Shown here: positions 1-64,000 of the stretch, one piece after another
Layout of the letters: each line of letters starts with the position of its first letter
Position numbering within the stretch: position 1 is the first letter of the stretch
Virus record (IMG/VR): IMGVR_UViG_3300040801_002731
Coordinates: 6,972-70,971 of that record
DNA from: a virus
DNA length: 64,000 nucleotides
Strand: one strand, 5' to 3'
The notes under the pieces: model-generated
The model's input: only the letters and a program-made list of their open reading frames with translations
What the model was told of the DNA's origin: nothing
Database searches by the model: none
Position numbers and translations under genes: made by a program

Positions 1-259
1 GAACGGTTAGCCCTTTGAAACGCTTGGTTTTGGCCGCGATGTCACGCATCGCCTCGGCATCATTGCCGTTCTTGATGACACCAGGATCGCCCGACGCGCG
101 AAGGCGTCGGTCAAGGTCGACGATTCGGATCAAGACGCGAGACACCAGTCCTGGCTCCTGGCGGAACAACTCCTCGACCTGCTGTTTCGTCTCGGCAGAC
201 ATCACCTTGTCTCCGCGCCAGTTGTTGATGCTGTCAGTGTCACAGATCGCTATAGGCAT
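1..259 (-). CDS. Hypothetical phage protein, partial (runs off left edge)
   Basis: Open frame from ATG 259 (or ATG 202) to the window edge: MPIAICDTDSINNWRGDKVMSAETKQQVEELFRQEPGLVSRVLIRIVDL...; translated by hand, not in the ORF track. Confidence 0.5.
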   Translation of the reverse strand, partial: MPIAICDTDSINNWRGDKVMSAETKQQVEELFRQEPGLVSRVLIRIVDLDRRLRASGDPGVIKNGNDAEAMRDIAAKTKRFKGLTV

Positions 260-441
260 GTCGGCTGGGAAAGACGTTTGGCAAAACAGCTTGCGCAAAG
301 GCGCTCATAGAGCGTCACTGATGCGCAACCGGGGTCGTCGAGTATCACGACACATCTTGCTCAATGGCTCGCGCTCTGTGACGTTCTCAGAGCGTTTCCG
401 CGCATGTCTTTGTGCTGTTCTAAGCGCGAGTGCGCGAGCGC

Positions 442-472
442 AAAAAAGAAGGGCGCCCCGCGAAGGGCGCCC
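442..472 (-). terminator. Intrinsic terminator
   Basis: GGGCGCCC-CGCGAA-GGGCGCCC hairpin followed by TTCTTTTTT on the minus strand, downstream of 508-1350. Confidence 0.8.
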
Positions 473-507
473 TAAGACTAGGCAATGAGGGAGATGTCGG
501 TTTCGTC

Positions 508-1350
508 TCACGCGGCCGCGGCGAGACCCTCCTCGGTCGACGCGCCTCGGAGCGCGTCCAGCTTGGCCGCCAGGGTCGATTTGGCATTGAAAGCCAGAAC
601 ATTCCCGCTGCGCACGCCGATCTTGAGGTTGGCGAACAGGTTCATGATCTGACCGGCCTGGCTGCGGCTGGTGCCCAGAGAATAACGCTTGTTGAAGGCG
701 GCGACCAGTTCGGCCGTGCGCATTTCGCCCTTGTCGCGCAGAAGCTGGTAGGCTTCCCAGGTGTAGACGGAAGGCTTCTTCCCGGCCGCGATCGACGTCA
801 GCAGATTGTGGAACTTCTCCTCCACCTTCTTCTGGGTCGGGCGGGCTGCGAGCACCGCGGTCTTCAGAGCCGCAGCATTGGCGGCGTCATCGTCCTCTGT
901 CAGCACGAACATGGCGTCCGGCAGACTCTCGGCCGAGCGCGGAGCACGCGGCTCCTTCGGGGCCGAGGACCGCTTTGGCTTGGTCGGTGCGACTTTCGCG
1001 GCAGCCGGCTCGGTGACCTCGTAGGTCGACGTCTCCTCGTAGGCCGACGCCTTCGCCTCCTCGATCGCCACAGTCGTCACAGCGGCGGTCACGTCGTCCT
1101 CGCTGACATCCTCAGCGTCAAAGCCAACATCGAGCGCGTCGATCTCCAGACCATCGAGCGCAGAGAGAGCAGCCGCGGCATCGTCGGCCGACGGCTCCTC
1201 GATGGTCTCTTGCGCCTCGTCCTCGATCAGCTCCTCGATGGGAGCGTCTTCGAGAGCCTCGACTTCCATCTCCGCCAGCATGGTCTCAACGTCACCGGCA
1301 GCCGGGTCGATGAGGGCGCCGGCGTCAACAATAGCGGAAGAAGCGGTCAT
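508..1350 (-). CDS. Phage protein with highly acidic N-terminus and basic, winged-helix-like C-terminus
   Basis: AGGAGG RBS before ATG 1350 (MTASSAIV); D/E-rich first ~120 aa; C-terminal YSLGTSRSQAGQIMNLF segment. Confidence 0.75.
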   Translation of the reverse strand: MTASSAIVDAGALIDPAAGDVETMLAEMEVEALEDAPIEELIEDEAQETIEEPSADDAAAALSALDGLEIDALDVGFDAEDVSEDDVTAAVTTVAIEEAKASAYEETSTYEVTEPAAAKVAPTKPKRSSAPKEPRAPRSAESLPDAMFVLTEDDDAANAAALKTAVLAARPTQKKVEEKFHNLLTSIAAGKKPSVYTWEAYQLLRDKGEMRTAELVAAFNKRYSLGTSRSQAGQIMNLFANLKIGVRSGNVLAFNAKSTLAAKLDALRGASTEEGLAAAA

Positions 1351-1459
1351 GATCTTGTCCTCCTGTGCTTTGTGTCTCATCGCGTCTTGCGATGATTTGT
1401 TTATACGATGCACCGATTGGGCAGTCGGTTGGAAAGAACAGATCAGGCGTGGGTTAAGC

Positions 1460-1481
1460 AAAAGGGGCGCCGGGCGCCCCT
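1460..1481 (-). terminator. Intrinsic terminator
   Basis: AGGGGCGC-CGG-GCGCCCCT hairpin with a short T-run on the minus strand after 1499-1735. Confidence 0.6.
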
Positions 1482-1498
1482 GTGTTTGGGTTGGTGAC

Positions 1499-1735
1499 TT
1501 AGGCCACACTCGGCGGGCCGTCGAAGTCAAAGTGGGTAATCAACGCCCGTGAAACCATTCGCTCCTGACCATTCTCGATCACGCGGAGTTGCATCGGCTT
1601 GCTTGCGGCCTTGGTGGGCACGGCAGAGCGCAGCGGTTTGTGCGAGCAGGGCGCCGGGATGATGGCGGTGATACCGCCCACAGTCATCGCAGCAACCGGA
1701 CGGACACCGCCGTCATCGCAGTAAGGGCAGGTCAT
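1499..1735 (-). CDS. Small CxxC-containing hypothetical protein
   Basis: MTCPYCDDGG; ATGA overlap with the upstream gene. Confidence 0.65.
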   Translation of the reverse strand: MTCPYCDDGGVRPVAAMTVGGITAIIPAPCSHKPLRSAVPTKAASKPMQLRVIENGQERMVSRALITHFDFDGPPSVA

Positions 1736-2016
1736 TGGGCGGTCTCCTTCTCGGGCTTGGTGTCCCAGCCGGTGTGTCGCAGGCGACCGGCCATGCCGGC
1801 GCTAATCAGGACAACAAGGGTGACTGTGAAGATCAGCAGCGACCAAAGCAGTTCGAGAGCGGCTGTCAGCAGCGCCAGAAGGGGAGCGCCGACGATGCCG
1901 AACAGGCGTGTAGGCATCCAGTAGACCGCAGCAAGGCCGAGTGCGGCCGAGGCGCGCCAGCTTTTGTTTCGCGCCAGGGTTACGCGGGGCGGGTTCAAAA
2001 ACAGATTGTGCTTCAC
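1732..2016 (-). CDS. Small membrane protein
   Basis: Two hydrophobic segments; translationally coupled to the next gene. Confidence 0.6.
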   Translation of the reverse strand: MKHNLFLNPPRVTLARNKSWRASAALGLAAVYWMPTRLFGIVGAPLLALLTAALELLWSLLIFTVTLVVLISAGMAGRLRHTGWDTKPEKETAQ

Positions 2017-2051
2017 GCGGGGCGTATCCTTTCGCTGTCTGAAGGGGGTGG

Positions 2052-2624
2052 TTATGCAGCTTCGGCAGTCACGTCGGACGCGCCGGGCAATCTGAACCAG
2101 CCCCAGCGCACACCTTTGATGAACGCTTCCATCATCACACTGACGTCATAGGAGGCGGCGTGGGCGGCGGCCGGGTCGTAATCGACACCAACGGCCCAGC
2201 ACAGCTTCTCCAGGCTCGGCACGGCGCCGGTCGGGGTGGCCCAGCGGCCTTCCAGCATGGTGTCGAACCAGGGGAAGACGGGCGGAAAGCCGACCCGCTT
2301 GAACTCGCCGTTCACGAACGGCTTGTCGAAGCCTTCTGCGTTGTGCGCGACGATCAGCCCGGCCTTGCGAAACACGGCGTGCAGCTTTGGTGCCACGTCG
2401 TCCCACAGAGGCTTGCCGATCAGGTCGGCCGAGGTGATGCCGTGAACAGCCTGCGAGGCGGCCGTGATGGACCGTTGCGGGTCGATCCGCTGCACGAAGT
2501 TCAGCTTCCGCTCGCCATCCAGGGTCCAGAGCTGGGCGCAGACCTCGATGATCCGCTGATCGCCGGGGGTGCCATCCTTGTCGAGCAGCCCGGTCGTTTC
2601 GCAGTCAAAGCCACAGATCAGCAT
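2052..2624 (-). CDS. DEDDh 3'-5' exonuclease (DnaQ/epsilon-like)
   Basis: FDCETTG, HNAEGFD and HAASYD motifs; start moved to ATG 2624. Confidence 0.9.
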   Translation of the reverse strand: MLICGFDCETTGLLDKDGTPGDQRIIEVCAQLWTLDGERKLNFVQRIDPQRSITAASQAVHGITSADLIGKPLWDDVAPKLHAVFRKAGLIVAHNAEGFDKPFVNGEFKRVGFPPVFPWFDTMLEGRWATPTGAVPSLEKLCWAVGVDYDPAAAHAASYDVSVMMEAFIKGVRWGWFRLPGASDVTAEAA

Positions 2625-2860
2625 GGGCAGTCCTCCAGCGCTTCGTGGATCTCTCTGTCGATCTCGGTCATTTCCATCGTGATCAACTCGACCCGGCAGT
2701 TCATCGGCGCCCATCGGCCTTTATTGCGATGACAGGTGATCGCGCTCTTGGCGTGGGTCTTCTTCGTGTAGACCTTCGCGGACGCGAGCGGCCCCCACCC
2801 GGATCGGCGCGCCCAGAACTCGCCGGTTTCCGCATTCTGAATGATGTAGCCGAGTATCAT
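2618..2860 (-). CDS. Hypothetical protein
   Basis: GGGGA RBS before ATG 2860; overlaps the exonuclease start. Confidence 0.65.
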   Translation of the reverse strand: MILGYIIQNAETGEFWARRSGWGPLASAKVYTKKTHAKSAITCHRNKGRWAPMNCRVELITMEMTEIDREIHEALEDCPC

Positions 2861-2870
2861 GTCTTCCCCA

Positions 2871-2888
2871 TAAATCAATTTTGATTGA
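2871..2888. promoter_or_regulatory. 18-bp palindromic operator copy 1
   Basis: TAAATCA-ATTT-TGATTGA. Confidence 0.7.
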
Positions 2889-3231
2889 TCTGTTGTTTCA
2901 GTTCAAGGCGCAGTTGGTTAAGCAGGTCCAACGTCTCCCGCTCGATCAGGCCAGCCGTCGTATCCCACAGAGCGCCGACCGCGACGAACGCCTCAGCCGG
3001 CTTGACCTCACCCTGTTCCACCTTCCAGGCGAGATCCGCGAGAGTCTCGGAGAGCTTCCGCGTCAGCTCTGCGGTGTGCGAAGGCCAGTTGTCAGGCGCC
3101 CGGCTTCGTGCGTTTTCCGCCTCAAGTGCGCGGATGCGTTTCAGGGCGTCCGCGACAATCTGTTGGCCTGCCGTTCGGCTGTATGGGTCGCCGGCCAACC
3201 GCTCCAGCTTTCTTTCGAGATCGCCGCTCAC
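2875..3231 (-). CDS. Hypothetical protein
   Basis: GTG start overlapping the upstream stop; helical composition. Confidence 0.7.
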   Translation of the reverse strand: MSGDLERKLERLAGDPYSRTAGQQIVADALKRIRALEAENARSRAPDNWPSHTAELTRKLSETLADLAWKVEQGEVKPAEAFVAVGALWDTTAGLIERETLDLLNQLRLELKQQINQN

Positions 3232-4052
3232 CGTCCGTCTCCCAACACCTCACCGCATTCCTGGGCGATCAGCTTGTTACACCGCTCGACCAGATCGGCG
3301 CGCTTCATGCGCAGGTGGACGTTGCCGTTCTTGAACCACTTGACGTGTAAGTATTCCGTTTCGCAGGTGCCGCCCAGCATGACCATGTTTTCGCGGCGCG
3401 CTCGAACCGCATCGCCGATCTGGGCTGTTGCGTTGCCGCGCCGATCAGGAACAGCCTTGCCGTCCAGAACGTGCATGATTCGGTCGAGATCGCTGATCCG
3501 GTCGTCGATCCGGCCGTATCCTGTCCAGTTGCCCCACTCGTTCAGCGCGCCTTTCAGGACGATCTTGTCGTCGATCTTGAAGGCGTCATTGGAGCGGTAG
3601 CGGCGGTCCAGGCTACGGAACGTCTCGACCAGGCCGCGACGGAAGATTGCGTCGGCATTGCCGGCCAGATCCTCGAACGTGGCGATCACGTTATCGACGG
3701 ACACCTCGGGCGGGTCTTTTTCCAGGCGTCGGTCGAACTCCTCAACCGCCTTCGTATCCATGAGAGACCGCAGCCCGGTCGCATCGCGCAGATGTCGCCA
3801 GACATCCGCGTCGATCTCGCGCCGGATCATCTTCATCGCCTCGGCCACGTTGCCGTTGTAGGCGACAGCCCACATGACGTTGGTGTTGGAGGTCAGCGAG
3901 GACAGGCTGTGCTTCTGCTGGGACGCGGCTCGGTAAGCCTTGATGCCCTCGAAAATCAGCCCCAGGCCGCGCTCGATGGTCTCAAGCGCCCGGTCGCGGT
4001 GTCCGACCAGCTCCTCGACGCTGGCCTTTCGGATGAGATTGGTCGATGTCAT
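3228..4052 (-). CDS. DUF4942-family protein (stand-alone)
   Basis: DNVIATFEDL...IFRRGLVETFRSL...SNDAFKI...DLDRIMHVLDGK...FKNGNVHL pattern. Confidence 0.8.
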   Translation of the reverse strand: MTSTNLIRKASVEELVGHRDRALETIERGLGLIFEGIKAYRAASQQKHSLSSLTSNTNVMWAVAYNGNVAEAMKMIRREIDADVWRHLRDATGLRSLMDTKAVEEFDRRLEKDPPEVSVDNVIATFEDLAGNADAIFRRGLVETFRSLDRRYRSNDAFKIDDKIVLKGALNEWGNWTGYGRIDDRISDLDRIMHVLDGKAVPDRRGNATAQIGDAVRARRENMVMLGGTCETEYLHVKWFKNGNVHLRMKRADLVERCNKLIAQECGEVLGDGR

Positions 4053-4124
4053 TGCGTGCATCCTCGTTCGCGTTTTCGCTAAGTCTTACAGTAGCGAAAG
4101 CGCGATGGCGTTCCGGTTGGGCTT

Positions 4125-4760
4125 TCAGGCGGCAGAGCGCTTTCCGCGCTGTTCCCGGATCGGCCACAGCTCGTTGAAGCGGGTCATGAAGTGATGCTCG
4201 GCCTCGACTGGCGCCCAGCAGAACAGGGCGGCCTCCCGCCAGACCTTCTGCGCGTCGTGCAGGGTGCCGTGTTGGATCTTGCCGAACAACAGGTCCAGCT
4301 CCGCACCGGCCAGCATTTCATCGGCGCTCTTGACGCTGTGGGGCCAGGGGTATGTCAGGTGAAACCGCTCGGCGATTGCACGCTCGTTGGCCTCCTCGAT
4401 GACCCTATAGCCCTCGCTGAACTGTCGGGCCGCGGCGATCATCGGATACTCGGCATGTTCCGGGTTTTGCTTGATCAGACAGGGGACGTGTTTGATCGGC
4501 CGGATGATGTCGCCCAGGTAAGCCTCCGCAGCGTCGTGGAGAAGGCGCTCAAGCGCCTCCTCCTCCGGTCCCAGATACGAACAAAGGACACAATGCTCGG
4601 CGACGGAGTAGAACCGTCCGCCCTTGACCATGCCGTTGAAGCGGCACTGGTAAGCCAGTGCCTGGGCGATATCCTCAATGCGCACGTCCTCGGCGCGCGG
4701 ATCGAGCGGGTAATAGGGCAGCGTCGACGCCGTGTGCATGAAGTGTCCGATGCGCGCCAT
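4125..4760 (-). CDS. HD-domain phosphohydrolase (YfbR/YfdR-like 5'-deoxynucleotidase)
   Basis: IEDIAQALAYQCRFNG, YSVAEH, LLHDAAEAYLGD; AGGAG RBS before ATG 4760. Confidence 0.85.
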   Translation of the reverse strand: MARIGHFMHTASTLPYYPLDPRAEDVRIEDIAQALAYQCRFNGMVKGGRFYSVAEHCVLCSYLGPEEEALERLLHDAAEAYLGDIIRPIKHVPCLIKQNPEHAEYPMIAAARQFSEGYRVIEEANERAIAERFHLTYPWPHSVKSADEMLAGAELDLLFGKIQHGTLHDAQKVWREAALFCWAPVEAEHHFMTRFNELWPIREQRGKRSAA

Positions 4761-4771
4761 TGCCGTTCTCC

Positions 4772-5680
4772 CTATGCAGCTTCGGAAACCGCAGCAGCCG
4801 TGCTCTCGTCGTGGCCCGGCACCTTCGCCATCTCGCACGCGGCGCTCGTGATGCCACGCCGGCCCATGTTGTTGCACAGAATAGCCCGGTCCTCGTTGCT
4901 CAGAGCCACGAGAGCGTTGTTTCCGTTGCCGACTGCCCCGAACAGATCGGTCTCAATGGCCCGCGCCTCCGGCCACACCGTGAGGACGTCGCCATAGGTC
5001 TCGGCGGCAAGGATCACACGAGCGATTGCTTGGACGAGCGCGCCTTCTGCCTGCATCAAGGCATCGCCAGAACGGTAGAACGCTTCGACTGCGGGACCGG
5101 CGCCGTCGAGCCAGACCGGCGCTGAATCGGAGTTCTCGCTCAGGACCATAAAGCGCGCCGACACATCACTATCAGCGTTCCAACGGTTGACGACGCCGCT
5201 CTTGAAACGCGGAACCTCTCGCGGCTTCGAGAAGTGCATGAAACGGAAGTCACGATGTGACCGCCACCAACCCATCAAAGCCCCAACGCCGTTCTTGCTG
5301 ATTTGCTGGATCGCCGAGGAATTGTCCACAGCGGGTGGTGTCGGATTGATCGGAACAAAAGCGAGCGTTTTGGTCTTCTCACGTTCAACCACATCGCCGT
5401 TCGGCTTGGTGAACGTCTTCGTGCCATCTTTGACTTGGAGCGTCAGGCCCAAAAACACGCCGTCAATGTGCGTGGTCAATTTGTGCCGGCGCAGCACCTT
5501 CATTTCGCTCGCGGGAATGCTGTCAATGGTCGTCTCAATGTGCTGGATCATCGCCTGACCAGCCTCGACGTGCGCAGCGCGCAGATCGGGCTCAACGAAT
5601 GTCTCAAGAGCAAAACGTGTCATCATCAGGCGATGCCGGGTGTTCAGCTTGCGCTTCTCCAGCTTGGTCGGCTTGGTCAT
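4772..5680 (-). CDS. Hypothetical protein with Nmad5-like C-terminus
   Basis: GGAGGAGAG RBS before ATG 5680; C-terminal ETYGDVLTVWPEA...ALVAL resembles the Nmad5 family. Confidence 0.55.
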   Translation of the reverse strand: MTKPTKLEKRKLNTRHRLMMTRFALETFVEPDLRAAHVEAGQAMIQHIETTIDSIPASEMKVLRRHKLTTHIDGVFLGLTLQVKDGTKTFTKPNGDVVEREKTKTLAFVPINPTPPAVDNSSAIQQISKNGVGALMGWWRSHRDFRFMHFSKPREVPRFKSGVVNRWNADSDVSARFMVLSENSDSAPVWLDGAGPAVEAFYRSGDALMQAEGALVQAIARVILAAETYGDVLTVWPEARAIETDLFGAVGNGNNALVALSNEDRAILCNNMGRRGITSAACEMAKVPGHDESTAAAVSEAA

Positions 5681-5752
5681 GACTCTCCTCCGCTTGTGAC
5701 TGCAAAGAAAATGCGTCGTCGCATGTTCTGTATAGCGACGACGCATTGGGCA

Positions 5753-5770
5753 TACATCAGGATTGATTGA
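5753..5770. promoter_or_regulatory. Operator copy 2
   Basis: TACATCA-GGAT-TGATTGA, 16 nt from the GCTATA box at 5731-5736. Confidence 0.7.
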
Positions 5771-5775
5771 TCTTG

Positions 5776-6381
5776 TCAGTGAACCCGAAGCTGCCGACGG
5801 ATTTCGGCCATCTCCTTCAGCCGCGCCTGGATCACCTCCTCAATGGCGCCGATCCGCTGCTCCAAATCGTGAGTGCGCAGCAGCGTCAGCGACACGTCGG
5901 GCACCTGTGCTGCCAACCCCGTCACCAGAGCGTGAATGTGCCACTGGTAGCCCTTGTTCATCGGAGGCTTGCCCGGCTCGATGGCGTAGAAGGGCAGGGG
6001 AGGAACGACGATCAGGTGGGAGAAATGCTCTCGCGTGAGCCGAAAGCAGCGCGCCAACAGTGCCTCGATCCGCTCTGAATGATCCTCGCTGTGCATCCCC
6101 ATTTCGCCCAGCAGGTAGGCTGCAATGTCGATAGGTGTCCGATCCGTGATGAACGGGCGTGGCGTGTTGGCAAGCACCCGCTGCTCGTAGAGGCTCAGAT
6201 ACATCTCCTGGACCAGAATGCGCTGCGCCGGGGACATGGGCGCGACCGGATCAACGCCGCTCGCCAACAGCGCCTCGCGCACGGAGCTGTTGACATAGGG
6301 CACACCGATCCCCTCGGCGACCAGCTTGGCGAGCGTGGTCTTCCCGGAGCGATGCGCGCCGCACAGACCGAACGACATCAT
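5776..6381 (-). CDS. P-loop nucleotide kinase (AAA_28/dNMP-kinase-like)
   Basis: GAHRSGKTT Walker A and FITDRTPID. Confidence 0.8.
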   Translation of the reverse strand: MMSFGLCGAHRSGKTTLAKLVAEGIGVPYVNSSVREALLASGVDPVAPMSPAQRILVQEMYLSLYEQRVLANTPRPFITDRTPIDIAAYLLGEMGMHSEDHSERIEALLARCFRLTREHFSHLIVVPPLPFYAIEPGKPPMNKGYQWHIHALVTGLAAQVPDVSLTLLRTHDLEQRIGAIEEVIQARLKEMAEIRRQLRVH

Positions 6382-6827
6382 GCCACTCCCGTCGAGCCGA
6401 AGCCGCCGGCGCCGCGATCGCTCTCGTCCAGATTCTCGACCACGGTCACGACCGGCCGGCTGATCTTCTCGATGATGAGCTGGGCGATCCGATCGCCGTG
6501 CTTGACCATCACCGGGTTCTCGATGTCGGTGTTCAGCAGGATCACGCCGATTTCTCCGCGATAGTCCTCGTCGATGACGCCCGCGAGAACGTCCACGCCC
6601 TGCTTAAGCGCCAGACCCGAGCGCGGCGCGATCCGACCGTAGTGACCGGGCGGGATGGCGACAGCGATGCCGGTCTTGATGAGGGCGCGTTCGCCCGGCT
6701 CGATACGCGCTGCCACGGCCGGGCCGTCGAAACAGGCCCGCAGGTCCATGCCGGCTGCGTGCGCAGAGCCATAGGAGGGCGCTTCGGCGTTGTCGCTCAA
6801 GAGCTTGATCTTCAGGGTGTCAGTCAT
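6378..6827 (-). CDS. dut: Trimeric dUTPase
   Basis: AGMDL, RSGLA, GVIDEDYRGE and RGAGGFGSTG motifs. Confidence 0.97.
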   Translation of the reverse strand: MTDTLKIKLLSDNAEAPSYGSAHAAGMDLRACFDGPAVAARIEPGERALIKTGIAVAIPPGHYGRIAPRSGLALKQGVDVLAGVIDEDYRGEIGVILLNTDIENPVMVKHGDRIAQLIIEKISRPVVTVVENLDESDRGAGGFGSTGVA

Positions 6828-6835
6828 GGTCATTC

Positions 6836-7039
6836 CTACCAGATGCGCTTGTTTTTGTGGTGATTTGCCAGTGCAAACAGTCCCATACAAAAAAGAATAG
6901 GACCGCAGACACTTCCAAAGAAAATGATCGGCGCAAGATCGCCGACAGTGACCCGCCCGTCCAAATACCTGGAGCACAGGAAGCCGCCAAAGATACCGAT
7001 CAGAACCCAGACGATTACGACGATTGCCTCTTCCGACAT
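6836..7039 (-). CDS. Small membrane protein
   Basis: Two hydrophobic helices; packed between thyX and dut. Confidence 0.65.
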   Translation of the reverse strand: MSEEAIVVIVWVLIGIFGGFLCSRYLDGRVTVGDLAPIIFFGSVCGPILFCMGLFALANHHKNKRIW

Positions 7040-7040
7040 A

Positions 7041-7988
7041 TTACACCTTCACATACTCGTTCTTGACGCTCTCGAAGCCGTCTTCGTCGATGAAGATGGT
7101 CGTGTCGGCGAAGCTGATCGGCGCAACCACCTTCAGCTCGCGGGCCAGGGCCACAGCCAGGCGCCGGATCTCCAGATCGGCGTGGATGTTGCCGCGCTGC
7201 TCGATGATGTTGCGCGCCGCCCGCAGGTTCATGGTCCAGACCAGACGGGTCTCGGTCGCGTTGGGCAGCATGGCCCGCGCCGCCTCGTTGGCCCGCTTCT
7301 TCGCCATCGTCGCGCTGCTCTGGGCACCCTGGCTCCAGCCCTTCATGCGCCCCTGCCACTTGTTGTAGACCTCGATCTGCCGGACAAAATCGTCACGGAA
7401 CTCAGTGATCAGGTCGTGGGCGAGCAGCTTCTCGAAGTTGGTGCAGCTTTCCTGGCCCTTCGCAAAGGACAGCAGCAGGGGCGGCACGACAGCGCGGGTG
7501 GCCCGGTAGCCGACGATCTCGATCTCGCCGCCCTCGGCCGTCACATACCGCTGGCTCTCCTGAGAGGGGTTGGTGCCGACGTGATGACGGATCAACTCGT
7601 GGGTCAGGGCGCGGGAAACCCCGGTGATGATGAAGCTGACGTTGGTGTGCGCCAGGACGGAGCCGTGCCGCTCACGGATCACATTGGCGATGTAGTCCTC
7701 GGTCGAGCGGCCCTTGCCCCAGGCCCGGTAGCAGAACCGGCCGGCGAACTCGCCCAGAAGATCGGCATCCTGGTAGTAATTGGCCGGATCGTCATCGCAC
7801 AGATCGGGATCGTAGGTCTCCGGCTTCACCATACCCTCGACCTGACCGACGAAGCGCCCGATCGGCGTGTTCTCGTCCGCAGCCAGATCCAGCAGACCAT
7901 GATCCTCGATGAACGCCATGAGCGTCGGGTAGTCAATCACAGGCGCTGCGATCGGCTTCGCCCAGGGCTCAAAAACAAGATCAACCAT
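7041..7988 (-). CDS. thyX: Flavin-dependent thymidylate synthase
   Basis: HGSVLAH, SRALTHELIRHH...SQESQRY, EAARAMLPNATET, RGNIHADLEIR. Confidence 0.95.
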   Translation of the reverse strand: MVDLVFEPWAKPIAAPVIDYPTLMAFIEDHGLLDLAADENTPIGRFVGQVEGMVKPETYDPDLCDDDPANYYQDADLLGEFAGRFCYRAWGKGRSTEDYIANVIRERHGSVLAHTNVSFIITGVSRALTHELIRHHVGTNPSQESQRYVTAEGGEIEIVGYRATRAVVPPLLLSFAKGQESCTNFEKLLAHDLITEFRDDFVRQIEVYNKWQGRMKGWSQGAQSSATMAKKRANEAARAMLPNATETRLVWTMNLRAARNIIEQRGNIHADLEIRRLAVALARELKVVAPISFADTTIFIDEDGFESVKNEYVKV

Positions 7989-7994
7989 TCTTGA

Positions 7995-8555
7995 TTACTC
8001 CGGTCGTGCGAGAGGGAGATAAGTCGTCGGGCCGGTGCGTCCGCGTTCCCAGACGTGCCAGGCCACTTCCATCGTGGGGCGCCCCTTGCCGAGAAAGTCT
8101 GGGCGCCAAGTGAGCGGGTAGACGGCCTTCGGCTGCCACACGCGCCAGAGTTTCCGGCGCGATGCGGCGTGCCAATAGGTCGACTTCAAGACAAGACAGA
8201 GTTTTTTGCACTCCAACTCGTGCGCCTTCAAAATGAAGGCTTCTGCGAGATTGAAAGGCGGATTGGTGACAATGCTGACGTTCGCAGGAAGACGCCCTTT
8301 AAAAGCCAGAAAGTCTCGTTTCGGGGCCTCAGACATTGCGCCACGCGGGTTGATATCTGAGGCGAGCGTTTTGAAGCCTTTCTCCTGAAACACTCGGATC
8401 ATGGCGCCATCGCCACAGGCCGGGTCGTAGATCGCGCCATCAAAACGCTCGACCGAGAACAAAGCCTGGGTGACGGCTTCTGGCGTCGGATAGAAATCGT
8501 CTTCCTGTCGACCCTCTGCGGGGTTCCCGCCCGCCATTGCAGCGCCCAGGCCCAT
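7995..8555 (-). CDS. Small DNA N6-adenine/N4-cytosine methyltransferase
   Basis: DFYPTP, DPACGDG (SAM-binding) and TNPPF (catalytic). Confidence 0.85.
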   Translation of the reverse strand: MGLGAAMAGGNPAEGRQEDDFYPTPEAVTQALFSVERFDGAIYDPACGDGAMIRVFQEKGFKTLASDINPRGAMSEAPKRDFLAFKGRLPANVSIVTNPPFNLAEAFILKAHELECKKLCLVLKSTYWHAASRRKLWRVWQPKAVYPLTWRPDFLGKGRPTMEVAWHVWERGRTGPTTYLPLARPE

Positions 8556-8579
8556 AGATTTTCTCCTCGCCGCAAATGT

Positions 8580-8597
8580 TCACTCAATTTTGACTGA
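8580..8597. promoter_or_regulatory. Operator copy 3
   Basis: TCACTCA-ATTT-TGACTGA upstream of the methyltransferase. Confidence 0.75.
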
Positions 8598-8616
8598 ACA
8601 TTTGCGGCTTTACAAG

Positions 8617-11322
8617 TTAGCGTTGAAGCAGCGCCGCCAGATCATCGTAGCCGCCGATCAGCTCCTCGCGACCGTTCCGCAGTGCGTAAATCTTCGGGAA
8701 CGTCCACTCAGACCGATCAAAGCCACGATGCGTCAGGAAGCTCCGCTTCTGATGATCCGACAGCAGCTCGGCCTTGCGGTAAGGCGCGCCGATGTCATTC
8801 AGCAGAGCCGCTGCCTTGTTGCACCAGCCGCAGTTCGGGATGCTGTAGACCACAAACTCGGGCTCGGCCTTCGCGGAGACCACCTCCGGCTCGTCCGACT
8901 TGAAATCGACCGGGCAGGCCCCGCCGGCACAATCCACATGCTCGAAGCCCACGTCTTCCTGAACGGTCGCGTTCTGGATGGCTTCCGCGATCATCTCAAA
9001 CTGGGCCTTGGTGACAGGCTCCTCCGGCTGATACTCGAACGCCGTGGTGTCGATCTGCGGCATCACCGAGCAGCAGCGGACCTTGAACTGACCGTCGATC
9101 ATACCGTTCACGAACATCGGGAACGACGTCACGGCCGGGTCATACTTCGCCGTGTAGGAGACCTGGTTGCCGGTCTCGGGCAGCAGCGAAAGGTCTTCGT
9201 TGACGCCACGGATCCAGAAGGTCTCCAGCAGGCGCAGATAGCGATACTGCTCGTCCATGGTTGCTTCGCCGGCCGTGACCAGCTTGTCGCCCATGCCCAA
9301 GGTGCAGATCACCGGCTGCGTCGGGAAGCCGACGACGGTCGTGCCGGAGTAGGTGGTCAGCTTCTTCGTCGGATAGCCCTCGGCCCGGTAACGCTCCACC
9401 AGGGGATCGTCATTGCGGAACTGGACCCAGCGGAGATACTCACGCATCGCCGGCAGGTGGGCGCCTTCGGTGAGCCCCATCAGCTTGCTGGTGGTGCCAG
9501 CAGGCTTGATCGTCCGATTGGTGTGAGGAGCGGTCAAACCCAGCTTCGCGCTGTAGCGCTCGGCCTCATCGGACACCGCTCGGGCGAAACGTGCCAGCGT
9601 CATCCACATGGGCATAGCGTCCGGGTGCGGGCGCACCATCGTCTGTCCGTTGGCGTCCATCATCGTCGCGCCGGACGGGTCCTCTGCGATGATGTCCCGG
9701 AAGCCCAGGCCGAAGCGCGCGAAGATCCACTCGTGCAGACCGGTGATGCCCACGCCGATGCGGTTGGTCCGCTTCACCTCGCGCTCGTAGAGGCAGCGCA
9801 TGGTGTTGGTGCGGATCAGAGCGCGCGTGGCCGCGCGGAAGGCGTCTTCGGCATCGTTGTCGCTCTGCGCGTGGAACGGCACCACGTCCGCGATCACGCA
9901 GTAGCCGCCAAGAAGTAGCAGACTCACTTCACCGCAGGGGTTGGTTACATGCTTGTAGGTCATCGCCGCAACGCGCTGCGCAAGCGCGCGGGCCAACGGG
10001 CGAGTTGCCTCCTCAAGCCCATCTTCGCCGCCGAACTTCACAAATGAGCCGTCCAGGTAGTCGGCCAAACCATCCGTCTTTTCGGTCAGGCGATCGACCA
10101 TGATCAGGCCAGGCTCGCCGGTGCGGTCGTAATAGCTTGCCCAGGCGACGGCCGCGAACACGCGCCACGCATGAATGTCCAGGTCGGTCAGGCCATCAGC
10201 GGCCAGGCCCGCCACGAACCAATCTTCGATGTCATCGAAGAAGATCGGCGTTGAGCCGTGAAAGCGCACGTCCAGGGCCTGCTCGAACAAGCCGGCCTCA
10301 ACCAGCATGTCCCGGATCCGCGTCACCCCGTTGCGAAACTCGGCGTCCACGGTCACGCTGTTGTTGGCGCTCCACAGGAAGCCGCCGCGCTTGACCGCGA
10401 TGAAGTCGAAGATGGTCTCGTCGCGCCAGGTCTTGGTCGCCATGCGAGCAGCACGACGGGCACCGCCCACAAGGACGCACTCGGCCAGATAGTGGTCGGC
10501 ATACATGGCGGCGCGCCAGGGCTCCATGCCGGCATCGCGCAGTCGCGCCAGGTTTTCGACCGCCTTCATCATCGGACCAGGCCCGCTCGCCGGGCGGTTC
10601 TGCATCCCCTTGATTGGCGCGCCGTAGGGGCGCACGTCGGAGAAGTCGACCAGCAGCACATGATCTCGCTTGCGCTCGAACGCCATGCGCTCCAGCACCT
10701 CAATGGCCCGAGCCCATCCTTCTCGGCTGTCACCAACGAGGTGATGCACGATTTCCGAGCCGGCATACAGGTGCTCGGCGTCACGGCGGGTCAGGTAGCC
10801 GGAGATGCGCCCGGCCTGAACGTCGGCATGTCCATGCTCGATGATCGGCACCACGATGGGCATGTTGTTCAGATCAGCGATCTCCACCAGGGCGTCGTCA
10901 TAGGCAGTTCCGACGCCGCTCCCGTTCAGCAACAGGCGGTAGGTGAGGCAGCGCATGGCGGAGGTGGAACAGTTGGTGAACACCTCCTGCGGACGACCAG
11001 GCTGCGTTTCGTCCCCGTGTTGCAGGTGCCGGCCGCTCATCAGCAGCGATGCCTGACGCAGATGGTGACGCATGGACAGGCGCTCGGCGTCCTCGGTCGA
11101 GCGCACGGACGGATCGGTGTGATCGCGCAGCAGCGCGGCGTTGCCCAGGGCAACACGTTCGGCAACTTCGGCCCAGGTTTCGTGGCGTTCCCGACCGGTC
11201 CAGTCCTTGATCTTGCGGTTGACGGTGCGATCAGCGACGGCCTGGCCCATGCCGGGGAAATAGGAGCGGGCAGGGGTGTCCGTCACCGATGGGGCGGTGC
11301 TGGGAGGCATCGGATGCTCCAT
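8617..11322 (-). CDS. nrdJ: Class II (AdoCbl-dependent) ribonucleotide reductase with C-terminal glutaredoxin domain
   Basis: NCSTS, VLVGGARRAA, TNPCGE, IKPAGTTS, CAGGACP tail, then YSIPNCGWC...TFPKIY...IGGYDDL. Confidence 0.88.
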   Translation of the reverse strand: MEHPMPPSTAPSVTDTPARSYFPGMGQAVADRTVNRKIKDWTGRERHETWAEVAERVALGNAALLRDHTDPSVRSTEDAERLSMRHHLRQASLLMSGRHLQHGDETQPGRPQEVFTNCSTSAMRCLTYRLLLNGSGVGTAYDDALVEIADLNNMPIVVPIIEHGHADVQAGRISGYLTRRDAEHLYAGSEIVHHLVGDSREGWARAIEVLERMAFERKRDHVLLVDFSDVRPYGAPIKGMQNRPASGPGPMMKAVENLARLRDAGMEPWRAAMYADHYLAECVLVGGARRAARMATKTWRDETIFDFIAVKRGGFLWSANNSVTVDAEFRNGVTRIRDMLVEAGLFEQALDVRFHGSTPIFFDDIEDWFVAGLAADGLTDLDIHAWRVFAAVAWASYYDRTGEPGLIMVDRLTEKTDGLADYLDGSFVKFGGEDGLEEATRPLARALAQRVAAMTYKHVTNPCGEVSLLLLGGYCVIADVVPFHAQSDNDAEDAFRAATRALIRTNTMRCLYEREVKRTNRIGVGITGLHEWIFARFGLGFRDIIAEDPSGATMMDANGQTMVRPHPDAMPMWMTLARFARAVSDEAERYSAKLGLTAPHTNRTIKPAGTTSKLMGLTEGAHLPAMREYLRWVQFRNDDPLVERYRAEGYPTKKLTTYSGTTVVGFPTQPVICTLGMGDKLVTAGEATMDEQYRYLRLLETFWIRGVNEDLSLLPETGNQVSYTAKYDPAVTSFPMFVNGMIDGQFKVRCCSVMPQIDTTAFEYQPEEPVTKAQFEMIAEAIQNATVQEDVGFEHVDCAGGACPVDFKSDEPEVVSAKAEPEFVVYSIPNCGWCNKAAALLNDIGAPYRKAELLSDHQKRSFLTHRGFDRSEWTFPKIYALRNGREELIGGYDDLAALLQR

Positions 11323-11353
11323 GTTTGGAAAGGACGAAGACGACCAGGATAGA

Positions 11354-11371
11354 TCAATCAATTTTGACTTA
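11354..11371. promoter_or_regulatory. Operator copy 4
   Basis: TCAATCA-ATTT-TGACTTA upstream of the RNR gene. Confidence 0.75.
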
Positions 11372-11460
11372 CCAGTCTTGACAGACCACAGCGGCCGTCT
11401 TCGTTGTTTGCTCTATGCTCGATATAGCGCGTTGCGATTGGGCGTGAAGAACATTTTGCG

Positions 11461-12042
11461 TCATGCCGCGCGGGCGATGCCACCAAGAAGGGAAATCGCC
11501 TGACGAAACTCGTCAGTGCGGATGCCGGCGTGGATGATCGCAACGGCATCGGCCAGATGCTCGTTATCATCGGCCAGGTGCATTTCGCCGTTGCGCTTGT
11601 AGCGCTTCCAGGGCGCGGCCGGGAACTTCTCCGTCGCCCAGTCGATGATGTCCTCCTTGCAGGCCCCCTTCTTGCCGGTGGCCGCGAGCTTGGTCTCGAC
11701 CGGCTGAACCTGAATGAGTGGCACAGCGATGCGCCGGAACGTGGTCATGATCCCGACGGCCATGCCGAGGGTCCAGGCGGCCCGGGCGCTCTGAGCACCT
11801 GTTGGGATTTCGACAATGGCGAAAGCTGCGCCGTGTGCCGCCTCAGCCAAGGCGTCGGAGATTTCGTTCGCCCGGCGCAGGTCGTCGGAGTTCTTCCGAA
11901 CCTGCTTGCCTGAGCGGCTTTCGGTTTTGATCAGAACCAGGTCGTCGATCAAAACCGAAAGCGTGGGTAGAACGATCCGTCCCACGGCGATGCCGGTGTT
12001 GCGCACCGACGGATCAACGCCAACGATCTTCAACTCTTTCAT
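11461..12042 (-). CDS. RuvC-like Holliday junction resolvase
   Basis: IVGVDPSVRNTG, IVEIP, ETKLAATG, HLADAVA. Confidence 0.85.
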   Translation of the reverse strand: MKELKIVGVDPSVRNTGIAVGRIVLPTLSVLIDDLVLIKTESRSGKQVRKNSDDLRRANEISDALAEAAHGAAFAIVEIPTGAQSARAAWTLGMAVGIMTTFRRIAVPLIQVQPVETKLAATGKKGACKEDIIDWATEKFPAAPWKRYKRNGEMHLADDNEHLADAVAIIHAGIRTDEFRQAISLLGGIARAA

Positions 12043-12053
12043 GCGGTTTGTCC

Positions 12054-12533
12054 TCAAAACGAGCCCCAGACGGGCATGTCCACATACCCGGCTTTGCGGG
12101 CTTCTTCCTCTTGTCGCTTTGCCTCCTCGGCTGCCTTGCGCTCCTGCTCCAGACGCTCGCGGACGACCTTCTTGGCTGCCTTCTTGGCCTCGCCCAGAGA
12201 GGTGCCAAGAAGACGCTCAAACCACGCTTCGGCGCCGTCGATGGTCTTCAGAACCTCGTTGTCCTTCAGTTCGATGAAGTCATAGTCGGCCGCGTCGACC
12301 GGCTCGAACCGCAACAGCAGCTTATTGCTGTCCAGTTCACCGAGAATCGCAGCCTCCTTAAAGAAGAACTCCTCGTCGCCCCTGAGTGCGACCCGGCGAC
12401 TCTTTTCTGAATCCGCATCGCGCTTGATGGCCGCTGCCTTGTAAGGCCCGACAAGACGCAGAACTTGGTCGTGCGACGCCTCATTCAGTCGGCAGGCGAC
12501 CTCCTTCATTGCTTCGAGCGCTTCCGTCGTCAC
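12054..12533 (-). CDS. Hypothetical protein ending in PVWGSF
   Basis: GAGG RBS and GTG start; charged C-terminal helix. Confidence 0.75.
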   Translation of the reverse strand: MTTEALEAMKEVACRLNEASHDQVLRLVGPYKAAAIKRDADSEKSRRVALRGDEEFFFKEAAILGELDSNKLLLRFEPVDAADYDFIELKDNEVLKTIDGAEAWFERLLGTSLGEAKKAAKKVVRERLEQERKAAEEAKRQEEEARKAGYVDMPVWGSF

Positions 12534-12547
12534 GTCTCACCTCGCAA

Positions 12548-12565
12548 ACAATCAATCTTGATTGA
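12548..12565. promoter_or_regulatory. Operator copy 5
   Basis: ACAATCA-ATCT-TGATTGA, just downstream of GCTATA at 12569-12574. Confidence 0.75.
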
Positions 12566-12775
12566 TTATATAGCACATGCGTTATGGACGCGCAGTGCTC
12601 TGTTGATCTGAGCCTGGATGTTCAACAACGCCCGCTGGTCGGACGGCGTGGAGGGCACAAATATGGTCTGGCCGTCCGGCGAGGTCCATTTGGTGTGCTT
12701 GCGCCCTTTCGTGATGACCCAGCCGGATCGTCGGTATTCTCGTGCCATCTTGGCAAGATCCTTGCGAACACTCAT
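12566..12775 (-). CDS. HicA-like (dsRBD-fold) small protein
   Basis: GWVITKGRKHTKWTSPDGQTIFVPSTPSD; ATGA-coupled to the SbcC-like gene. Confidence 0.6.
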   Translation of the reverse strand: MSVRKDLAKMAREYRRSGWVITKGRKHTKWTSPDGQTIFVPSTPSDQRALLNIQAQINRALRVHNACAI

Positions 12776-14730
12776 GCGGCGTCCTCCTCGATTGTAGACA
12801 GGCCGCCGCGCTTGGTGACCGTCATCACCTGAGAGATCCAATCGCGCAGCGAGTTGTGGCTGATCACCAGCACCGAGCCACGCTCGCGCGCCTTCTCCTC
12901 CAGCACGCTCATGAGCCGCTCCAGGCCCGCCGCATCCAGGGCGTCGTCGATCTCGTCACCAAAGAACAGCTCGATGGGCTTGATCGCTCGGCTTGCCACC
13001 AGATCCTGAAGGGCGAGGGCGCACGCGATCCGCACCTTGCGCTTCTCGCCTCCTGAGAGGGCCGCGAAGCTGTCGCCGCCGACGTCATTGGCGACCTCAA
13101 TCTGAAACTTCTCGCGTAGATCGCCCTTCGCGGTGCGGGTCAAAGTGGTCCAGTTGGCGTTGATGCGCCCATCCGACAGCGTGCCCAGATAAACCGCCGT
13201 GCGGTCATTCAGGAACGGCGTCACGGAGTCCAGGATATGCGCGCGCACGCCGCCCGGCCCGAACACCTTGACCGTGGCCTCTGCGATCTCGACCTGCTTC
13301 TGGCGGGCCGGCAGATCGACGTCTTCGAGCGCCTGAATCTTCCGGGCGATATCCTCGCACTCGCTCTCCATCTTGCTGACCTGCGCCGTGTAGGGATTGG
13401 CTTCGGTCTTCTTCGTCTCGATGTCAGTCTTCAGGCGCTTTGCGTCCCGGACAGCCAGATCGTGCCGGCGAACCAGATCGTCGATGGCGTCGAGGGAGCG
13501 CTTCAGATCGTCTCTGAGCGCGTTCAGGGATGAGACTGACGTCATGCTCGCACGATGAGCTTCCAACGCATCAGTGACGCTCTGAGCGCGTTTTTCAGCG
13601 TCTTCCGTCGTCGTCTTCTGTGTGTTGAAGCGATCAAGCGCAGCGCGCAGCTTGTCGGCGGCAAGACGGCGGGCTTCGGCCAGGTCATCAGCCTCATAGG
13701 CACGCCCGCATTCGCCGCAGGGCGCACCGACACGACCGTCGATGCCGTCCAGGTCCGCCTTCAGCCGGCGCGCTTCGTCACGGGCCGTGCTCAGGCGCGC
13801 GGTCTCCTGGGCGACCACTCGATCAACCTTCGCCTTCTCGTCGATCAGCCGGCGCTCCTCGACATGCTCATGCTCCACGGCCGCCAGCCGAGCATCGGTG
13901 TCGGCAATTTCGGCTTCGATGCCGGCCCGGTCGCGGGCGGCGATGTCGGCCTGAAGGTTGCGGATCGTGGCAACGACCGACTTCGCCTCGATCTGAAGAC
14001 GCTTGACGGCTTCGACGCGCGCCGTCTCGAAGGCGGTCTGGCTGCGCTTGGTTTCTTCCAGATCGCCACGGCGCTCATCCAGGCGCATTCGCATCCGGCT
14101 GAGATCCGCTTCGATCTTGGCAAGCTCGCCCTTCTCAGCCACCAGCACGCTGCGGGCGATGTCGTAAGCCTGCTCCAGCAGCGTGATGCCCGACGCTTCC
14201 TCGACCAACAGCTTGAGTTGCTTGTCGGTCATCGCCGGCAGGTCCGGCATCTGCTCCTGACCGGCGTAGACCGCTGCCCGGAAGACCTCGTAGGAGCAAC
14301 CGATCACCCGCTCGACCTCGACCTGGGTGAGTTTGTCGGTGCCTTTGGTCAGATCGGTGGCGTGTAGCGCGGGCGCACCATGCTCATCCAAATCCCAGCG
14401 GAGGAGCTGAAGGCTGTTCTTGCCGGTCTTGTGCTTGCGATGTCGGGTGACGCGGTAGACGGCGGCACCATCCTCGATCAGCACGGAGACGAGGGTGGAC
14501 TTGCCGACCGTCCGGTTGACGACAGCATCGCCCGAAACGCCTCGCGCTGTGGTGCCGAACAAGCACCAGCAGAGGGCATCAGCGACGGTGGACTTGCCGG
14601 ATCCGTTGCTGTCTGCGGAAGGATCATCGCCATTGACGCCCTGAATGAGAACAAGGCCGCGATCGGCGAGGTGAATCGTGGCCTCGCCGATCGCCAGGAA
14701 GTTCTCGATGGTGAGAGTTTTGAACTGCAT
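12772..14730 (-). CDS. SbcC/Rad50/gp46-like SMC ATPase
   Basis: NGSGKST Walker A, coiled coil with CGEC hook, LSGGE signature, DEIDDALD Walker B. Confidence 0.93.
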   Translation of the reverse strand: MQFKTLTIENFLAIGEATIHLADRGLVLIQGVNGDDPSADSNGSGKSTVADALCWCLFGTTARGVSGDAVVNRTVGKSTLVSVLIEDGAAVYRVTRHRKHKTGKNSLQLLRWDLDEHGAPALHATDLTKGTDKLTQVEVERVIGCSYEVFRAAVYAGQEQMPDLPAMTDKQLKLLVEEASGITLLEQAYDIARSVLVAEKGELAKIEADLSRMRMRLDERRGDLEETKRSQTAFETARVEAVKRLQIEAKSVVATIRNLQADIAARDRAGIEAEIADTDARLAAVEHEHVEERRLIDEKAKVDRVVAQETARLSTARDEARRLKADLDGIDGRVGAPCGECGRAYEADDLAEARRLAADKLRAALDRFNTQKTTTEDAEKRAQSVTDALEAHRASMTSVSSLNALRDDLKRSLDAIDDLVRRHDLAVRDAKRLKTDIETKKTEANPYTAQVSKMESECEDIARKIQALEDVDLPARQKQVEIAEATVKVFGPGGVRAHILDSVTPFLNDRTAVYLGTLSDGRINANWTTLTRTAKGDLREKFQIEVANDVGGDSFAALSGGEKRKVRIACALALQDLVASRAIKPIELFFGDEIDDALDAAGLERLMSVLEEKARERGSVLVISHNSLRDWISQVMTVTKRGGLSTIEEDAA

Positions 14731-14732
14731 GG

Positions 14733-15137
14733 TCAGCCTTTCAGCTCCTCGATCAGCTCGTCGACCTTCCGCAGCTCCGCTTCGTCAGCGAGGTGCTTGT
14801 GAACACGGGCGCGCAGGTAGACAAGCGCCTCGATGATGCGCTGCTTCCGCGGTGCTGAAGCGCCAGAGTCCTCACGATGCGCCCAGGTGGCAAAGCTCTG
14901 AAGCGACAGGCTGCCCAGGCTTCCAATACCCGAGCCACGAATCTGCCGGTAAATAACGAAGCGATCGCCCGTAGCACACATCGGCGCATACACACGCTCG
15001 CCATCGACGGTGTAACGACCGAGCCGCATATCCTCTTGCAGCCGCTCCGTCATTTCTTCGATCTTGACGACCTCGCGAGCCGTGTTGCCTGTCTTGTTGC
15101 AGTAGGTCGTCCCGACCTGAATGAGATCCTTCTTCAT
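14733..15137 (-). CDS. Hypothetical protein
   Basis: ATGA overlap with the upstream gene; tight packing. Confidence 0.7.
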   Translation of the reverse strand: MKKDLIQVGTTYCNKTGNTAREVVKIEEMTERLQEDMRLGRYTVDGERVYAPMCATGDRFVIYRQIRGSGIGSLGSLSLQSFATWAHREDSGASAPRKQRIIEALVYLRARVHKHLADEAELRKVDELIEELKG

Positions 15138-15487
15138 GCTGCCCTCATAGCTTCGTTGATGGCGTCGGCGTAGGTGGCGCGGCGCGCCTTGTCGGCGGCG
15201 TGATCAGCGGCTGAGCGTTTCGATTTGGTGCCCTTGCGCGCGGCCGTATGGCCGTGCCCCTTGCCGACTTTCACCTTGTTGCGGCGGCCGCTTTCCTGGC
15301 GTTCCTGACGAATGATCGTCACCTCGTTGTCAGGAAACTGGCGCTTGTAGCCGAGGGCCGTCGGGTAGGGCAGGGAGGTGTAGGTCTCCTCGACCAACTC
15401 GACCCGCTCGCCGATGCGTCGCCCTTTGTCGTCATAGCGGACGATGATGATCTTCCGCTTCAGCCGGACGGTGTAGAGATCACTCAC
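15134..15487 (-). CDS. Basic hypothetical protein
   Basis: AGGAGG RBS and GTG start. Confidence 0.7.
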   Translation of the reverse strand: MSDLYTVRLKRKIIIVRYDDKGRRIGERVELVEETYTSLPYPTALGYKRQFPDNEVTIIRQERQESGRRNKVKVGKGHGHTAARKGTKSKRSAADHAADKARRATYADAINEAMRAA

Positions 15488-15571
15488 GATGTCCTCCTTT
15501 CGTTCTGTCGCGCTTTCGTGTTTTCGCGCATTCTCTTTGTAGCGAATGCGCGAAGGACGATCGGCTGGGAA

Positions 15572-16642
15572 TCACTCGGCGTCGGCACGCTCACGCACCT
15601 GGCGCAGAACATCCGCGCACAGGGCGTTCACAGCGGCTTCGTGCGGGTGGGCCAAGGTGCGCACATAATCGGAGACGGAGGCGTCGAGCGTGGCACCGGT
15701 CTTGATCGTGGCACCGGTGCGGGTGGTGCTGGGCGCCCGAGCTGCCTGGATCACGACACCGGCAGCGCCCATGTCGTCGAGGCCCTGCCGGATCTCCTTC
15801 TCCTGCGCCGGCGTGATGGTCTCGTAGCGGACGCGCACATAGTTGCCGTCCACCTTGAGGGCGAGCGTGGCTTCGTCAGCGACGTCTTCCTCACCGACCT
15901 CAATGAACTTCGGCGCCCGGCTGGCCCGGTAATTCACGAAGTCGTCCACCAGCAGGAAGCCCGCCTTTGAGCCGATGTCCCGCCAGGTCTGATGAGTCAA
16001 GGCGCCGACGGAGAACACGCCCGGCCCGGTGTTGGCGTGGTTGTGAAAGTGACCGGAGAAGACCCGGCGAAAACCCCAATCCGCAACCTCGGCCGGATCG
16101 AGGGCGTTGTCGAAGACCTCGGGCAACGAGCCATTGATCGGCGCGTGGATGATCAGGTCCATCGTGCCGACGCTATGCTCGGCCGCCAGAGTGGCGACGT
16201 CGGCGCGAAGGCCGTCCAGAGTCGCGCGCCAGGGGATCATCGCCACGCCATGATCGTCCACGTCGACGATGCTCGGCTTGGTGATGACGGTGAAGCCGGG
16301 CAGATCGCCGAGGACCTGAATGGCGTTGCCCAGCTCTGTCGTGTCGTTGCTCTTGAGGTCGTGGTTGCCGGGAATGGCGAAGTAGCGCACCCCCTTGCGG
16401 ACTTGCGTCTTGATGGTCTCCACGACCGGGTTCAGCACACTAGGGTCGACCGACCCGCGGACGTGGAACAGGTCGCCAGCAAAGAAGATCGTGTTGCCGC
16501 CGGCCGCCAGAACCTCGTCGGCCTGGCGCGCCAGCTCGGACAGGATCATGTCGAGCCGGGAGTTGACCCCGGTCGAGAGCGTGGTCGAGAAGGCGGACCA
16601 GTTGTTGGCGTGCTGATCCGACGAGATCGAGAAGGGCTGCAT
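15572..16642 (-). CDS. SbcD/Mre11/gp47-like metallophosphoesterase nuclease
   Basis: SDQH, AGDLFH, GNHD and SGHFH motifs; GGAG RBS before ATG 16642. Confidence 0.92.
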   Translation of the reverse strand: MQPFSISSDQHANNWSAFSTTLSTGVNSRLDMILSELARQADEVLAAGGNTIFFAGDLFHVRGSVDPSVLNPVVETIKTQVRKGVRYFAIPGNHDLKSNDTTELGNAIQVLGDLPGFTVITKPSIVDVDDHGVAMIPWRATLDGLRADVATLAAEHSVGTMDLIIHAPINGSLPEVFDNALDPAEVADWGFRRVFSGHFHNHANTGPGVFSVGALTHQTWRDIGSKAGFLLVDDFVNYRASRAPKFIEVGEEDVADEATLALKVDGNYVRVRYETITPAQEKEIRQGLDDMGAAGVVIQAARAPSTTRTGATIKTGATLDASVSDYVRTLAHPHEAAVNALCADVLRQVRERADAE

Positions 16643-16649
16643 GGTCACT

Positions 16650-16667
16650 CCAGTCAACTTTGATTGA
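16650..16667. promoter_or_regulatory. Operator copy 6
   Basis: CCAGTCA-ACTT-TGATTGA adjacent to the RBS. Confidence 0.75.
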
Positions 16668-16681
16668 TTCAAAGGTCGCGC

Positions 16682-18031
16682 CTAAGCGGCGCGACTCAAA
16701 CCAAAGCCGAAGATGCTCCGGCGCGTTTCGATCTTCTGCTCCGCCTTTTGTTCCGACTGCTTGATCAGCCGAATCTGCGTGTTGATGGTTTGAAGGATCT
16801 TGTCATCAAGCCGTTCTGCGATCTCCTCCAACGCCGCTTCGTTGTGCTTCGGCATGGCCTGAATAGCCTCCATCAAGCGATCAAGCCCGCCGCGAATTTC
16901 GTCCAGTTCGTGACGCTGTGCGCCCAAAGCCTTGCCCAGACGCTTGTGTTCGTCCTGGACGGCAACCTTCGTTTCGCGGGCGTTTTCCCGGACGTGATAT
17001 TCAATGCTGTCGACCGCCTTCGTCAGCCGCTCATCCAGCTCTCCCACCCGGTCGAGCAGGCCCGTCATCTGCTCTTCCAAGCAGATAACAGACTCCTCCA
17101 CCTTGCCCACAGTGGAACCAACAATCTCCAGCATCTCCGCCATTTCGTCCTGGCGAGTCTGCATGGCTTCCAGGAAGTCCCAGGCGCGCTTCTTTCCGGC
17201 GGTCTCATCACTCGGTCGTGTGGTGTCTGGGGCCGGCACTGTTGTCTCGGAGTTTTCCGTCGGAAGTGACCGAACAACCTCCGTCGCAACCGCCTGAAAC
17301 GCCTGCTTGATCACAGGCATAGCTTTGACCAGACCGCTCTCGTTTGTCGGCCGAAACCTGTCGAGATAGTTTTGAATCTCCGGCACCATCTTCAAAATGA
17401 TCGACAGCGAAAGATACCGCTTGCCGTTAATAAGATATCCGGCGCCGTGCGGCCTCTGGGCACTGTTAATCTGGCCCCGGAGCTTGCCCAAGGCCACGCG
17501 ATCCGCCACGCGATCCGCTTCGTTACCTGCCGCCATAATCGCTTTTGCGAAAGAAGCCCGAGACAGCATCACCACTCCCGCGACGTGCATAAACTCAAGC
17601 GAAACATCACCGAAGATCGGATGCTTGCACAAGTAGACAAAGTTTTGCGGCTCTTCGCCATCAATGGCAACTTTCTCAACAGAAACAGCGGTAGTCGTCT
17701 GCTCGACAGGCGCGGTCTGCTCCATGTTTTCTTTTTCATCCTTTTTGCGAGCGTTAATATAGGAATGCACCCTAGAGCGAAGCTCGGTCATATTCTTGTG
17801 GTCGCCGACAAAGGAAATCAGGCTCTCGATCTGATCGGTGGGAATGACCCAGCGGGGTCGGTTTTTGAATGTCACCTTGAAGCCGAGACCAGTCTTTTCG
17901 TTGGCAAACTGGATCGCATTGTTGCGGACAAAATCATCCACCCCCATTGCCTTGAGGATGTCGATCGCAAATGCGCATTCTGCGCCATCAACCTCGAAGG
18001 TTTTAATTTCTTCCGAGACACTCGCGTTCAT
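16682..18031 (-). CDS. Possible Bro-N-like antirepressor with C-terminal coiled coil
   Basis: GGAGG RBS before ATG 18031; TFEVDGAECAFAIDILKAMG resembles Bro-N; long heptad C-terminus. Confidence 0.45.
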   Translation of the reverse strand: MNASVSEEIKTFEVDGAECAFAIDILKAMGVDDFVRNNAIQFANEKTGLGFKVTFKNRPRWVIPTDQIESLISFVGDHKNMTELRSRVHSYINARKKDEKENMEQTAPVEQTTTAVSVEKVAIDGEEPQNFVYLCKHPIFGDVSLEFMHVAGVVMLSRASFAKAIMAAGNEADRVADRVALGKLRGQINSAQRPHGAGYLINGKRYLSLSIILKMVPEIQNYLDRFRPTNESGLVKAMPVIKQAFQAVATEVVRSLPTENSETTVPAPDTTRPSDETAGKKRAWDFLEAMQTRQDEMAEMLEIVGSTVGKVEESVICLEEQMTGLLDRVGELDERLTKAVDSIEYHVRENARETKVAVQDEHKRLGKALGAQRHELDEIRGGLDRLMEAIQAMPKHNEAALEEIAERLDDKILQTINTQIRLIKQSEQKAEQKIETRRSIFGFGLSRAA

Positions 18032-18059
18032 TATCATCGCCTCCGTGCAGCGCTCAAAG

Positions 18060-18077
18060 TCAATCAACTCTGACTGA
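18060..18077. promoter_or_regulatory. Operator copy 7
   Basis: TCAATCA-ACTC-TGACTGA, 9 nt downstream of GCTATA at 18087-18092. Confidence 0.8.
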
Positions 18078-18132
18078 CACGATTTTTATAGCGATGTCAG
18101 CACGGCAGAGCGATTGGCATTTCGATGGGGAA

Positions 18133-18543
18133 TTAGGCTTTGAAACTGGCCCGGCCGCCGCGGCGCCGGAAGTATTGCAGCGGCAGATAGCGCTGAAGGG
18201 CGCCGCCGCGCGTCTCGTAGTTGAGAACCTTGGCTTTCTTCTTGTCGAAGAACCAGGACAGGTCGGTCAGGAACCGCTCGCCGGTCTCGCGCACCATGAC
18301 GCCGGCATAGCGGATGCCCTGCGCGCGCATCTGGATCAGGGTCTCCTCGTCCAGAGCCCAGGCAGCCACCCCCTTGTCGATGGCCGCTGCGATGCTGGGC
18401 TCGCCGGCCCGAAAGACCTCCCGGATCCGGCGATGCGCCATGTAGACCTTGAGGCCGTCGGGCCAGATGTAGATCGCCCCGTAGTGCCGACGGCCTCGCT
18501 TCACAGGGACGACCTTGATTTCCTTCTTCGGCTTACGCGCCAT
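18133..18543 (-). CDS. Conserved-type phage hypothetical protein (basic)
   Basis: MARKPKK start; overlaps the upstream stop. Confidence 0.7.
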   Translation of the reverse strand: MARKPKKEIKVVPVKRGRRHYGAIYIWPDGLKVYMAHRRIREVFRAGEPSIAAAIDKGVAAWALDEETLIQMRAQGIRYAGVMVRETGERFLTDLSWFFDKKKAKVLNYETRGGALQRYLPLQYFRRRGGRASFKA

Positions 18544-19084
18544 GTTCCCGCTCAAGATAGATGGCGGTGACCAGCCGGTCAGGCTTCATCAGGTGCGGAC
18601 CGTAGCCCTTGCGCAGAATCTCATAGAGCCGGTCTTCGGCGCCCTCCCGAGGCTGATCAACCTGGGTGTGGTTGCGATGCGCGTGCTTCGGCGCCACGTC
18701 CTGCCACGGCCCAACGATGCAGCTTTTTACCTTCGCCACGCCGATCTCTCGATCCTTGATGGAGTTCCAGAGCGTGACGAGAGCGCCCTCGCGCAGACGA
18801 TCGGCCCACGCCTTGCCGAGCCGGACGGTGTTGAAGTTGCCGTCGAGCCCAATCTCGTCGCGGAACGAGAGGTGGGGCCGATAGCCAGGGCACTCGCTGA
18901 TCACGGCGCCAACCTCGAACTCGGTGACGATGGAGGCCAGGCGCTGCTGCGTGATGCACATGGAATTGATGGCGCAGAAGTCGCACAGGTGAATGGCCTT
19001 GGCGCGATCCTTGTCAGTCATCAGCGTCCAGCGGCCGGTCTCGGTCATACGGATGCGGCGAAGATTGGTGTCGAAGGTGGGCAT
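18533..19084 (-). CDS. ASCH/PUA-like fold protein with N-terminal Cys cluster
   Basis: CDFC...C...C, then FNTVRLG...GALVTL...VAKV...TAIYL. Confidence 0.6.
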   Translation of the reverse strand: MPTFDTNLRRIRMTETGRWTLMTDKDRAKAIHLCDFCAINSMCITQQRLASIVTEFEVGAVISECPGYRPHLSFRDEIGLDGNFNTVRLGKAWADRLREGALVTLWNSIKDREIGVAKVKSCIVGPWQDVAPKHAHRNHTQVDQPREGAEDRLYEILRKGYGPHLMKPDRLVTAIYLEREHGA

Positions 19085-19155
19085 GATCGCCTCTTGTTCG
19101 TAAATGGGCCGTCACGCCCACCTTATGCCAATTCGTTTTTTAGCGAAACAGCGAA

Positions 19156-19458
19156 TTACGCGGTCACCACCACTTCGTCGTCATCTTCATCTGCGGTCGT
19201 GTTCTCCAGAACCTCCCGCAGACTGGCGGCGCCGTTCAGAACCCCCTTCACGCGGGCCGTCACGTCGTTGTCGCCGGCGTTGATGCCCTCGCAAAGATCG
19301 TCGATATCCTCATCGGAGGGCGGCCGATGCTCGCCGTCGTTGGTCAGGATGTCCTCGATGTCTGCCGGCACCCCGCTGACGCGCTGAAGGTTGCGCAGGG
19401 CGCCCAGGATCAGGTCGCGCTCACGCGGCGAGACGGCTAGAACGATTGTGTTGCTCAC
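19156..19458 (-). CDS. Acidic hypothetical protein
   Basis: GGAGGGG RBS before GTG 19458. Confidence 0.7.
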   Translation of the reverse strand: MSNTIVLAVSPRERDLILGALRNLQRVSGVPADIEDILTNDGEHRPPSDEDIDDLCEGINAGDNDVTARVKGVLNGAASLREVLENTTADEDDDEVVVTA

Positions 19459-19472
19459 AACCCCCTCCGCTC

Positions 19473-19805
19473 TCAGAACTGCCGTTCGCAACGGTTCTCC
19501 AGCTCGACGAATGCCGTGCGATCGCCAAACCAGAGCGCCTTCACATCCTCGATCGTGGCGCCGTATTCCTCGACGGCGAAATGATCGTCGAGAAGGTATT
19601 TCTCATGCAGTCGGCGTGCCCTATCGTTGTATTGATTGGCCGTCTCCTTGTCGCCCTTCTCCCAGAACACGCTGTCCTTGACCAACCAGACGCCGACGCA
19701 GCGCAGGGCGTCCTTTCGGTCCGCCATAGACGGTTCGCTCATTGCGAAAAAGGCCAGACCGCCCGCCACGAGCCCTGCTGCCACTCCAATCCAGATCTTC
19801 TTCAT
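19473..19805 (-). CDS. Secreted or membrane-anchored small protein
   Basis: GGAGG RBS; MKKIW followed by a hydrophobic signal-like segment. Confidence 0.7.
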   Translation of the reverse strand: MKKIWIGVAAGLVAGGLAFFAMSEPSMADRKDALRCVGVWLVKDSVFWEKGDKETANQYNDRARRLHEKYLLDDHFAVEEYGATIEDVKALWFGDRTAFVELENRCERQF

Positions 19806-19826
19806 GGAACCTCCGTTTTTTGTTGA

Positions 19827-20084
19827 TCAATCCACAGTCCAACCGTCGCGCAAGGCGGCGTCGATGTTGCTGTAGGTGATAGGGCCGCCGTAGACGTGAA
19901 TCACAACGGGCGCGTCTTCGCCGGCGACAGGTCGGGCGATTTCCCCACAGATGAACGGGCCGTCACCGCGACACTTGAGGGGCAGGTTGTCCGGGTTGGG
20001 CCAGGGGCTGCGCCCGAGCATCATGTCGCGCGTGCGCCGGTCCATCAGTTCGGTGTTGGCGGGATGAAGGCCGAGAGTGGTCAT
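19827..20084 (-). CDS. Hypothetical protein
   Basis: ATGA overlap at 20081-20084; ends GWTVD. Confidence 0.65.
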   Translation of the reverse strand: MTTLGLHPANTELMDRRTRDMMLGRSPWPNPDNLPLKCRGDGPFICGEIARPVAGEDAPVVIHVYGGPITYSNIDAALRDGWTVD

Positions 20085-20311
20085 GATGCGCTGCCCGTCT
20101 CGTTGTTCAATTCGGGGTGATCGGCGAAGCTGACCCACACCCATGCCCGGACATAAGCCCCACCGTCGTCACCGTCGGAAACGGACTCTTCAAGGTCCGT
20201 GTCCGTGACCGGCATGTCGACCTCAAGCTCGCCGTCCTTCTGGTGGGTATCCTGCGCGAGCTGGATGATCTTCCGCAGACGCTCGCGCTCGTCATCCTCC
20301 AGCGTCCTCAT
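20081..20311 (-). CDS. Acidic hypothetical protein
   Basis: ATGA overlaps on both sides; ends with GAYVRAWVWV. Confidence 0.7.
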   Translation of the reverse strand: MRTLEDDERERLRKIIQLAQDTHQKDGELEVDMPVTDTDLEESVSDGDDGGAYVRAWVWVSFADHPELNNETGSAS

Positions 20312-20832
20312 GCTGCGATCTCCGCTTCGGGCTCGGGCTCGACCACCGGCGGGATGTTGTTGAGCGCCTGCTCCAGCAAAGTCAGATTGTCGCGGACAAC
20401 GCGAATGCTCTCCTCAACGCTCGCCTTGTAGGCGTCAATGGCCTGCTGACGCAGAGCGTTGAGGTTCGTGTCGATGAAGGCCACGATCTGATCGTTGACC
20501 GGGCCGAAGGTCTCCGCGACCTTGCGCTGTGCCGCATCGGTCATGCCGGCGCCGCTGTCGGCACGCACGCCGTCCCAGTTGAACGCCGAATGCACGCCCA
20601 GGCGGGTCACACGGGCGCTCAACCGATACTCGACGCCGTTGATCGACACCGGATTACGGACGGTGACCGCGAACGTGTTGTAGCCGCGCAGGATGTTTGC
20701 CTCTCGCGTTGCCATCTCGGCCATGCGCGGCCCGGTGGTCTCGTAAGCCAGGGTGTGATTGACACCCAGGAAGGAGGCTCGGTCGATCTTGACCTCGATA
20801 TCGCCAACCTCAGTGGTCTGAAGCGTGTTCAT
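20308..20832 (-). CDS. Hypothetical protein
   Basis: GAGG RBS; first gene after operator copy 8. Confidence 0.75.
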   Translation of the reverse strand: MNTLQTTEVGDIEVKIDRASFLGVNHTLAYETTGPRMAEMATREANILRGYNTFAVTVRNPVSINGVEYRLSARVTRLGVHSAFNWDGVRADSGAGMTDAAQRKVAETFGPVNDQIVAFIDTNLNALRQQAIDAYKASVEESIRVVRDNLTLLEQALNNIPPVVEPEPEAEIAA

Positions 20833-20844
20833 TTCGTTACCTCG

Positions 20845-20862
20845 TCAATCAATTTTGACTGT
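20845..20862. promoter_or_regulatory. Operator copy 8
   Basis: TCAATCA-ATTT-TGACTGT adjoining the RBS; TCTATA box at 20869-20874. Confidence 0.78.
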
Positions 20863-20925
20863 TTGCGTTATAGACGAAACGACGCGGAGATGCGGGTGGG
20901 AGACGCAACACCCACCCGCTTCCCG

Positions 20926-21528
20926 TCAACCTGCGATTTCCAGGGCGGCGATCGCGTCCTCGATGTCGCCCAGATCGGACGCCAGAGCGTCGTCATCCGA
21001 AACAGGCGCCGGTGTCGAGGCGGCCTTGGTCGAAACGTCATTCATGTCGCTTTTGGCCGGCGGCTCAGCGTCTGTCGTCTTACGCAGCTCGGAAGCAGCG
21101 AGCACAGAGGCGGCCGGCACCGTCGTCTCGACCGCCTTGCGCAGACGCGCCGGCAGCTTCTCCAGGTCCGCAGGATCCACCTCCTGCCCAGCCCGCTTTG
21201 CCGCGATCAGTTTGTCCGCCAGGGCCTCGGCATTCTTGCCTCGCACCTGTCCTGTCGCCTTCGGCGCGGCCGCCGAACGCGGCCGAGCGCCGATGGAGAA
21301 GGTGGTCATGACCCCTACCTTCGGAGCGTGCAGGAAGGCGTTCACGCTGCCGCAGAACACCGACACGCACCGCTCCAGGTGCTCTTGGGTCCGAGACATC
21401 AGTTCGCCGTCGATATGCTCGGGATTGTCCTGAATGGCGGCCAACTGGTCCTGAAGCAGCTTGGCGATCCGATTCATGCGGTTTTCAAGACCGGCGTCGA
21501 ACTGCTCCTTCGTAATACGCTTGCCCAT
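20926..21528 (-). CDS. Hypothetical protein
   Basis: AGGAAG RBS after the recA stop. Confidence 0.7.
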   Translation of the reverse strand: MGKRITKEQFDAGLENRMNRIAKLLQDQLAAIQDNPEHIDGELMSRTQEHLERCVSVFCGSVNAFLHAPKVGVMTTFSIGARPRSAAAPKATGQVRGKNAEALADKLIAAKRAGQEVDPADLEKLPARLRKAVETTVPAASVLAASELRKTTDAEPPAKSDMNDVSTKAASTPAPVSDDDALASDLGDIEDAIAALEIAG

Positions 21529-21540
21529 GATCGCGCTTCC

Positions 21541-22590
21541 TTATGTTGCGGCTTCCCAGCCGCCTTCTTCACCTTCCGGGATTTCGACGCACGGCTCGAC
21601 GTGTGCCGGCAGCATGGCAATCAGCTCACCAAGACGACCTTCCTTCTCGATGATCTCGGCGACCTGGCTGCGGAACATGCTCTTGCCGTCCCACATGACC
21701 CGAGAACCTGACGTCTCGATCAGCTTGTTCGCCGCCATGAAGTCGATCAGCGAGCCGATGGTGTCGAACTTGCCGGTGCCGTCGGGCTGGAACACAAACT
21801 TCCAGGCGGCGGTCTGGAACGGCCGAGCAACCTTGTTCTTGACGACCTTGCAGCCGACCTCCTGGCCGATGATCTCGTCGCCCTTCTTGATCCGCTTGGC
21901 CCCAAGCTGAAGCCGAATTGAGGCGTAATACTTCGGCCCTTCGCCCCCTGGAGTTGTAGTCGGGTCGCCATAGACGACACCGGGCTTGGTGCGCTGCTGA
22001 TTGAGGAACAGCGCCATAATGCCCAGTTCTTCGGCGTGCGTTGCGAAGGCGGCAAAGACCGATGACGTGACACGGGCCAATGCCGTCGTGTCATTCATGT
22101 TGTATTCGTCCACGCCCTTATCCATCTTCGACTTCGGCACCATTGATGCCAGACTGTCGAAGATGAAGGCGATCGGCGCGTCCTGGTCGATCAGCTTCTT
22201 CTCGCGGACGTGTTGCCCCACCTTGACGGCGATGGCGATGGACTCCTCGAAGGTCCGCGGCGTCTTGAAGATGAACCGACCGGGCTTGACGTCCAGCCCC
22301 GCCATTGCGGCGAGACGCTGGTCGAAGGTGCGCTCGTGATCCATGAAGGCGGCGATGCCGCCGGCCTTCTGTGCAGACTTCATGACCTCCACAGAGATCG
22401 CAGTCTTGCCGCTGCTCGGAGGCCCAAACATCTCCACGATGCGCCCGACCGGCATTCCGCCGTCGTAGCGACCGGACAGGGCGTAATTGAGCGGCGGGTA
22501 GCCCGTGTCGAGCCAGTGAGTAACGGTGGTCTGTTCGTCGTTGCCACCGATCAGGGCTTCCATTTCTTTGGCGATGAGTGCCGCATCCAT
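21541..22590 (-). CDS. recA: RecA/UvsX recombinase
   Basis: GRIVEMFGPPSSGKT, DSLASM, PGVVYGDPTTTPGG, YASIRL, VVKNKVARPF. Confidence 0.96.
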   Translation of the reverse strand: MDAALIAKEMEALIGGNDEQTTVTHWLDTGYPPLNYALSGRYDGGMPVGRIVEMFGPPSSGKTAISVEVMKSAQKAGGIAAFMDHERTFDQRLAAMAGLDVKPGRFIFKTPRTFEESIAIAVKVGQHVREKKLIDQDAPIAFIFDSLASMVPKSKMDKGVDEYNMNDTTALARVTSSVFAAFATHAEELGIMALFLNQQRTKPGVVYGDPTTTPGGEGPKYYASIRLQLGAKRIKKGDEIIGQEVGCKVVKNKVARPFQTAAWKFVFQPDGTGKFDTIGSLIDFMAANKLIETSGSRVMWDGKSMFRSQVAEIIEKEGRLGELIAMLPAHVEPCVEIPEGEEGGWEAAT

Positions 22591-22594
22591 GTTT

Positions 22595-22960
22595 CTAATC
22601 CTCGTCGATGAAATCCACGCCGTCGGCGATGACGCGCGGACCTGTGCCAACAAGACGCCCCTCGGTTTCGGAGGCATGTCGCGTCGGCGCAGTGGGCGGG
22701 ATAAACGGCTTCACGATCGGCGCCGGACCATCCAGGGAGAACTCGTCGCGGGCGTGCAGCGTGCGGCGGGCCGTTGCCATCCGGTCCTGCATTGCGGTCA
22801 TTCGACCTTGCAGGAAGTGCAGCACCCGCGCTTCCTGAGCCTCGTCGAAAAGGTCCGGGCGTCGTTCAACAAGCCGTGTCAGCTTGTCGAGCGCGCCGGC
22901 CGTCGCGTTGACCTGTTGCGTCAACCGCCGATCGAAATCGCCTTTGGTCAGCGCTTTCAT
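22595..22960 (-). CDS. Hypothetical protein
   Basis: GGAG RBS; tight packing. Confidence 0.7.
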   Translation of the reverse strand: MKALTKGDFDRRLTQQVNATAGALDKLTRLVERRPDLFDEAQEARVLHFLQGRMTAMQDRMATARRTLHARDEFSLDGPAPIVKPFIPPTAPTRHASETEGRLVGTGPRVIADGVDFIDED

Positions 22961-22975
22961 GTCCGGCTCTCCTTG

Positions 22976-23164
22976 TTACAGCCAGGGATAGCCAAACCAG
23001 ATCGAAATGCCGTGCAGCCAACCGACCGGGAAGATCACGAACCCGGCGATCAGCAATGCAATGGCGCTGCCCGTCTTGTCCGCCGCGTCAATGCACCAGA
23101 CGACGTGATTGATCTGCGGCGCGAACACCGCGATCAGCGCCAAGATCGGAACGAAAATGTGCAT
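22976..23164 (-). CDS. Small two-TM membrane protein
   Basis: AGGAG RBS; LIAGFVIFPVGWLHGISIWFG. Confidence 0.7.
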   Translation of the reverse strand: MHIFVPILALIAVFAPQINHVVWCIDAADKTGSAIALLIAGFVIFPVGWLHGISIWFGYPWL

Positions 23165-23174
23165 CGGGTTCTCC

Positions 23175-24128
23175 TTAAGCTGCGGTTGCGGAGCGGTCCT
23201 CGAAGGGCTCCATGAAACCGTCGAGATCCTTCAAAATTGACTGAAAGGCGAACTCACCACAGAAGTCCGCAAACGCCTCTCGATCCGGCGCGCCCTTGAT
23301 CACACGCAGGTTGTGCGGCGGCGGTCGATGCGGGGTGCGCAGGTCAATGAGCATCTGATTGCGGGCAAAGATTTCACGGCCGGGCAGCCCTTCGTCCGCG
23401 AAGTCGCGAAATGCCTTCGGCAGCTTTTCGTCAGCCAACGAACCGTCCATCCAGGCGTTCAAGAACCCCTGCACAGACCCGAAGCGCCCCAGCAGCTCGC
23501 GCGCCTTCTTCTCGCCAATGCCGCCGACGCCAGAGCCTGGCCCCAGATCGCCCGGCTCGCCCATAAGGCATTTCAGCTCCACGAGCTGCCGAGGATTGGC
23601 GAGCCCGGTGAACTCGTTGAAGCTGCCCATGTTGACCCGATGATCGCGGATCGGATCGTGCCAGGAGACACCAGGCCCGACGAGCTGAAGCCAGTCCTTG
23701 TCGCCCGAGATCAGCACGACCTTCTTCTTCTGCGCCCGGTAGCGGTCGGTCATGATCGCCGCCAGGTCGTCAGCCTCCATGTTGGCCGCGATGACCTGCG
23801 TGACCCCCAGCAGGTTCAGACCGCGCATGAGGTGCTTCTTCTGCGCCTTGTAGCTGGCTCTGGCTTCAGCCTGGGCCTTCTCGTGCTTGGTCACCGCCTC
23901 CTTGTCGCGGTGCGCTTTGTATTGCGGGAAAACGTCCTTGCGCCAGCTTCGGCCGTCCCAGAGCACGACCGTAGTGAGTAGGGCGTGCGTCATGACGATC
24001 TGCCGAACGGTGCGAATGACGCCGTAGATTGCCTGTGTGTCCTGGCCGCCGGCCGACAGTCGTGCCGAGGTCTGCGCCGCAAACCCAAGACTGTTGCCAT
24101 CCGCCAGGGCATAACCGAGATTGGACAT
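23175..24128 (-). CDS. 5'-3' exonuclease / flap endonuclease (PolI 5' domain, T4 RNase H-like)
   Basis: DGNS, WDG..WRK...YKAHR, EADD, SGDKDW, GVGGIGEKKA (H3TH). Confidence 0.93.
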   Translation of the reverse strand: MSNLGYALADGNSLGFAAQTSARLSAGGQDTQAIYGVIRTVRQIVMTHALLTTVVLWDGRSWRKDVFPQYKAHRDKEAVTKHEKAQAEARASYKAQKKHLMRGLNLLGVTQVIAANMEADDLAAIMTDRYRAQKKKVVLISGDKDWLQLVGPGVSWHDPIRDHRVNMGSFNEFTGLANPRQLVELKCLMGEPGDLGPGSGVGGIGEKKARELLGRFGSVQGFLNAWMDGSLADEKLPKAFRDFADEGLPGREIFARNQMLIDLRTPHRPPPHNLRVIKGAPDREAFADFCGEFAFQSILKDLDGFMEPFEDRSATAA

Positions 24129-24201
24129 ACGATCTCTCCAATCAGAGACACGAAGGGCGGCGGCAGCCCTTCCAAGACGTCCGCCGCCCGGCTCGTGAGG
24201 C

Positions 24202-25092
24202 TCAGATGTTGTCGAGATCGCCGAGGATGTCCTCGATGTTCTCCGGGAGATCATCGGCAGGGGAGAGTGCCTTGCCGGTGGTCTTCGGTGCCGCCGCGGC
24301 CGGCTTGGTTGCGGGCGCAGTCTCGAAGGGCGGGGTGTCTTCGACCACCTCTGCATCGACAATGCTGCCGCCGCTCGGACCCGTCAGCATGGCCTTCGTG
24401 GCGTAGCCGACGGTCGGCGTGACGCCAGAAACCGTGGCAATAGCGTTCAGAGCCTTCGTGTCCTTGCCGGAGAAGAACTCCTTCTCGACGAACTCGGCGA
24501 GGTTAATCGCCTTGTCCATGACGCCGGCCGGAACCGGAGCCGACTTCGGCGCCGGCATGACGCCATACTTCGTATCGAGCCCCTTGCCGGTGCGCTCGAT
24601 GATGAAATCCATGCCGTTTTCGAGGTCCAGAATGTCGCCGACCTCATCGGCATATTCCTCGACCATCGAGCAGATGGCAGTGAAGGTGGTGGAGGTCAGC
24701 GACAGCACCACCGGATCTTCGCTCGCATCGGGGCCGGTGCGAATGATCGCGTTGACCAGAACTTCCTTGCGCGCGCTCCACTCCTTGTAGAGCTTCACTT
24801 GGTCGTCGTCCGAGGTGGCCTTGAGCGCCTTGTCGATCGCGGTGCAGATCGGGCACGGCCGATCGTAGGTGTGGTCCTGACAGCCAGCGACGGCCATCGG
24901 CTTGCCGTTCGGCTCAGGCTTGATCCAGTGCAGACCCAGATCCTGCCAAAAGATGCCGTCGGGGCCGAGGCCCGGCAAGATACGAACCTTGGTCTTGCCT
25001 TCCTTCACCTTCTTGATCGGCGTGATGCCGCCGCGGGAGTGCTTGGCCTTCGCTCCCTTCAGAGCAGCCATCAGTGCCGGATTCAGAGCCAT
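24202..25092 (-). CDS. gp32-like single-stranded DNA-binding protein
   Basis: KVRILP, HW, C...CPIC zinc motif, LENGMDFIIERTGKG..TKY, acidic tail. Confidence 0.8.
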   Translation of the reverse strand: MALNPALMAALKGAKAKHSRGGITPIKKVKEGKTKVRILPGLGPDGIFWQDLGLHWIKPEPNGKPMAVAGCQDHTYDRPCPICTAIDKALKATSDDDQVKLYKEWSARKEVLVNAIIRTGPDASEDPVVLSLTSTTFTAICSMVEEYADEVGDILDLENGMDFIIERTGKGLDTKYGVMPAPKSAPVPAGVMDKAINLAEFVEKEFFSGKDTKALNAIATVSGVTPTVGYATKAMLTGPSGGSIVDAEVVEDTPPFETAPATKPAAAAPKTTGKALSPADDLPENIEDILGDLDNI

Positions 25093-25258
25093 GATTTTCG
25101 TCCTTTCGTCTTTGGCGTCTCGGGCCGAAGCCCACCTGCCTTGCTGTTTTCCGCGTTCGCTAAAGCGCGACAAAGCGTTTCAGCGAACACAAGAACATTA
25201 TAGCGTTGTCGCTAAGGGGCTACATCGTTTTTTCGCGTCACAGCGAAACTTACCAGTG

Positions 25259-25816
25259 TCATGCGGCCCGTGCTGCGGCCAGCTTTTCGGCCACGCGGGC
25301 GCGCTGCTCCTTCTCCGCCTGGGCACGGGCCTCGCCCATCGCCACGCGGATCTCACCCTGCATTTCGGAGCGATGCTGGGCGCCAAGCTGAACCAGCATG
25401 TCGCGCCGATGGCGCATCCCTTCGACGGCCACGTTCGCCAGGCTCTCCTGGTGCTTGGCTTCGTTCAGAGCTTTGGTGAGCTGAATCATCTTCGGATGCC
25501 GGGTGATCGCCTTCTCGATCATCGCCTCGGTCAGCTTCTTGCCCTCCTCGGCCGCCTCGTCGCGCAACTCCTTGTCGATCTGCGCCTCGGCGACCTTGAC
25601 CAACTGCTTGATCCGGTCGACCTGAAGGGCGGCCTTCGACGCCTGCTGGCCGTAGTGAACCAGCAGCGCCGCCTGATCCATGAAGGCGCCGTTGAGATCG
25701 GACGCCCGGATCTGGCAGTCGGTCGCCATCTCCTTCGGATCCACGAACGCCCGCACCTCGATAGTCCGCTTCTTCTCACCGGCGACCGCTTCGGTGGTTT
25801 CGGGGGTGTCTGTCAT
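25259..25816 (-). CDS. UvsY-like recombination mediator
   Basis: Helical; KKLTEAMIE...HRRDMLVQLG; position between polymerase and SSB. Confidence 0.65.
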   Translation of the reverse strand: MTDTPETTEAVAGEKKRTIEVRAFVDPKEMATDCQIRASDLNGAFMDQAALLVHYGQQASKAALQVDRIKQLVKVAEAQIDKELRDEAAEEGKKLTEAMIEKAITRHPKMIQLTKALNEAKHQESLANVAVEGMRHRRDMLVQLGAQHRSEMQGEIRVAMGEARAQAEKEQRARVAEKLAAARAA

Positions 25817-25870
25817 TGCAACCTCGTTGTCGCGTTGTGCATGTCTGATATAGCGCTCTGCGCTTGGTGA

Positions 25871-25888
25871 TACATCAAAATTGATTGA
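25871..25888. promoter_or_regulatory. Operator copy 9
   Basis: TACATCA-AAAT-TGATTGA, 16 nt from GCTATA at 25849-25854. Confidence 0.75.
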
Positions 25889-28800
25889 TCATTCGAGCAT
25901 TTCCGAGACCTGGCTGAAGACCGCGTTAAGGATCTCCTGCTTCGAGGGATCAAACCACACCTGGCCGGGATTGAACCCGACCACCAGGTTGGTATCCGTC
26001 TCCCGGTCGTAGACGACCTTGCCGGCGTGGTCGACGACCGCGCCCTTCAGATCCTTGATGAAGTGCCGGGCGACGGTGTTGCCCAGCAGCAGGATCAAGG
26101 TCGGCTTGAGAACGGCGATCTCGCGCGCCAGATAGGGCCAAAAGGCGTTGATCTCCTCGGCCGTGATCTCGCGTCCGGCCTTCGGCGCCTTCAGCAGCCC
26201 GGTCCAATAAGCATCAGCCCGAGCAAGCCCGGCCTCTGCCAGAGCCTCGCTGACGGCCGAGAAGCTCTCCGACTGGCTGAACTGCCCGACACGCTCCTCG
26301 CCGTTGGTGGGTGCGTCCGTGATCACCATGAAGCGTGCGTTCTTGCCCAGGCACGGCTTGACCAGTCCGGTGCATTCCGCCTGATACTCGGTCACGATCT
26401 CGGCGAGCTTGTGCCGGGTAGCGCCATCCACCACCATCCAACGCTTGATCGGCACCACGGCGTTGACCAGGCCCGGCAGCAGCTCCTTCTGCCGCATGAT
26501 CCGGTCAGGGTGTCGCGCAGGCAGAGCGCCCGGCCTGATCGAGGCGAGTGCGCCCACCTCATCGAGCAAACCCCGGTGTCGGACGTTGCAGCGCCGACGC
26601 TCGACCCGCTTCTCCAGGTCTTCGGGCGACGTGAAGGGGCCGTCGCGGCGCGCCTCCAGGATCGCCGTCGTAGTGTTCTCGCTGATGCCCTTGATCCGGT
26701 TGAAGGGGATCAGAAGCGTGGTGTCGTTCAGGATCTCGAACTGGCCGGTGGAGTGATTGATGTCAGGCGGCAGAACCTCGATGTCCATGCGCTCGGCGTC
26801 GGCCAGCAGGCCCGGCAACTTCTCCTCCTTCATGAGCGAGAGACACGCGGCGACGTATTCGATGGGGTAGTAGACCTTGAGCCACATCGCCTGATAGGAG
26901 ATCAGGGTGTATTCGACGGAGTGAGACCTGTTGAAGCCGTAGCCGGCGAAGGCCGCGATCTTGTCGAACAATGCCTCCGCGTGCGCAGCGTCCAGGGTCT
27001 CCGCTTTCACACACCCCTCGACAAACTTGTCTTTATACTCCGCCATCAACTTTGGGTCCTTCTTCCCCATAGCCTTGCGGAGTTTGTCTGCCTCGGCCAT
27101 CGAGAAGCCGGCCAAATCACGCGAAATCTGCATGACCTGCTCCTGATAGACCATAACCCCGTAGGTCGTATCCAGGCTGTCACGCATCTTCGGGTGCTCG
27201 TAGAATACCTCCTCTGTGCCGGCCTTGCGGTTGACGTAGCTGTCCATCATGCCGGAGTCCATCGGACCCGGACGATAGAGCGCGGTCGCGGCCACGCAAT
27301 CCTCGAACGTGATGCCTTCCGCGCCCAGGCTCTTGAGCAGCTTGCGCATCCCGCCGCTCTCGAACTGGAAGATGCCGACTGTCCGACCCTCCGCGAACGC
27401 CTGAAGCACCCGTTCATCGTCGAGCGGGATCGCCATCAGATTGACGCGCTTGCCGTGCCGGCGCCGGATGTAGTCCAGGGCGAGGTCGATGACGTCGAGG
27501 GTTTCGAGGCCCAGAATATCCATCTTGACCAGACCCTGGTCTTCGACGATCCGCTTGTCCCAGTTGACTGTCGCCTCGCCTGACCGACGCTCAATCACAG
27601 CCCGCTCGACCAGATCGCAGCCGCCCACGACCACGCCGGCGGCGTGCCGCCCGAGCGACCGCATCACGCCCTCAAGGCTGGTTGCGATATCCCAGATCGG
27701 CCGGTTGGCGTCCCGGAAACGGGCTATCTCTGCGACGGCTTCGGCCGCCTGCTCCAGCCCGACCGGCTGCCCGTGCTCCTTCGGCACCAGCTTCGAGCAG
27801 GCATATTCACGCTCGGGCAGACCGCAGATGCGACCCACGTCACGCAGCGCGGACGCGCCCTTGAACTGACCGTAGTTGCTGATGCCGGCGACCCGCGCCG
27901 ATCCATACTTCTCGACCAGATACTCGATCACTTCGCCGCGACGGGCGCTCATGAAATCCAGGTCGGCGTCAGGCAGGTCGTTACGCTCCGGGTTGATGAA
28001 GCGCTCGAACAGCAGGTTGAAGCGGATCGGGTCGCAATCGGTGATGCCCATCAGGTAAGCGATCAGCGAGCCGCCTACGGAGCCACGACCAGGCCCTACG
28101 CGAATGCCCTGACTCTTGGCCCAGCGGACCAGATCCTGCACGACCAGGAAGTAGCCGCAGAAGCCGAGATCACGCAGCACCCGGAACTCATAGGCCAGAC
28201 GGGGCTTGTAGACGCTCTCCAGGGCCGCCGCGTCGGGCCGGTGCCCAAACACCTGACGACCGAAGCGCTCGCTCCAGCCCGTCTTGCACGCAGCGAGAAC
28301 AGCCGCCGGCTCGTCCTCGACCAGCTTGGGCAGACTGACCGGCGCCTTGGCCCAACGATAGATCGCCCGCTCGACCAGCTTGCCGGTGTTCTCCAACGCC
28401 TCCCGCCAAATGCCGCCTGTCTCGAACTCCCGCTGCTCCCGCAGTCTGAGCGCCGTCGCCTTGCACTCCGTCGCCAGCTCGGCCGGTGTGAGGGCGTGCA
28501 GGCCACGTTCGACGTTGCTCCAATGCCAGATTTCCGAGATCGGCGTGTTGCGCAGAATGCCCTGATGGATCTCCTGCACGTCGGCACCGTCCTTCGCGTA
28601 GCAGATCGGTCGCCCGACGATCATCGGCAGGGACAATTCGCGCGCGAGTGTGATGGCGCGCATGTTGAGGGCGTCGTAATAGGGCGTGTTGATCGGCGTG
28701 AGCTGAAGGAACACGTTTTCAGCGCTCAGAGCATCGCTGGTGTCGCGCAGTATCTCAGCAGCGCTTGCGTGCCCCACGACGCTGTAGACGTCGCTTGTGA

Positions 28801-29230
28801 CGATAGCGACGTCATCCGCTGTCACGCTCGCAAGCGCTTTGCGCAGATCGTCGAACCCCAGCTTTGGCACCTGATAGAAGCGCTCCTCGCTGTTGGCGAG
28901 CGTGAGCAGCCGGAACAGAGCCTTCAGACCGGCTTCGGACAGCACATACCAAGTGACCCAGAACTCGGGCGGCGTCTTCTTCTTCTCGCCGCGCTCCTTG
29001 CGCCAGGTCACATCGTCCACGAGACGAAGGCGACAGCCGATGACCGGCGCGATGCCGGCCTTGTTGCAGCGATTGGTCAGGTCGATCATGGCGCTGACCG
29101 ACATGGTATCGGTCAGGCCAAGCGCCGTAGCGCCGACGCGCTGCGCCTCCTCGATCAACTTTTCGACCGTCAGCGTGGACTCGCCCAGCGAGAAGTGCGA
29201 CCGGGCGGTCAGCATCGTGTGAATGGTCAT
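25889..29230 (-). CDS. dnaE: DNA polymerase III alpha (DnaE) with C-terminal UDG-like domain
   Basis: PHP domain RSHFS, GPGRGSVGGS, PDADLDF, KMDILGL, GYGFNRSHS; last ~180 aa are family-4 UDG-like. Confidence 0.95.
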   Translation of the reverse strand: MTIHTMLTARSHFSLGESTLTVEKLIEEAQRVGATALGLTDTMSVSAMIDLTNRCNKAGIAPVIGCRLRLVDDVTWRKERGEKKKTPPEFWVTWYVLSEAGLKALFRLLTLANSEERFYQVPKLGFDDLRKALASVTADDVAIVTSDVYSVVGHASAAEILRDTSDALSAENVFLQLTPINTPYYDALNMRAITLARELSLPMIVGRPICYAKDGADVQEIHQGILRNTPISEIWHWSNVERGLHALTPAELATECKATALRLREQREFETGGIWREALENTGKLVERAIYRWAKAPVSLPKLVEDEPAAVLAACKTGWSERFGRQVFGHRPDAAALESVYKPRLAYEFRVLRDLGFCGYFLVVQDLVRWAKSQGIRVGPGRGSVGGSLIAYLMGITDCDPIRFNLLFERFINPERNDLPDADLDFMSARRGEVIEYLVEKYGSARVAGISNYGQFKGASALRDVGRICGLPEREYACSKLVPKEHGQPVGLEQAAEAVAEIARFRDANRPIWDIATSLEGVMRSLGRHAAGVVVGGCDLVERAVIERRSGEATVNWDKRIVEDQGLVKMDILGLETLDVIDLALDYIRRRHGKRVNLMAIPLDDERVLQAFAEGRTVGIFQFESGGMRKLLKSLGAEGITFEDCVAATALYRPGPMDSGMMDSYVNRKAGTEEVFYEHPKMRDSLDTTYGVMVYQEQVMQISRDLAGFSMAEADKLRKAMGKKDPKLMAEYKDKFVEGCVKAETLDAAHAEALFDKIAAFAGYGFNRSHSVEYTLISYQAMWLKVYYPIEYVAACLSLMKEEKLPGLLADAERMDIEVLPPDINHSTGQFEILNDTTLLIPFNRIKGISENTTTAILEARRDGPFTSPEDLEKRVERRRCNVRHRGLLDEVGALASIRPGALPARHPDRIMRQKELLPGLVNAVVPIKRWMVVDGATRHKLAEIVTEYQAECTGLVKPCLGKNARFMVITDAPTNGEERVGQFSQSESFSAVSEALAEAGLARADAYWTGLLKAPKAGREITAEEINAFWPYLAREIAVLKPTLILLLGNTVARHFIKDLKGAVVDHAGKVVYDRETDTNLVVGFNPGQVWFDPSKQEILNAVFSQVSEMLE

Positions 29231-29769
29231 TCGGCGATCCTCATCAGGCGACCATTGACTTCCTTGGCGACGCCCAACGCCTGAAGCACATGAAACACTT
29301 GGCTGGCGTGAGACGCGGCGGTTTGCTCGCTCCATTCCAGCTTGTGCTGGAGCGCCATGCGCAGGGTCGACCGGTCAAAACCGTTCGGCAGCCGCAGCAG
29401 CAGATGCGCGGCGACTTTCAGAAAGGCGGGTCGCTCGAAGGGGTTTTTGCCATCGCGCAGCGCTGCGCCGACGTTGATGCCTCTGGCCTCGATGCGCTCA
29501 AGAAGCGCCTGGACTTTCTTCGGCAACACCGTCGTCAGATCGCCATCCGCGGCCGAGTGAGCGTGCTGTCGAGACCGCACGGTCGTTCTGGGCTTCGACA
29601 CCAGATCGGTCAGGCCCAGTTCCGCGCGCAGCTTCTCCAATCTTCTGCACGAGACCGGCGCACAGGCCGTCTGAAACGGACAGCCTGCGCACTCGCTGGA
29701 CTCCTCTTTGAACGCCAACGCGCTGCCAAAACAGCCGGGCGCCAGATCAGGCCGCGAATGTTCAATCAT
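29227..29769 (-). CDS. Conserved-type phage protein with Cys motif, coupled to dnaE
   Basis: PGCFGSAL...C.GCPF...C; ATGA overlap with the dnaE start. Confidence 0.75.
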   Translation of the reverse strand: MIEHSRPDLAPGCFGSALAFKEESSECAGCPFQTACAPVSCRRLEKLRAELGLTDLVSKPRTTVRSRQHAHSAADGDLTTVLPKKVQALLERIEARGINVGAALRDGKNPFERPAFLKVAAHLLLRLPNGFDRSTLRMALQHKLEWSEQTAASHASQVFHVLQALGVAKEVNGRLMRIAE

Positions 29770-29779
29770 TTTTGATTTA
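29762..29779. promoter_or_regulatory. Operator copy 10
   Basis: TCAATCA-TTTT-TGATTTA spanning a stop/start junction. Confidence 0.7.
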
Positions 29780-30421
29780 CCCCTTTGCGCAAAGAGCGGC
29801 GAGTTTCTGCAACTCTCCGTAAACCTTAGCTCGCTGTGTTCGGGAGAGACCCAACAAATCGGAAATCAGCGACATCGAAACCCGGTTCGTCACCGGCCCG
29901 GCATACCGCCCCTGTTTGCGGCAGAACTCCGCCCGCGCCTTGAGAGCGTCGATCTCCTTGCAGAGTGCCGGCGGCGGGTTGTCCAGCAGTTCCAGATACC
30001 GACGCGCCAGGGGCGACAGCCGCTTCAACACGCGCTCCCGCCGCTCCTTTTCGAGCAGAACATCGTCAGCCGGGATGACGGTTTCGTCGGCGATGACCTC
30101 GTGCAGACCGGCATCATCTTCGTCTTCGGACGTGCAATCGTCCAGGCTGAGCCCCACCAGCCGAAGGTCCTTCTCTGTCTGCTTCTTGAACCACCGATTG
30201 ATGTGATTCAGGGCGCCCCGGTAGAAGTAAGGAGCGAAGGGCACCCCATGCGTCGGATCGTAGCTTTCGCGGGCGGTCGCCCAGGCGACCCACAGCTCCT
30301 GTTCGACCTCCTCCCGTTCGACCAACCGTGCGCCGGCCGCCTTCATGCGCCGACAGACCTTGAAGGTCAGAATGCCGACCAGGCGCTTACTGGCCTCAAT
30401 GGACAAGGGATCCTGGTTCAT
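29777..30421 (-). CDS. Sigma-70 region-2-like transcription factor
   Basis: EEVEQELWVAWATARESYDPTHGVPFAPY...N, SLDD, C-terminal HTH-like helices. Confidence 0.7.
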   Translation of the reverse strand: MNQDPLSIEASKRLVGILTFKVCRRMKAAGARLVEREEVEQELWVAWATARESYDPTHGVPFAPYFYRGALNHINRWFKKQTEKDLRLVGLSLDDCTSEDEDDAGLHEVIADETVIPADDVLLEKERRERVLKRLSPLARRYLELLDNPPPALCKEIDALKARAEFCRKQGRYAGPVTNRVSMSLISDLLGLSRTQRAKVYGELQKLAALCAKG

Positions 30422-31584
30422 CAGCCGAAGACCCTCTGCGCGAACTGCTCCACGGTCTCCTTATCGACGCGCGGCAGCCGGTTGGTGAAAGCGAGTTTCA
30501 GACCGGTGCGCCAGTCGGAGCCCTTCACCAAGCCGACCTTGGCGGCTGCGATCAGCTCACGAGGGCTGATCGTGGCGCTGATGCGGGATGCCTTGAACGC
30601 CTCGCGCACTTCGTTGGCGAAATCGACCACTCGTTCGGCATCGCTGATGGCGGCGCCGGACTGCTGTGCCACCACGGCGGCCTCAATCTTTGGCGCCATG
30701 TAGCCAACCTCCTCAGTCACGGCGAAACGGCTGTAGTTGGCGGCGTTGCCGAGCTGAGTGCCCTGGTAGAGCCCCGTCTCGTCGCCAGAGCCGTTGGTGT
30801 TGCCGGTCGCTACGAAGCGGAAGTTCGGGTGCGGCACAATGTGGCGCCACTCGGGCGGCGCCTCCTTGATGTAGAGGGGTTCGCCCTCAAGAACCGGCTG
30901 GTAGACCGCCAGAACCGCCGGCATGGCGAAATCATACTCATCGGCGCAGTAGACCCAGCCGTGCTTCATGGCGAGAGCAAGCGGCCCAGGCTCGAAGTAG
31001 GTCGAACCGTCGCGGGCCAACATCTGACCGACGATATGCGCCTCTTCGGTGTTGATGGTGTGCTGGACGCGCACCCACGGCCGGCGCGTCACGGCGCAGA
31101 CATTGCGCAGGCTGGAGGTCTTGCCGGTGCCGTGATAGCCCCAGAGATAGAGCGCCATGCTCAACTCCAGGGTCATCAGAATGGTCTTGGTCAGATCGAG
31201 GTGAAAAACATAGTTCCGATCGAGAGTCGGGATCATGTCGTCAAAATCGGTTGACCCTTTGACCGTAACCATGATCGGCTCGCCACGCGCGTTCATCGCC
31301 GCCTTGACGGCACCGAACCCGAACAACTCGTGCATCGGCTGTTTGATGTCGCGACCGACAGATGTCATCGAGACCACGCTGCCGCCCTCATCCGTCTCGA
31401 CACGCTTGGTCGCTGTGGCAGCGCGGGCCTTGAGAGCGGCGAGCGCCTTTTCGGACAGCACGGGAGCGTCCGGGTAGGTTTCGCGGTAGCGATCGAGGGT
31501 CCACTCCGGGTGCGACTCCTTCAGGTGAAGCTGAATGGCATGGGTGGCTTCACCGCAAATCTGGCAGGTGATTTTGTCGGCCAT
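30421..31584 (-). CDS. CobS/MoxR-like AAA+ ATPase with N-terminal zinc finger
   Basis: CQIC..HAIQLHL; GYHGTGKTS; ADEYD; ATGNTNGSGD; ISPREL. Confidence 0.88.
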   Translation of the reverse strand: MADKITCQICGEATHAIQLHLKESHPEWTLDRYRETYPDAPVLSEKALAALKARAATATKRVETDEGGSVVSMTSVGRDIKQPMHELFGFGAVKAAMNARGEPIMVTVKGSTDFDDMIPTLDRNYVFHLDLTKTILMTLELSMALYLWGYHGTGKTSSLRNVCAVTRRPWVRVQHTINTEEAHIVGQMLARDGSTYFEPGPLALAMKHGWVYCADEYDFAMPAVLAVYQPVLEGEPLYIKEAPPEWRHIVPHPNFRFVATGNTNGSGDETGLYQGTQLGNAANYSRFAVTEEVGYMAPKIEAAVVAQQSGAAISDAERVVDFANEVREAFKASRISATISPRELIAAAKVGLVKGSDWRTGLKLAFTNRLPRVDKETVEQFAQRVFG

Positions 31585-31664
31585 TTTCCTCACTTCTCCG
31601 TGTGTTTTCGCGCTTTGTGAAGCGCTTTTGACGCTCAGTTTATATGACGCGCGCGCGAGGCCGA

Positions 31665-31682
31665 CAAGTCAATTTTGATTGA
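31665..31682. promoter_or_regulatory. Operator copy 11
   Basis: CAAGTCA-ATTT-TGATTGA. Confidence 0.72.
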
Positions 31683-31713
31683 ACCTTTCAGAACCCGCGC
31701 GCGCGTCAAGACT

Positions 31714-33870
31714 CTACTTCAGGATGCGCTTAATCTCGGACATCACCTGGCCGGGCAGGGCGTCGAGCGTGTTCAGGACGACGTGGCGCGGGTAATAATG
31801 ACGCACCGAGCTGTCCTTGATGCCGATGCCGATCGTCTCGACGCCCGCGCGATCCAAAGCAGCGACGGTATTGCGCAGATGCCTGACCTGGGCGCCGTGA
31901 TCGCCGGCGGCGCAGGGCTGACCGTCTGACAGGACGATCATCACCCGCCGCGCACCCTTCTCTCGTAGCAGACGGATGCCGGCGATCTGCACAGACTCGC
32001 CATCGACATTGTTGGCAAGGCGTAGCTCGTGGGGCGCTGCGGCAAACCGGCGCTTGACCTCGGCCGTAAGACGCTCCGCGTAACCCTTGAAGATCGGCAT
32101 GTAGAGCGGCTCGACGCGGGAGAACGACACGCCGGTCTTGCGTTCCTCGTCCCGCATCAGCCGCGCGCTCGTCCCGCTCATGCTGCGGAAGCCGAAGTTG
32201 TCGGTCGTGAAACCGATGCACTCATGGCGGATGCCGACACGCTCAAGGGTCTGCGAGAGCGCGTAGGCCGCCGACATGGCAGTGTGGATCTTGATGCCGC
32301 CCATCGAGCCAGAACAGTCGACCACGAGCGACACGACGGTATCCAGAGAGCGATTGTCCTGAATGCGCCGGAAGACGCGGGTGTCGCCGGCCGCGAGACG
32401 GTGCAGACTGGCGGAATGCAGCCGACCGGACCGGAAGCCCGGCACCTTCACGACCTGGCTGCGAGCAGCCATCATGCGCTCGATGTCCTTCTGCATGACG
32501 CCGACCATCTGCCGGGTATGGTCGTCGAGCGTCTGCATCCAAGCATCATCGAACGAGCCCTTTGACACGCTGAAGGTCTCGATGCGATCCCAATCGTTCG
32601 TGTAGATCACATAATCGGATTCATGAGCAGCCTCCGTTGCCGAAACGCTGATCTCGCGGGCCGTCGCTTCATCGAAGTCGGATGCCTTCAGGGCTTCGGC
32701 GTCAATAGGCTCAAGCCAGTCGATCTCCACCTCGCCGCTGGTGGCGCCATCATTTTCGGCCTCGTCGCAAGATTCGCTTCCGCCCGAGAGCTTGCCTGAG
32801 AACTCACCTTCACCAGAGAGCCCACCTTCGTTCTCGTCGGAGGATTCGTCCTCACCTTCATCGGAAGATTCATCTTCGTCGGAGGATTCGTCCTCACCTT
32901 CACCCGAAGATCCATCTTCGTCGGAGGATTCATCCTCACCTTCATCGGAGGGTTCCTCACCCGAGGTTTCGTCTTCATCGGAGGGAGCGGCCTCAGATTC
33001 GCTCTCAGAAGGCTCCGGGGCGTCGCCCTTGCCGGCGCTCTCCTCCGGGGCACCCTCGTCATCCTCGGGCTTTCTCGGGCTTTCTGAGGGCGCTCCAGAC
33101 GCACCTTCCTTTTCGTCCTTGCCGTCACACGGCTCGCCCTCGCCCTCAGCGGGCTTCTCGGGCTTCGATGAGCCCCCTTCCGACTTCTCGGGCTTCGATG
33201 TCTCTGCGCCGGTCGGTGATTTCGGCTCGATCTTCCGCAACGCCTTGTCGATCTTGATCGCCAGATCGAGCGCGGCCTGGCTGGAGTCCACACGCGGGAA
33301 CTCCTTCGACAGATCACCGATCTTGTCCGTGAACGGCTTCATACGCGCCCACAGGTCGTTCTCGCGCATGAACGCGGCGAACACCTTCTGCCCGGCCCAG
33401 GCGCGTGCCATCGGCACCATGAGCACGGCGAACTCATTGTTCGGATCGCCTGCGACTTTCTCCAGAGCCGGCTTGGTTATGTGCTCGATGAAGAAGTGAT
33501 GGAGCTTTTCGAGGTTGTAGGCAGAACCGGGGAACTTACCCAGCACGGCCCGTTCGATGAACGTGTCCTCGACGACGTTGTGAAGCATATCGACGGCCTT
33601 GCCGAGCTTCGAGGCAGCCTTCACCACCTTCCAATCCGTGAAAAGGATGTGCGCGATCTCGTGGTCGATGAACCCCTGGATGCCGAGAATCAACTCCGGC
33701 GTAGCGTTGTCCGGCAGGTGGGGAATGTTGACCCTTTTCGGCTTGAGGGTGCGCGAGTCCGTCTCGACGTAGGCCGACACGCCGCGTTGTGTGACAGTGA
33801 TGCCCATGCCGGCGAGCATCTGCGTGACTTTGGTGCAGACCTCTCTTAGCACAATGATGTCTTGGTTCAT
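31714..33870 (-). CDS. CobT-like VWA-domain protein (partner of the AAA+ ATPase)
   Basis: HEIAH metalloprotease-like motif, acidic linker, DCSGSM MIDAS, LSDGQP, GIGI. Confidence 0.88.
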   Translation of the reverse strand: MNQDIIVLREVCTKVTQMLAGMGITVTQRGVSAYVETDSRTLKPKRVNIPHLPDNATPELILGIQGFIDHEIAHILFTDWKVVKAASKLGKAVDMLHNVVEDTFIERAVLGKFPGSAYNLEKLHHFFIEHITKPALEKVAGDPNNEFAVLMVPMARAWAGQKVFAAFMRENDLWARMKPFTDKIGDLSKEFPRVDSSQAALDLAIKIDKALRKIEPKSPTGAETSKPEKSEGGSSKPEKPAEGEGEPCDGKDEKEGASGAPSESPRKPEDDEGAPEESAGKGDAPEPSESESEAAPSDEDETSGEEPSDEGEDESSDEDGSSGEGEDESSDEDESSDEGEDESSDENEGGLSGEGEFSGKLSGGSESCDEAENDGATSGEVEIDWLEPIDAEALKASDFDEATAREISVSATEAAHESDYVIYTNDWDRIETFSVSKGSFDDAWMQTLDDHTRQMVGVMQKDIERMMAARSQVVKVPGFRSGRLHSASLHRLAAGDTRVFRRIQDNRSLDTVVSLVVDCSGSMGGIKIHTAMSAAYALSQTLERVGIRHECIGFTTDNFGFRSMSGTSARLMRDEERKTGVSFSRVEPLYMPIFKGYAERLTAEVKRRFAAAPHELRLANNVDGESVQIAGIRLLREKGARRVMIVLSDGQPCAAGDHGAQVRHLRNTVAALDRAGVETIGIGIKDSSVRHYYPRHVVLNTLDALPGQVMSEIKRILK
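32837..32950. repeat. 42-nt tandem repeat (~2.7 units) encoding EGEDESSDEDESSD-type acidic linker
   Basis: Units begin at 32837, 32879 and 32921 (TCGGAGGATTCGTCCTCACCTTCA...). Confidence 0.85.
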
Positions 33871-33881
33871 TGATCACCCCT

Positions 33882-33899
33882 TCAGTCATTTTTGACTGA
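33882..33899. promoter_or_regulatory. Operator copy 12 (perfect palindrome)
   Basis: TCAGTCA-TTTT-TGACTGA between TATAAT-like 33902-33907 and the cobT-like start. Confidence 0.82.
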
Positions 33900-33914
33900 A
33901 CATTATATAACACG

Positions 33915-33947
33915 AAAAAGCTGGGCGCGCGATTGGCCCAGCTTTTT
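33915..33947. terminator. Bidirectional-type intrinsic terminator
   Basis: AAAAAGCTGGGC-N9-GCCCAGCTTTTT. Confidence 0.75.
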
Positions 33948-33970
33948 CAAGTGACGGGTAATATAGCTAT

Positions 33971-34177
33971 TTACATTGGCAACAGAACTGCCGGCCCAAT
34001 AGGCGCGTAAATCAGAGACACCTTACCGCGCTGTGGGAGAAAGCCTTGAACGATACGCAGGGCGTTGTTGTCGAAAGCCACCGAGACGTCTTCCAAGCTC
34101 CCCTGAATTTCAAGGGCTTCATCCAGAGGAAACTCAACCACCCTACCGCCTTCAACCTTCTGGACACAGACGGACAT
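33971..34177 (-). CDS. Small protein downstream of the XRE regulator
   Basis: GGAG RBS before ATG 34177 (MSVCVQK...LIYAP). Confidence 0.6.
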   Translation of the reverse strand: MSVCVQKVEGGRVVEFPLDEALEIQGSLEDVSVAFDNNALRIVQGFLPQRGKVSLIYAPIGPAVLLPM

Positions 34178-34268
34178 TTTTTTGTCTTCTCCTTTTTTGT
34201 ATCGACGGTGCCTTTTGTCTCCCAACTCTCGAAAGGCACCTCGATTACATGAAATGAACTGGAAACGC

Positions 34269-34709
34269 CTAAGCGTCTTCGGCTATGCCGAAAGACCGCT
34301 TCAAGTCGACCTTTCGGTCTTCATCAAGGTGCGGATCCGTATTGTCCGACACTTCGCGGATATAGACAATGATTTCCATTTCATTGTCTGTAACGAGACG
34401 CTCCATCAGCTTGTGGATATCGCGCCATGCCTCGGTATCTTCTGGCATATACTGCTCGATTCCAAGGCGAAGCAGCAGACCCAGATCCACTCCCAGGGCT
34501 CGTGCAAGCGGCGGCAGCTTTTCCAGCGGCACCTTTGCCTCGCCCGTCTTGAACATCGAGATGATATTGGCCTTCGGATACCCGATTTCACTGGCGATTT
34601 CACGCTGCGACTTGATGCCGCGAAGGGCTTCCACCTGCCGAGAAATGTAATTCGACAACCGAGTGGGTGTAACGGATGCGCGCGTGTTCTTTGCCTGAAC
34701 GGCCATCAT
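34269..34709 (-). CDS. XRE-family HTH regulator (candidate repressor)
   Basis: SQREIASEIGYPKANIISMFKTGEAKVPLEKLPPLARALG; AGGAG RBS. Confidence 0.88.
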   Translation of the reverse strand: MMAVQAKNTRASVTPTRLSNYISRQVEALRGIKSQREIASEIGYPKANIISMFKTGEAKVPLEKLPPLARALGVDLGLLLRLGIEQYMPEDTEAWRDIHKLMERLVTDNEMEIIVYIREVSDNTDPHLDEDRKVDLKRSFGIAEDA

Positions 34710-34786
34710 GGTTGCTCCTTGTAGGCCCCTTTTGTTTTCGATTGGCTTGTTGGCAAACCTTTTTCTTTTTTTGCCCGACAGACAGA

Positions 34787-34804
34787 TCAGTCAGGTTTGA
34801 TCGA
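34787..34804. promoter_or_regulatory. Operator copy 13 (upstream of the XRE gene)
   Basis: TCAGTCA-GGTT-TGATCGA. Confidence 0.65.
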
Positions 34805-34924
34805 CAACGCGACGATAGCAGATTCAGAGACCAGCGCAAGACGGTAAATCAACGCTGATCTATTTTTTATATAGCGCACAATCGCTGCCCTGCTCACGGG
34901 AAAAGCAAAAAAATTTGTTGTCCG

Positions 34925-35851
34925 TCAGTGGGATAGGTAAATTTTCGAGTCCGTCGGGGCCAAGCTGGGTTGCAGCACAACGCCTCGTTCGTGGACCCTT
35001 ACATTGGCCGCCGGGTAAACCGCCAGGGCATGTCCGAGATTGCGTGCAAACTCAGGCTTGAAGTGCTTCAGTTGGCGCAGACCGCCACCGAATTGCCCGA
35101 ACAAAGCAGGCCAGCCGAGATCAAGCGGCTTGTCGAGGATATGAAGGCGCCAGGCGAGCCAACAGTAGATATCCAGGGCCATCGGCTTGCTCGCCAGCTC
35201 GCGCACGCCGGCCTCCAGCAGCGGCACCGGATGCTGGACAAGGCTGGCATAGAACATTTCGTTCAGAACCACTTCCTCGTTCCAGAGCGCGAGCTGGCGC
35301 GCGTCGGTCGAGGTCATCAGGATCTCGTCATCGACGAAGCTGCCGTTGTGCCGATGCTGAGTCTTCACGCCGTCCTTCTCGTGCGCAAGGAAGAAGGTCA
35401 GCTTGCAGGCCGAGATACGCCGGGCCTGCCGTCGGACTTCGCCATAAGCCGACCCGCCGGTGGGCACGCCCATGTTTTGAAGCCACTGCGCCATTGAGCC
35501 GCCCAGCTCCACGCGCCGGCTGCCCGTCTGTTTCGCTCTCGTCTGGAGATAGATCAGGATCATACGGGCCTTCGAGCCCGCCGGCAGACCGACCGGGGTC
35601 TCACCGTCTTCCTCCATGCCGCTTTCGATCAGCAGGGTGACGTTGGCACCGGTGCGGCGCCAGATGGTTTCCTTGGGCGTGCGGAGAGGAAGGGAGGTCT
35701 GAGAGAAGCCGGAATAGATCAGGTTCAGTCTGCGGTGATCGTCCTCAAGAACGCGCGCGGCCGAATCGACCAAGTGCCGCTGGTCGATGTCTACAAGCTC
35801 CTTCGCCTTCTCTCGGCCATGAGCGAGGATGAGGCTGTGTAGATCACCCAC
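34925..35851 (-). CDS. repA: Plasmid replication initiator RepA (RepA_C / IncW-like family)
   Basis: YSGFSQTSLP, GLPAGSKARMILIYLQT, QARRISAC, LWNEEVVL..FY.SL..HPVP, LDIYCWLAWRL; GGAG RBS and GTG 35851. Confidence 0.88.
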   Translation of the reverse strand: MGDLHSLILAHGREKAKELVDIDQRHLVDSAARVLEDDHRRLNLIYSGFSQTSLPLRTPKETIWRRTGANVTLLIESGMEEDGETPVGLPAGSKARMILIYLQTRAKQTGSRRVELGGSMAQWLQNMGVPTGGSAYGEVRRQARRISACKLTFFLAHEKDGVKTQHRHNGSFVDDEILMTSTDARQLALWNEEVVLNEMFYASLVQHPVPLLEAGVRELASKPMALDIYCWLAWRLHILDKPLDLGWPALFGQFGGGLRQLKHFKPEFARNLGHALAVYPAANVRVHERGVVLQPSLAPTDSKIYLSH

Positions 35852-35887
35852 CAGGAAACTCCGATCTCGCAAACCCTCAAGAGCAAA

Positions 35888-36318
35888 TCATCCACATGCT
35901 CGGAAGTCCAGTCGCCAGTTTCCGACCGAACTATTAGGGTTAGGTTTTTAGTTTATATGGAACAGGGTCGGGAACTGGCGAGGGATAACTCGATTCGCCT
36001 GTGGATAACCCCCGAGTCGGTCGGAAACTGGCGAACATCCGGTCGGGAACTGGCGAACTCAGCCTGTGGATAACCTGCTCGGTCGGAAACTGGCGAACAT
36101 CGCTTGTGGAAAACTTTTGTGGCCCGAGTCGCAACGGCTGGATATGGGTTTGATGGCACGCGAACGACGGATGTCAGAAATCGGTTCGCCAGTTCCCGAC
36201 CGCTTCGCACAAACGCTAATGCACGAATGCGCAGTAGGGCGATTTCGCTAGGGCGATTTTGGGACGTTTGTCGGCGCAATATACGACCGGCACCATTCAA
36301 AGCTCGCCAATTTCCGAC
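35888..36318. repeat. Plasmid origin: iterons plus DnaA boxes
   Basis: GGTCGG(A/G)AACTGGCGA direct copies at 35966, 36019, 36041 and 36081; inverted copies near 35912, 36185 and 36304 (degenerate); TGTGGATAA at 36000 and 36065, TGTGGAAAA at 36105, TCATCCACA at 35888. Confidence 0.9.
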
Positions 36319-36362
36319 TGAGCGCATAATCTACCTTTTGCGCTCAGTTTTGAGGGGTGAAT

Positions 36363-36731
36363 ATGCGAATCGTCCTGTCGAAAGCCATCATTAAAGATGC
36401 GGGTCGCGCGCAAGGAGTCGTTTTGATGGTGCCCTTTCCGCCGGACCTGCCCAGCCCAGGCCAAATGGAAGAGGGCGAATTAACGAATGCGCAACCTCAC
36501 GAAATCGCTGCCGCAACGGAGATTGTGCGTGACCATCTGCCCGACGAGCTGATCATGCGCCACGTTGAGGTCGCGTTTTTGAAACGCCAGAACGCAGAGG
36601 GAATGCAATGGCGCGGCGCCATCATGTTTCATCTGGCGTGCTATGTGATGGGCGGCCGCTTCTACAAGCCCGGCACGCGCTGCCCCGACTTCCTGCATCT
36701 GACCTGGCGCTTTCCGCGCGTGGAGTTCTAA
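36363..36731 (+). CDS. Orphan protein between the origin and the mini-array
   Basis: GAGG RBS, ATG 36363; stop abuts a terminator; no recognised motif. Confidence 0.55.
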   Translation: MRIVLSKAIIKDAGRAQGVVLMVPFPPDLPSPGQMEEGELTNAQPHEIAAATEIVRDHLPDELIMRHVEVAFLKRQNAEGMQWRGAIMFHLACYVMGGRFYKPGTRCPDFLHLTWRFPRVEF

Positions 36732-36761
36732 AACAAAAGGCGGCCCGAAGGCCGCCTTGTT
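36732..36761. terminator. Intrinsic terminator closing the mini-array (minus strand), convergent with the plus-strand ORF
   Basis: AAGGCGGCC-CGAA-GGCCGCCTT; on the minus strand a TTCG loop followed by TTTTGTTTT. Confidence 0.85.
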
Positions 36762-36872
36762 CAATGAGGCCGGGGAGGTCGGAGTCTCCCCGGAAGAGCC
36801 GAAGTCAGTTGTTTCGCCGACCTAGCTTGCGCTTGCTTCAATGAGGCCGAGGCGCCGAAGCACCTCGGAAAT
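36758..36872 (-). CRISPR. Cas-less mini-CRISPR array (2 repeats, 1 spacer) with type I-G-like repeats
   Basis: Repeats ATTTCCGAGGTGCTTCGGCGCCTCGGCCTCATTGAAGC (36872-36835) and TCTTCCGGGGAGACTCCGACCTCCCCGGCCTCATTGAACA (36797-36758); 37-nt spacer; covarying stems. Confidence 0.8.
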
Positions 36873-36931
36873 GGCCGAAGCCATGAACGACAAGCGCGCT
36901 TGCAGGGTTACACTGGCATACCAGGAGAGAC

Positions 36932-37597
36932 GTGTCAATGCCCCGTCAAGGTCGTCAAGCCCAGACCCTCGATCCCCAGAAACACCTGCCGCTGCTGCTC
37001 GCCGAATGCGACAAGAGCCGCTACCCGCACCGTGATCGAGTGATCGTTCTGCTCTCTCTGCGCGCCGGGCTGCGGCGCATGGAGATCGCCGGCCTGAAAC
37101 GCCGACACGTCATGGATGCCTCTGGCGGCATCGGCAGTCACATCAACCTGGAGGACAAAATCTGCAAGCAGGGCTCGGGCGGCCGAGTGCCTATTCACCC
37201 CGAACTCCGCGAGGCGTTGGCCGAGCTGCTCCGAAAGGTGCCGGGACAGCCTCATTGGCCTCTGATTCTGTCGGAGCGTGCCGAGACGGCCGCGACGGGC
37301 CGCAGATCGACAGCGGGCGCGTTGACCAGGCCGGCACCAATGGAGGAGCCCTATCACATGCGGGCCGATGCCGTTGGGTATCTGTTCTGGCGGCTCTACA
37401 AGAAGGCGGGGCTGATCGGCTGCTCGTCGCACTCTGGCCGCCGCACATTCGGCACCCTGGCGGCGCGGCGCGCCATGAAGACGCCGGGCGGTTCGATCAG
37501 GGACGTGCAGGTCCTGCTGCGCCACAAGAACCTCGCCACGACCCAGAAATACATCGAGGCCAACAGCGAGGTTCACGAGGCGCTGATTGACTTTTGA
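36932..37597 (+). CDS. Tyrosine recombinase, catalytic domain only (resolvase/integrase)
   Basis: RAGLRRMEI, K, HSGRRTF, LRH, TQKY catalytic residues; AGGAG RBS; start GTG 36932 or ATG 36938. Confidence 0.92.
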   Translation: MSMPRQGRQAQTLDPQKHLPLLLAECDKSRYPHRDRVIVLLSLRAGLRRMEIAGLKRRHVMDASGGIGSHINLEDKICKQGSGGRVPIHPELREALAELLRKVPGQPHWPLILSERAETAATGRRSTAGALTRPAPMEEPYHMRADAVGYLFWRLYKKAGLIGCSSHSGRRTFGTLAARRAMKTPGGSIRDVQVLLRHKNLATTQKYIEANSEVHEALIDF

Positions 37598-37599
37598 TG

Positions 37600-37944
37600 T
37601 CAGTGCATGGGCACGGAGACGTCCTTTTTCGGCTGTCTCTGACGTCGTTCGAGCCGTTCCGTCACCTGCAATGCGCGCTTGTAAAAAATTGGGTCTCTGG
37701 TGCGTGGCGGCTCGTCATACATACCTTCGTAAAAAAACTGAACGGGAACCCTGAGAGCATCGCTTATCAAAAGCAAAATATGAGCATCTGGAAAAAAACA
37801 TCCGCGCTCTATCTCGTCCAAAGAGGCCACATCAAGATTTATCTGCTGAGATAATTCCTCTGCCGTCAAACTAATTTCGATGCGCCTTAGCGCAATTTTT
37901 GCGCCAATGTGGCGCGCTAAATGCTCTTTCGCGATCGGCTTCAT
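37600..37944 (-). CDS. XRE-family HTH regulator
   Basis: IGAKIALRR..LTAEELSQQI...IERG...LLLISDALRVPVQFFYEG. Confidence 0.85.
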   Translation of the reverse strand: MKPIAKEHLARHIGAKIALRRIEISLTAEELSQQINLDVASLDEIERGCFFPDAHILLLISDALRVPVQFFYEGMYDEPPRTRDPIFYKRALQVTERLERRQRQPKKDVSVPMH

Positions 37945-38038
37945 GAAAAGCCCCTCTTTCAAGTTTCAGACAGAAAGACGTTATTTCAATGCTACAGGAC
38001 AATCAAGCGGAAACGCGCGGCGGACTTTGTTTCGCATA

Positions 38039-38068
38039 GAAAAAGGGGCGACCCTGTTGGCCGCCCCT
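38039..38068 (-). terminator. Intrinsic terminator
   Basis: AGGGGCG-N11-CGCCCCT with a T-run on the minus strand after 38112-38381. Confidence 0.6.
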
Positions 38069-38111
38069 GCACACGGAGGAAGAACATGCCCTGTAACCCT
38101 GGGCAGGGAAC

Positions 38112-38381
38112 TTAGAACAAACCGTGCTCCTTCCTGTCTTCAGACAATGGTTCGCCGCGCAACACATGCCGCTCCAAGAAATCGGCCCGATCGTTCCAAC
38201 CGTCAATGATCTTTTGCAGCTCGGCACGCTTTTCGGCGGTCGTCGCCATTGCTTCAAAGTCTCGCGCGTGTTCGCGGAACTGTGCAACCAAATGTCCGAC
38301 GATTTCGGGCGGCAGGTCAAGCTGCTCCGGCGTGATCAGCAACGCCTTGGCCCGTCGGATCATGGCTTCCGACGGCATCAC
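38112..38381 (-). CDS. Hypothetical protein
   Basis: GTGA overlap with the ligase stop. Confidence 0.7.
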   Translation of the reverse strand: MMPSEAMIRRAKALLITPEQLDLPPEIVGHLVAQFREHARDFEAMATTAEKRAELQKIIDGWNDRADFLERHVLRGEPLSEDRKEHGLF

Positions 38382-39781
38382 GCAGCCTCCTCAATGCCGG
38401 CGTCCTTATCGTCGCGCCAGGCCACGAAGCGCGGATGACGCAAGCTGCCGTCAGGCGTCTTCTCGTGGTATTCGACCTCGATCAGCCGGCCAAGCACCTC
38501 GGGGTTCGGCCCAGGCGACGGCCAGTGTCGAACAGCCTGGTCACGCTGGAACGCCTCCCACAGACGACGACGCTCCTCGTCCGTGAAGCCGCCGCCCACG
38601 CGCACCTCGACACCATCGACGTCCACGATCAGGCCGCCGAGCTGACCCTCATACTTGCCCGTGCCCTCGAAGGCGCCGGTGACGCGGACGTCGACGCTCT
38701 CCTCGGCCTTCATCTTCATCCAGCCGAAAGAGCGCTTCTTCTGGTAGAAGCCATCCAGCGGCTTGACGATAGCGCCCTCCAGACCCCGGTCACGGAAGGT
38801 CTGGTAATAGGTCTGGATCTCGTCAACGGAATTAACGAGGTAGCGCGGCACGAGCTTCAGAGGCGATTCGGGCAGCGCGTGCCGCAGAACGTGTTCAGTG
38901 AAGCCCCGCCGCACCTTGTAAGGCAGCTTGATGTCCGCGCTCGCGCCGGCGAACAGACCGTATGGCAGGGCGTCGAAGACATTGAACACAGCATCCTCGG
39001 CCAGCTCGTCCTTGCGACGAACGGCACCGGTGGTCTCGTTGAAGTTACCCGAAACAACCTCGCCGTCCAGCACCAGCCGCGGCTTGTCGTCGCCAAGCAG
39101 CTTCCAATAGACCTCGCGCAGCTTCTCCGGGATGCCAAGCTCCACAGCCGTCTCGGCGTTCTGCACGCCCGCCCGAGCGCCATCCAGCATGGTCAAAACG
39201 GGCAAAACGAGGTGATCGAGCGAGGTGAACGGCTTGCCGGTGCGCGAATAGAACCGGACGTCCCCATTCTGTGCGACCGCGATGACCCGCAGGCCGTCCA
39301 GCTTGGGCTCGACGGCTGCCGGCCAGGTCACGATCCGCTTGACCTCATACTTGTGCGCCAACATGACGTCGAAGGTCGGGATCAAACCGGGCTTGACCTT
39401 GTTGATCGTCTTGACGCTGATTCCGCACCGCAGATCCTTGCTGAGAATGCGGAATAGAAGATCGCTGCTCGGCTGATCGAGGACGTCGACCATCCACTCA
39501 CGCACGCAGACCTGGGCCGCGTTGCCGGTGAACGTGCGATCCGCCAGGGCGTCCAGGGCGGCCCAGACCTTGCTGGCCTCTGTGATCTGCTGTCGACCCG
39601 CCGCTTTGGCGCGCGGCGGCGTCACACCAAAGGTGATGAAGGGGTTGTAGGCGTAGATCAGCGCCCGCTGAAACACCGGGTCATCAATGACCCGCTTCAG
39701 CATGTCCTCCTTTGCGATCCGGCTCTTGTCGGCCGCGATGCGGTCGAGATAAGCCAGAACGTCGGTTCCATTCATCGACAT
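38378..39781 (-). CDS. lig: ATP-dependent DNA ligase
   Basis: EPKLDGLR, LDGEV, EGAIVK, WMKMK, SLRHPRF. Confidence 0.95.
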   Translation of the reverse strand: MSMNGTDVLAYLDRIAADKSRIAKEDMLKRVIDDPVFQRALIYAYNPFITFGVTPPRAKAAGRQQITEASKVWAALDALADRTFTGNAAQVCVREWMVDVLDQPSSDLLFRILSKDLRCGISVKTINKVKPGLIPTFDVMLAHKYEVKRIVTWPAAVEPKLDGLRVIAVAQNGDVRFYSRTGKPFTSLDHLVLPVLTMLDGARAGVQNAETAVELGIPEKLREVYWKLLGDDKPRLVLDGEVVSGNFNETTGAVRRKDELAEDAVFNVFDALPYGLFAGASADIKLPYKVRRGFTEHVLRHALPESPLKLVPRYLVNSVDEIQTYYQTFRDRGLEGAIVKPLDGFYQKKRSFGWMKMKAEESVDVRVTGAFEGTGKYEGQLGGLIVDVDGVEVRVGGGFTDEERRRLWEAFQRDQAVRHWPSPGPNPEVLGRLIEVEYHEKTPDGSLRHPRFVAWRDDKDAGIEEAA

Positions 39782-40326
39782 CAGGCAGCGTCCTTTGTTG
39801 CTTCGTTGATGGCGGCGGTCATGTCGCCGCGGGTGGCCGCTTCGACAGTGGCATCAGTGGTCGCGGAAGCCTTGTGGGTTGCAGAGCCGCGCGAAACGGC
39901 CGCGGCGCGCTTCCGGCGCTTGCCCGTCTCGATCTTTGCCAATTCGCTGCGTGGCATGGTCGCGGCCTCGATCGCCGCGATTTCGTTGGCAGAACAGCCA
40001 AACCGTTTCAGATCGCGCTCCAGCACCATGACCGGCATGACGTCGCTGATGATCTCCTGGGACAGCGACCCCACGGTTGGTGTCGTCGAGAAGTAGGCTT
40101 CCTTTTGAGTGCGAATGGCCTCTTTGATCATGTAGTGGATCGGGCACTTGTTGGCCGACAAGCAGGCATTGCAACCCGGCCGCTTGGGGTGCGGCTGCCC
40201 CTTCATGAAGGTCTCGTGGACCTTGAAGCAGATGCGCGCCTGAACATTCAGCTTGAACACCGGGCACTCGAACTGAAACAAATTATCCGGTCGCGCCATC
40301 CGAGAATAACCGTATTGGTAGCTCAT
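39781..40326 (-). CDS. Cys-rich conserved-type phage protein
   Basis: FECPVF...C...CNACLSANKCP; coupled to the ligase gene. Confidence 0.75.
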   Translation of the reverse strand: MSYQYGYSRMARPDNLFQFECPVFKLNVQARICFKVHETFMKGQPHPKRPGCNACLSANKCPIHYMIKEAIRTQKEAYFSTTPTVGSLSQEIISDVMPVMVLERDLKRFGCSANEIAAIEAATMPRSELAKIETGKRRKRAAAVSRGSATHKASATTDATVEAATRGDMTAAINEATKDAA

Positions 40327-40353
40327 GCTTTTCAGCCTCCGTGTGCGAGCGCG

Positions 40354-40863
40354 TCAGAAGGAACCCCACAGCGGGTTTGCGGCGATCTGTTCCGTAACGG
40401 TCATTGAAGGGGGCGTCTCATCGACGAGCTTGGGTTTGCGCGGCCCGGCGCCGGTCGGGTTGCCCTCGTCGTCCCAGCGGGGCTCAGCGGCGCTCTTGGC
40501 GCCGACGAACTCGGCGGGATCAACGTCCGGCAGCAGATCAGGCAGATACGAGCCCATCTCGCGCCAGTAGCCCGGCCCGACCGCTTCGCGCAGCTCGGCA
40601 ACGCTGTTGACCGTCCTATCGGTCTGCTTGGTCGGGCTATAGCCGCGACCGGATTTCTCCCGGATAACCTTGTCGTATTCAGCGGTGACCCTGGTCGTGT
40701 CGCCACCGATGAACTGGAGCTGACCCCAGGCGCCGGTCTTGCCCCAGCGCTTGACCAGCAGCCCACGTTCATCGCCGTTGCTCGCGGCGATCAATAATGT
40801 GTGATACTCCTTCGTTCCGCCTCTGTGATCGAAGGAGCGCTTTGTGACCTTCAGCGGGAACAT
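40354..40863 (-). CDS. WGR-like domain protein ending in NPLWGSF
   Basis: KEY..L...KRWGKTGAWGQ...EKSGRGY; GGAG RBS before ATG 40863. Confidence 0.7.
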   Translation of the reverse strand: MFPLKVTKRSFDHRGGTKEYHTLLIAASNGDERGLLVKRWGKTGAWGQLQFIGGDTTRVTAEYDKVIREKSGRGYSPTKQTDRTVNSVAELREAVGPGYWREMGSYLPDLLPDVDPAEFVGAKSAAEPRWDDEGNPTGAGPRKPKLVDETPPSMTVTEQIAANPLWGSF

Positions 40864-40921
40864 TGTGCGCTCTCCGTGTGCTTTCGCGTGCATGATCAAT
40901 ATAGCGACGAGCGCTTGGGCA

Positions 40922-40939
40922 TACGTCAGGATTGATTGA
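40922..40939. promoter_or_regulatory. Operator copy 14
   Basis: TACGTCA-GGAT-TGATTGA, 16 nt from GCTATA at 40900-40905. Confidence 0.72.
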
Positions 40940-40964
40940 TCTTTTCACGGAAATGAGAGCCCGC

Positions 40965-41366
40965 TTAGTCGCAGTAGCGGGGCAGCGTCATGTGTCGCGC
41001 TTGGGGCTGTTCCGAGGTCGCGTAAAGACCGCCCGAGAAGGCAGGGCAATCTCGTCCCAAGCCAGCCTCGACCAGCGCCTCCGCAACGTCCTGATTGCCC
41101 AGCCAGCAACGTGCGACGATCCTGTCGTGAGATCGTCCCTTGCGCGCGCAGACAACCACCTGCCCCAAAACAAGACGCTCCATGAACGCCTTGGCCTGCT
41201 CTCCACCAGGCTCCCGCAGCTCCGGCGCGTGAAGTCCCCACAGCCGCACCGGCTGCCCGCCGACGATGAACGTGTCCCCGTCCCGGACGTGCCCGACCCT
41301 GCCCGATAGACCATCAGCGGCAGCGGGTGTTGCGACCAGCACGAGACAGAGAAGAATGCGCAGCAT
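40965..41366 (-). CDS. Thermonuclease (SNase-like) with signal peptide
   Basis: DGDT, VRLWGLHAPE, DRIVA, LVEAG. Confidence 0.85.
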   Translation of the reverse strand: MLRILLCLVLVATPAAADGLSGRVGHVRDGDTFIVGGQPVRLWGLHAPELREPGGEQAKAFMERLVLGQVVVCARKGRSHDRIVARCWLGNQDVAEALVEAGLGRDCPAFSGGLYATSEQPQARHMTLPRYCD

Positions 41367-41373
41367 GATGGCC

Positions 41374-42444
41374 TCAACGATAAGGGTTTCGCAGGCGCCA
41401 ACGAACGACCTGAGCCGATGTGACGGGCGCGGCCTGCCAGATGGCCTGACGCACCACGTCCGGCCTGGCCTCGTTGGGGTCGAGCCCCTTCGGCAGCAGG
41501 GCAACTTTGGCACGCAGGCCGATCTTGCCCAACAGCAGACCGGCATCCGCCGCTGCGTTCAGCGCGGCGGTCTCCCCGTCCCAACAGAAGACCACCTCCT
41601 CCACACCGCGCCGGCGTAGCTCCAGAAACGCGCCGAGCTGATCCGAACCGCCGCCGGCCGACAGATGCTTGCCGAAGGTGCCGATGGGCACGATATCGCG
41701 CAGCTCGGGCTCCCCATCGACGGCGACCTTCAGCGCCATGACGTCGAAGGCGCCTTCGCCGACCACCACCCGCCTCGTGCGGATCACGTTGTGGCCGTTG
41801 TAGAGGAACCGCCCGGTGGCCGGCAGCGTGGCAGGGAACAGGTATTTCCGGTCGCTCGTGCCGGTGACGTCACGGCCCTGGAAGGTGACCAGCTTGCCGT
41901 CGAGATCGAACACCGGGATGATGACCCGCTGCCCGAAATTCTGACCGCCGCGGCTGCCATCCTCCTTGGTGTAGTTCCACCAGGCGTCCTCGCAGTAGCG
42001 CAGGTGAAAGTAGCCGGCCATGTCGGCGTCAATGCCTCGCCTTTCCAGATAGACGAGATTCTGCCCCTCGTAGGGCAGAGGGATCGAGGCGGGCAGGTGG
42101 ATCTTGTCGGGAATCTCCACGGCGGCCGTGGTGGTGCGCCGCGGGCGCCAGCCCTGCTCGTGCAGGACTTCCCGGATATGCCGGAAGGTTTCGGCGTTGT
42201 TCATCCCGGTGTGGTGCTGGATGAACCCCCATTTGCTGAAGGTTTCCGAACACACGAAACAGTTACCGAGACCGGTCTCGGCGTTGATGTAGGTGCGCCA
42301 GCGGCTGTCGCCGCACGCCGGGCACTCCTTCAGATTCAACTGTGCGCCGTTCTGACCGGACGTGACCTTGTAGGTTAACCCCTCGCGCTCGGCATAGAAC
42401 TCCATGTCGAGCCGGTTCAGCATCTCCCTGAGATCGTCAGCCAT
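41374..42444 (-). CDS. DnaG-like primase (zinc finger plus TOPRIM)
   Basis: CPACG...CFVC, RVIIPV, QGRD, EGAFD, WDGE. Confidence 0.9.
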   Translation of the reverse strand: MADDLREMLNRLDMEFYAEREGLTYKVTSGQNGAQLNLKECPACGDSRWRTYINAETGLGNCFVCSETFSKWGFIQHHTGMNNAETFRHIREVLHEQGWRPRRTTTAAVEIPDKIHLPASIPLPYEGQNLVYLERRGIDADMAGYFHLRYCEDAWWNYTKEDGSRGGQNFGQRVIIPVFDLDGKLVTFQGRDVTGTSDRKYLFPATLPATGRFLYNGHNVIRTRRVVVGEGAFDVMALKVAVDGEPELRDIVPIGTFGKHLSAGGGSDQLGAFLELRRRGVEEVVFCWDGETAALNAAADAGLLLGKIGLRAKVALLPKGLDPNEARPDVVRQAIWQAAPVTSAQVVRWRLRNPYR

Positions 42445-42917
42445 CAGAACAGGCCCCAGCTCGGATTGGCCGCAACCGCGGCCGCAATGTCGATGGGCGG
42501 GGGCGGCACGGGCATTTCGTCAGAGTCCGCCAGTCGGGACTCATGGGGCTCGAAGCCATCCGTCAGCACAAACTTGGCGTCCAAGTCCTCCAGGCGCAGC
42601 CCAACCTTGGGATAGAGTGCATACTCTCCCGCGAGAGGAGCCGGCTCCATGCGCAGAACGATCAGCGGCGGCAGATCCTTACCCCGCTTGTCCTTGCGCC
42701 CGCGCCTGATCTCGTCGATGACGTAGGAATGCTCCGACGATCGAATGCCGGACAGGTCCTTCCAGGCCGTCTTGTCGTCATCCTCCCGGAAGTGCGGTAG
42801 CAGCCATTTGCCCGTCTTTTCGCCCTTGCCGCGAAGAAACTTGGATGCGGCCGGAACATGATCGCCCAGATACTTCAGCGACATTCCGACGCGCAGCTTG
42901 TCCAGACTTAAAGCCAT
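42444..42917 (-). CDS. Hypothetical protein ending in NPSWGLF
   Basis: GGAG RBS; coupled to the primase gene. Confidence 0.72.
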   Translation of the reverse strand: MALSLDKLRVGMSLKYLGDHVPAASKFLRGKGEKTGKWLLPHFREDDDKTAWKDLSGIRSSEHSYVIDEIRRGRKDKRGKDLPPLIVLRMEPAPLAGEYALYPKVGLRLEDLDAKFVLTDGFEPHESRLADSDEMPVPPPPIDIAAAVAANPSWGLF

Positions 42918-42991
42918 GTCGCTCTCCGTTTCGCGCTATCGTGTTTTCGCTCTTTAACGATATAGCAAAAGCGCGAAGTCTTGTCGGTCGG

Positions 42992-44365
42992 TCATTCACG
43001 CCCAAGAACCCGCTTGATGAACTTCATCTTGGAGCGGTCCTGAGAAATGCGCAGCGTGAAGCCATCTTCCGTGTTACGACTGGCCGCAAAGAAAAGCCGA
43101 GCTTCGCCCGAGTCCTTTTCTTCCTGGGTTGCGTTGATCGAAATCACGATGTCGGCGATGCGGATCTTGTTGAAATCTTCCGCAACGTCCGTCATCGACG
43201 ACGTGACCTTTTTCGCTCCTTCGCGGTTTGTTTGTGTGGCCGTCAGGAGCGCCAGGTTGTATTCCTGAGCGATGCCGCGCAGATCCACATAGATCGAGCG
43301 GAAGTTGGCGATATCGCTGTCGGTGCGGAACTCCGGCGCCATCAGGTCGGCGTAGTCGACCACCACCAGGTCGAACAGGATGCCCCGTGCCCGGTAGTTC
43401 TCCAGCAGCCGGCGCAGCTTCGACGGCTTCAGAGTGCCCGTCGGATACTCGTGGATCTTCAGCAGACCGGACCTGGCCTTCAGCCGGTCGATCTCTGTCC
43501 GCACCTTGTGCGGGCTGTCCTTGAGTGTCTTGATGGCCGTGTCCGTAATGTTGGCGTCCAGACGATCGGCGTAGATCGCGGCTGACACCTCAAGGGTCAC
43601 GATCAGGACGTTGTGCCGCTTGGGGGACAGGGCCGCGGCCTAGGCGAACTCGCCCAGAGCCAACGACTTGCCGCCTTTGGCCGGACCCATGATCAGCGAC
43701 AGCTCCCGAAGGCCCCAGCCCCGGTGATAGAGCAGCGCATCCAGCTCCTCGACCCCGGTGGTAATGCCGGTCGGCACCTTCGTCCCCGACATGATCGAGA
43801 CTCGCGTTTCCGTGCGACCCTCGATCTGCTCGAAGAAGTCATAGCCGGTGTCGGCCTCGCCCTCGCCCACCAGCAGGGCCTCGCGCATGGCCTTCTCGAT
43901 ACCCGCGAAGTCGCCCTTCTCCAGACGACCGACGCTTTCGATCATGGCCTTCTCAACAGCCCTCTCGCGCGCAAACTCAGCGACCTTCTCGACCGCAAAG
44001 GCGCCGCCGGAGATGTCCGCTGCATAGACCGATCGCACGGCATCCTTGACCTCGGCCAGAATGTCACTGCGGATCTTCTTGGAGGCGACGGCCTCCTTCA
44101 GCAGCACGCCAAGAGCTGCCTTGTCGGGCGGAGACCGGAACCGGGCGTAATGCCCCCGGATCAGGTCGAACAGCGCGGCCTCGCCGACGTTGGTCAGATA
44201 ATCGGGCTTGATCAGCCCCTCGGTGCGCGCCAGGAACGTCGGGTCCCGAAGCGCCAGGGCTACGATCTTGGTCTGGAAATCCTCGTTGAAGCCGTAGGCG
44301 ACCTCGATTTCTTCGCCGCCAGCCACCTCGTCTTCGGTTTCGATCTCCGCTGCGACTACCGTCAT
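42992..44365 (-). pseudogene. dnaB: DnaB-like replicative helicase interrupted by one in-frame TAG (43640-43642); pseudogene, read-through or sequencing error
   Basis: GPAKGGKS Walker A, then TAG, then the same frame continues AAALSPKRHNVLIVTLEVS...VVDYADL...TATQTNR...EDFNKIRIAD; 457 codons in total. Confidence 0.85.
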
Positions 44366-44634
44366 GCTCGGACCTCAAAGCTCATGAGGGCGGATTTGAA
44401 ATAGATCACCACGTCGCCGGCGCGGTTGCCGCCGGTCAGCTCCAACTTCAACGTGAACTGATCTGCGGCGAGCAGCCGGCCTTCCCGCGTCTTGACGTCG
44501 GAACCAGCTACGATCTCAATCCGCACCTTCTTGCCGATGGCGTGAGAAAGGTCATTCTGGTGCGACCAACTCCGACCCGGCTTGGCCTTCTGTCGCGCTG
44601 CGGTCGACATCATCTGAGACGGAACGGCTCCCAT
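44362..44634 (-). CDS. Hfq/Sm-like protein
   Basis: Helix, then VRIEIV...EGRLLAADQFTLKLE...VIYFKSALMSF, resembling Hfq Sm1 (FDQF) and Sm2 (VYKHAI); GGAGG RBS. Confidence 0.6.
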   Translation of the reverse strand: MGAVPSQMMSTAARQKAKPGRSWSHQNDLSHAIGKKVRIEIVAGSDVKTREGRLLAADQFTLKLELTGGNRAGDVVIYFKSALMSFEVRA

Positions 44635-44669
44635 GCTTTCCTCCAGGGTGTGTGATTCTGCGTAAATGA

Positions 44670-44687
44670 TATATCAAAGTTGATTGA
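44670..44687. promoter_or_regulatory. Operator copy 15
   Basis: TATATCA-AAGT-TGATTGA upstream of the Hfq-like and helicase genes. Confidence 0.72.
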
Positions 44688-44722
44688 TCTTTGCACTTGG
44701 GAACGAGACGGCTAAAGACGCC

Positions 44723-45466
44723 TCAAGCCGCCAACTTGGCCCGCTCGATCTCGTCGTCGCCGAAGCGAGCGCGCGCAATCTCCCCGCGGATCACCGGATC
44801 GACCCAAAGATGTCTGTGCAGAAGATAGGCGCGCGTGCCAGGAGTGCGTCGGGCGATCTGGGTGCAGACCCAGCTTTCGTGTGCGATCTGTGCCGGCGTG
44901 CCCTGCCACTGACCAATCCGATAGCGCGGGTCGTTGGCGATGAGGAACTTGCCGGCGGTCAGCTCGTCCCAGCCGGCCTGCACCGCCTCGATGATCTCAT
45001 CGGAATAGAGCTGGCTCGGTCGCGGCAGATACTTCCGCGACCAGCTCATCGCCTTCGTCATCGCCAGCTCAATGTAGGTCTCATAAGGGATACCCATCGC
45101 ATCCGCGACCTGACGACCACGCCAGCAGGCCGCGACCGTGTTGTTGAGCGACCGACGCGCCTTTTCGTTGGCGCCTTCAGGCAGCTCGAAGATGTCGTCG
45201 GCCTTGATGCCTGCGACGTAGCCGGCCGAGCGATGATCCATGTGTCGCCGCCAGATCGTGCGATACACACTTTTATAGCAATGCGCGTAATACGACGTGG
45301 CGAGGGTGGGGTGCATAAAGCGGTAATCCCACCACTTGTGCTGGAACAGGGTGCGCTCGGGCTCCAGGCGCTCGCGTGGGATGCGTGTGAACATCACACG
45401 ATCGAGCGCCATCGGCGGCCGGTGCGCGCCGGGAAAGGTGCCGAGAATTTCCAGTTCCTGATACAT
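44723..45466 (-). CDS. Conserved-type phage protein
   Basis: KWWDYRFMHP...WRGRQVADAMG..Y...LPRPSQL. Confidence 0.75.
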   Translation of the reverse strand: MYQELEILGTFPGAHRPPMALDRVMFTRIPRERLEPERTLFQHKWWDYRFMHPTLATSYYAHCYKSVYRTIWRRHMDHRSAGYVAGIKADDIFELPEGANEKARRSLNNTVAACWRGRQVADAMGIPYETYIELAMTKAMSWSRKYLPRPSQLYSDEIIEAVQAGWDELTAGKFLIANDPRYRIGQWQGTPAQIAHESWVCTQIARRTPGTRAYLLHRHLWVDPVIRGEIARARFGDDEIERAKLAA

Positions 45467-45483
45467 CGAGACTCCAGACCGGT

Positions 45484-46359
45484 TTAGCCGGCCTTGAGCA
45501 TCCGCATCAGACCGGCGTTGTCGCTTTCGCTTTCATTGACGATATAGCGCTCAGACGTTGGCGCTGCGCTTTGAGGTGCCGGGTTTCGATAGGCGAGAAT
45601 GACCGCCTTACACATGCCGGAGCGCACGATGTCCTCCGGGCTGAACTCAACAGCGCCAACGCCCGGCACATCACGCATCCGACGCCAGGCGTCCAGCAGC
45701 CCGGACAGGTCCTGTCTCGGCAGGTCACACTGCTCAGGGTCGCCGTTCAGGACCATCTTGCAGTTCTCGCCGAAGCGAGAGAGCAGCAGCTTGTGCTGGG
45801 CGACGGTGGCGTTCTGCATTTCGTCGGCGATGACCCAGCAGTTGCTGAAGGTCTCGCCGCGGATGAACTCAAGGGGCGCTACCTGAATCCGACCATGCTC
45901 GATCAGGTAGTTGGCGTGTCCGGTGCCGAGGAACTGCTCCAGGGCCGCACGCACCGGTCGGAAGTAGTTGGCGAACTTCTCCTCCAGGGTGCCCGGCAGG
46001 TAGCCCATGCTCTGACCGGACTCGATGGCCGGGCGGGTGCAGACGATACGCTCGATCTCGCCGGCTTCAAAAGCCCGACAGGCACGGGCCACGCTCCACC
46101 AGGTCTTGCCGGTGCCGGCCACGCCCAGTCCGAAGACGAGATCCTTGGTGGTGATCAGTTGGTCATAAAGGGCCTGGTTTGCCGTGCGAGGCTTCAGGGT
46201 TTTGGGATCCAGGCGGGTCGGCGCCCGACGTGTCTGCTCCCGTGCCTCGCGCTCGGCAACAAGCTCAATAAGGGGCATGTTGTTCTTTCTCTCCAGTCGC
46301 GCAGCCTTGCGTTGTTCCCGTGTCTCGGCCTTGGTGGGGCGATTGATCCTGCGAGCCAT
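45484..46359 (-). CDS. phoH: PhoH-like ATPase
   Basis: GVAGTGKT, MGYLPGTLEEK, FIRGETF, DEMQN, GDPEQCD, IVRS. Confidence 0.93.
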   Translation of the reverse strand: MARRINRPTKAETREQRKAARLERKNNMPLIELVAEREAREQTRRAPTRLDPKTLKPRTANQALYDQLITTKDLVFGLGVAGTGKTWWSVARACRAFEAGEIERIVCTRPAIESGQSMGYLPGTLEEKFANYFRPVRAALEQFLGTGHANYLIEHGRIQVAPLEFIRGETFSNCWVIADEMQNATVAQHKLLLSRFGENCKMVLNGDPEQCDLPRQDLSGLLDAWRRMRDVPGVGAVEFSPEDIVRSGMCKAVILAYRNPAPQSAAPTSERYIVNESESDNAGLMRMLKAG

Positions 46360-46455
46360 GTCTTGTCCCTTGAAGACAGGTTTGGTCCTGGGCTCTTATT
46401 TTAACAGATCAACGATTATTGATCCCATATTGACTTTACAAAACCTCCGTGCGTG

Positions 46456-46486
46456 AAAAAAAAGGCGGCGCAACAAGTGCGCCGCC
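46456..46486 (-). terminator. Intrinsic terminator
   Basis: GGCGGCGCA-N5-TGCGCCGCC followed by T8 on the minus strand. Confidence 0.85.
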
Positions 46487-46528
46487 ACACGGAGGTTCAA
46501 GCTGAGAGGAAAAGGAAGCCGCAACCCA

Positions 46529-46546
46529 TCAATCAATCTTGATCTA
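46529..46546. promoter_or_regulatory. Operator copy 16
   Basis: TCAATCA-ATCT-TGATCTA. Confidence 0.65.
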
Positions 46547-46560
46547 CCTTCCGAGCGATG

Positions 46561-47682
46561 TCAAGCGGCGAGTGCAGATCCGGCAGCGGAGCGCAGCATG
46601 TCGAGATGGCGCAGGCCGTCCCGCATGTCCTCGAAGAACAGGGTGCGCCGGCCGGCGGGGTCATGCACCACCATCGGCACCAGGAACGGTGTGTTCTCCC
46701 GGAAGCCTTCCTGCCGGGCATAGCCGTCGATCAGCTTGTAAGCGCCAAGCTGGACACCCCGGACGGTCCGGCTTTCGCCGGCCCACTTCTTCTGAATCGA
46801 CAGATGCCCGGCGGTGTGAATGTGACCACCCCAGAAGACATCCTCGCCCTGCCAGTTCTCCAGCATGTCCACCAGGATGCCGTGAACCTGGTTGTATTTC
46901 GAGTGTCCGCGATACTTGTGCCGAACCTTGTGCAGCCACGATGTGCCGTCCGGGGAGATCAGCTCGACGCGGATTTCGTCGGTGTCGTAGATCGGCCCCA
47001 GGCCGGCGTCTTCAAACATCCGCTTGAGCACGTCGACGCCGCCCAGAGACTTGCTCCAGTCCATGTGATTGCCGCTGATCGCCGCCACCAGCTTCGGCAT
47101 CAGGGTTGCCACATAATGCTCCAGCAGACGCCAGGAATCGTCATGGCTCATGATGTCGCCGCGGCGCTCGCGCTCCAGGCGGCCGACGATGAAGTTGTCC
47201 AGCCAGTCTCCAACCGCCACGGCGTAGAGCGCCGGGTGTTGGGCGATCAGATCGGCGTCCTGAAAGACACGGCGCAGGTGTGTGCCCGGATTGTTCAGAT
47301 GATTGTCCGGCAGACCAACGACGCCAAAGGGGCCGGGCGTCTTGATCCGCACCTGAACCACATTGCGCGCCCGATGCCAGTCAGCAAGACGGTCGTTCGC
47401 CTGACAGGCTCGCTCAATCAGCGTTTCGATGGGCTCGTCCGGGTCCGGCAGCGACGTCGCAATGTCCCGGAACTGCTCGCCAACCGGGCGTGTCAGATTG
47501 GCCCTTGAGACCAGCTCGGGGATGCTGCCATCGCCTCGTCGCAGCCGGCGAATGATGGCGGCCTGGTTCTTGACTGTCTTGTGGGCCACGCCAAGCTCGC
47601 GCGCGACGTCGCTGAGGGTCGGGTAGGCCGCGACGTCATTGTAGACCTTGGCGAATCTCGTGATCGTGTCCGGCGTCATCAT
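46561..47682 (-). CDS. HTH plus calcineurin-like metallophosphoesterase
   Basis: N-terminal TLSDVARELGVAHKTV HTH; DNH, GDWLD, GNH and GHIH motifs. Confidence 0.82.
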   Translation of the reverse strand: MMTPDTITRFAKVYNDVAAYPTLSDVARELGVAHKTVKNQAAIIRRLRRGDGSIPELVSRANLTRPVGEQFRDIATSLPDPDEPIETLIERACQANDRLADWHRARNVVQVRIKTPGPFGVVGLPDNHLNNPGTHLRRVFQDADLIAQHPALYAVAVGDWLDNFIVGRLERERRGDIMSHDDSWRLLEHYVATLMPKLVAAISGNHMDWSKSLGGVDVLKRMFEDAGLGPIYDTDEIRVELISPDGTSWLHKVRHKYRGHSKYNQVHGILVDMLENWQGEDVFWGGHIHTAGHLSIQKKWAGESRTVRGVQLGAYKLIDGYARQEGFRENTPFLVPMVVHDPAGRRTLFFEDMRDGLRHLDMLRSAAGSALAA

Positions 47683-47791
47683 TTCCAAGTCCGCGCTCTG
47701 TTATATATAATATATAATAAATAATACTCTTAGAGATTCTTCTCTTAAAACCTATAGAGAATAACTCTAAGAGCGAGACGGCGCCGGCTCG

Positions 47792-48076
47792 TCATTCCAA
47801 GCTCCTGTAATAACGGAGAAGATTGTTGGCTTCTTCCATCCAAAGCAACACTCCGGTCTTGTTCCGCAACATCTTCTCCGCTTCCTCTGCCGACAGGCAA
47901 AACTCTCCGGTCTCGGAGACCGTGAACGCTTCGTCCTCCAGCGTCAGCGGAGCTGGCAGCGGAGGATGAACGATGGCCGGTCTGGGGTCGTCAATGACCA
48001 CCGGCCTGTTCGAGCAGCCGGTTGATGTCGCGATTGGCAGCATCAAGGCGAGCAGCAGCCCCTTTTGGATCCGCAT
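47792..48076 (-). CDS. o-spanin (Rz1-like lipoprotein)
   Basis: Lipobox STG-C, Pro-rich; overlaps the i-spanin 3' end. Confidence 0.78.
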   Translation of the reverse strand: MRIQKGLLLALMLPIATSTGCSNRPVVIDDPRPAIVHPPLPAPLTLEDEAFTVSETGEFCLSAEEAEKMLRNKTGVLLWMEEANNLLRYYRSLE

Positions 48077-48437
48077 GAACGTGCTTCTCCAGATCGAGAG
48101 TGTTGATGGCGTGGGTCAGTTCAGCGATGCGCGCTCGGCTGATCTTGTTGGCGAGCATCAGATCGCTCAGCCGGTCGGCCGCCGCCTGATATTCCGTCTT
48201 CCAGTGCTCGACGCGCGCTTCTGCTTCGATGCGCGCGCTTCGTTCGACGTGGAGCGCGCTCTCAGCGTCACTCAGAGCGTCCCTGATGCGTGCCACATAC
48301 ATGATCGCAACGACGACAGCGACGACAGCGAGAAGCGCACCAGCGAGCTTTAAAAAGCGTTTTCCGGTCACGGCCGAGGTCAGTGCCGACACCGCAAACC
48401 GGCCGATCTGCCACGCGCGAAACAAGGCAACTGTCAT
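47991..48437 (-). CDS. i-spanin (Rz-like)
   Basis: N-terminal TM segment followed by a coiled coil; within the lysis cassette. Confidence 0.75.
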   Translation of the reverse strand: MTVALFRAWQIGRFAVSALTSAVTGKRFLKLAGALLAVVAVVVAIMYVARIRDALSDAESALHVERSARIEAEARVEHWKTEYQAAADRLSDLMLANKISRARIAELTHAINTLDLEKHVHADPKGAAARLDAANRDINRLLEQAGGH

Positions 48438-48679
48438 CGGTGGTCCCTCCCCAGGGCGCGCCGATGGTTCTGGTCATCCCAAACTGCGCCGAAGACGTAG
48501 CTGCCGATGATGGCGCCGGCCGACCAAAAGGCGTTGGTGATCACCACCTCGGCAATGCTCTCGCTGTCCTGCCAGATCATGGAGTGGACGATCACGCCGG
48601 CGCAGAACAGCAGCGACAGAGCGACGATGCGCCGGCGGATCGTCCACGGCGCCGGCGGCATACCGGCGATTTCCGTCAC
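48434..48679 (-). CDS. Holin candidate
   Basis: Two TM segments, charged C-terminus; between endolysin and spanins. Confidence 0.7.
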   Translation of the reverse strand: MTEIAGMPPAPWTIRRRIVALSLLFCAGVIVHSMIWQDSESIAEVVITNAFWSAGAIIGSYVFGAVWDDQNHRRALGRDHR

Positions 48680-49239
48680 AGCAGGTAGCTCCGGGCACGC
48701 CGGGTCCAGCCGTTCAGATACTTTCGGCTGGCCGGACGGCGATGCGCGATCCCCTTCAGGTAATCGAGGCGGGTCAGCACCAGATCGTTGTTGACCTTGA
48801 CGACGCCAAAGCGCTCGATGGCGCCTTTGACGGCGCGCAGCGTGTTGGGGCCGATCTTTCCGTCCATCGTGATCGGATGGCCGAGCAGACAGACGACACG
48901 CTGGAGAGACTTCACGGCTCGAACCGGGCCGCTGTTGACACCGAAGTCGGTCATCTGCGGCTGCAACAGCTCGGGCAGCTCGTCAAACCGAGGCGTTAGG
49001 TAAAAATCCTGGTAGAAGGCATCAAAGGCGATCTCGGGCGTCACGCGCCGGATGTCGTCGATATCCACGTCGCCGTCACCGTCCAGGTCGAACATCAGGC
49101 CGCGGCTCTTGGCATATCGAAGCGAAACGCCGTGCTTGGTCGCGCCGCCGGGGTCGTCCGGGTCGTTGACGAACCCACCTTCGGTCTCGATGATCTCGTT
49201 GATAATATCCTGAATGGCTTCAGATGGCGTTTGGTTCAT
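48676..49239 (-). CDS. Endolysin, glycosyl hydrolase family 108 with PG-binding domain
   Basis: EGGFVNDPDDPGGATKHG, DFGVNSG, DGKIGPNTL, YLNGW. Confidence 0.92.
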   Translation of the reverse strand: MNQTPSEAIQDIINEIIETEGGFVNDPDDPGGATKHGVSLRYAKSRGLMFDLDGDGDVDIDDIRRVTPEIAFDAFYQDFYLTPRFDELPELLQPQMTDFGVNSGPVRAVKSLQRVVCLLGHPITMDGKIGPNTLRAVKGAIERFGVVKVNNDLVLTRLDYLKGIAHRRPASRKYLNGWTRRARSYLL

Positions 49240-49607
49240 TGGTGGCCGCCCCATTGACTAAAGAGCCATGTAGCCAGGCCGGAAATCGCCGCGCTGACGA
49301 GCATAAGCACCGTCGCTTTTGAGGCGTCCAGCTTGGCAATCGTCACGTTTTGGTCATTGCTGAGGTCGCCGATCTTCTGAAGATCATCGCGGATGCCGGC
49401 GAGTTCCGCGCGCAGCAGGTCGATTTCGCGGTCCTGGCGGTCCAGCTCGCTCTTGAGCCTCACTTCAAGAACCAGGATCCGCTCGCGGTTCTCGGTCAGT
49501 CGCTCGACAGCGACCGTGACTCGCTCCAGCCATTTCTCGATCTGGCCGATGCGCGAGTTCACCTCAGCACGGAAGTTGGCGATATCTTCAACAGGCGGAG
49601 TGCTCAT
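49236..49607 (-). CDS. Coiled-coil protein with C-terminal TM (XhlA-like, lysis-associated)
   Basis: Heptads then a hydrophobic C-terminal helix; ATGA-coupled to the endolysin. Confidence 0.7.
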   Translation of the reverse strand: MSTPPVEDIANFRAEVNSRIGQIEKWLERVTVAVERLTENRERILVLEVRLKSELDRQDREIDLLRAELAGIRDDLQKIGDLSNDQNVTIAKLDASKATVLMLVSAAISGLATWLFSQWGGHQ

Positions 49608-49620
49608 AGCGTCGCAAAGA

Positions 49621-49638
49621 TCAATCAAAGTTGATTGA
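49621..49638. promoter_or_regulatory. Operator copy 17 (perfect consensus) upstream of the lysis cassette
   Basis: TCAATCA-AAGT-TGATTGA; TCTATA box at 49640-49645. Confidence 0.82.
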
Positions 49639-50092
49639 TTATAGACCGGACGGGTCTGTCATTCCAGGCGCTTTTGCGCAGCATTGGGCTCATCAAAAGG
49701 TCGCGCGGCGTGATTCGTGACAAACCCTCGGATCGCAACAGCGGAAACCCGGCGTTCTCGAAAGCCCAAGCGACCAGCTCAGAGCAGAACCAGGCGTGCG
49801 GATCCTGCCAGTCGCGCCGAAGCGCCCAGCCCATGATGCCGGGCCAGTCATAGGGTCGCCCAATCTGCGACAGCATTCGTTCGATCACTGGGCCTGCGGG
49901 CACCTGCACATGGTAGAACTCGACGCGGCCCGCCTGATCCGGCACGCGCATCACGACGCCACGCTTCGGAATGGCGCCGATCAGGGAGCCGTCCGTCAGC
50001 ACCACATCGACATGACTGGCCCAAGACCAGGTGGCCCACTGGACCACCCGGCCGGTTAGATCATCGAGGGTCGAGAACCGCAGCGTGATCAT
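49625..50092 (-). CDS. Permuted papain-like (YiiX/NlpC-P60-related) amidase
   Basis: WASHV, IGRPYD, WFCSELVA, ITP; start ATG 50092. Confidence 0.8.
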   Translation of the reverse strand: MITLRFSTLDDLTGRVVQWATWSWASHVDVVLTDGSLIGAIPKRGVVMRVPDQAGRVEFYHVQVPAGPVIERMLSQIGRPYDWPGIMGWALRRDWQDPHAWFCSELVAWAFENAGFPLLRSEGLSRITPRDLLMSPMLRKSAWNDRPVRSIINQL

Positions 50093-50103
50093 GGGAGGCT
50101 GCC

Positions 50104-50637
50104 TCAGACCGTATCCGGCCAGCCGCCATTGGAGGCCGGGTCGTAGGCGTTGATGGCGTCGATCTTCTCGTTCTCGGTCAGCGCCGGATCCTCGAAGATG
50201 GCCTTGACCGCCAGCTTGTGCTGACGGGTCGCCTGATGCCAGTCGTCGACCCATGCCGCCGCCAGATCGGTCATGGCGCGGGCCTGATCCGGCGTCAGGG
50301 TGTAGTCAATGTCCGAGGCGGACGTGAAAACGATGGCTGGATCGTTGATGCCGGCCGCCGTGTAGCGATCCGCCATCATGGCAAGACCGAGCAGATTGGT
50401 GCGATCTTCCTGACGGCGCAGGTCGATGCGGTCCTGGGTGCCGAGAGGCGTCGTCCAGGGCGCGCCGGCGTTGATGCCGGCGTCCCGGATCTTGGAGAAC
50501 TCGTCGCGCCGGCGCTGATAGGCGGCTTCCGCCGTGCCGCGCCAGAACGCCTGGACCTCGGCCAACGTGGCGGGAGCAAACGCCACTTCTTCAACGGTCG
50601 GCGTTTCAGCATCAAGTCGAAGCGTGACTTCCTGCAT
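50104..50637 (-). CDS. DUF4376-like tail fibre-associated protein
   Basis: RRDE..I..G...DRTNL...FTSASDIDYTLT..Q; follows the fibre gene. Confidence 0.7.
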   Translation of the reverse strand: MQEVTLRLDAETPTVEEVAFAPATLAEVQAFWRGTAEAAYQRRRDEFSKIRDAGINAGAPWTTPLGTQDRIDLRRQEDRTNLLGLAMMADRYTAAGINDPAIVFTSASDIDYTLTPDQARAMTDLAAAWVDDWHQATRQHKLAVKAIFEDPALTENEKIDAINAYDPASNGGWPDTV

Positions 50638-50638
50638 A

Positions 50639-53600
50639 TCAGATCCTCAACCCGTAAATGGCGACATTGCCGGAAGCAATCGTGCCGGACCCCATGATCA
50701 AACGCACAGCGTTTACTGGCGATTGTGTGACGCAGTGCGCGGATCCGATCGACAGGCTCTGATTGCCATCGCTGTTCATGTAGCCGCCATTCCAATAGAC
50801 TTGGTTCTTCTTGGCGGTGTTATTTCGCACAATGTGCAGTATTCCGCAGTAGCCGGTTTCGCCAGCCGCTCCGCCCAGGCCCTGCACGGTCATACGCATG
50901 GCGTTGATGGCGGCGTTTGCCGCGATGGAGCCGGCGCCAGCCGAGGTGTAGCTCAAAGCGGTCGACTGGTAATCAGCCGCACCTGACAGATACGTCGTTC
51001 CGTTGTCGGTCGAAAACTGCACGAACAGATGATCGCCGTCGGTGGTGGGCACGAGGTTATGGATAACCCAAACGAACTCGTAATAATTCGTTGCGCCGGT
51101 CATGCTCAGGGCGCCGCTGTTGTTGGCGCTGAGGTTTCCAACCCACACCAACGAGCCCGCGCCAGCCGTCAGCCACTGTGAGCCATTCCAGATCGGCACG
51201 CCCAAGAGAGGAGCGCCGTTCTGCTGCCAGTTGGCAAAGACCGTCGCATCCACGTTCGGCACGTTGCCAAGACCAACATCCGCCTTGGTCACATCCGCCT
51301 TGGCGCGCGCGGCGGTGTAGTAGAGGTTCGCGCTCCCCTCGGCGATGGCGTCGGTGGTCGTGCCGGTGCCCAACTTGGTCGTGCCCAACTCATCAATCGC
51401 CGCCTGTGCGGTCGTGGCGGCCAGCCCGGAGGAGGCGTTGTCGTAGGAAACTTCGGAGGCGCCGTGTCCATGCGATGCCGCAGCAAAAGCACTGGCCTGC
51501 TGGCCGTCCAGAGTGTCGGCGTCCAGGCCCGAACCGGCACCGTCCACGGTCTTGACCGCGGTGAGGATCTCGGAAGCGGTCATATCCGCGGTCGCGCCCG
51601 CCTCAATCCCGTCGAGCTTCGCCTTGTCGGCACCGGTCATGAAACCCGCATCGCCGTTGGCAACGACAGCCGCGTGCGCAGACGCACCGGACCCGACGTG
51701 CGTGGCCGGGGCGAAGGCCGATGCCTGCTGACCGTCAAGGGTGTCCGCATCCAGACCGGAGCTGGGGCCGTCGACCGACTTGATGGCCGTCAGGATCTCG
51801 GTCGGGGTCATGTCGCCGGTGGCGCCAGCTTCAATCCCGTCCAGCTTGGCCTTGTCCGCGCCGCTCAGGAAGCCGGCACTGCCGCTGGCGGTCGCCAGCG
51901 GGTGGGCGCCGGTGCCGGCAGCGCCGACATGGGCCGAGGGGGCGAAATCGCTGGCGTGCTGACCATCAAGCAGATCAGCGTCGAGACCGGACGTGCTGCC
52001 GTCCACGGTCTTGACTGCGGTCAGGATTTCCTCGGGCGTCATGTCGCCCGTGGCCCCGGCTTCGATGCCATCGAGCTTGGTCTTGTCGGCACCGGTCATG
52101 AAACCAGAGGCGCCGCCTGCCACGACATCCGCGTGCGCCGCGCCGCCAGACCCCACATGGGTCGCTGGAGCAAAATCACTGGCCTGCTGACCGTCGAGAA
52201 GATCAGCGTCGAGGCCGGAGTTGGCACCATCGACGCCCTTCAGGTCGGTCAGAATCTGGTTGATCGTCACGTCGCCGGTGCGGCCAGAGACGCTGGTGAC
52301 CTGTTCGGTGTTGTCGAGCTTCTGCCAGCCGTCGGTGCCGCCGTAGATCAGCGCATCACCCACGTTGACGTCGAAATCGGGCAGCGTGCCGGCCACACTG
52401 ATCCGGTAGTAATCGCCGGTCGTTGGCGACGGCGGGTAACTGCCGCCACTGGCATCAAAGAGCCCACGCCAGGTGAGCTGACCGGACGCCGTGGCAATCG
52501 CCTGCTGTGCCCAGTGATATGCCGAGCGCGTGCCTGCGCCGTCCACGTCTTCGTTGACCGGCGCCGAGGACCAGCGCTCGGCCAGAAGGGCGGCATCGGC
52601 GGCATCCGTCGCACTGCCTGCGGCGTTGCTGGCACTGGTGCTGGCGTTGGTCGCGGCCGCTTGGGCGTTGCCGGCACTGGCGCTGGCGTTACCGGCGGCC
52701 GTCTGGGCGTCATTCCGCGCGGTAATAGCCTCGTCCCGCGCCGAGATCGCAGCATCGCGCGCCGAAGCTGCGGTCTGCTCGCTGCTCAGGGCGTTGGTAG
52801 CCGACGCGCCGGCCTTGTTCGCGTGGTGTAGAGCCGAGAAGTGATCGGACCCGTCGTTCATCACCACGATATCTTCGGGCTGCTCGGCCCACTGCTGCGC
52901 CGCCGTTGCCGAGGTAGCAGCATTGCTCTCGGCCGTCTGAGCCGCGAGCTTGGCGGTGTTGGCATCGCTGGCGCTGCCCGAGGCTGCCGTCGCGCTGTTG
53001 TCAGCGTTGGTGGCCGCCGTCTGCGCCTGATCACGATAGCCAAGCGTCACGTCGCGGGCGGTGATCGCTGCGTCCCGAGCGCTTTCGGCGTTGGTGACGG
53101 CCGTTTCCGCCGCGTTCTTGTGGGTCAGAGCATCGCTGGCGCTGCCGGCCGCGTTCGTTTCCGCACTCTGAGCGGCATTGCGGGCCGTCACAGCAGCATC
53201 GCGAGCGCTCTCTGCGCCGGTCTTTGCCAGATTGGCGGCACTGGCATAGCCGCTGGCCTCAAGCGCGGAGTCCGCCGCAGCCTGGGCGCTGTTGGCCGCA
53301 TCGGTGGCGCCCGTGCCCATTGCAGCCAGACTGTCGGCAGCCGACTGAGCGCTTGCCGCGGCATCGGTCGCGCTCCCTGCCGCCGCTGTGGCCGACGCCT
53401 GGGCGTTCTGGGCATAGACGAAGGCGTCCGAGACGCTGATGCCGGCGTCGTTCATCTCCAGGAAGGAGATGGCGAGCTTGGCCCCATCACCAACAGCCAC
53501 AAGCTGGTCATCAGCCTCCATGAAGAACTTCTCGGAGACCTTGGTCTGCTCGTTCTCGATGATGAACAGCTCGGAGCCATCAACCTTCACGATCTTCACC

Positions 53601-53722
53601 GTGCCGGTCGCGCCGGTGACCTGCACAACAGCCAGCACAGTGCGGGAACCGCCCGGTGTCGTGTAGAGCGTCTGTTCAGTGGCGGTCAGGGTAGCGCCAA
53701 GACTTTTCAGATTTTCAGCCAT
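50639..53722 (-). CDS. Tail fibre protein 2 (Ala-rich shaft, GLDADxLDG repeats, distal receptor-binding domain)
   Basis: Ala/Ser/Thr-rich repeats, SVSGRTGDV motif, repeated 76-77 aa modules. Confidence 0.85.
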   Translation of the reverse strand: MAENLKSLGATLTATEQTLYTTPGGSRTVLAVVQVTGATGTVKIVKVDGSELFIIENEQTKVSEKFFMEADDQLVAVGDGAKLAISFLEMNDAGISVSDAFVYAQNAQASATAAAGSATDAAASAQSAADSLAAMGTGATDAANSAQAAADSALEASGYASAANLAKTGAESARDAAVTARNAAQSAETNAAGSASDALTHKNAAETAVTNAESARDAAITARDVTLGYRDQAQTAATNADNSATAASGSASDANTAKLAAQTAESNAATSATAAQQWAEQPEDIVVMNDGSDHFSALHHANKAGASATNALSSEQTAASARDAAISARDEAITARNDAQTAAGNASASAGNAQAAATNASTSASNAAGSATDAADAALLAERWSSAPVNEDVDGAGTRSAYHWAQQAIATASGQLTWRGLFDASGGSYPPSPTTGDYYRISVAGTLPDFDVNVGDALIYGGTDGWQKLDNTEQVTSVSGRTGDVTINQILTDLKGVDGANSGLDADLLDGQQASDFAPATHVGSGGAAHADVVAGGASGFMTGADKTKLDGIEAGATGDMTPEEILTAVKTVDGSTSGLDADLLDGQHASDFAPSAHVGAAGTGAHPLATASGSAGFLSGADKAKLDGIEAGATGDMTPTEILTAIKSVDGPSSGLDADTLDGQQASAFAPATHVGSGASAHAAVVANGDAGFMTGADKAKLDGIEAGATADMTASEILTAVKTVDGAGSGLDADTLDGQQASAFAAASHGHGASEVSYDNASSGLAATTAQAAIDELGTTKLGTGTTTDAIAEGSANLYYTAARAKADVTKADVGLGNVPNVDATVFANWQQNGAPLLGVPIWNGSQWLTAGAGSLVWVGNLSANNSGALSMTGATNYYEFVWVIHNLVPTTDGDHLFVQFSTDNGTTYLSGAADYQSTALSYTSAGAGSIAANAAINAMRMTVQGLGGAAGETGYCGILHIVRNNTAKKNQVYWNGGYMNSDGNQSLSIGSAHCVTQSPVNAVRLIMGSGTIASGNVAIYGLRI
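51485..52219 (-). repeat. Three ~76-aa internal repeats plus the start of a fourth
   Basis: SGLDAD starts at 52219, 51991, 51760 and 51532 (periods 228, 231, 228 nt). Confidence 0.85.
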
Positions 53723-53726
53723 GCGT

Positions 53727-56087
53727 TCATCCGAAGATCAAGCTGTAAATGAGAGACTTACTTTCCACCGTCTTCAACTTCTCCTCGATTGGAACGCCGA
53801 TGGTTTTCCACCCATCAACATCCGAATAGAGAAGCATCATTCCAGGTTCGACTGCGAAATCCGGTAGCGTTCCCGCCACCACGACCTGATAAAAGTCGCC
53901 GTTTCCAGGCGCGGCCGGATACTGTCCGGTGCTGGCATCCCAGGTGCCTCGCCAGGTCAACGCTCCGCCTACCGTAGCCGCAGCGTGCATGGCCCAATGG
54001 TAGGCGGAGCGGGTTCCGGCACCGTTGGCGTCTTCGTTGGCCGGAGCCTCGGCCCAGCGCTGCGCCTTCAGCTCGCTGCTGGCGGCGTTCGACGCCGACG
54101 TCACAGCTTCGTTTCGAGCGGTCTGGGCGTCATTTTTGGCCGTGGTCGCGGTGCTGGCCGCATTGACAGCGGTATCCTTGGCCGAAACCGCGGCGTTCTT
54201 GGCCGAAGTCGTGTTGGTCTCACTGGTCAGAGCAGAAGCGGCGGAAGCGGCAGCGTTGGTCTCGCTTGTTGCGGCATTGGCAGCAGAGGCGGCAGCGTCG
54301 ACCTTGCTCTGGGCAGCGTTGGTGGCCGCCGTCTGCGCCGCGGTCTTGCTGGACAGAGCTGAGGCGGCCGAGGCAGCAGCGTTCGTTTCGGACAGAGCGG
54401 CGGCGTCTGCACTGGCCTGGGCCGAGGTCTTGCTGGTCAGCGCAGACGCCGCAGACGCGCCGGCGTTGGTCTCGCTGGTCGCCGCATTCGCTTCGCTCGT
54501 GGCAGCGTTGGTCTCGCTGGTCGCCGCGTTGGCAGCGGAAGCCTGAGCATTGGTCTCCGACAGAGCAGCGGTCGCGGCGCTGGACGTCGCGTTGGTCTCC
54601 GACAGAGCAGCGGCCGCGGCAGCGCTGGTCGCTTCGGCGGCCTTATTGACAGCCGTCGTTTCGCTGCTCGCTGCACTGGTCGCGGATGCAGCGGCAGCGG
54701 ATGCAGCGGCAGCGGCGTTGGTCTCGCTGGTCGCCGCGTTGGTCTCGCTGGTCGCTGCGTTGGTCTCGCTGGTCGCTGCGTTGGTCTCGCTGGTCGCTGC
54801 GGCCTGTTCGGACGCCAGGGCGGCGGCAGCCGACGCAGACGCCGCCAATTCGGACGCGGCGGCATTCGTCTCGGACGCGCTGGCATTCAGAGCACTCTGC
54901 GCCGCGGCCAATTCCGAAGCCGCAGCATTGGTCTCGCTCTGGGCAGCCGCGACCTGTGCAGCCTGGGCCGCGCTCGCAGCGGTCGACGCGGCAAGTTCAC
55001 TGTTCGTGATGGACTGTTCGGCAGTCTGCGCGATCGTGGCGCTGTTCGCGGCAGCCGTGGCGCTGGTTTCGGCGCTCGTTTGCGCCGCAACAGCTTGATC
55101 CTTGGCCGTCTGCGCATCACTCAGGCTGGTTGCGGCGTCTGTCGCGGCCTGGCTGGCGGTCGTAGCGCTCGTTGCGGCCTCTGTAGCCGACTGAGACGCG
55201 GACTGCGCAAAAACAGAAGCGTTGGCCTCGCTCTGGGCAGCCGCCGCCTCGGATGTCTGAGCCGCGCCTGCCGCCGCGACAGCATTAGCTTCGCTCTCGA
55301 CAATAGACAGCTCGGCCGCCTCTGCGATGGTCGCACTGCTGGCCGCGGCCTGGGCGCTGGCGTCGGCGGCCTGGGCGCTGGCCGCAGCGTCCGTCTTTGC
55401 GGTTTCGGCCTGGGCGCGGGAAATGTCGGCGTTGGAGGCGGCAAACTGAGCCTGATCACGATACGTCAGAGTCGACGCCGCATGGTCGGTCGCGGTCTGG
55501 GCGCTGCTTTCCGCGTTCGATGCCGAAAGGGCAGCGGCGTCTTTGTGAGACAGAGCTTCGCTGGCCGATGCAGCCGCGGCCGTGGCCGACGATTCAGCAT
55601 CCAGAGCATAGGACTGTAGGCCGTTGACGATCTCGATGGCCGTGCCAACCGTCGGATCACCGAGCACGCCGCTGATCCAGGCCGGGCACTTCACCATCTG
55701 GACGTTGCCCTCCAGATCGGTCAGCGGATATGTGCCGTCACCGTTGGGGCCGCCCGTCACCGTGCCGGACAGCCACGCGATCATTTCGTCTTCGCGCACC
55801 TTCCAGCGGGCGACGAGATCGGACATCCGACGCGCCAGATCGGCGTTCGTGGTGAAGGTAAAGTTTCGGATGATCGCGTAGGAAAGACCAGTTGCGGTAT
55901 CTCCAGCCCACACCGGCCAGATTTTCAACCCGGTGTCCGCAACGACCTGCTCGACCATATAGAAGCGGTCGTTATCGACCGTGAGAATATCACCCGCCTT
56001 GATGTTGGTGGACCAAACCGTGTCCACGCCAACAACGCTGGCCGAGCCCGCGGTGACATTGATGGTTCCGGTGCGATACCAGGTCAT
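53727..56087 (-). CDS. Tail fibre protein 1 (N-terminal anchor, long SETNAA-rich shaft)
   Basis: MTWYRTGTINVTAGS..V.G..T.W N-terminal anchor; Ala-rich repeats. Confidence 0.85.
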   Translation of the reverse strand: MTWYRTGTINVTAGSASVVGVDTVWSTNIKAGDILTVDNDRFYMVEQVVADTGLKIWPVWAGDTATGLSYAIIRNFTFTTNADLARRMSDLVARWKVREDEMIAWLSGTVTGGPNGDGTYPLTDLEGNVQMVKCPAWISGVLGDPTVGTAIEIVNGLQSYALDAESSATAAAASASEALSHKDAAALSASNAESSAQTATDHAASTLTYRDQAQFAASNADISRAQAETAKTDAAASAQAADASAQAAASSATIAEAAELSIVESEANAVAAAGAAQTSEAAAAQSEANASVFAQSASQSATEAATSATTASQAATDAATSLSDAQTAKDQAVAAQTSAETSATAAANSATIAQTAEQSITNSELAASTAASAAQAAQVAAAQSETNAAASELAAAQSALNASASETNAAASELAASASAAAALASEQAAATSETNAATSETNAATSETNAATSETNAAAAASAAAASATSAASSETTAVNKAAEATSAAAAAALSETNATSSAATAALSETNAQASAANAATSETNAATSEANAATSETNAGASAASALTSKTSAQASADAAALSETNAAASAASALSSKTAAQTAATNAAQSKVDAAASAANAATSETNAAASAASALTSETNTTSAKNAAVSAKDTAVNAASTATTAKNDAQTARNEAVTSASNAASSELKAQRWAEAPANEDANGAGTRSAYHWAMHAAATVGGALTWRGTWDASTGQYPAAPGNGDFYQVVVAGTLPDFAVEPGMMLLYSDVDGWKTIGVPIEEKLKTVESKSLIYSLIFG
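54715..54798. repeat. 4 x 21-nt tandem repeat (ATSETNA)
   Basis: GCGTTGGTCTCGCTGGTCGC(C/T) four times. Confidence 0.9.
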
Positions 56088-56136
56088 GCGAAATCCTCAG
56101 AAAATGCTCCGTCCATGATACAAGGAGACCAAAAGA

Positions 56137-56154
56137 TCAGTCAATCTTGATTGA
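56137..56154. promoter_or_regulatory. Operator copy 18 upstream of the tail fibre genes
   Basis: TCAGTCA-ATCT-TGATTGA. Confidence 0.8.
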
Positions 56155-56553
56155 TCATTCGGGCCAAACAATGGACGCAACGATGGCGTCGATCTCGCCT
56201 GGCGTGGCTGCCGTGTCCACGCGGCTCTTGGCCGTCAGTCGGGCGATCTCGACTTGATTCAGGAATGGCTTGAGGCCGGCCTGAAGACTTGACCAAAGCG
56301 CTGCCACCTCAGCCGGCGCCATACCTGTGCGCTCGACCTCGCCGACCATGAATGTGAAGTCGGCCAGATCGGGCTCCGTGCCGTGCTGGGCGACGTAGGT
56401 CTGAAATCGCTCCGCCTCCCGCCCCTTCTCGGCATAGATGGCATCGACGCCGTGGCTGGCTCGGCGTTCACGCACACGGACAGCCTGCTCGTCGATCCGA
56501 CGCTTCGCAGCTTCGCGCAGAGGCGTCATGTTTTTGACGATGGAGAGCTTCAT
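56155..56553 (-). CDS. Tail-associated hypothetical protein
   Basis: ATGA-coupled within the tail module. Confidence 0.7.
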   Translation of the reverse strand: MKLSIVKNMTPLREAAKRRIDEQAVRVRERRASHGVDAIYAEKGREAERFQTYVAQHGTEPDLADFTFMVGEVERTGMAPAEVAALWSSLQAGLKPFLNQVEIARLTAKSRVDTAATPGEIDAIVASIVWPE

Positions 56554-56948
56554 GCGGCGACAACCTCGACTTCCAGAGGCAACCAGGGGAACTGCTCAGG
56601 CACCTCGATCTGATAGGTGGCCGGCATAGGCGACGTGATCTCAAGCACGCCGCCGGCGATCTCGTAGGTCTCGCCGTCGATAATCACCGTGCCCGGATCG
56701 GGCAACCCGCTGATCGTCGCCGTGTCGGCGTCGTCAGCGGCGATCTGGGACTTGTCGAGCACAGGGGTTGGCCGCGGCATGACCTTTCCGTTCAGGACAT
56801 AATCCTTGTGGAAATCGCTCTGTTCAGTCAAAAACAAAGCGCCTTTATCCATCGCTTCCTGTTCTGCCATGTGAAGAACCGAATCGTCACAGTTACCGCA
56901 GAACAAAATGCGTCCATTCTCGTCGTGCGCTGTATAGTGAACGATCAT
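56550..56948 (-). CDS. Tail-associated hypothetical protein
   Basis: ATGA-coupled to the J-like gene. Confidence 0.7.
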   Translation of the reverse strand: MIVHYTAHDENGRILFCGNCDDSVLHMAEQEAMDKGALFLTEQSDFHKDYVLNGKVMPRPTPVLDKSQIAADDADTATISGLPDPGTVIIDGETYEIAGGVLEITSPMPATYQIEVPEQFPWLPLEVEVVAA

Positions 56949-59900
56949 TTGTTCAGCCCCATAATCACAACAACTACGCCACGGGCGCTGCCTCCAGAGA
57001 CAGTAACCTGCGCATTGTGACCGCCAGGATTAACCCACATGGCGCCCATTACCGACATGCTTACGCCGCCGCCGCCGACCCATTGCGATATTTGCGCCGA
57101 TCTGTGCCCGTCGATATTCAAAGTAATCGAGACGCTTCCTCCCGGATTGTCGCCAGCCGAAGACACCTCGGTTTGCCCGAACGCCCACGCGGTCACCGTG
57201 CCAGAGTTCACCATGTTGATATAAGCCGTGGCCGTGTAGGACCCCGACGCGCCGGCCACCTGCGAAATCGCGCCGTTCTTGATCTTGATGGTGTCCACCG
57301 ACAGATCGCGGATATAGGCCGCATCCATCGTCACCCTACCGCCGTAGACGCCGAACGGCACGATGCCGGGATATCCAGGCTGCACAACAGCAAAGGCGTC
57401 GGCTCGAACAATGAACTCGCTGTAGGGCGTGCCGTTGCGCGGATAGCTCGCCAAACCAAAGCCGGTGACATAGCCGTTGTTGTCGATCTTGACGGTGTAT
57501 TGGCCGCTCAAGCCGTTCACGGCGTTGACGGTCTGGTTTACCGTCGTCACCATGTTGTTGTGCGCGGTCTGGAGCGTGGTGATGTTGTTGGCGAGCGAGC
57601 CGTCCGCACTAGCCCGAGCATTCTGCTCGTTCGTGATGGCGGCGGAGTTGTTGTTGATGGCCGCAGCGAGGTTGTTCAGATCCTGAACGACGGCTTGATC
57701 GAACGTCGACCGGGCGGTCTGCTCGTTCGTGATAGCGGTCTCGGCGTTCCCAAGCCGCGTTCCCAGACTGTCGATGCTGCTCGCAAGCGACTGGTCATTA
57801 TTGACCAAAATCTGCTGGTTGTTCTGGAGAACGGCATAGTTGTCATTGAACGTGGCGTTCAGGCTGTTGATGCTCTGGGCCAAAGCCTGATCGGCGTCGG
57901 CCAAAGCCTGCGTATTGCTCTGAATAAGAGCATACTTGTCGTTGAAGTCCGCGCTCAGAGTGTTGATGCTCTGGGCCAAAGACTGGTCGTTGTCCACCAG
58001 CGTCTGCTGGTTGCTTTCCAGAATGGCGATATTACCATTCAGCTCGGAACTCAAAGTGTCGATGCTGGTTGCAAGCGCCTGGTCGTTGCTCGCAAGCGCC
58101 TGGTCGTTGCTCTCCAGAATGGCGATGCTGTCGTCCATCTGGGAGCTGAGAGTCGTGATGTTTTGCGCAAGCGCCTGGTCGTTTTCGACCAGCGTCTGCT
58201 GGTTGGTCTGAAGGACGGCGATATTGCCATTCAGCTCGGAACTGAGCGTGTTAATAGACTCTGCCAAGCTCTGATCAGCCGACGCCATCACGCGGTTGGT
58301 TTCGTTGATCGCTGCGGCAATATCCTCGTCCACCCGCACCGACAGCTCGGTGATCTGCTGCGCCAGCGCGGCATCTTCGGTCGCCTGGGCGTTCAGGTTC
58401 TGATTGACCAAGGCGATCTTGTCATCGAACTCGGCCGCGACCGTCGTCACCTGCTCGGCGAGATTGGCATCTTCCGTCTGAAGCTCTTGAACCTTGGTGT
58501 CGACCACGGCCGCCCGGCGATCCGTGATGCCACGGTTGGCCTTGATCTCCTCGAAATGCTCATAGCCGAGCGTCAGGGCGTTCAGCAGATCCTCAGACAA
58601 ACCCTCGACGTCCGGGATTCCCAGATTGTCGATGATGGCCTGGACGCGCCCGGCCAACTCCTCATGGATCGTCGTCACGTCATCATGGACAAGCGTCATC
58701 TCGTCCTGAATGACGCGGATGTCGTTCAGGATGGCGTCGACGTCGATCCGCTCAAGCTGCTCGGCCAGTTCGGGAATCAGATGGGAACTGTCGATGATCG
58801 CGTCCGCGATGTCACCGCCATCCAGCGGCTCGGTGCGGACATAGGTGCCCATGTCCGAGTTCCACTCGGAGACCAGACCGGCCTTGTTGGCAGACCGGAT
58901 CCAGAACCAGTAATCCCAGATGCCTCGCAGGCCGTTGACGGTGTGCGTGGTGCCGTAGGCGTGCGCAACCAGAGACGCTTCCTCGCGGTTCGGCGTCTCG
59001 GAACACCAGACCTCAATATGGTCGATAGACGGATCGGCCGGCAGCTCCCAGTTCAGGATTGCCAGACGGATGCCGCCGGTGGCCGTCAGATTGAACGGTG
59101 CCTCGGGCGGCACGCCTGCGCCGACCACCGTGTAATCGAACACCGGCGCCGTCTCGAACGGCGGCTTGTTGCCGTCTTTGTCGATGGCGACCAGGCGCAC
59201 CTGGAGCATGTCGCCGACACCAGCGTCGAAGCTGAAGGTGGTGCCGCCGCTCATGACGGTGGTGTAGAGGGTCAACGGGTCGCCATTGACGCCGATGTAG
59301 ACGTCGGCTCCGGCATAGACCCCATAGGCGGGCCGGCGCCAGGAGAACCAGCAGCGCATCACCATGCCGTCGGGCGTGAGCTTTTCCTCGCGCACCGCAT
59401 CCACAACGACATGACCGATAGTGACCGGCAAATCGCTGTAGCCTTCCGGCAGACCAGCGTTCTCGGGGTCGAGGTAGGCTTCCTCGACATATTCCGTGGC
59501 CTTGATGGTGCGGGTCTCGACGCCGTTGCCGACCATCGACTGCACGCGGAAGGGCTTGGCGACCTTTTTGACCTCGCCGAACATCCAGTGGGCGAAGTCG
59601 GCCGGCACCTGTGACAGAGCGACGGAAATCTCCGTCACCTCGCCGCTGCCGCTGACAGACTTCTCCTCGATGGCGTCGGTGTCCCACAGCTCGACCGTCT
59701 GACCGACACTCAGACCCGTGGGCGCTTCGGACAGGATCAGCTCGCTCCAGGTGCCGGCCACGATGCGCGCAACGCCCAGGTCGCGGTCGCCGACCTTGAT
59801 CCGCCGAACGCGACCGGACGGTGTGCCGCTGATCAGAATGGACTTCTCGGTGACCATTGTGATCGCGGCAGTGCCCCGGCGCAGGGCCGGGTGCATGACC

Positions 59901-62284
59901 AGGAACTTGTAGGTCTTGCCGCTCTGCATCGACACCGGCCGGTCCAGCTTGACGCGCGTGGCCGTAGAGCCGGGCTCCAGGCGCCCAGAATAGCCCCACT
60001 GCGGCATGTCGTGCTGAACGAGAACGGTATCGCCCACGGTGCAGGCGATGGCCTCCAGCGGCGCATCGAACGTGACCGTCTGCTGAATCAGACGGTTGAG
60101 CGCCATATGGAAATAGCCCTCGAAACGAGCCTGCTCGTAGTGCGTGATGCCCGGCAGCGTGATGCTGGCAACCTTCTGCGGCAGACCGCGCGCGAGAGCC
60201 GTTTCGTCCACGACCCGGACGATCTTGCGCCGGAAGCCATCGTCCCGGTCGTAGTAGTTGATCTCGACCTCGTTGGCCCGGTCTTCCATCGACAGCCACT
60301 CGATGGCGAAGCTGTCCTTGATGATGTTGCCGGGGCCGAACATCATCGCCGGCGTCTCGGGCTTTTCGATCGCCAGGCTGTAGCGCGTGCCCACGCGCAC
60401 GATCTGAGCATGACCGACGCGGAACACCATCTGGGCGGCATCCCAGACATTGGTCTTGAAATCGAAGATGCCGTTGAACTCGTAGCCGCGCAGCGCACAC
60501 CACTCAGCCCACTCGAACCACTTGGGCATGTCGAAGCGCTCAAGTGGCAGGCCGGCGCCGTAGCGGTCGTTCGTCAGAATGTCGAGTGCGATCCAGGCCG
60601 GGTTGCTGGTCCAGGCCGTGGTCGTGTGATTGCCCAAATGGTCGTAGTGCGGCACCTTCTTGCCGCGCACCAGGGCGGTGATCTGCGGCACCGAATTGAG
60701 CTGTTCGGACAGCTTGATCTTCAGGCCATACCATGCCGTATAGTTGTAGGCGACCTGCTCAGCAATCACCTCGCCGACGTCGGTCCAGGCCACCATGTCG
60801 AGCGTGCGGCCATCTTCGGACGGCGGCGCGTTACGCTTGACGCGGATCTCGTAGAAGCCCTCATCGAGCGCCGGCGTCCAGTAGCTGCGGCGCAATGCCT
60901 TGCGCTGAGCGCCGACAATCTCGGGGCCTGCCTGGACGAGCGTCCAGGAGTTCGTCATGTTGCCGCCGGTGACCCGGATCTGATAGGCGGCAGGCGCCAG
61001 ACCGCCGATCTCAAAAGTCTTCCGCTCGGCCGTGCTGCCACCGTAATACCAGCGGCTCTCGACCCCTGCGTCAGTGCCGAAGGTATGCCAGACCCCATCC
61101 GGGCCGGCATACTCGACGCGAACATCCCATGCGCGAACCGGGCGTGTATCTGTGTGATCACCACGTTCGTAATGGTAGAAATCGCCGGTGTTGAACAGCA
61201 CAGGCTCAACCTCGACCCGCAACCCGGTGGACCCTTCCGGCATCGAGGCGCTGCCCGACTGGATCCAGCTCGGCGTGGTCTGCATCGGCTGCCAGAAGGT
61301 CTCGCCGACCTGCCGATACTCGACATCCAAACGCACGCCGCGCGGAGAGATCGAGCCGTCGTCCTCGATGTAGCCCAGGCCCTGCGGAAACACGACATCG
61401 ACCCGCAGACCATCGACCTCGCCTTCGGTGGTGTGCGTTGCCCAGACGTCATGCGCCAGCGTGACGCCCTTGTTGATCTGCCGGATGGTCGAGGCAAACC
61501 ATTCGCTCATCGTCTCGCGCGCTTGACCCATGCGGGAGCGCGTCTCGACCTCGATGAAGTTGCTGGCCGGCTGCTTGTTGATCTCGACGTTGGTGATGCT
61601 CTCGATGGGGCCTTCCGACACCACCGCCATCATCTTCAGGTATTGGGTGTCGTCGACGTTCTCGGTCTGGATGGCGGTCAGGTTGCCGCCTGTGCGGAAC
61701 TCGCCATAGACCACCGGCACGACGACATCTTCCGTCGCCGTGTTCTTGGCGCCGTCGATGCCGTAGCTCGGGCTCTCGGCGCTCAGGTCGGTCTGCTCGG
61801 GCGTCTTGGGCTTGGGTGGCGGCAGCAGGGCGTTGACCAACAGGCCGCCAACGGTCGTAACAAGCCCCGTGACGACGCTCGTGGCAACGCCGGCCATTGT
61901 GCCAGTCAGACCCATCGCGCCCACCAGCGGCCCTGCAACGGCCGCGGCAGCCACGGACACCGCGATCATCGCCACCATGCGCATGATCGACTTGCCATCT
62001 CCTCCCCCGCCTTCAGGGATGGCAACGACAACGATGGTGTCGTTCGGCTTCAGGGTCGTGGTCGGCCAGTCGTCCCGCTCAATGGCCGTCTCGTTGACAG
62101 CCACGCCCCACTCGACGTGTTCCGGCAGACCCTCCAGATAGTCAGCCAGCGTCTTGCCGTCGGCCCAGACGATCCGACCGGTCGAACGCTGGTCGAGGCG
62201 CAGCGTGTTGTAGATGACGTGGCAGACGACGGACGGCGTTTCGACGTCCTCAGTGGGCGGCAGCAGCGTGTCCTGCGAAGTCAT
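56945..62284 (-). CDS. Tail tip/host-specificity protein (lambda I-J-like fusion with DUF1983-like C-terminus)
   Basis: N-terminal ubiquitin-like I module, VPVVYGE, SEGPI, NPAW, FN3-like domains, ~29-aa coiled-coil repeats, YTVKID.NGYV.GFGL. Confidence 0.9.
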   Translation of the reverse strand: MTSQDTLLPPTEDVETPSVVCHVIYNTLRLDQRSTGRIVWADGKTLADYLEGLPEHVEWGVAVNETAIERDDWPTTTLKPNDTIVVVAIPEGGGGDGKSIMRMVAMIAVSVAAAAVAGPLVGAMGLTGTMAGVATSVVTGLVTTVGGLLVNALLPPPKPKTPEQTDLSAESPSYGIDGAKNTATEDVVVPVVYGEFRTGGNLTAIQTENVDDTQYLKMMAVVSEGPIESITNVEINKQPASNFIEVETRSRMGQARETMSEWFASTIRQINKGVTLAHDVWATHTTEGEVDGLRVDVVFPQGLGYIEDDGSISPRGVRLDVEYRQVGETFWQPMQTTPSWIQSGSASMPEGSTGLRVEVEPVLFNTGDFYHYERGDHTDTRPVRAWDVRVEYAGPDGVWHTFGTDAGVESRWYYGGSTAERKTFEIGGLAPAAYQIRVTGGNMTNSWTLVQAGPEIVGAQRKALRRSYWTPALDEGFYEIRVKRNAPPSEDGRTLDMVAWTDVGEVIAEQVAYNYTAWYGLKIKLSEQLNSVPQITALVRGKKVPHYDHLGNHTTTAWTSNPAWIALDILTNDRYGAGLPLERFDMPKWFEWAEWCALRGYEFNGIFDFKTNVWDAAQMVFRVGHAQIVRVGTRYSLAIEKPETPAMMFGPGNIIKDSFAIEWLSMEDRANEVEINYYDRDDGFRRKIVRVVDETALARGLPQKVASITLPGITHYEQARFEGYFHMALNRLIQQTVTFDAPLEAIACTVGDTVLVQHDMPQWGYSGRLEPGSTATRVKLDRPVSMQSGKTYKFLVMHPALRRGTAAITMVTEKSILISGTPSGRVRRIKVGDRDLGVARIVAGTWSELILSEAPTGLSVGQTVELWDTDAIEEKSVSGSGEVTEISVALSQVPADFAHWMFGEVKKVAKPFRVQSMVGNGVETRTIKATEYVEEAYLDPENAGLPEGYSDLPVTIGHVVVDAVREEKLTPDGMVMRCWFSWRRPAYGVYAGADVYIGVNGDPLTLYTTVMSGGTTFSFDAGVGDMLQVRLVAIDKDGNKPPFETAPVFDYTVVGAGVPPEAPFNLTATGGIRLAILNWELPADPSIDHIEVWCSETPNREEASLVAHAYGTTHTVNGLRGIWDYWFWIRSANKAGLVSEWNSDMGTYVRTEPLDGGDIADAIIDSSHLIPELAEQLERIDVDAILNDIRVIQDEMTLVHDDVTTIHEELAGRVQAIIDNLGIPDVEGLSEDLLNALTLGYEHFEEIKANRGITDRRAAVVDTKVQELQTEDANLAEQVTTVAAEFDDKIALVNQNLNAQATEDAALAQQITELSVRVDEDIAAAINETNRVMASADQSLAESINTLSSELNGNIAVLQTNQQTLVENDQALAQNITTLSSQMDDSIAILESNDQALASNDQALATSIDTLSSELNGNIAILESNQQTLVDNDQSLAQSINTLSADFNDKYALIQSNTQALADADQALAQSINSLNATFNDNYAVLQNNQQILVNNDQSLASSIDSLGTRLGNAETAITNEQTARSTFDQAVVQDLNNLAAAINNNSAAITNEQNARASADGSLANNITTLQTAHNNMVTTVNQTVNAVNGLSGQYTVKIDNNGYVTGFGLASYPRNGTPYSEFIVRADAFAVVQPGYPGIVPFGVYGGRVTMDAAYIRDLSVDTIKIKNGAISQVAGASGSYTATAYINMVNSGTVTAWAFGQTEVSSAGDNPGGSVSITLNIDGHRSAQISQWVGGGGVSMSVMGAMWVNPGGHNAQVTVSGGSARGVVVVIMGLNK

Positions 62285-62669
62285 AGAAACCAATGACCCT
62301 CTTGTCCCAGAAGCTCAGACGTTCGATGCAGACGCCGCCGGTGCCTTCCCAGGTGTGAACGAAGCGGTCATGTCGGAGCGTCATGCCGACATGCGCCCCG
62401 TAGCCCCTGATGCGGAACAGAACGGTGACGCCAGGGCGTTGTTCGACCGACACCCAGTCCTTCAGCCCAACGTCGACCAGACGCGCGATCTCGGCGATCT
62501 TGGTCGGACTGCGGACGTCCGGGATGATCACGCCTCGACGCCGATAAAGCTCCATGAGGAGACCGTAACAGTCGAAGGTGTCCGGCCCGCGTCCGCCGTA
62601 GGCGAAGGGCCTGCCGATCAGATCCAGTATAACGGACTCGGAAAAATCAGTCAGCTTTGATTTATCCAT
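62250..62669 (-). CDS. NlpC/P60 tail tip protein (lambda K-like)
   Basis: IGRPFAYGGRGPDTFDCYGL...HVG...FVH. Confidence 0.88.
   Translation of the reverse strand: MDKSKLTDFSESVILDLIGRPFAYGGRGPDTFDCYGLLMELYRRRGVIIPDVRSPTKIAEIARLVDVGLKDWVSVEQRPGVTVLFRIRGYGAHVGMTLRHDRFVHTWEGTGGVCIERLSFWDKRVIGFYDFAGHAAAAH
62647..62664. promoter_or_regulatory. Operator copy 19 (inside the 5' end of the K-like gene)
   Basis: TCAGTCA-GCTT-TGATTTA. Confidence 0.55.
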
Positions 62670-63285
62670 TGCGGAGCATCAAGCCCGGAAAGCCGCCGAA
62701 ATTGGCCTGATTGCCCTTGTCGGAACACCCACTGTCGCCCTGTAGGGTGTAATCGCAACTTGAAGCCGGGCCGGTATAACCACACTCGGCACTCTTGAAA
62801 CGCCAGGGGCAGCGGTCCCGGAATTGCAGACGCCGCGGAAAGCGCAGCGTCAGCGGGTTCTCGGCGCCCAGAGTGAAGGTGACGACGTAGTTCTTGGCGC
62901 TCGCCTTCACGACCTTGAAGCGCTCGACCATCTCCGGCGGTTGATCGAGCGCGCCAGCATTGATGACGATGACCCGCACCTCGAAGCCGATGCCGCCGCC
63001 GAACTGCTGCATCTTCGCCTGGATGGCCTGGCTGTAATCGACCGCGGAAAGCTGGATTTGCGGCACCTCACCGGCGGCGCTCTCCAACTCGATGTCGAAG
63101 CTCGCCGAGACGAACTCGTGCCCGTTGAAGGTGACGTTCTCGCCATTGCGGACCAGACGCATGATGTCGACCAGCCCGCCGGTCACCGGGTCGATCACGT
63201 CGATCTCCAGAGCGACCAAGAAGGCGACGTCGGAGTGAATACGGTTGGCCTCGATGATGGTGGCGACCGAAAGATGCGCGGGCAT
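62662..63285 (-). CDS. Minor tail protein L-like / DUF1833
   Basis: NGENVTFNG..F, CPWRFKSAECGYTG...C..TL..C...GN..NFGGFPG. Confidence 0.85.
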   Translation of the reverse strand: MPAHLSVATIIEANRIHSDVAFLVALEIDVIDPVTGGLVDIMRLVRNGENVTFNGHEFVSASFDIELESAAGEVPQIQLSAVDYSQAIQAKMQQFGGGIGFEVRVIVINAGALDQPPEMVERFKVVKASAKNYVVTFTLGAENPLTLRFPRRLQFRDRCPWRFKSAECGYTGPASSCDYTLQGDSGCSDKGNQANFGGFPGLMLRNG

Positions 63286-63674
63286 CAGACCTCCTCGACC
63301 TTCAATGAATCAACGTCCCAGCGTCCACCGTGGCTCCCATCATCCAGAAGCACCGGCCCGATGTATTTGAAGCTCATGTTTGTGTCCTGTGTGAAGCGCA
63401 CAAGCACAACTTCGTCTGTGATCGGCAGCGTGACGTTGAAGCCCAGAGCGCTTCCCTTGACTGTGTTCCAGAAGTCTTCGAGCGTCTGCTTGTCGTCATC
63501 AGAGAGATTGGTAAAGCCAATGCTGAAAACCCGGCGAGGGCGACGATGATAACGCGGACGGGTGACCACATAGCCACCCTCCATTTCGTGAACCATCGCC
63601 GGGTTCTTTTGCGTCTGATCGAACTTCTTGGCGTCGATCCGCGCATTCAGCTCTGCGGGAAATTCCACCGTCAC
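63285..63674 (-). CDS. Distal tail protein (lambda M-like)
   Basis: EMEGGYVVTRPR...F.V.F...L..F...KG...F; lies between tape measure and L. Confidence 0.75.
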   Translation of the reverse strand: MTVEFPAELNARIDAKKFDQTQKNPAMVHEMEGGYVVTRPRYHRRPRRVFSIGFTNLSDDDKQTLEDFWNTVKGSALGFNVTLPITDEVVLVRFTQDTNMSFKYIGPVLLDDGSHGGRWDVDSLKVEEV

Positions 63675-64000
63675 GTCGCAAGGGCTCCCTTCAGACCTTC
63701 ACGAAAACCGCCCGGCGTGCTGGCCGCCTGCAAGACGACATCCAGGATCATGCCGCGCGCGTCGATGCGCTGTTGCGTGCGGGCATCCATCTGCACACCA
63801 GACTGGTTGATGATGTTGACCTCGACCGGGCCGCTCTGCTGCGGGCCACGCGCCATCAGACCAAGGGCACGCATCTGCTCGGGCGTGAAGACGCCTTCGT
63901 CGCGCTTCAGAATGGTCGGCACCTCGTCGGTGCGCAGGCCAGCAATGCCGCCTTCGTGATACCGACGGGCGTTGTCGAACAGGCTCGCGGGCACGGTCAT
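63671..64000 (-). CDS. Tape measure protein C-terminus (partial, runs off right edge)
   Basis: RYHEGG...DEVPTILKRDEGVFTPEQM...VNIIN. Confidence 0.85.
   Translation of the reverse strand: MTVPASLFDNARRYHEGGIAGLRTDEVPTILKRDEGVFTPEQMRALGLMARGPQQSGPVEVNIINQSGVQMDARTQQRIDARGMILDVVLQAASTPGGFREGLKGALAT

Follow-up and report, generated by a model that had tools for sequence, protein, structure and literature searches.

Dispersed palindromes at gene junctions

The analyzed window comprises 64,000 nucleotides (bases 6972-70971 of a single 106,503-bp contig) and carries a recurring palindrome upstream of genes whose products were assigned by PHROGs and Pfam as DNA polymerase exonuclease subunit, ribonucleotide reductase, methyltransferase, SbcC/SbcD-like, PhoH and CobS/CobT-like proteins, tail fibres, and a J-like tail protein. 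These products agree with a first-pass annotation of the DNA, which had placed the copies ahead of nucleotide-metabolism, recombination, replication, and tail genes. The pattern TCARTCANNNNTGAYTGA gave four exact matches in the window and 20 matches with ≤ 2 mismatches, compared to 0.48 expected from shuffles (shuffle maximum 3). Across the 106,503-bp contig 34 sites with ≤ 2 mismatches were found, and the density in this phage-plasmid is roughly one copy per 2.7 kb. The scan recovered all 19 starts listed in the first-pass annotation and an additional one at 23227 that had been missed. The element described there as an 18-bp palindrome is real and a dyad, but according to the conservation profile the full unit is 20 bp long, a-TCAATCAA-nn-TTGATTGA-t, with an 8-2-8 layout. 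The conserved span reaches from position 0 (A) to position 19 (T) and includes positions 8 (A) and 11-12 (TT). Both half-sites are conserved, and the copies at 33882 and 49621 are indeed perfect 7-N4-7 palindromes.

With crude, GC3-based gene calls (88% coding), all sites of the genome except one were located between genes or over a stop or start codon, which bears out the earlier statement that nearly all copies lie at gene junctions. The exception, at 23227-23244 (two mismatches), lies within the last ~20 codons of ORF 23175-24362 and 62 nt upstream of ORF 22976-23164. Two geometries around a (G/T)CTATA box had been proposed, and both were found again, in minus-strand orientation. A (G/T)CTATA(A/T) box comes first and the motif 0-8 nt later at 12548-12565 (2 nt after GCTATAT, over the -10/+1 region), 18060-18077 (an exact copy, 8 nt after GCTATAA), 20845-20862 (5 nt after TCTATAA, with the next ATG 12 nt on), and 49621-49638 (directly after TCTATAA); the copy at 33882-33899, 5 nt after a terminator plus GTTATAT and 11 nt before the CobT-like ATG, and a degenerate copy at 34845 are placed similarly. 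The opposite order, motif, 16 nt, and then GCTATA, is present in three near-identical ~50-bp units at 5753-5770 (GCTATAC), 25871-25888 (GCTATAT; the motif abuts the PolIII-alpha stop codon), and 40922-40939 (GCTATAT), the last heading a gene run that contains the ligase.

The remaining copies are arranged more variously. Upstream of the DNA polymerase exonuclease-subunit gene (2052-2714), a copy at 2871-2888 (one mismatch) overlaps the end of ORF 2875-3231 at its stop; the one at 8580-8597 is part of a longer inverted repeat upstream of the methyltransferase-like gene (7995-8555), and the one at 11354-11371, which precedes the ribonucleotide reductase gene (8617-11361), has a GCTATAT box ~50 nt upstream of it. 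At 16650-16667 a terminator-like hairpin immediately precedes the motif, and the ATG of the SbcD-like gene follows 7 nt on; the copy at 29762-29779 supplies, with its TAA, the stop of the sigma-like gene and, with its ATG, the start of ORF 29227-29769. The copy at 31665-31682, upstream of the CobS/MoxR-like gene (30421-31593), is flanked by a GC-rich inverted repeat; that at 44670-44687 is located 35 nt upstream of ORF 44362-44634, and that at 46529-46546, upstream of the PhoH-like gene, lies 13 nt after a CTTGAC box and is followed by a terminator-like hairpin. Before the tail genes, an exact copy at 56137-56154 abuts the upstream stop codon and has a TTGACT half 18 nt before TATCATGG, in the -35 place, upstream of the tail-fibre gene (53727-56087); at 62647-62664, upstream of the J-like tail gene (56945-62293), a CTGACT half stands 17 nt before TATACTGG. 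No copies were found in the 6.1-kb RepA/recombinase/ligase stretch from 34845 to 40922. Throughout the family described below, the sites are preceded at 11-18 nt by a T-run that itself follows C-rich sequence, and a separate, strand-specific promoter-like element, CC-N12-GCTATAW, is present as well.

Conserved layout, changing half-sites across the family

Among alphaproteobacterial phage-plasmids, this genome is a member of the RHEph10/pLM21S1/B1VFA family. Its PolIII-alpha is ~52% identical to those of RHEph10, B1VFA, and RHph phages, with which it also shares gene order. A plasmid lifestyle has been described for pLM21S1 (PMC4447125) and for a relative of B1VFA (PMC12509600), and the family member pAMS5a is a plasmid. 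The relatives keep the 8-2-8 layout at equivalent gene junctions with different half-sites (TAAGTAAG, TCAGTCAG, TAAGTCAC), e.g., TAAGTAAG-nn-CTTACTTA in B1VFA and TCAGTCAG-nn-CTGACTGA in pAMS5a. RHEph10 has 34 copies and Y2_11 37, compared to 4-6 for a reversed control. Upstream sites are present at the CobT and CobS junctions of this genome, RHEph10, and B1VFA, and the ligase-RepC stretch of the latter two is likewise free of copies. At least 1.5 template sites per 10 kb were found in 64 of 66 loci with family marker genes (median 3.9), in contrast to a median of 0 in loci lacking these genes. The dyad element is phage-specific and conserved across the whole family, while its half-sites turn over.

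RHEph10 infects Rhizobium etli and B1VFA R. leguminosarum/johnstonii (PMC12509600). Since these hosts belong to one genus and the half-sites of the two phages differ, the comparison points to a phage-encoded reader of the sites.

XRE1 as candidate binder

The gene at 34269-34709 encodes XRE1, a protein of 146 amino acids that the first-pass annotation had named as the regulator. Orthologues were present in all relatives checked. The Pfam HTH_3 score of XRE1 itself is below the cut-off and that of the B1VFA orthologue passes; the best sequence match in the PDB was 8bny_A, "Immunity repressor protein" (E 2.3e-5). In the AF2 model (pLDDT 87), the N-terminal domain superimposed on the DNA-binding domain of 434 repressor with an rmsd of 2.1 Å and on 434 Cro with 2.7 Å at 30-35% identity, with Foldseek E-values of only about 0.03-0.08. 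The model and the matches support XRE1 being a Cro/CI-type HTH protein whose fold resembles 434 repressor and Cro. XRE1 is also predicted to form a homodimer via its C-terminus: the prediction score was 0.48, compared to 0.00 for the best control, and, among proteins with solved structures, 20 of the 30 that are pairs of one chain and 1 of the 23 that are single chains attained that mark. At least 94% of the contacts agreed between the runs, with a partner pLDDT of at least 80, and the predicted interface (residues ~101-142) leaves the HTH domains free.

As noted earlier, a copy lies upstream of this gene, at 34787-34804 (one mismatch, TCGATCAA half), 78 nt from the XRE1 start codon; the degenerate copy at 34845-34862 (three mismatches, TAGATCAGCGTTGATTTA) follows a GCTATAT, the putative XRE1 promoter, by 6 nt. 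Of 49 loci, 27 had copies within ~350 bp on the upstream side of the XRE1 gene (14% expected) and 32 within 450 bp on the downstream side (16% expected), a flanking that is non-specific, as most operons are flanked.

At the start of the recognition helix, the XRE1 residue two positions ahead of an invariant Asn corresponds in the alignment to Gln28 of 434 Cro. This residue is K or R in 22 of 29 loci where base pair 6 is C:G, and N, Q, or S in 24 of 25 loci where base pair 6 is often A:T, a direction that agrees with the usual preferences of Lys/Arg for guanine and Asn/Gln for adenine. However, the tree accounts for the association with ~5 changes, so that independent pairs are too scarce for a sign test, and when the columns were compared one by one as a control, some outside the HTH (residues 88, 78, and 27) were tied to base pair 6 no less strongly than residue 46. 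The pattern could thus come from shared ancestry alone, which confounds the apparent covariation. The earlier proposal of XRE1 as regulator gains from the HTH fold, the predicted homodimer, and the upstream copies; the covariation is inseparable from ancestry, and a ParB_N or ribbon-helix-helix (RHH) protein is a possible reader too. XRE1 is the most likely candidate for binding the palindromes. XRE2, encoded by the second XRE gene (37600-37962), had no homologue among 120 related loci and was ruled out as a conserved binder.

Several other readers of the sites were weighed. That XRE1 is merely one more controlled gene and that another phage-encoded protein, either one of two ParB_N-domain proteins (KorB-like) or an RHH protein, recognizes the palindromes appears unlikely. 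The motif was absent from 43 loci encoding XRE1 homologues, some with near-identical recognition helices, and mostly even beside the gene, so that it tracks the phage family rather than the protein family, which speaks for such a reader. The two ParB_N-domain proteins are 46-68% identical in 5/5 relatives; strong sites (genome positions 89959 and 90640) flank the gene of the 222-aa one, whose conserved C-terminal stretch differs at a few positions between phages with different half-sites. By eye, this stretch reads as one strand and then two helices. However, it was only with their N-terminal ParB/Srx domain that the ParB_N proteins matched solved ParB and Noc structures, no HTH domain was detected in them, their PHROG families are annotated "ParB-like partition protein", and their genes lie beside packaging genes. 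The RHH protein is linked to ParA and conserved in 4/5 relatives, and the tandem 4-nt sub-repeats of the sites (TCAA TCAA) are reminiscent of RHH operators; yet it was not found in B1VFA at E ≤ 0.001, and by analogy to type Ib partition a ParA-paired RHH protein is expected on clustered centromere repeats. In XRE1, the alternation between K/R and N/Q falls on a residue position known to contact bases, with no counterpart shown for the ParB_N and RHH proteins. Very improbably, the repeats act through nucleic-acid structure, i.e., as 5′ stem-loops for mRNA stability or processing, weak terminators, or cruciforms. Sites after a -10-like box would be transcribed at the extreme 5′ end of leaders, and the sites, with the T-run and C-rich sequence upstream of them, mark the starts of transcription units. 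The pairing counts at positions 4 and 15, taken from the site list, were A-T 14, A-C 12, G-T 7, and G-C 1; no covariation of these positions was found across the listed sites, compensatory change is absent, and sense-strand A-C mismatches outnumber G-U pairs. Predicted RNA hairpins are weak and no better on the sense strand (average -2.75 kcal/mol) than on the antisense strand (-3.45), conservation within each genome covers the sequence and not just the pairing, no U-tract follows the sites, and a search of Rfam gave no match. Since the halves vary independently and the hairpins are weak, a dimeric DNA-binding protein is indicated rather than a hairpin, in line with the dimeric regulator originally proposed. 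A host-encoded regulator, with the phage borrowing a host regulon signal, is hardly credible: phages of closely related Rhizobium hosts differ in their half-sites, the motif is confined to family loci, and to our knowledge it does not resemble the alphaproteobacterial CtrA, LexA, FixK/FNR, RirA, or DnaA boxes.

Mode of action and related systems

In every recognizable case, the site overlaps or abuts a promoter-like element (-35, -10, or +1 region), and this overlap with core promoter elements favours repression. About 16 of the 34 sites have no recognizable promoter nearby, and in RHEph10 the two sides of a site often differ (TCAGTAAA versus TCAATCAA), an asymmetry not usual for a simple homodimer; both observations count against a dimeric repressor. 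Activation may occur at some promoters, and the same protein-site pair might, with rather low probability, time lytic growth as a dual or predominantly activating regulator. A dimer at the -35 place would then recruit RNA polymerase or the phage sigma-like factor to motif-N16-GCTATA promoters in the early half and to motif-N15/16-TATNNTGG promoters before the tail genes, sites over -10/+1 would shut genes off, and regulator and sigma factor would order early and late expression. In the three near-identical units the dyad centre lies ~26 nt before CTATA(T/C), with a poor hexamer, GATGTA, at the spacing expected of a -35 box; in the late region, the sites at 56137, 62647, and genome position 76332 precede TATCATGG or TATACTGG by 15-16 nt. 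XRE1 is moreover co-directional with the lytic genes and heads the CobT-CobS-sigma-PolIII run, and RHEph10 and B1VFA were isolated as free phages on host cultures, B1VFA being plaque-purified (PMC12509600). Sites upstream of a -10 box are centred near -37 to -38.5, a place also fit for activation but, as deduced from the spacing, not the canonical -41.5. The right half-site of the late examples reads TTGACT or TTGATT, 17-18 nt from the -10-like box; it is itself -35-like, so that a bound dimer would mask a usable -35, and sites starting 0-8 nt after a -10 box could hardly activate. The further claim that dispersed sites replace a cascade is doubtful, given the sigma-like protein encoded in the family and the separate CC-N12-GCTATAW element; a cascade may coexist with dispersed operators.

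Phage P1, which also lives as a plasmid, has a C1 repressor that is countered by an anti-repressor and, like XRE1, lacks an SOS-cleavable domain. XRE1 is not known to be homologous to C1, and no Coi-, Lxc-, or Ant-like partners were identified in this phage-plasmid. C1 controls many operons through ~22 operators scattered over the ~90-100 kb genome (PMC8546580); these are 17 bp long and asymmetric (ATTGCTCTAATAAATTT), unlike the dyad-symmetric 8-2-8 sites described here. Cluster A mycobacteriophages (L5, TipsytheTRex) carry > 20 operators/stoperators in promoters and short intergenic spaces, sometimes overlapping stop or start codons, and among relatives the sites diverge in sequence together with the specificity of the repressor (PMC9283540, PMC6550527). 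Copy number, placement, codon overlaps, and site divergence resemble the present case, but the stoperator is an asymmetric, orientation-dependent 13-mer bound by a monomer with two DNA-binding domains, whereas our sites are palindromic and the candidate XRE1, predicted to be a homodimer, has one HTH in each chain. In Cluster O mycobacteriophages, > 30 copies of the 17-bp dyad TGTTCGG-N3-CCGAACA (7-N3-7) occur throughout the genome, many of them intergenic, and a dimeric binder was predicted (PMC4351075). One third of those copies lie inside genes and most away from promoters, in phages that have no proposed binder and no obvious temperate lifestyle; in the present genome, junctions hold nearly all copies, many of them over promoter-like boxes, and there is a candidate binder. 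The HTH domain of XRE1 is of the 434 repressor/Cro type, and lambdoid (lambda, 434, P22) Cro and CI operators are likewise dyads (14-18 bp) with half-sites one helical turn apart, the repressor autoregulating through weaker sites. The lambdoid operators, however, cluster at two or three promoters instead of ~34 places, and the C-terminal domain of XRE1 is short and helical, not an S24 peptidase. Palindromic sites dispersed over a plasmid are also used by KorB/KorA of the IncP plasmid RK2 to silence many promoters, KorB being a full ParB with an HTH domain, in contrast to the ParB_N proteins here, which show only the N-terminal domain. The repressor of Streptomyces phage phiC31 binds a conserved 17-bp inverted repeat at many genome places, but phiC31 is an integrating phage of an unrelated host phylum.

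Taken together, we infer with a probability of about 0.55 that a single dimeric DNA-binding protein encoded by the phage, likeliest XRE1, uses the palindromes as operators and silences many operons. XRE1 would combine a helix-turn-helix domain of the Cro/CI type with a helical dimerisation domain at its C-terminus, and would place one recognition helix on each 8-bp half-site, the half-site centres being 10 bp apart. Bound dimers would cover the -35, -10, or +1 region of many promoters or sit directly between genes, and XRE1 would limit its own synthesis via the two weaker sites. This dispersed repressor layout, known from phages P1 and L5 and not previously described for the RHEph10/pLM21S1/B1VFA family, would link the sites to lysogeny: the replication, nucleotide-metabolism, and tail operons would be silenced during plasmid-prophage life, and the plasmid module (RepA, recombinase), which is free of copies, would stay on.

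The dispersed dyad and its placement

A pattern search of the window with TCARTCANNNNTGAYTGA gave four exact matches and, with up to two mismatches allowed, 20 matches, compared to 0.48 expected and a maximum of three in dinucleotide-preserving shuffles. These 20 included all 19 start positions that a first-pass annotation, made from the sequence alone, had listed for an 18-bp palindrome TCA(A/G)TCA-N4-TGA(T/C)TGA; the site starting at 23227 is one copy beyond that list. Extension of the search to the full genome and its relatives, as the annotation had proposed, yielded 34 copies with at most two mismatches in the 106,503-bp record (61% G+C), with a median spacing of 2.7 kb, and the dyad was recovered family-wide. 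Genes were called with a crude procedure based on GC3, according to which 88% of the genome is coding and the minus strand holds almost all genes up to about 90.6 kb. With this gene call, site 23227 was the sole copy among the 34 that was neither intergenic nor overlapped a stop or start codon, and the location at gene junctions described previously was found for all other copies. Site 29762, for example, provides both the TAA stop codon of the gene for a sigma-like protein and the ATG of the gene that follows. A search for tRNA genes in the window gave none.

To define the conserved unit, the 34 copies were aligned in gene orientation. The resulting unit, a-TCAATCAA-nn-TTGATTGA-t, is an 8-2-8 dyad in which the half-site is a doubled tetranucleotide. 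The palindromic repeat noticed in the first pass was thus recovered, the conserved unit being longer than the 18 bp originally assigned. Conservation extends over both halves: across the 34 copies, the left half has 12 mismatches and the right half 21. Many copies of one short site, far above chance and mostly at promoters or gene junctions, were found here, as in dispersed-operator silencing systems of the P1 C1 or L5 stoperator type. In summary, the observation of a dispersed palindrome is confirmed, and its range covers the whole genome as well as a large phage family.

Several properties of the repeat distinguish a protein-binding site from a nucleic acid structure. The pairs found at positions 4 and 15 were A-T (14), A-C (12), G-T (7), G-C (1) and others (2); since position 4 (A or G) did not covary with position 15 (T or C), the two halves vary independently. 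On the sense strand there were more A-C mismatches than G-U pairs at these positions. The predicted RNA hairpins were weak, with a mean of -2.75 kcal/mol for the sense strand, and those of the antisense strand were no weaker (-3.45 kcal/mol). A search of Rfam gave no family matched by the palindrome, and the readings as an RNA hairpin or a known Rfam element were rejected on these two grounds. A structured RNA or terminator was likewise discarded, as compensatory changes, a stable fold of the transcribed strand and a U-tract were not found. Within each genome, conservation covers the sequence itself, beyond mere pairing. This pattern of conserved, independently varying halves with weak hairpins matches the expectation for a dimeric DNA-binding protein reading two half-sites that are separated by one helical turn, in agreement with the dimeric regulator suggested earlier. 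SbcCD targets, methylase or restriction sites and parS centromeres were set aside by reasoning from the length, number and intergenic placement of the sites.

Promoter-like elements and site geometry

The sequence GCTATAW occurred 11 times and CC-N12-CTATAW eight times in the window, always on the gene strand, compared to 1.47 and 0.40 expected occurrences, respectively. The common upstream sequence of these boxes approximates CCCAAnCGC-N5-GCTATAT, with examples on the minus strand at 11422-11441, 12568-12587, 18086-18105, 25198-25217, 25848-25867, 40899-40918, and 45542-45561. According to a genome-wide listing, all boxes with this CCCAAnCGC-type signature are located on the gene strand in the half carrying replication and nucleotide-metabolism genes, the last one at window position 49645. 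The -10 consensus of alphaproteobacterial sigma-70 is CTATAT, and the boxes may belong either to the host sigma-70 or to the phage sigma-like protein encoded at 29777-30421, which showed a Sigma70_r2 match. We regard the TATNNTGG boxes and CC-N12-GCTATAW as putative promoters.

The position of the dyad relative to such elements varies. Sites 12548, 18060, 20845, 33882, 49621, 34845 and the one at genome position 5801 start 0-8 nt after a box, and sites 5753, 25871, and 40922 end 16 nt before GCTATA, with a similar arrangement at 31665. Site 46529 and the site at genome position 92452 are located 13 nt after a CTTGAC box. In the tail-gene region, the half reading TTGACT or TTGATT precedes TATCATGG or TATACTGG by 17-18 nt (sites 56137, 62647, and genome 76332). 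For about 16 copies, located simply between genes, no promoter was recognisable in the vicinity; some of these copies directly follow terminator-like hairpins. Across 247 sites of the family, a T-run preceded by C-rich sequence was present 11-18 nt upstream, so that the sites tend to flag where transcription units begin. A directly upstream -10-like box was rejected as a family-wide rule, as it was found for only 34 of 262 unique sites when both orientations were considered; this arrangement is therefore one geometry among several. The variable position of the sites, always overlapping or abutting core promoter elements, argues for repressor operators rather than for a fixed part of the promoter.

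The sites at 5753, 25871, and 40922 are part of three near-identical stretches of about 50 bp (5720-5775, 25840-25892, and 40890-40943) ahead of three unrelated small genes, with the sequence aaga-TCAATCAAT..TGA(T/C)GTA-tgcccaa.cg..cg.cg-CTATA(T/C). Apparently, a promoter-operator cassette has been copied. Before the tail genes, a TAT(C/A)(A/C)TGG box follows the palindrome at a distance of 15-16 nt, in the forms TATCATGG, TATACTGG, and TATCATGG (window 56105-56136 and 62615-62646, and genome 76300-76331 outside the window). These boxes point to a second, late class of promoters in which an operator half-site occupies the -35 position. Very AT-rich islands were also noted in this 61% G+C genome at window positions 47700-47760 and, outside the window, at genome positions 85,680-85,760, with stretches like ATATAATATATAATAAATAATA and TTTATTTTTTATTTTTATTATTTATTTTTTAATAT; they may represent an origin or a region of strong promoter activity.

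Related phage-plasmids and the candidate reader XRE1

As nucleotide searches gave only short matches, to Rhizobium RHph phages and to plasmid pAMS5a, the genome was placed by protein-level searches. The nearest DNA match was pAMS5a, a 117.7-kb plasmid of Methylobacterium sp. AMS5. The 1148-aa protein encoded at 25889-29335 (minus strand) is a DnaE-type polymerase with about 52% identity to its homologues in the Rhizobium phages RHEph10, B1VFA, V1VFA-S and the RHph series. It carries a C-terminal domain of the uracil-DNA-glycosylase (UDG) superfamily (PF03167, residues 998-1123) and hence represents a polymerase-UDG fusion. The gene order that the present genome shares with these phages is ligase, replication protein, small HTH gene, CobT, CobS, sigma-like protein and polymerase. 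Two adjacent ORFs on the minus strand, 42992-43600 and 43640-44365 (202 and 241 aa), are found where relatives carry one gene for a DnaB-type helicase. Members of the family occur in Rhizobium, Sinorhizobium, Methylobacterium, Roseospira and many metagenomes.

The half-sites differ between relatives. The exact pattern of the first-pass annotation is absent from B1VFA, in which de novo palindrome counting revealed at least 14 copies of TAAGTAAG-nn-CTTACTTA in 42 kb. In pAMS5a the site is TCAGTCAG-nn-CTGACTGA, often arranged as cgCTATAA-N4-motif. The pattern TCA(A/G)T(C/A)A-N4-T(G/T)A(C/T)TGA had 34 copies in RHEph10 and 37 in RHph_Y2_11, compared to 4-6 for the reversed control. The same junctions, ahead of the CobT-like and CobS-like genes, bear sites in the genome studied here, in RHEph10 and in B1VFA. 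Many sites of RHEph10 and Y2_11 are asymmetric along the direction of transcription, TCAGTAAA-TA-TTGATTGA (e.g., positions 27454, 63891, 65276, and 78349 of the RHEph10 record), one half resembling the half-site of B1VFA and the other that of the present genome.

An alignment of homologues of XRE1, the small HTH protein encoded at 34269-34709 on the minus strand, was used to collect loci, 50 of them from genomes and 66 from viral contigs. Since GC-rich palindromes swamped the output of a general de novo dyad finder in many loci, this approach was dropped, and the loci were scanned with the template TNANTNAN-nn-NTNANTNA instead. Most viral contigs of about 100-120 kb contained 4-8 template matches per 10 kb, their dominant half-sites including TAAGTCAC, TAAGTCAG, TAAGTAAG, TCAGTCAG, and TAAATCAA. 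When the loci were split by the family marker genes for CobT, CobS, sigma, polymerase, and ligase, 64 of 66 marker-positive loci had at least 1.5 sites per 10 kb (median 3.9), whereas the median of the 43 marker-negative loci was 0. The dispersed dyad is therefore a trait of the phage family. RHEph10 and B1VFA have hosts of the same genus and different half-sites, which makes a reader encoded by the phage more likely than a host factor.

XRE1 (146 aa) shares 36-38% identity with syntenic genes of pAMS5a, RHEph10 (gp041), Y2_11 and B1VFA (B1VFA_128), the orthologues being annotated as XRE family in pAMS5a and as DNA binding in Y2_11. Its match to Pfam HTH_3 (18.7 bits, E 0.0018) is below the cut-off of 23, the B1VFA orthologue passes it with 30.1 bits, and XRE1 matches a PHROG family 'transcriptional regulator' at 3e-7. 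With a profile of 38 homologues, the PDB matches were 'Immunity repressor protein' (8bny_A, E 2.3e-5) and 434 Cro. The AF2 model of XRE1 (pLDDT 87) consists of an N-terminal five-helix HTH domain and three further helices. The HTH domain was superimposed on the DNA-binding domain of 434 repressor with an rmsd of 2.1 Å over 63 residues (32-35% identity) and on 434 Cro with an rmsd of 2.7 Å over 67 columns (30% identity), so that the predicted fold resembles that of 434 repressor and Cro; the Foldseek probability was approximately 1.0, with E-values of only 0.03-0.08. Prediction with two copies of XRE1 gave a score of 0.48, the best control scoring 0.00; 20 of 30 proteins with structures solved as pairs of one chain attained this mark, compared to one of 23 solved as single chains. 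At least 94% of the contacts agreed between runs, the pLDDT of the partner was at least 80, and the predicted interface was symmetric, involving residues 101-142 approximately and leaving the HTH domains free. This prediction supports XRE1 as a putative homodimer.

Two weaker copies of the site are located upstream of XRE1, one at 34845 (three mismatches, 6 nt after GCTATAT) and one at 34787, 58 bp further. Among 49 non-redundant loci, a template site was present within approximately 350 bp upstream of the XRE1 gene in 27 (14% expected) and within 450 bp downstream in 32 (16% expected). Because most operons are flanked by sites, this flanking shows membership of XRE1 in the regulon only. Directly downstream of XRE1, in the position of gp042 of RHEph10, lies a 68-codon ORF with a good Shine-Dalgarno sequence (33971-34176, minus strand), for which no homologue was detected in 120 related loci.

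With respect to specificity, residue 46 of XRE1 precedes the invariant Asn in the recognition helix by two positions, and its counterpart in the alignment with 434 Cro is Gln28, an established base-contacting position. Residue 46 is Lys or Arg in 22 of 29 loci with C:G at base pair 6 of the half-site, and Asn, Gln or Ser in 24 of 25 loci in which this pair is often A:T. The direction of this pattern fits the usual preferences of Lys and Arg for guanine and of Asn and Gln for adenine. The raw 2 × 2 table was strong, but on the XRE1 tree it comes down to about five changes, and a sign test would need more independent pairs. In a column-by-column control, several alignment columns outside the HTH were associated with base pair 6 as strongly as residue 46, so that shared ancestry may explain the pattern. 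We therefore consider the covariation suggestive. No clear association was seen between position +3 of the recognition helix (S/T) and base pair 2. Homologues of XRE1 outside the phage family occur in loci without the motif, mostly even beside the gene, and some of these have near-identical recognition helices.

Given these limits, we put the probability that XRE1 is the binder and mainly a repressor at about 55%. The earlier interpretation is partly supported: it agrees with a dimer-type dyad, which is moreover family-wide, and its proposed reader XRE1 is still a candidate, in view of shared ancestry and of the homologues in motif-less loci. The second XRE gene, XRE2 (37600-37962), had no homologue in any of the 120 related loci and was rejected as binder, since it cannot be the conserved reader. 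That another phage protein reads the palindromes seems improbable to us. By analogy to KorB on plasmid RK2, such a reader could be one of two ParB_N-domain proteins, which have conserved counterparts in each of the five relatives tested (46-68% identity), or the ParA-linked ribbon-helix-helix (RHH) protein, conserved in four of the five. The ParB_N proteins are encoded in tandem (251 and 222 aa) at genome positions 89120-90627, outside the window, and the 222-aa protein has a conserved C-terminal stretch, KTH..RFKV...DAE...LTNAGDALV, by eye a strand and two helices, which is a possible DNA-binding module. However, only the N-terminal domains match solved ParB/Noc structures, no HTH domain was found, and both proteins fall in PHROG families annotated as 'ParB-like partition protein'; compared to ParB-parS and KorB-OB, the two conserved proteins thus have the N-terminal domain alone as detectable counterpart. 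A dual or activating role of the same XRE1-site pair appears equally doubtful.

Tentatively, the findings can be combined in a speculative 'operator grammar' of the family, which we consider unlikely to hold as a whole. The 8-2-8 dyad with a doubled tetranucleotide half-site (TNAN TNAN) would be used about 35 times per genome in alphaproteobacterial phage-plasmids of about 100-120 kb, and its letters would be re-coded between lineages together with a single residue of a small Cro/CI-type protein, at the beginning of its recognition helix. This bi-functional XRE1-like protein would silence the prophage and also replace the -35 box to switch on a subset of promoters, including those of the tail genes, alongside a phage sigma factor reading the separate CC-N12-GCTATAW promoter. 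In that case, immunity groups would be set by the half-site classes and could be predicted from the sequence alone.

Plasmid state and comparison with known systems

Relatives of this phage reside as plasmids. pLM21S1 and RHEph10 have been described as plasmid-like prophages or phage-plasmids (PMC4447125), RHEph10 also being listed among elements of uncertain phage-plasmid status (PMC7969092), and B1VFA and V1VFA-S encode parA, parB, repC and one predicted transcription regulator (PMC12509600); resident plasmids are reported for family members in two of these studies (PMC4447125, PMC12509600). The present genome encodes a RepA_C replication protein, a tyrosine recombinase and XRE2, all in a stretch of lower G+C content, a ParA-RHH pair and, outside the window, the two ParB_N proteins. 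As residents of this kind, such elements must keep their lytic genes off across more than 100 kb. The longest site-free stretch of the early half, from 34845 to 40922, comprises the RepA, recombinase and ligase run, and the stretch from ligase to RepC is site-free in RHEph10 and B1VFA too. XRE1 has no S24 peptidase domain, which would fit the finding that mitomycin C did not induce pLM21S1 (PMC4447125). Plasmid residence, the site-free plasmid module and the absence of an S24 domain are consistent with repression tied to the plasmid state.

At window positions 34925-37597, the RepA_C protein and the tyrosine recombinase share 77-80% identity with their counterparts on a contig of Roseospira marina DSM 15113, whereas XRE1, sigma and a neighbouring ORF share only about 48-51% with this relative. 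Fast divergence of XRE1 (51% versus 77-80%) was dropped as an explanation because sigma and the neighbouring ORF also show about 48%; the unusual feature is therefore the similarity of the plasmid module. Judged from these identities, this maintenance module looks recently exchanged between otherwise distant relatives.

Phage-plasmids are common, but knowledge of their control circuits comes mainly from P1 and N15. P1 has a C1 repressor with 22 dispersed asymmetric 17-bp operators (PMC8546580), and L5-type mycobacteriophages have a monomeric repressor and more than 20 asymmetric 13-mers, the stoperators, in promoters and short intergenic gaps (PMC9283540). The mode of action proposed here is alike, but the present site is a true dyad with a Cro/CI-type candidate dimer. 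Stoperators are asymmetric and their orientation follows transcription; the dyad, with 12 versus 21 mismatches in its halves, differs in this respect, some asymmetry being seen in RHEph10. Cluster O mycobacteriophages carry over 30 copies of a 17-bp dyad whose function is not known (PMC4351075), which the present dyad resembles; here, unlike there, the placement at junctions is near-exclusive, promoter-like boxes are overlapped and a candidate binder is at hand. No description of these repeats in RHEph10-type phages was found in a literature search. Since genome-wide silencing by dispersed operators is already known in principle, our results represent an extension and not a new principle.

The regulon is well defined and family-wide and gives testable predictions of specificity. 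For a large family that has hardly been studied, our analysis supplies a regulon defined by sequence, a candidate master regulator and a promoter-like element. Should the binder be confirmed, the sites would serve annotation as markers of operon boundaries, the switch between K/R and N/Q would be a testable case of operator-repressor co-change, and the half-site classes TCAATCAA, TAAGTAAG, TCAGTCAG, TAAGTCAC and others would predict mutual immunity among these phage-plasmids.

Follow-up and report, generated by a model that had tools for sequence, protein, structure and literature searches.

What does a stretch of about 150 nt, made of two repeats, one spacer and a terminator, do beside the replication origin of a phage-plasmid? 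The stretch lies in an IMG/VR virus genome of 106,503 bp, estimated to be 96% complete, that was sampled from a microbial mat; below, 'the window' is the whole 64,000-nt stretch of this genome that was analyzed. The first-pass annotation, drawn from the letters alone, had described a mini-CRISPR with a single spacer and its own terminator, close to the plasmid origin and without cas genes. We asked whether the repeats belong to a CRISPR family, how the unit reached this place, and what RNA it could make and for what use.

Layout of the unit

On the minus strand, positions 36873-36758 hold two direct repeats with a spacer between them, and a strong intrinsic terminator follows directly (Table 1). 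The repeat-spacer-repeat order on this strand was thus as described before, with borders correct to within 1 nt (the spacer has 36 nt), and the terminator placed directly after repeat B was found again, on the same strand, by a terminator scan, which set it at 36758-36737. The unit occupies a gap of 200 nt between a plus-strand orphan ORF and a short tyrosine recombinase gene. Just to the left lie a RepA_C replication gene (34925-35872) and the origin; the proximity to a plasmid origin is real, the repA/ori region being ~400 nt away. DNA contigs of the same sample agree with positions 36639-36851 with zero differences.

Table 1. Coordinates, in the window, of the unit, its predicted products and its neighbors
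Feature	Position	Strand	Basis or remark
Accessory insertion, 575 nt	36356-36930		orphan ORF and mini-array; blastn synteny with G001
Orphan ORF, 124 aa	36357-36731	+	converges on the mini-array's terminator
Intrinsic terminator	36729-36758	-	terminator scan and sequence; GC-rich 9-bp stem, UUCG loop, T-tail
Repeat B	36758-36798	-	8-bp stem CCGGGGAG/CUCCCCGG, 8-nt loop, then CCUC and degenerate tail AUUGAACA
Predicted mature crRNA, 77 nt	36766-36842	-	handle, guide and repeat B 3' hairpin; predicted from geometry
Spacer (guide), 36 nt	36799-36834	-	between repeats A and B
Predicted 8-nt 5' handle AUUGAAGC	36835-36842	-	published Csb2 cleavage and invariant CCTC-ATTGAAGC tail of natural repeats
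Repeat A	36835-36873	-	9-bp stem CCGAGGUGC/GCGCCUCGG (one U.G pair), UUCG loop, then CCUC and 8-nt handle AUUGAAGC
Leader hairpin ATGGC-UUCG-GCCAU	36871-36884	-	abuts repeat A
Short tyrosine recombinase	36938-37597	+	PF00589, phrog_216; neighbor, outside the unit

The window contains exactly two copies of the 13-nt block that the repeats were said to share at their 3' ends, CGGCCTCATTGAA; they are 77 nt apart, and the remainder of the 106,503-bp genome has none. Repeats A and B differ only in the apical region and in one compensatory stem pair (CCGAGG/CCTCGG versus CCGGGG/CCCCGG).

Several features distinguish the minus strand from the plus strand. The minus-strand hairpins fold at -17.6 kcal/mol (repeat A, 9 bp including one U.G pair, with the UUCG loop) and -16.6 kcal/mol (repeat B); the plus-strand hairpin of repeat A is interrupted and weaker (-14.8 kcal/mol), and the U.G pair and UUCG tetraloop of hairpin A are present on the minus strand only, as had been noticed. 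For the 211-nt unit the fold had z = -3.9 on the minus strand versus -2.6 on the plus strand. The T-run of the terminator is strong on the minus strand only. The hexamer CTTCGG occurs four times in 204 nt at the unit, compared with 0.47 per kb on the same strand genome-wide, which makes this the densest cluster in the genome; the leader hairpin is part of it.

A CTTCGGC(C) string had been reported before both repeats. We considered the leader and the spacer as paralogous units; the shared CTTCGG(C) before each repeat was their sole significant likeness, and with it removed the likeness had p = 0.11. A third, degenerate repeat was not found in the leader by the Rfam scan at E up to 10.

The window and the rest of the 106.5-kb genome hold no cas genes, in agreement with the earlier description; when ORFs from 17 I-G loci were compared with the genome, one spurious match was found (18 residues, E 5e-4). 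The orphan ORF has no match in Pfam or PHROG and zero homologues among 5.8 billion proteins. Its GC content by codon position (0.65/0.40/0.70) is coding-like, and its ESM model is poor. Going by its position alone, it may be a candidate anti-defence gene.

Repeat family and type I-G assignment

Both repeats were matched by the Rfam family RF01330 (CRISPR-DR16) in a scan of the whole 106.5-kb genome: repeat A with 27.7 bits (E 1.1e-5) and repeat B with 25.5 bits (E 5.3e-5). Neither reaches the gathering score of 35 bits, because their loops are enlarged (inserts of 10 and 12 nt versus 8). All DR16 consensus positions outside the loop are matched, and both repeats are canonical wherever natural repeats are conserved. 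The uniqueness of the 13-mer, together with the DR16 matches, rules out a chance repeat. Matches of repeat B plus terminator to other Rfam families (SorX, 22.5 versus 46.6 bits; Pseudomon-groES, 24 versus 50) were far below threshold and of a generic hairpin-plus-terminator kind.

Natural arrays were sought by the 3' 18 nt of the repeat in one genome per prokaryotic species. Many were found, across many phyla including Alphaproteobacteria, with a period of 72-73 nt. In 31 bacterial loci such arrays adjoin a full-length Cas4g/Cas1g fusion, and the repeat family is therefore of type I-G, as the first-pass annotation had predicted. In one of these loci (L075) Cas4g/Cas1g scored 770 bits on NF049935, and the adjoining Csb1/Cas7g scored 73 bits on TIGR02570. 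The supplement of PMC10651486 likewise types this repeat family as I-G.

The likeness to natural repeats is close: the 5' 11 nt and 3' 20 nt of repeat A are identical to natural I-G repeats (L099 and L174). An alignment of 54 natural repeats showed a 7-bp stem, a variable loop and then an invariant CCTC followed by ATTGAAGC. The fourth stem pair is G-C in 29 of them and A-U in 16; since both variants are natural, the compensatory difference between A and B, which is real, is the natural polymorphism of the family. The spacer length falls inside the natural range (35-37 nt), and the degenerate 3' end of repeat B resembles terminal repeats of natural arrays. The spacer's folding is ordinary (41st percentile of 1,294 natural I-G spacers), which rules out an unusually structured spacer.

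It had been argued earlier that the divergence of the repeats favours a regulator or a decoy. That argument did not hold: the divergence is limited to the apical loop, which natural arrays also vary, and, with the conserved positions and the spacer length canonical, it does not discriminate between functions.

How should such a unit be classified? It is not a canonical CRISPR-Cas locus, as there are two repeats only, their apical parts are different and the 106.5 kb contain zero cas homologues. Nor is it a solitary repeat, as a second repeat stands 36 nt downstream; A and B are <90% alike, so that the mini-array rule of SRUFinder might count each of them singly. It does have what defines a viral mini-array, a spacer between host-type repeats in a virus without cas genes. 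There is very little doubt, in our opinion, that a phage-plasmid without cas genes here carries a repeat-spacer-repeat unit belonging to the type I-G family.

Accessory insertion and likely host

The carrier is a phage-plasmid, and the closest relative found is a complete 91-kb element (G001), about half of whose DNA aligns, at 72% identity. Homology to G001 stops at 36355 and restarts at 36931, with synteny preserved to the left and to the right, and only 33 nt lie between these points in G001. No copy of the CRISPR repeat is present in the 91-kb genome of G001, and four more distant relatives had zero DR16-like matches near the recombinase. In the relatives the recombinase still adjoins the replicon, and CRISPR repeats are absent there. 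Conservation of the arrangement in related phage-plasmids, which the first-pass annotation had looked to, was thus not observed in any of the five related loci. We characterize the unit as accessory cargo rather than backbone, because G001 is without the insertion and the relatives are without the repeat; as the property of an accessory cassette, its absence from relatives is not evidence against a CRISPR origin. Searches of phage and plasmid records for related DNA, and of viral and metagenome collections for a second copy of the A and B repeat variants, found none.

The recombinase of G001 (P0005), annotated by NCBI as that of Roseospira marina, is 80% identical to the one beside the unit, and the microbial mat habitat fits Roseospira. 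The probable host is Roseospira or one of its relatives within Rhodospirillales. A Roseospira MAG carries an array of the DR16-like I-G family along with Cas4g/Cas1g (767 bits), Cas2 and Cas7g; in the GTDB family of Roseospira, Cas4g/Cas1g was above the cut-off in 9 of 61 sampled genomes, with Cas7g present in all five of the five tested. Given a relative of Roseospira type and I-G systems in Roseospira and its family, a host with a type I-G system is plausible.

In the Roseospira MAG, a module of cas4g/1g, cas2 and array stands alone on its contig (L190), beside a gene for a c-di-GMP phosphodiesterase, and Cas7g is on another contig; this reflects either a true split between adaptation and effector modules or breaks in the assembly.

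Between origin and recombinase we also observed a 41-nt hairpin element (window 36315-36355; L003 2921-2960) that is 90% identical between the element and G001 amid diverged surroundings. It could be the terminator of a minus-strand ORF (35953-36327) or a recombinase site.

The same short recombinase adjoins a replication gene in further contigs of 37-109 kb (L179/L180 and L181; L180 has 98,845 bp and L181 108,934 bp). The gene order cobT, repA, recombinase, ligase is kept in L179/L180; L181 has an RPA-type initiator and ParA instead. This suggests a Rhodospirillales phage-plasmid family with exchangeable replicons. A 92-kb contig labelled Azospirillum sp. with a related recombinase carries an sRNA of the suhB/mmgR type (L183 5491-5569, plus strand; RF00519, 43 bits, gathering score 41).

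Predicted processing and proposed mechanism

In the type I-G system of Thioalkalivibrio (10.1101/2022.08.08.503147), the 36-nt repeat has a 7-bp stem, Csb2 cuts 4 nt 3' of the stem, the crRNA has an 8-nt 5' handle and the PAM is TTN. Repeats A and B both have this cut-site geometry, in the same orientation: a stem, 4 nt (CCUC) and an 8-nt segment (AUUGAAGC in A, AUUGAACA in B). The stems are longer, 9 and 8 bp. The Csb2-type layout with an 8-nt handle, as proposed in the first-pass annotation, therefore matches the published geometry, by which the predicted cut in repeat A would fall between 36843 and 36842. Natural I-G arrays have repeats of 36-37 nt, identical within an array, and adjoin cas4/1-cas2; the repeats of the present unit have 39 and 41 nt with enlarged loops, are unlike each other and stand without cas.

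A single crRNA requires hairpin A including the handle, and hairpin B including its CCUC; all of these are canonical. It has no need of the repeat B handle (AUUGAACA), and this is the part that is degenerate. Judged from the sequence, such a pattern speaks for a capacity for processing that was retained, and not for decay.

The reading that we prefer, with middling confidence, is that of a virus-borne I-G mini-array without cas, transcribed, cut by the host Csb2 and loaded into the host Cascade as one guide. Transcription, processing, loading and target are inferred; the proposed steps are as follows. The mini-array would have been gained within the 575-nt accessory cassette between plasmid origin and recombinase gene. 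Transcription of the minus strand would stop at the unit's own terminator and yield a pre-RNA with two Csb2-type hairpins. The host Csb2, a Cas5-Cas6 fusion, would cut 4 nt 3' of each stem, leaving one crRNA of 77 nt, in which the AUUGAAGC handle is followed by the 36-nt guide and by repeat B's hairpin. The host I-G Cascade (Cas7g, Cas8g and Csb2) would then load this crRNA, so that the element would pick the guide and pay for no Cas protein.

Two uses of the guide can be ranked. We place cleavage of a competing mobile element first, tentatively, given the full-length guide and the canonical handle. That the guide represses a host promoter by pairing with it in part, as Cracrs do, is a possibility that we rate slightly lower; it comes second on account of the terminator-capped design and the accessory neighbourhood.

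Searches for target, promoter and RNA

The spacer was compared with phages, plasmids and PAM-adjacent sequence of I-G cas loci, as the first-pass annotation had advised, and zero targets were found. In the genome of the element itself the best match had 15 nt with one mismatch, in accordance with the absence of a self-target noted earlier, and the best match in G001 was 22 of 36 positions. Phage and plasmid records gave matches only at E of 1 or more. No match was found in viral contigs either with the full guide (every 6th base free) or with its 5' 25 nt, and metagenome contigs contained zero protospacers. In I-G loci totalling ~976 kb, nine of them from the family of the probable host Roseospira, there was no TTN-PAM-anchored match of at least 9 nt from the 5' end of the guide. 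In the reverse direction, ~1,570 natural I-G spacers had no match longer than 23 nt to the element or to G001.

Upstream of the unit, neither a sigma-70-like site nor a promoter of the phage's GCCCAA-N9-GCTATA class was found; transcription might also reach the unit by read-through of an XRE gene (37962-37600). The single metatranscriptome of the sample contained no contig over the mini-array region, which is weak evidence.

Alternative explanations

These negative results bear first on the possibility that the unit is an inert relic: the end of a host I-G array, with its last spacer and degenerate terminal repeat, captured by recombination and without function. The searches for promoter, target and RNA were all negative, the unit is unique in the genome and absent from relatives and collections, and the degenerate 3' end of repeat B is typical of natural terminal repeats. 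However, neighbouring repeats of natural arrays share stem and loop, whereas the apical parts of A and B differ completely. The positions conserved in the family are intact and the sole stem difference is compensated, a pattern of selection and not of decay; also, a dedicated terminator abuts repeat B, and UUCG tetraloops are enriched on the strand predicted to be transcribed. We therefore consider the relic unlikely.

A function as RNA could also be had with no use of the guide. As an RNA anti-CRISPR decoy, similar to Racrs, the unit would offer hairpins that soak up the host Csb2 and Cas7g into useless subcomplexes, and the spacer would be a linker. Racrs mimic repeats and reside in viral genomes that have no cas, and I-G solitary repeats of IMG/VR appear in the supplement of PMC10651486. 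The hairpins are hardened by the UUCG loop and longer stems, and the unit sits in an accessory cassette with a small orphan ORF, near an HTH gene. The guide had no target in all searches; this is weak evidence, as most real spacers have no database matches either. For a decoy, however, one repeat would do; the unit has a pair of them, canonically spaced, together with a guide of canonical length and a canonical handle exactly where a crRNA needs one. We find the decoy unlikely too, and very slightly less probable than the relic.

Some phages integrate into CRISPR repeats, and a DNA-level site, either an attachment site for the tyrosine recombinase or a place of homologous recombination into host I-G arrays, would resemble them. 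The unit lies directly upstream of the recombinase gene and its hairpin stems are short inverted repeats, but we regard this explanation as very improbable, because the 80% identical recombinase of G001 does with no such repeats in its 91-kb genome, the recombinases that stand beside replicons in relatives fit a role in plasmid resolution, and the U.G pair, UUCG loops and terminator, being RNA features specific to one strand, would be useless in DNA.

Comparison with known systems and other viral I-G units

That viruses exploit host Cas proteins by means of mini-arrays or repeat mimics is already established in general. The traits that are the unit's own are a phage-plasmid carrier, two non-identical and individually canonical repeats, UUCG-stabilised hairpins and an immediate terminator.

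The viral mini-arrays described by Medvedeva et al. 2019 (PMC6858448; reviewed in PMC11656645), which depend on the Cas proteins of the host, resemble the unit in having one or two spacers, host-type repeats and no cas. In those mini-arrays the repeats are identical to the host's and the spacers mostly hit related viruses; in the present unit, which is of type I-G and on a phage-plasmid, the apical parts of the repeats differ and the guide has no target in the relative G001.

The Racrs and solitary repeats of Camara-Wilpert et al. 2023 (PMC10651486) are likewise repeat mimics in viruses without cas, and the I-G solitary repeats of IMG/VR in the supplement share the tail GGCCTCATTGAAGC. Racrs are single repeats without a guide; the present unit is a repeat-spacer-repeat with a guide of canonical length, and it was not found in the part of the supplement that was searched.

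CreR/crlRNA mini-arrays (10.1101/2023.03.03.530964) and Cracr (10.1101/2024.10.29.618823) resemble the unit in having degenerate repeats, a guide, a rho-independent terminator and phage anti-defence neighbourhoods. The guides of those RNAs base-pair in part with promoters of cas or toxin genes beside a PAM, and in phages the copies have often been shortened; the present guide is full-length and has no such match in ~1 Mb of I-G loci. The main texts of these two reports do not mention I-G.

As a small, self-terminated unit with stabilised hairpins, it would make a natural single-guide cassette for I-G Cascade, and with it one could test directly how much loop variation Csb2 accepts. The unit shows, besides, that a variable site next to the replicon of phage-plasmids houses such cassettes, and this site is a useful place to seek anti-defence cargo. 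To our knowledge, I-G has received the least study of all type I systems, and phage-encoded RNAs that counter or hijack it have yet to be characterised.

In 2.9 million viral contigs, scanned for the exact pattern, repeat-spacer-repeat units of this I-G family turned up in only four other contigs, representing three elements. A phage mini-array of this kind comes from IMG/VR (L029 5400-5490, L030 1180-1270). It has a first repeat with a loop enlarged to 22 nt, a 37-nt spacer, a canonical repeat and, after ~50 nt, a terminator hairpin. As in the present unit, the order is repeat-spacer-repeat in an intergenic gap with a terminator hairpin after it, and the guide past the canonical repeat starts with AAGC. 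The differences are an unrelated phage backbone and the ~50 nt before the terminator, a stretch that may represent a second guide.

The guide in the window starts by reiterating the last four bases of the repeat (36825-36842, minus strand: GAAGC, then AAGC-GC-AAGC). The same was observed in L029/L030, where GAAGC is followed by AAGC three times, and in L011 (~2430-2450), where GAAGG is followed by AAGG-AAGC.

Reiteration of AAGC or AAGG is present in three of nine viral I-G units, versus 10 of 1,294 natural spacers (0.8%) and none of 39 natural trailers; in the predicted fold of the window, the reiteration junction pairs with the leader. In a host array the AAGC at the end of a repeat follows TTG, a valid TTN PAM. 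One could therefore speculate, as a long shot, that a guide starting with AAGC aims Cascade not at an ordinary protospacer but at the point where repeat and spacer meet, in an array of the host or of a rival element, or else at a host promoter, which would be the first phage-made regulatory or anti-array guide for I-G; if this were true, AAGC/AAGG reiteration would be a design rule of phage I-G guides.

Three viral contigs carry I-G repeats in other arrangements. In L011 (~2380-2520) and L027 (minus strand, ~9330-9450), solitary I-G repeats with the 37-47 nt downstream of them are enclosed by perfect long-range stems of 10 and 13 bp. L006 (minus strand, ~2840-2960) has a permuted I-G repeat: the 3' half with the handle, 39 nt and then the 5' half. 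All three look like alternative single-guide designs that do with no second repeat.
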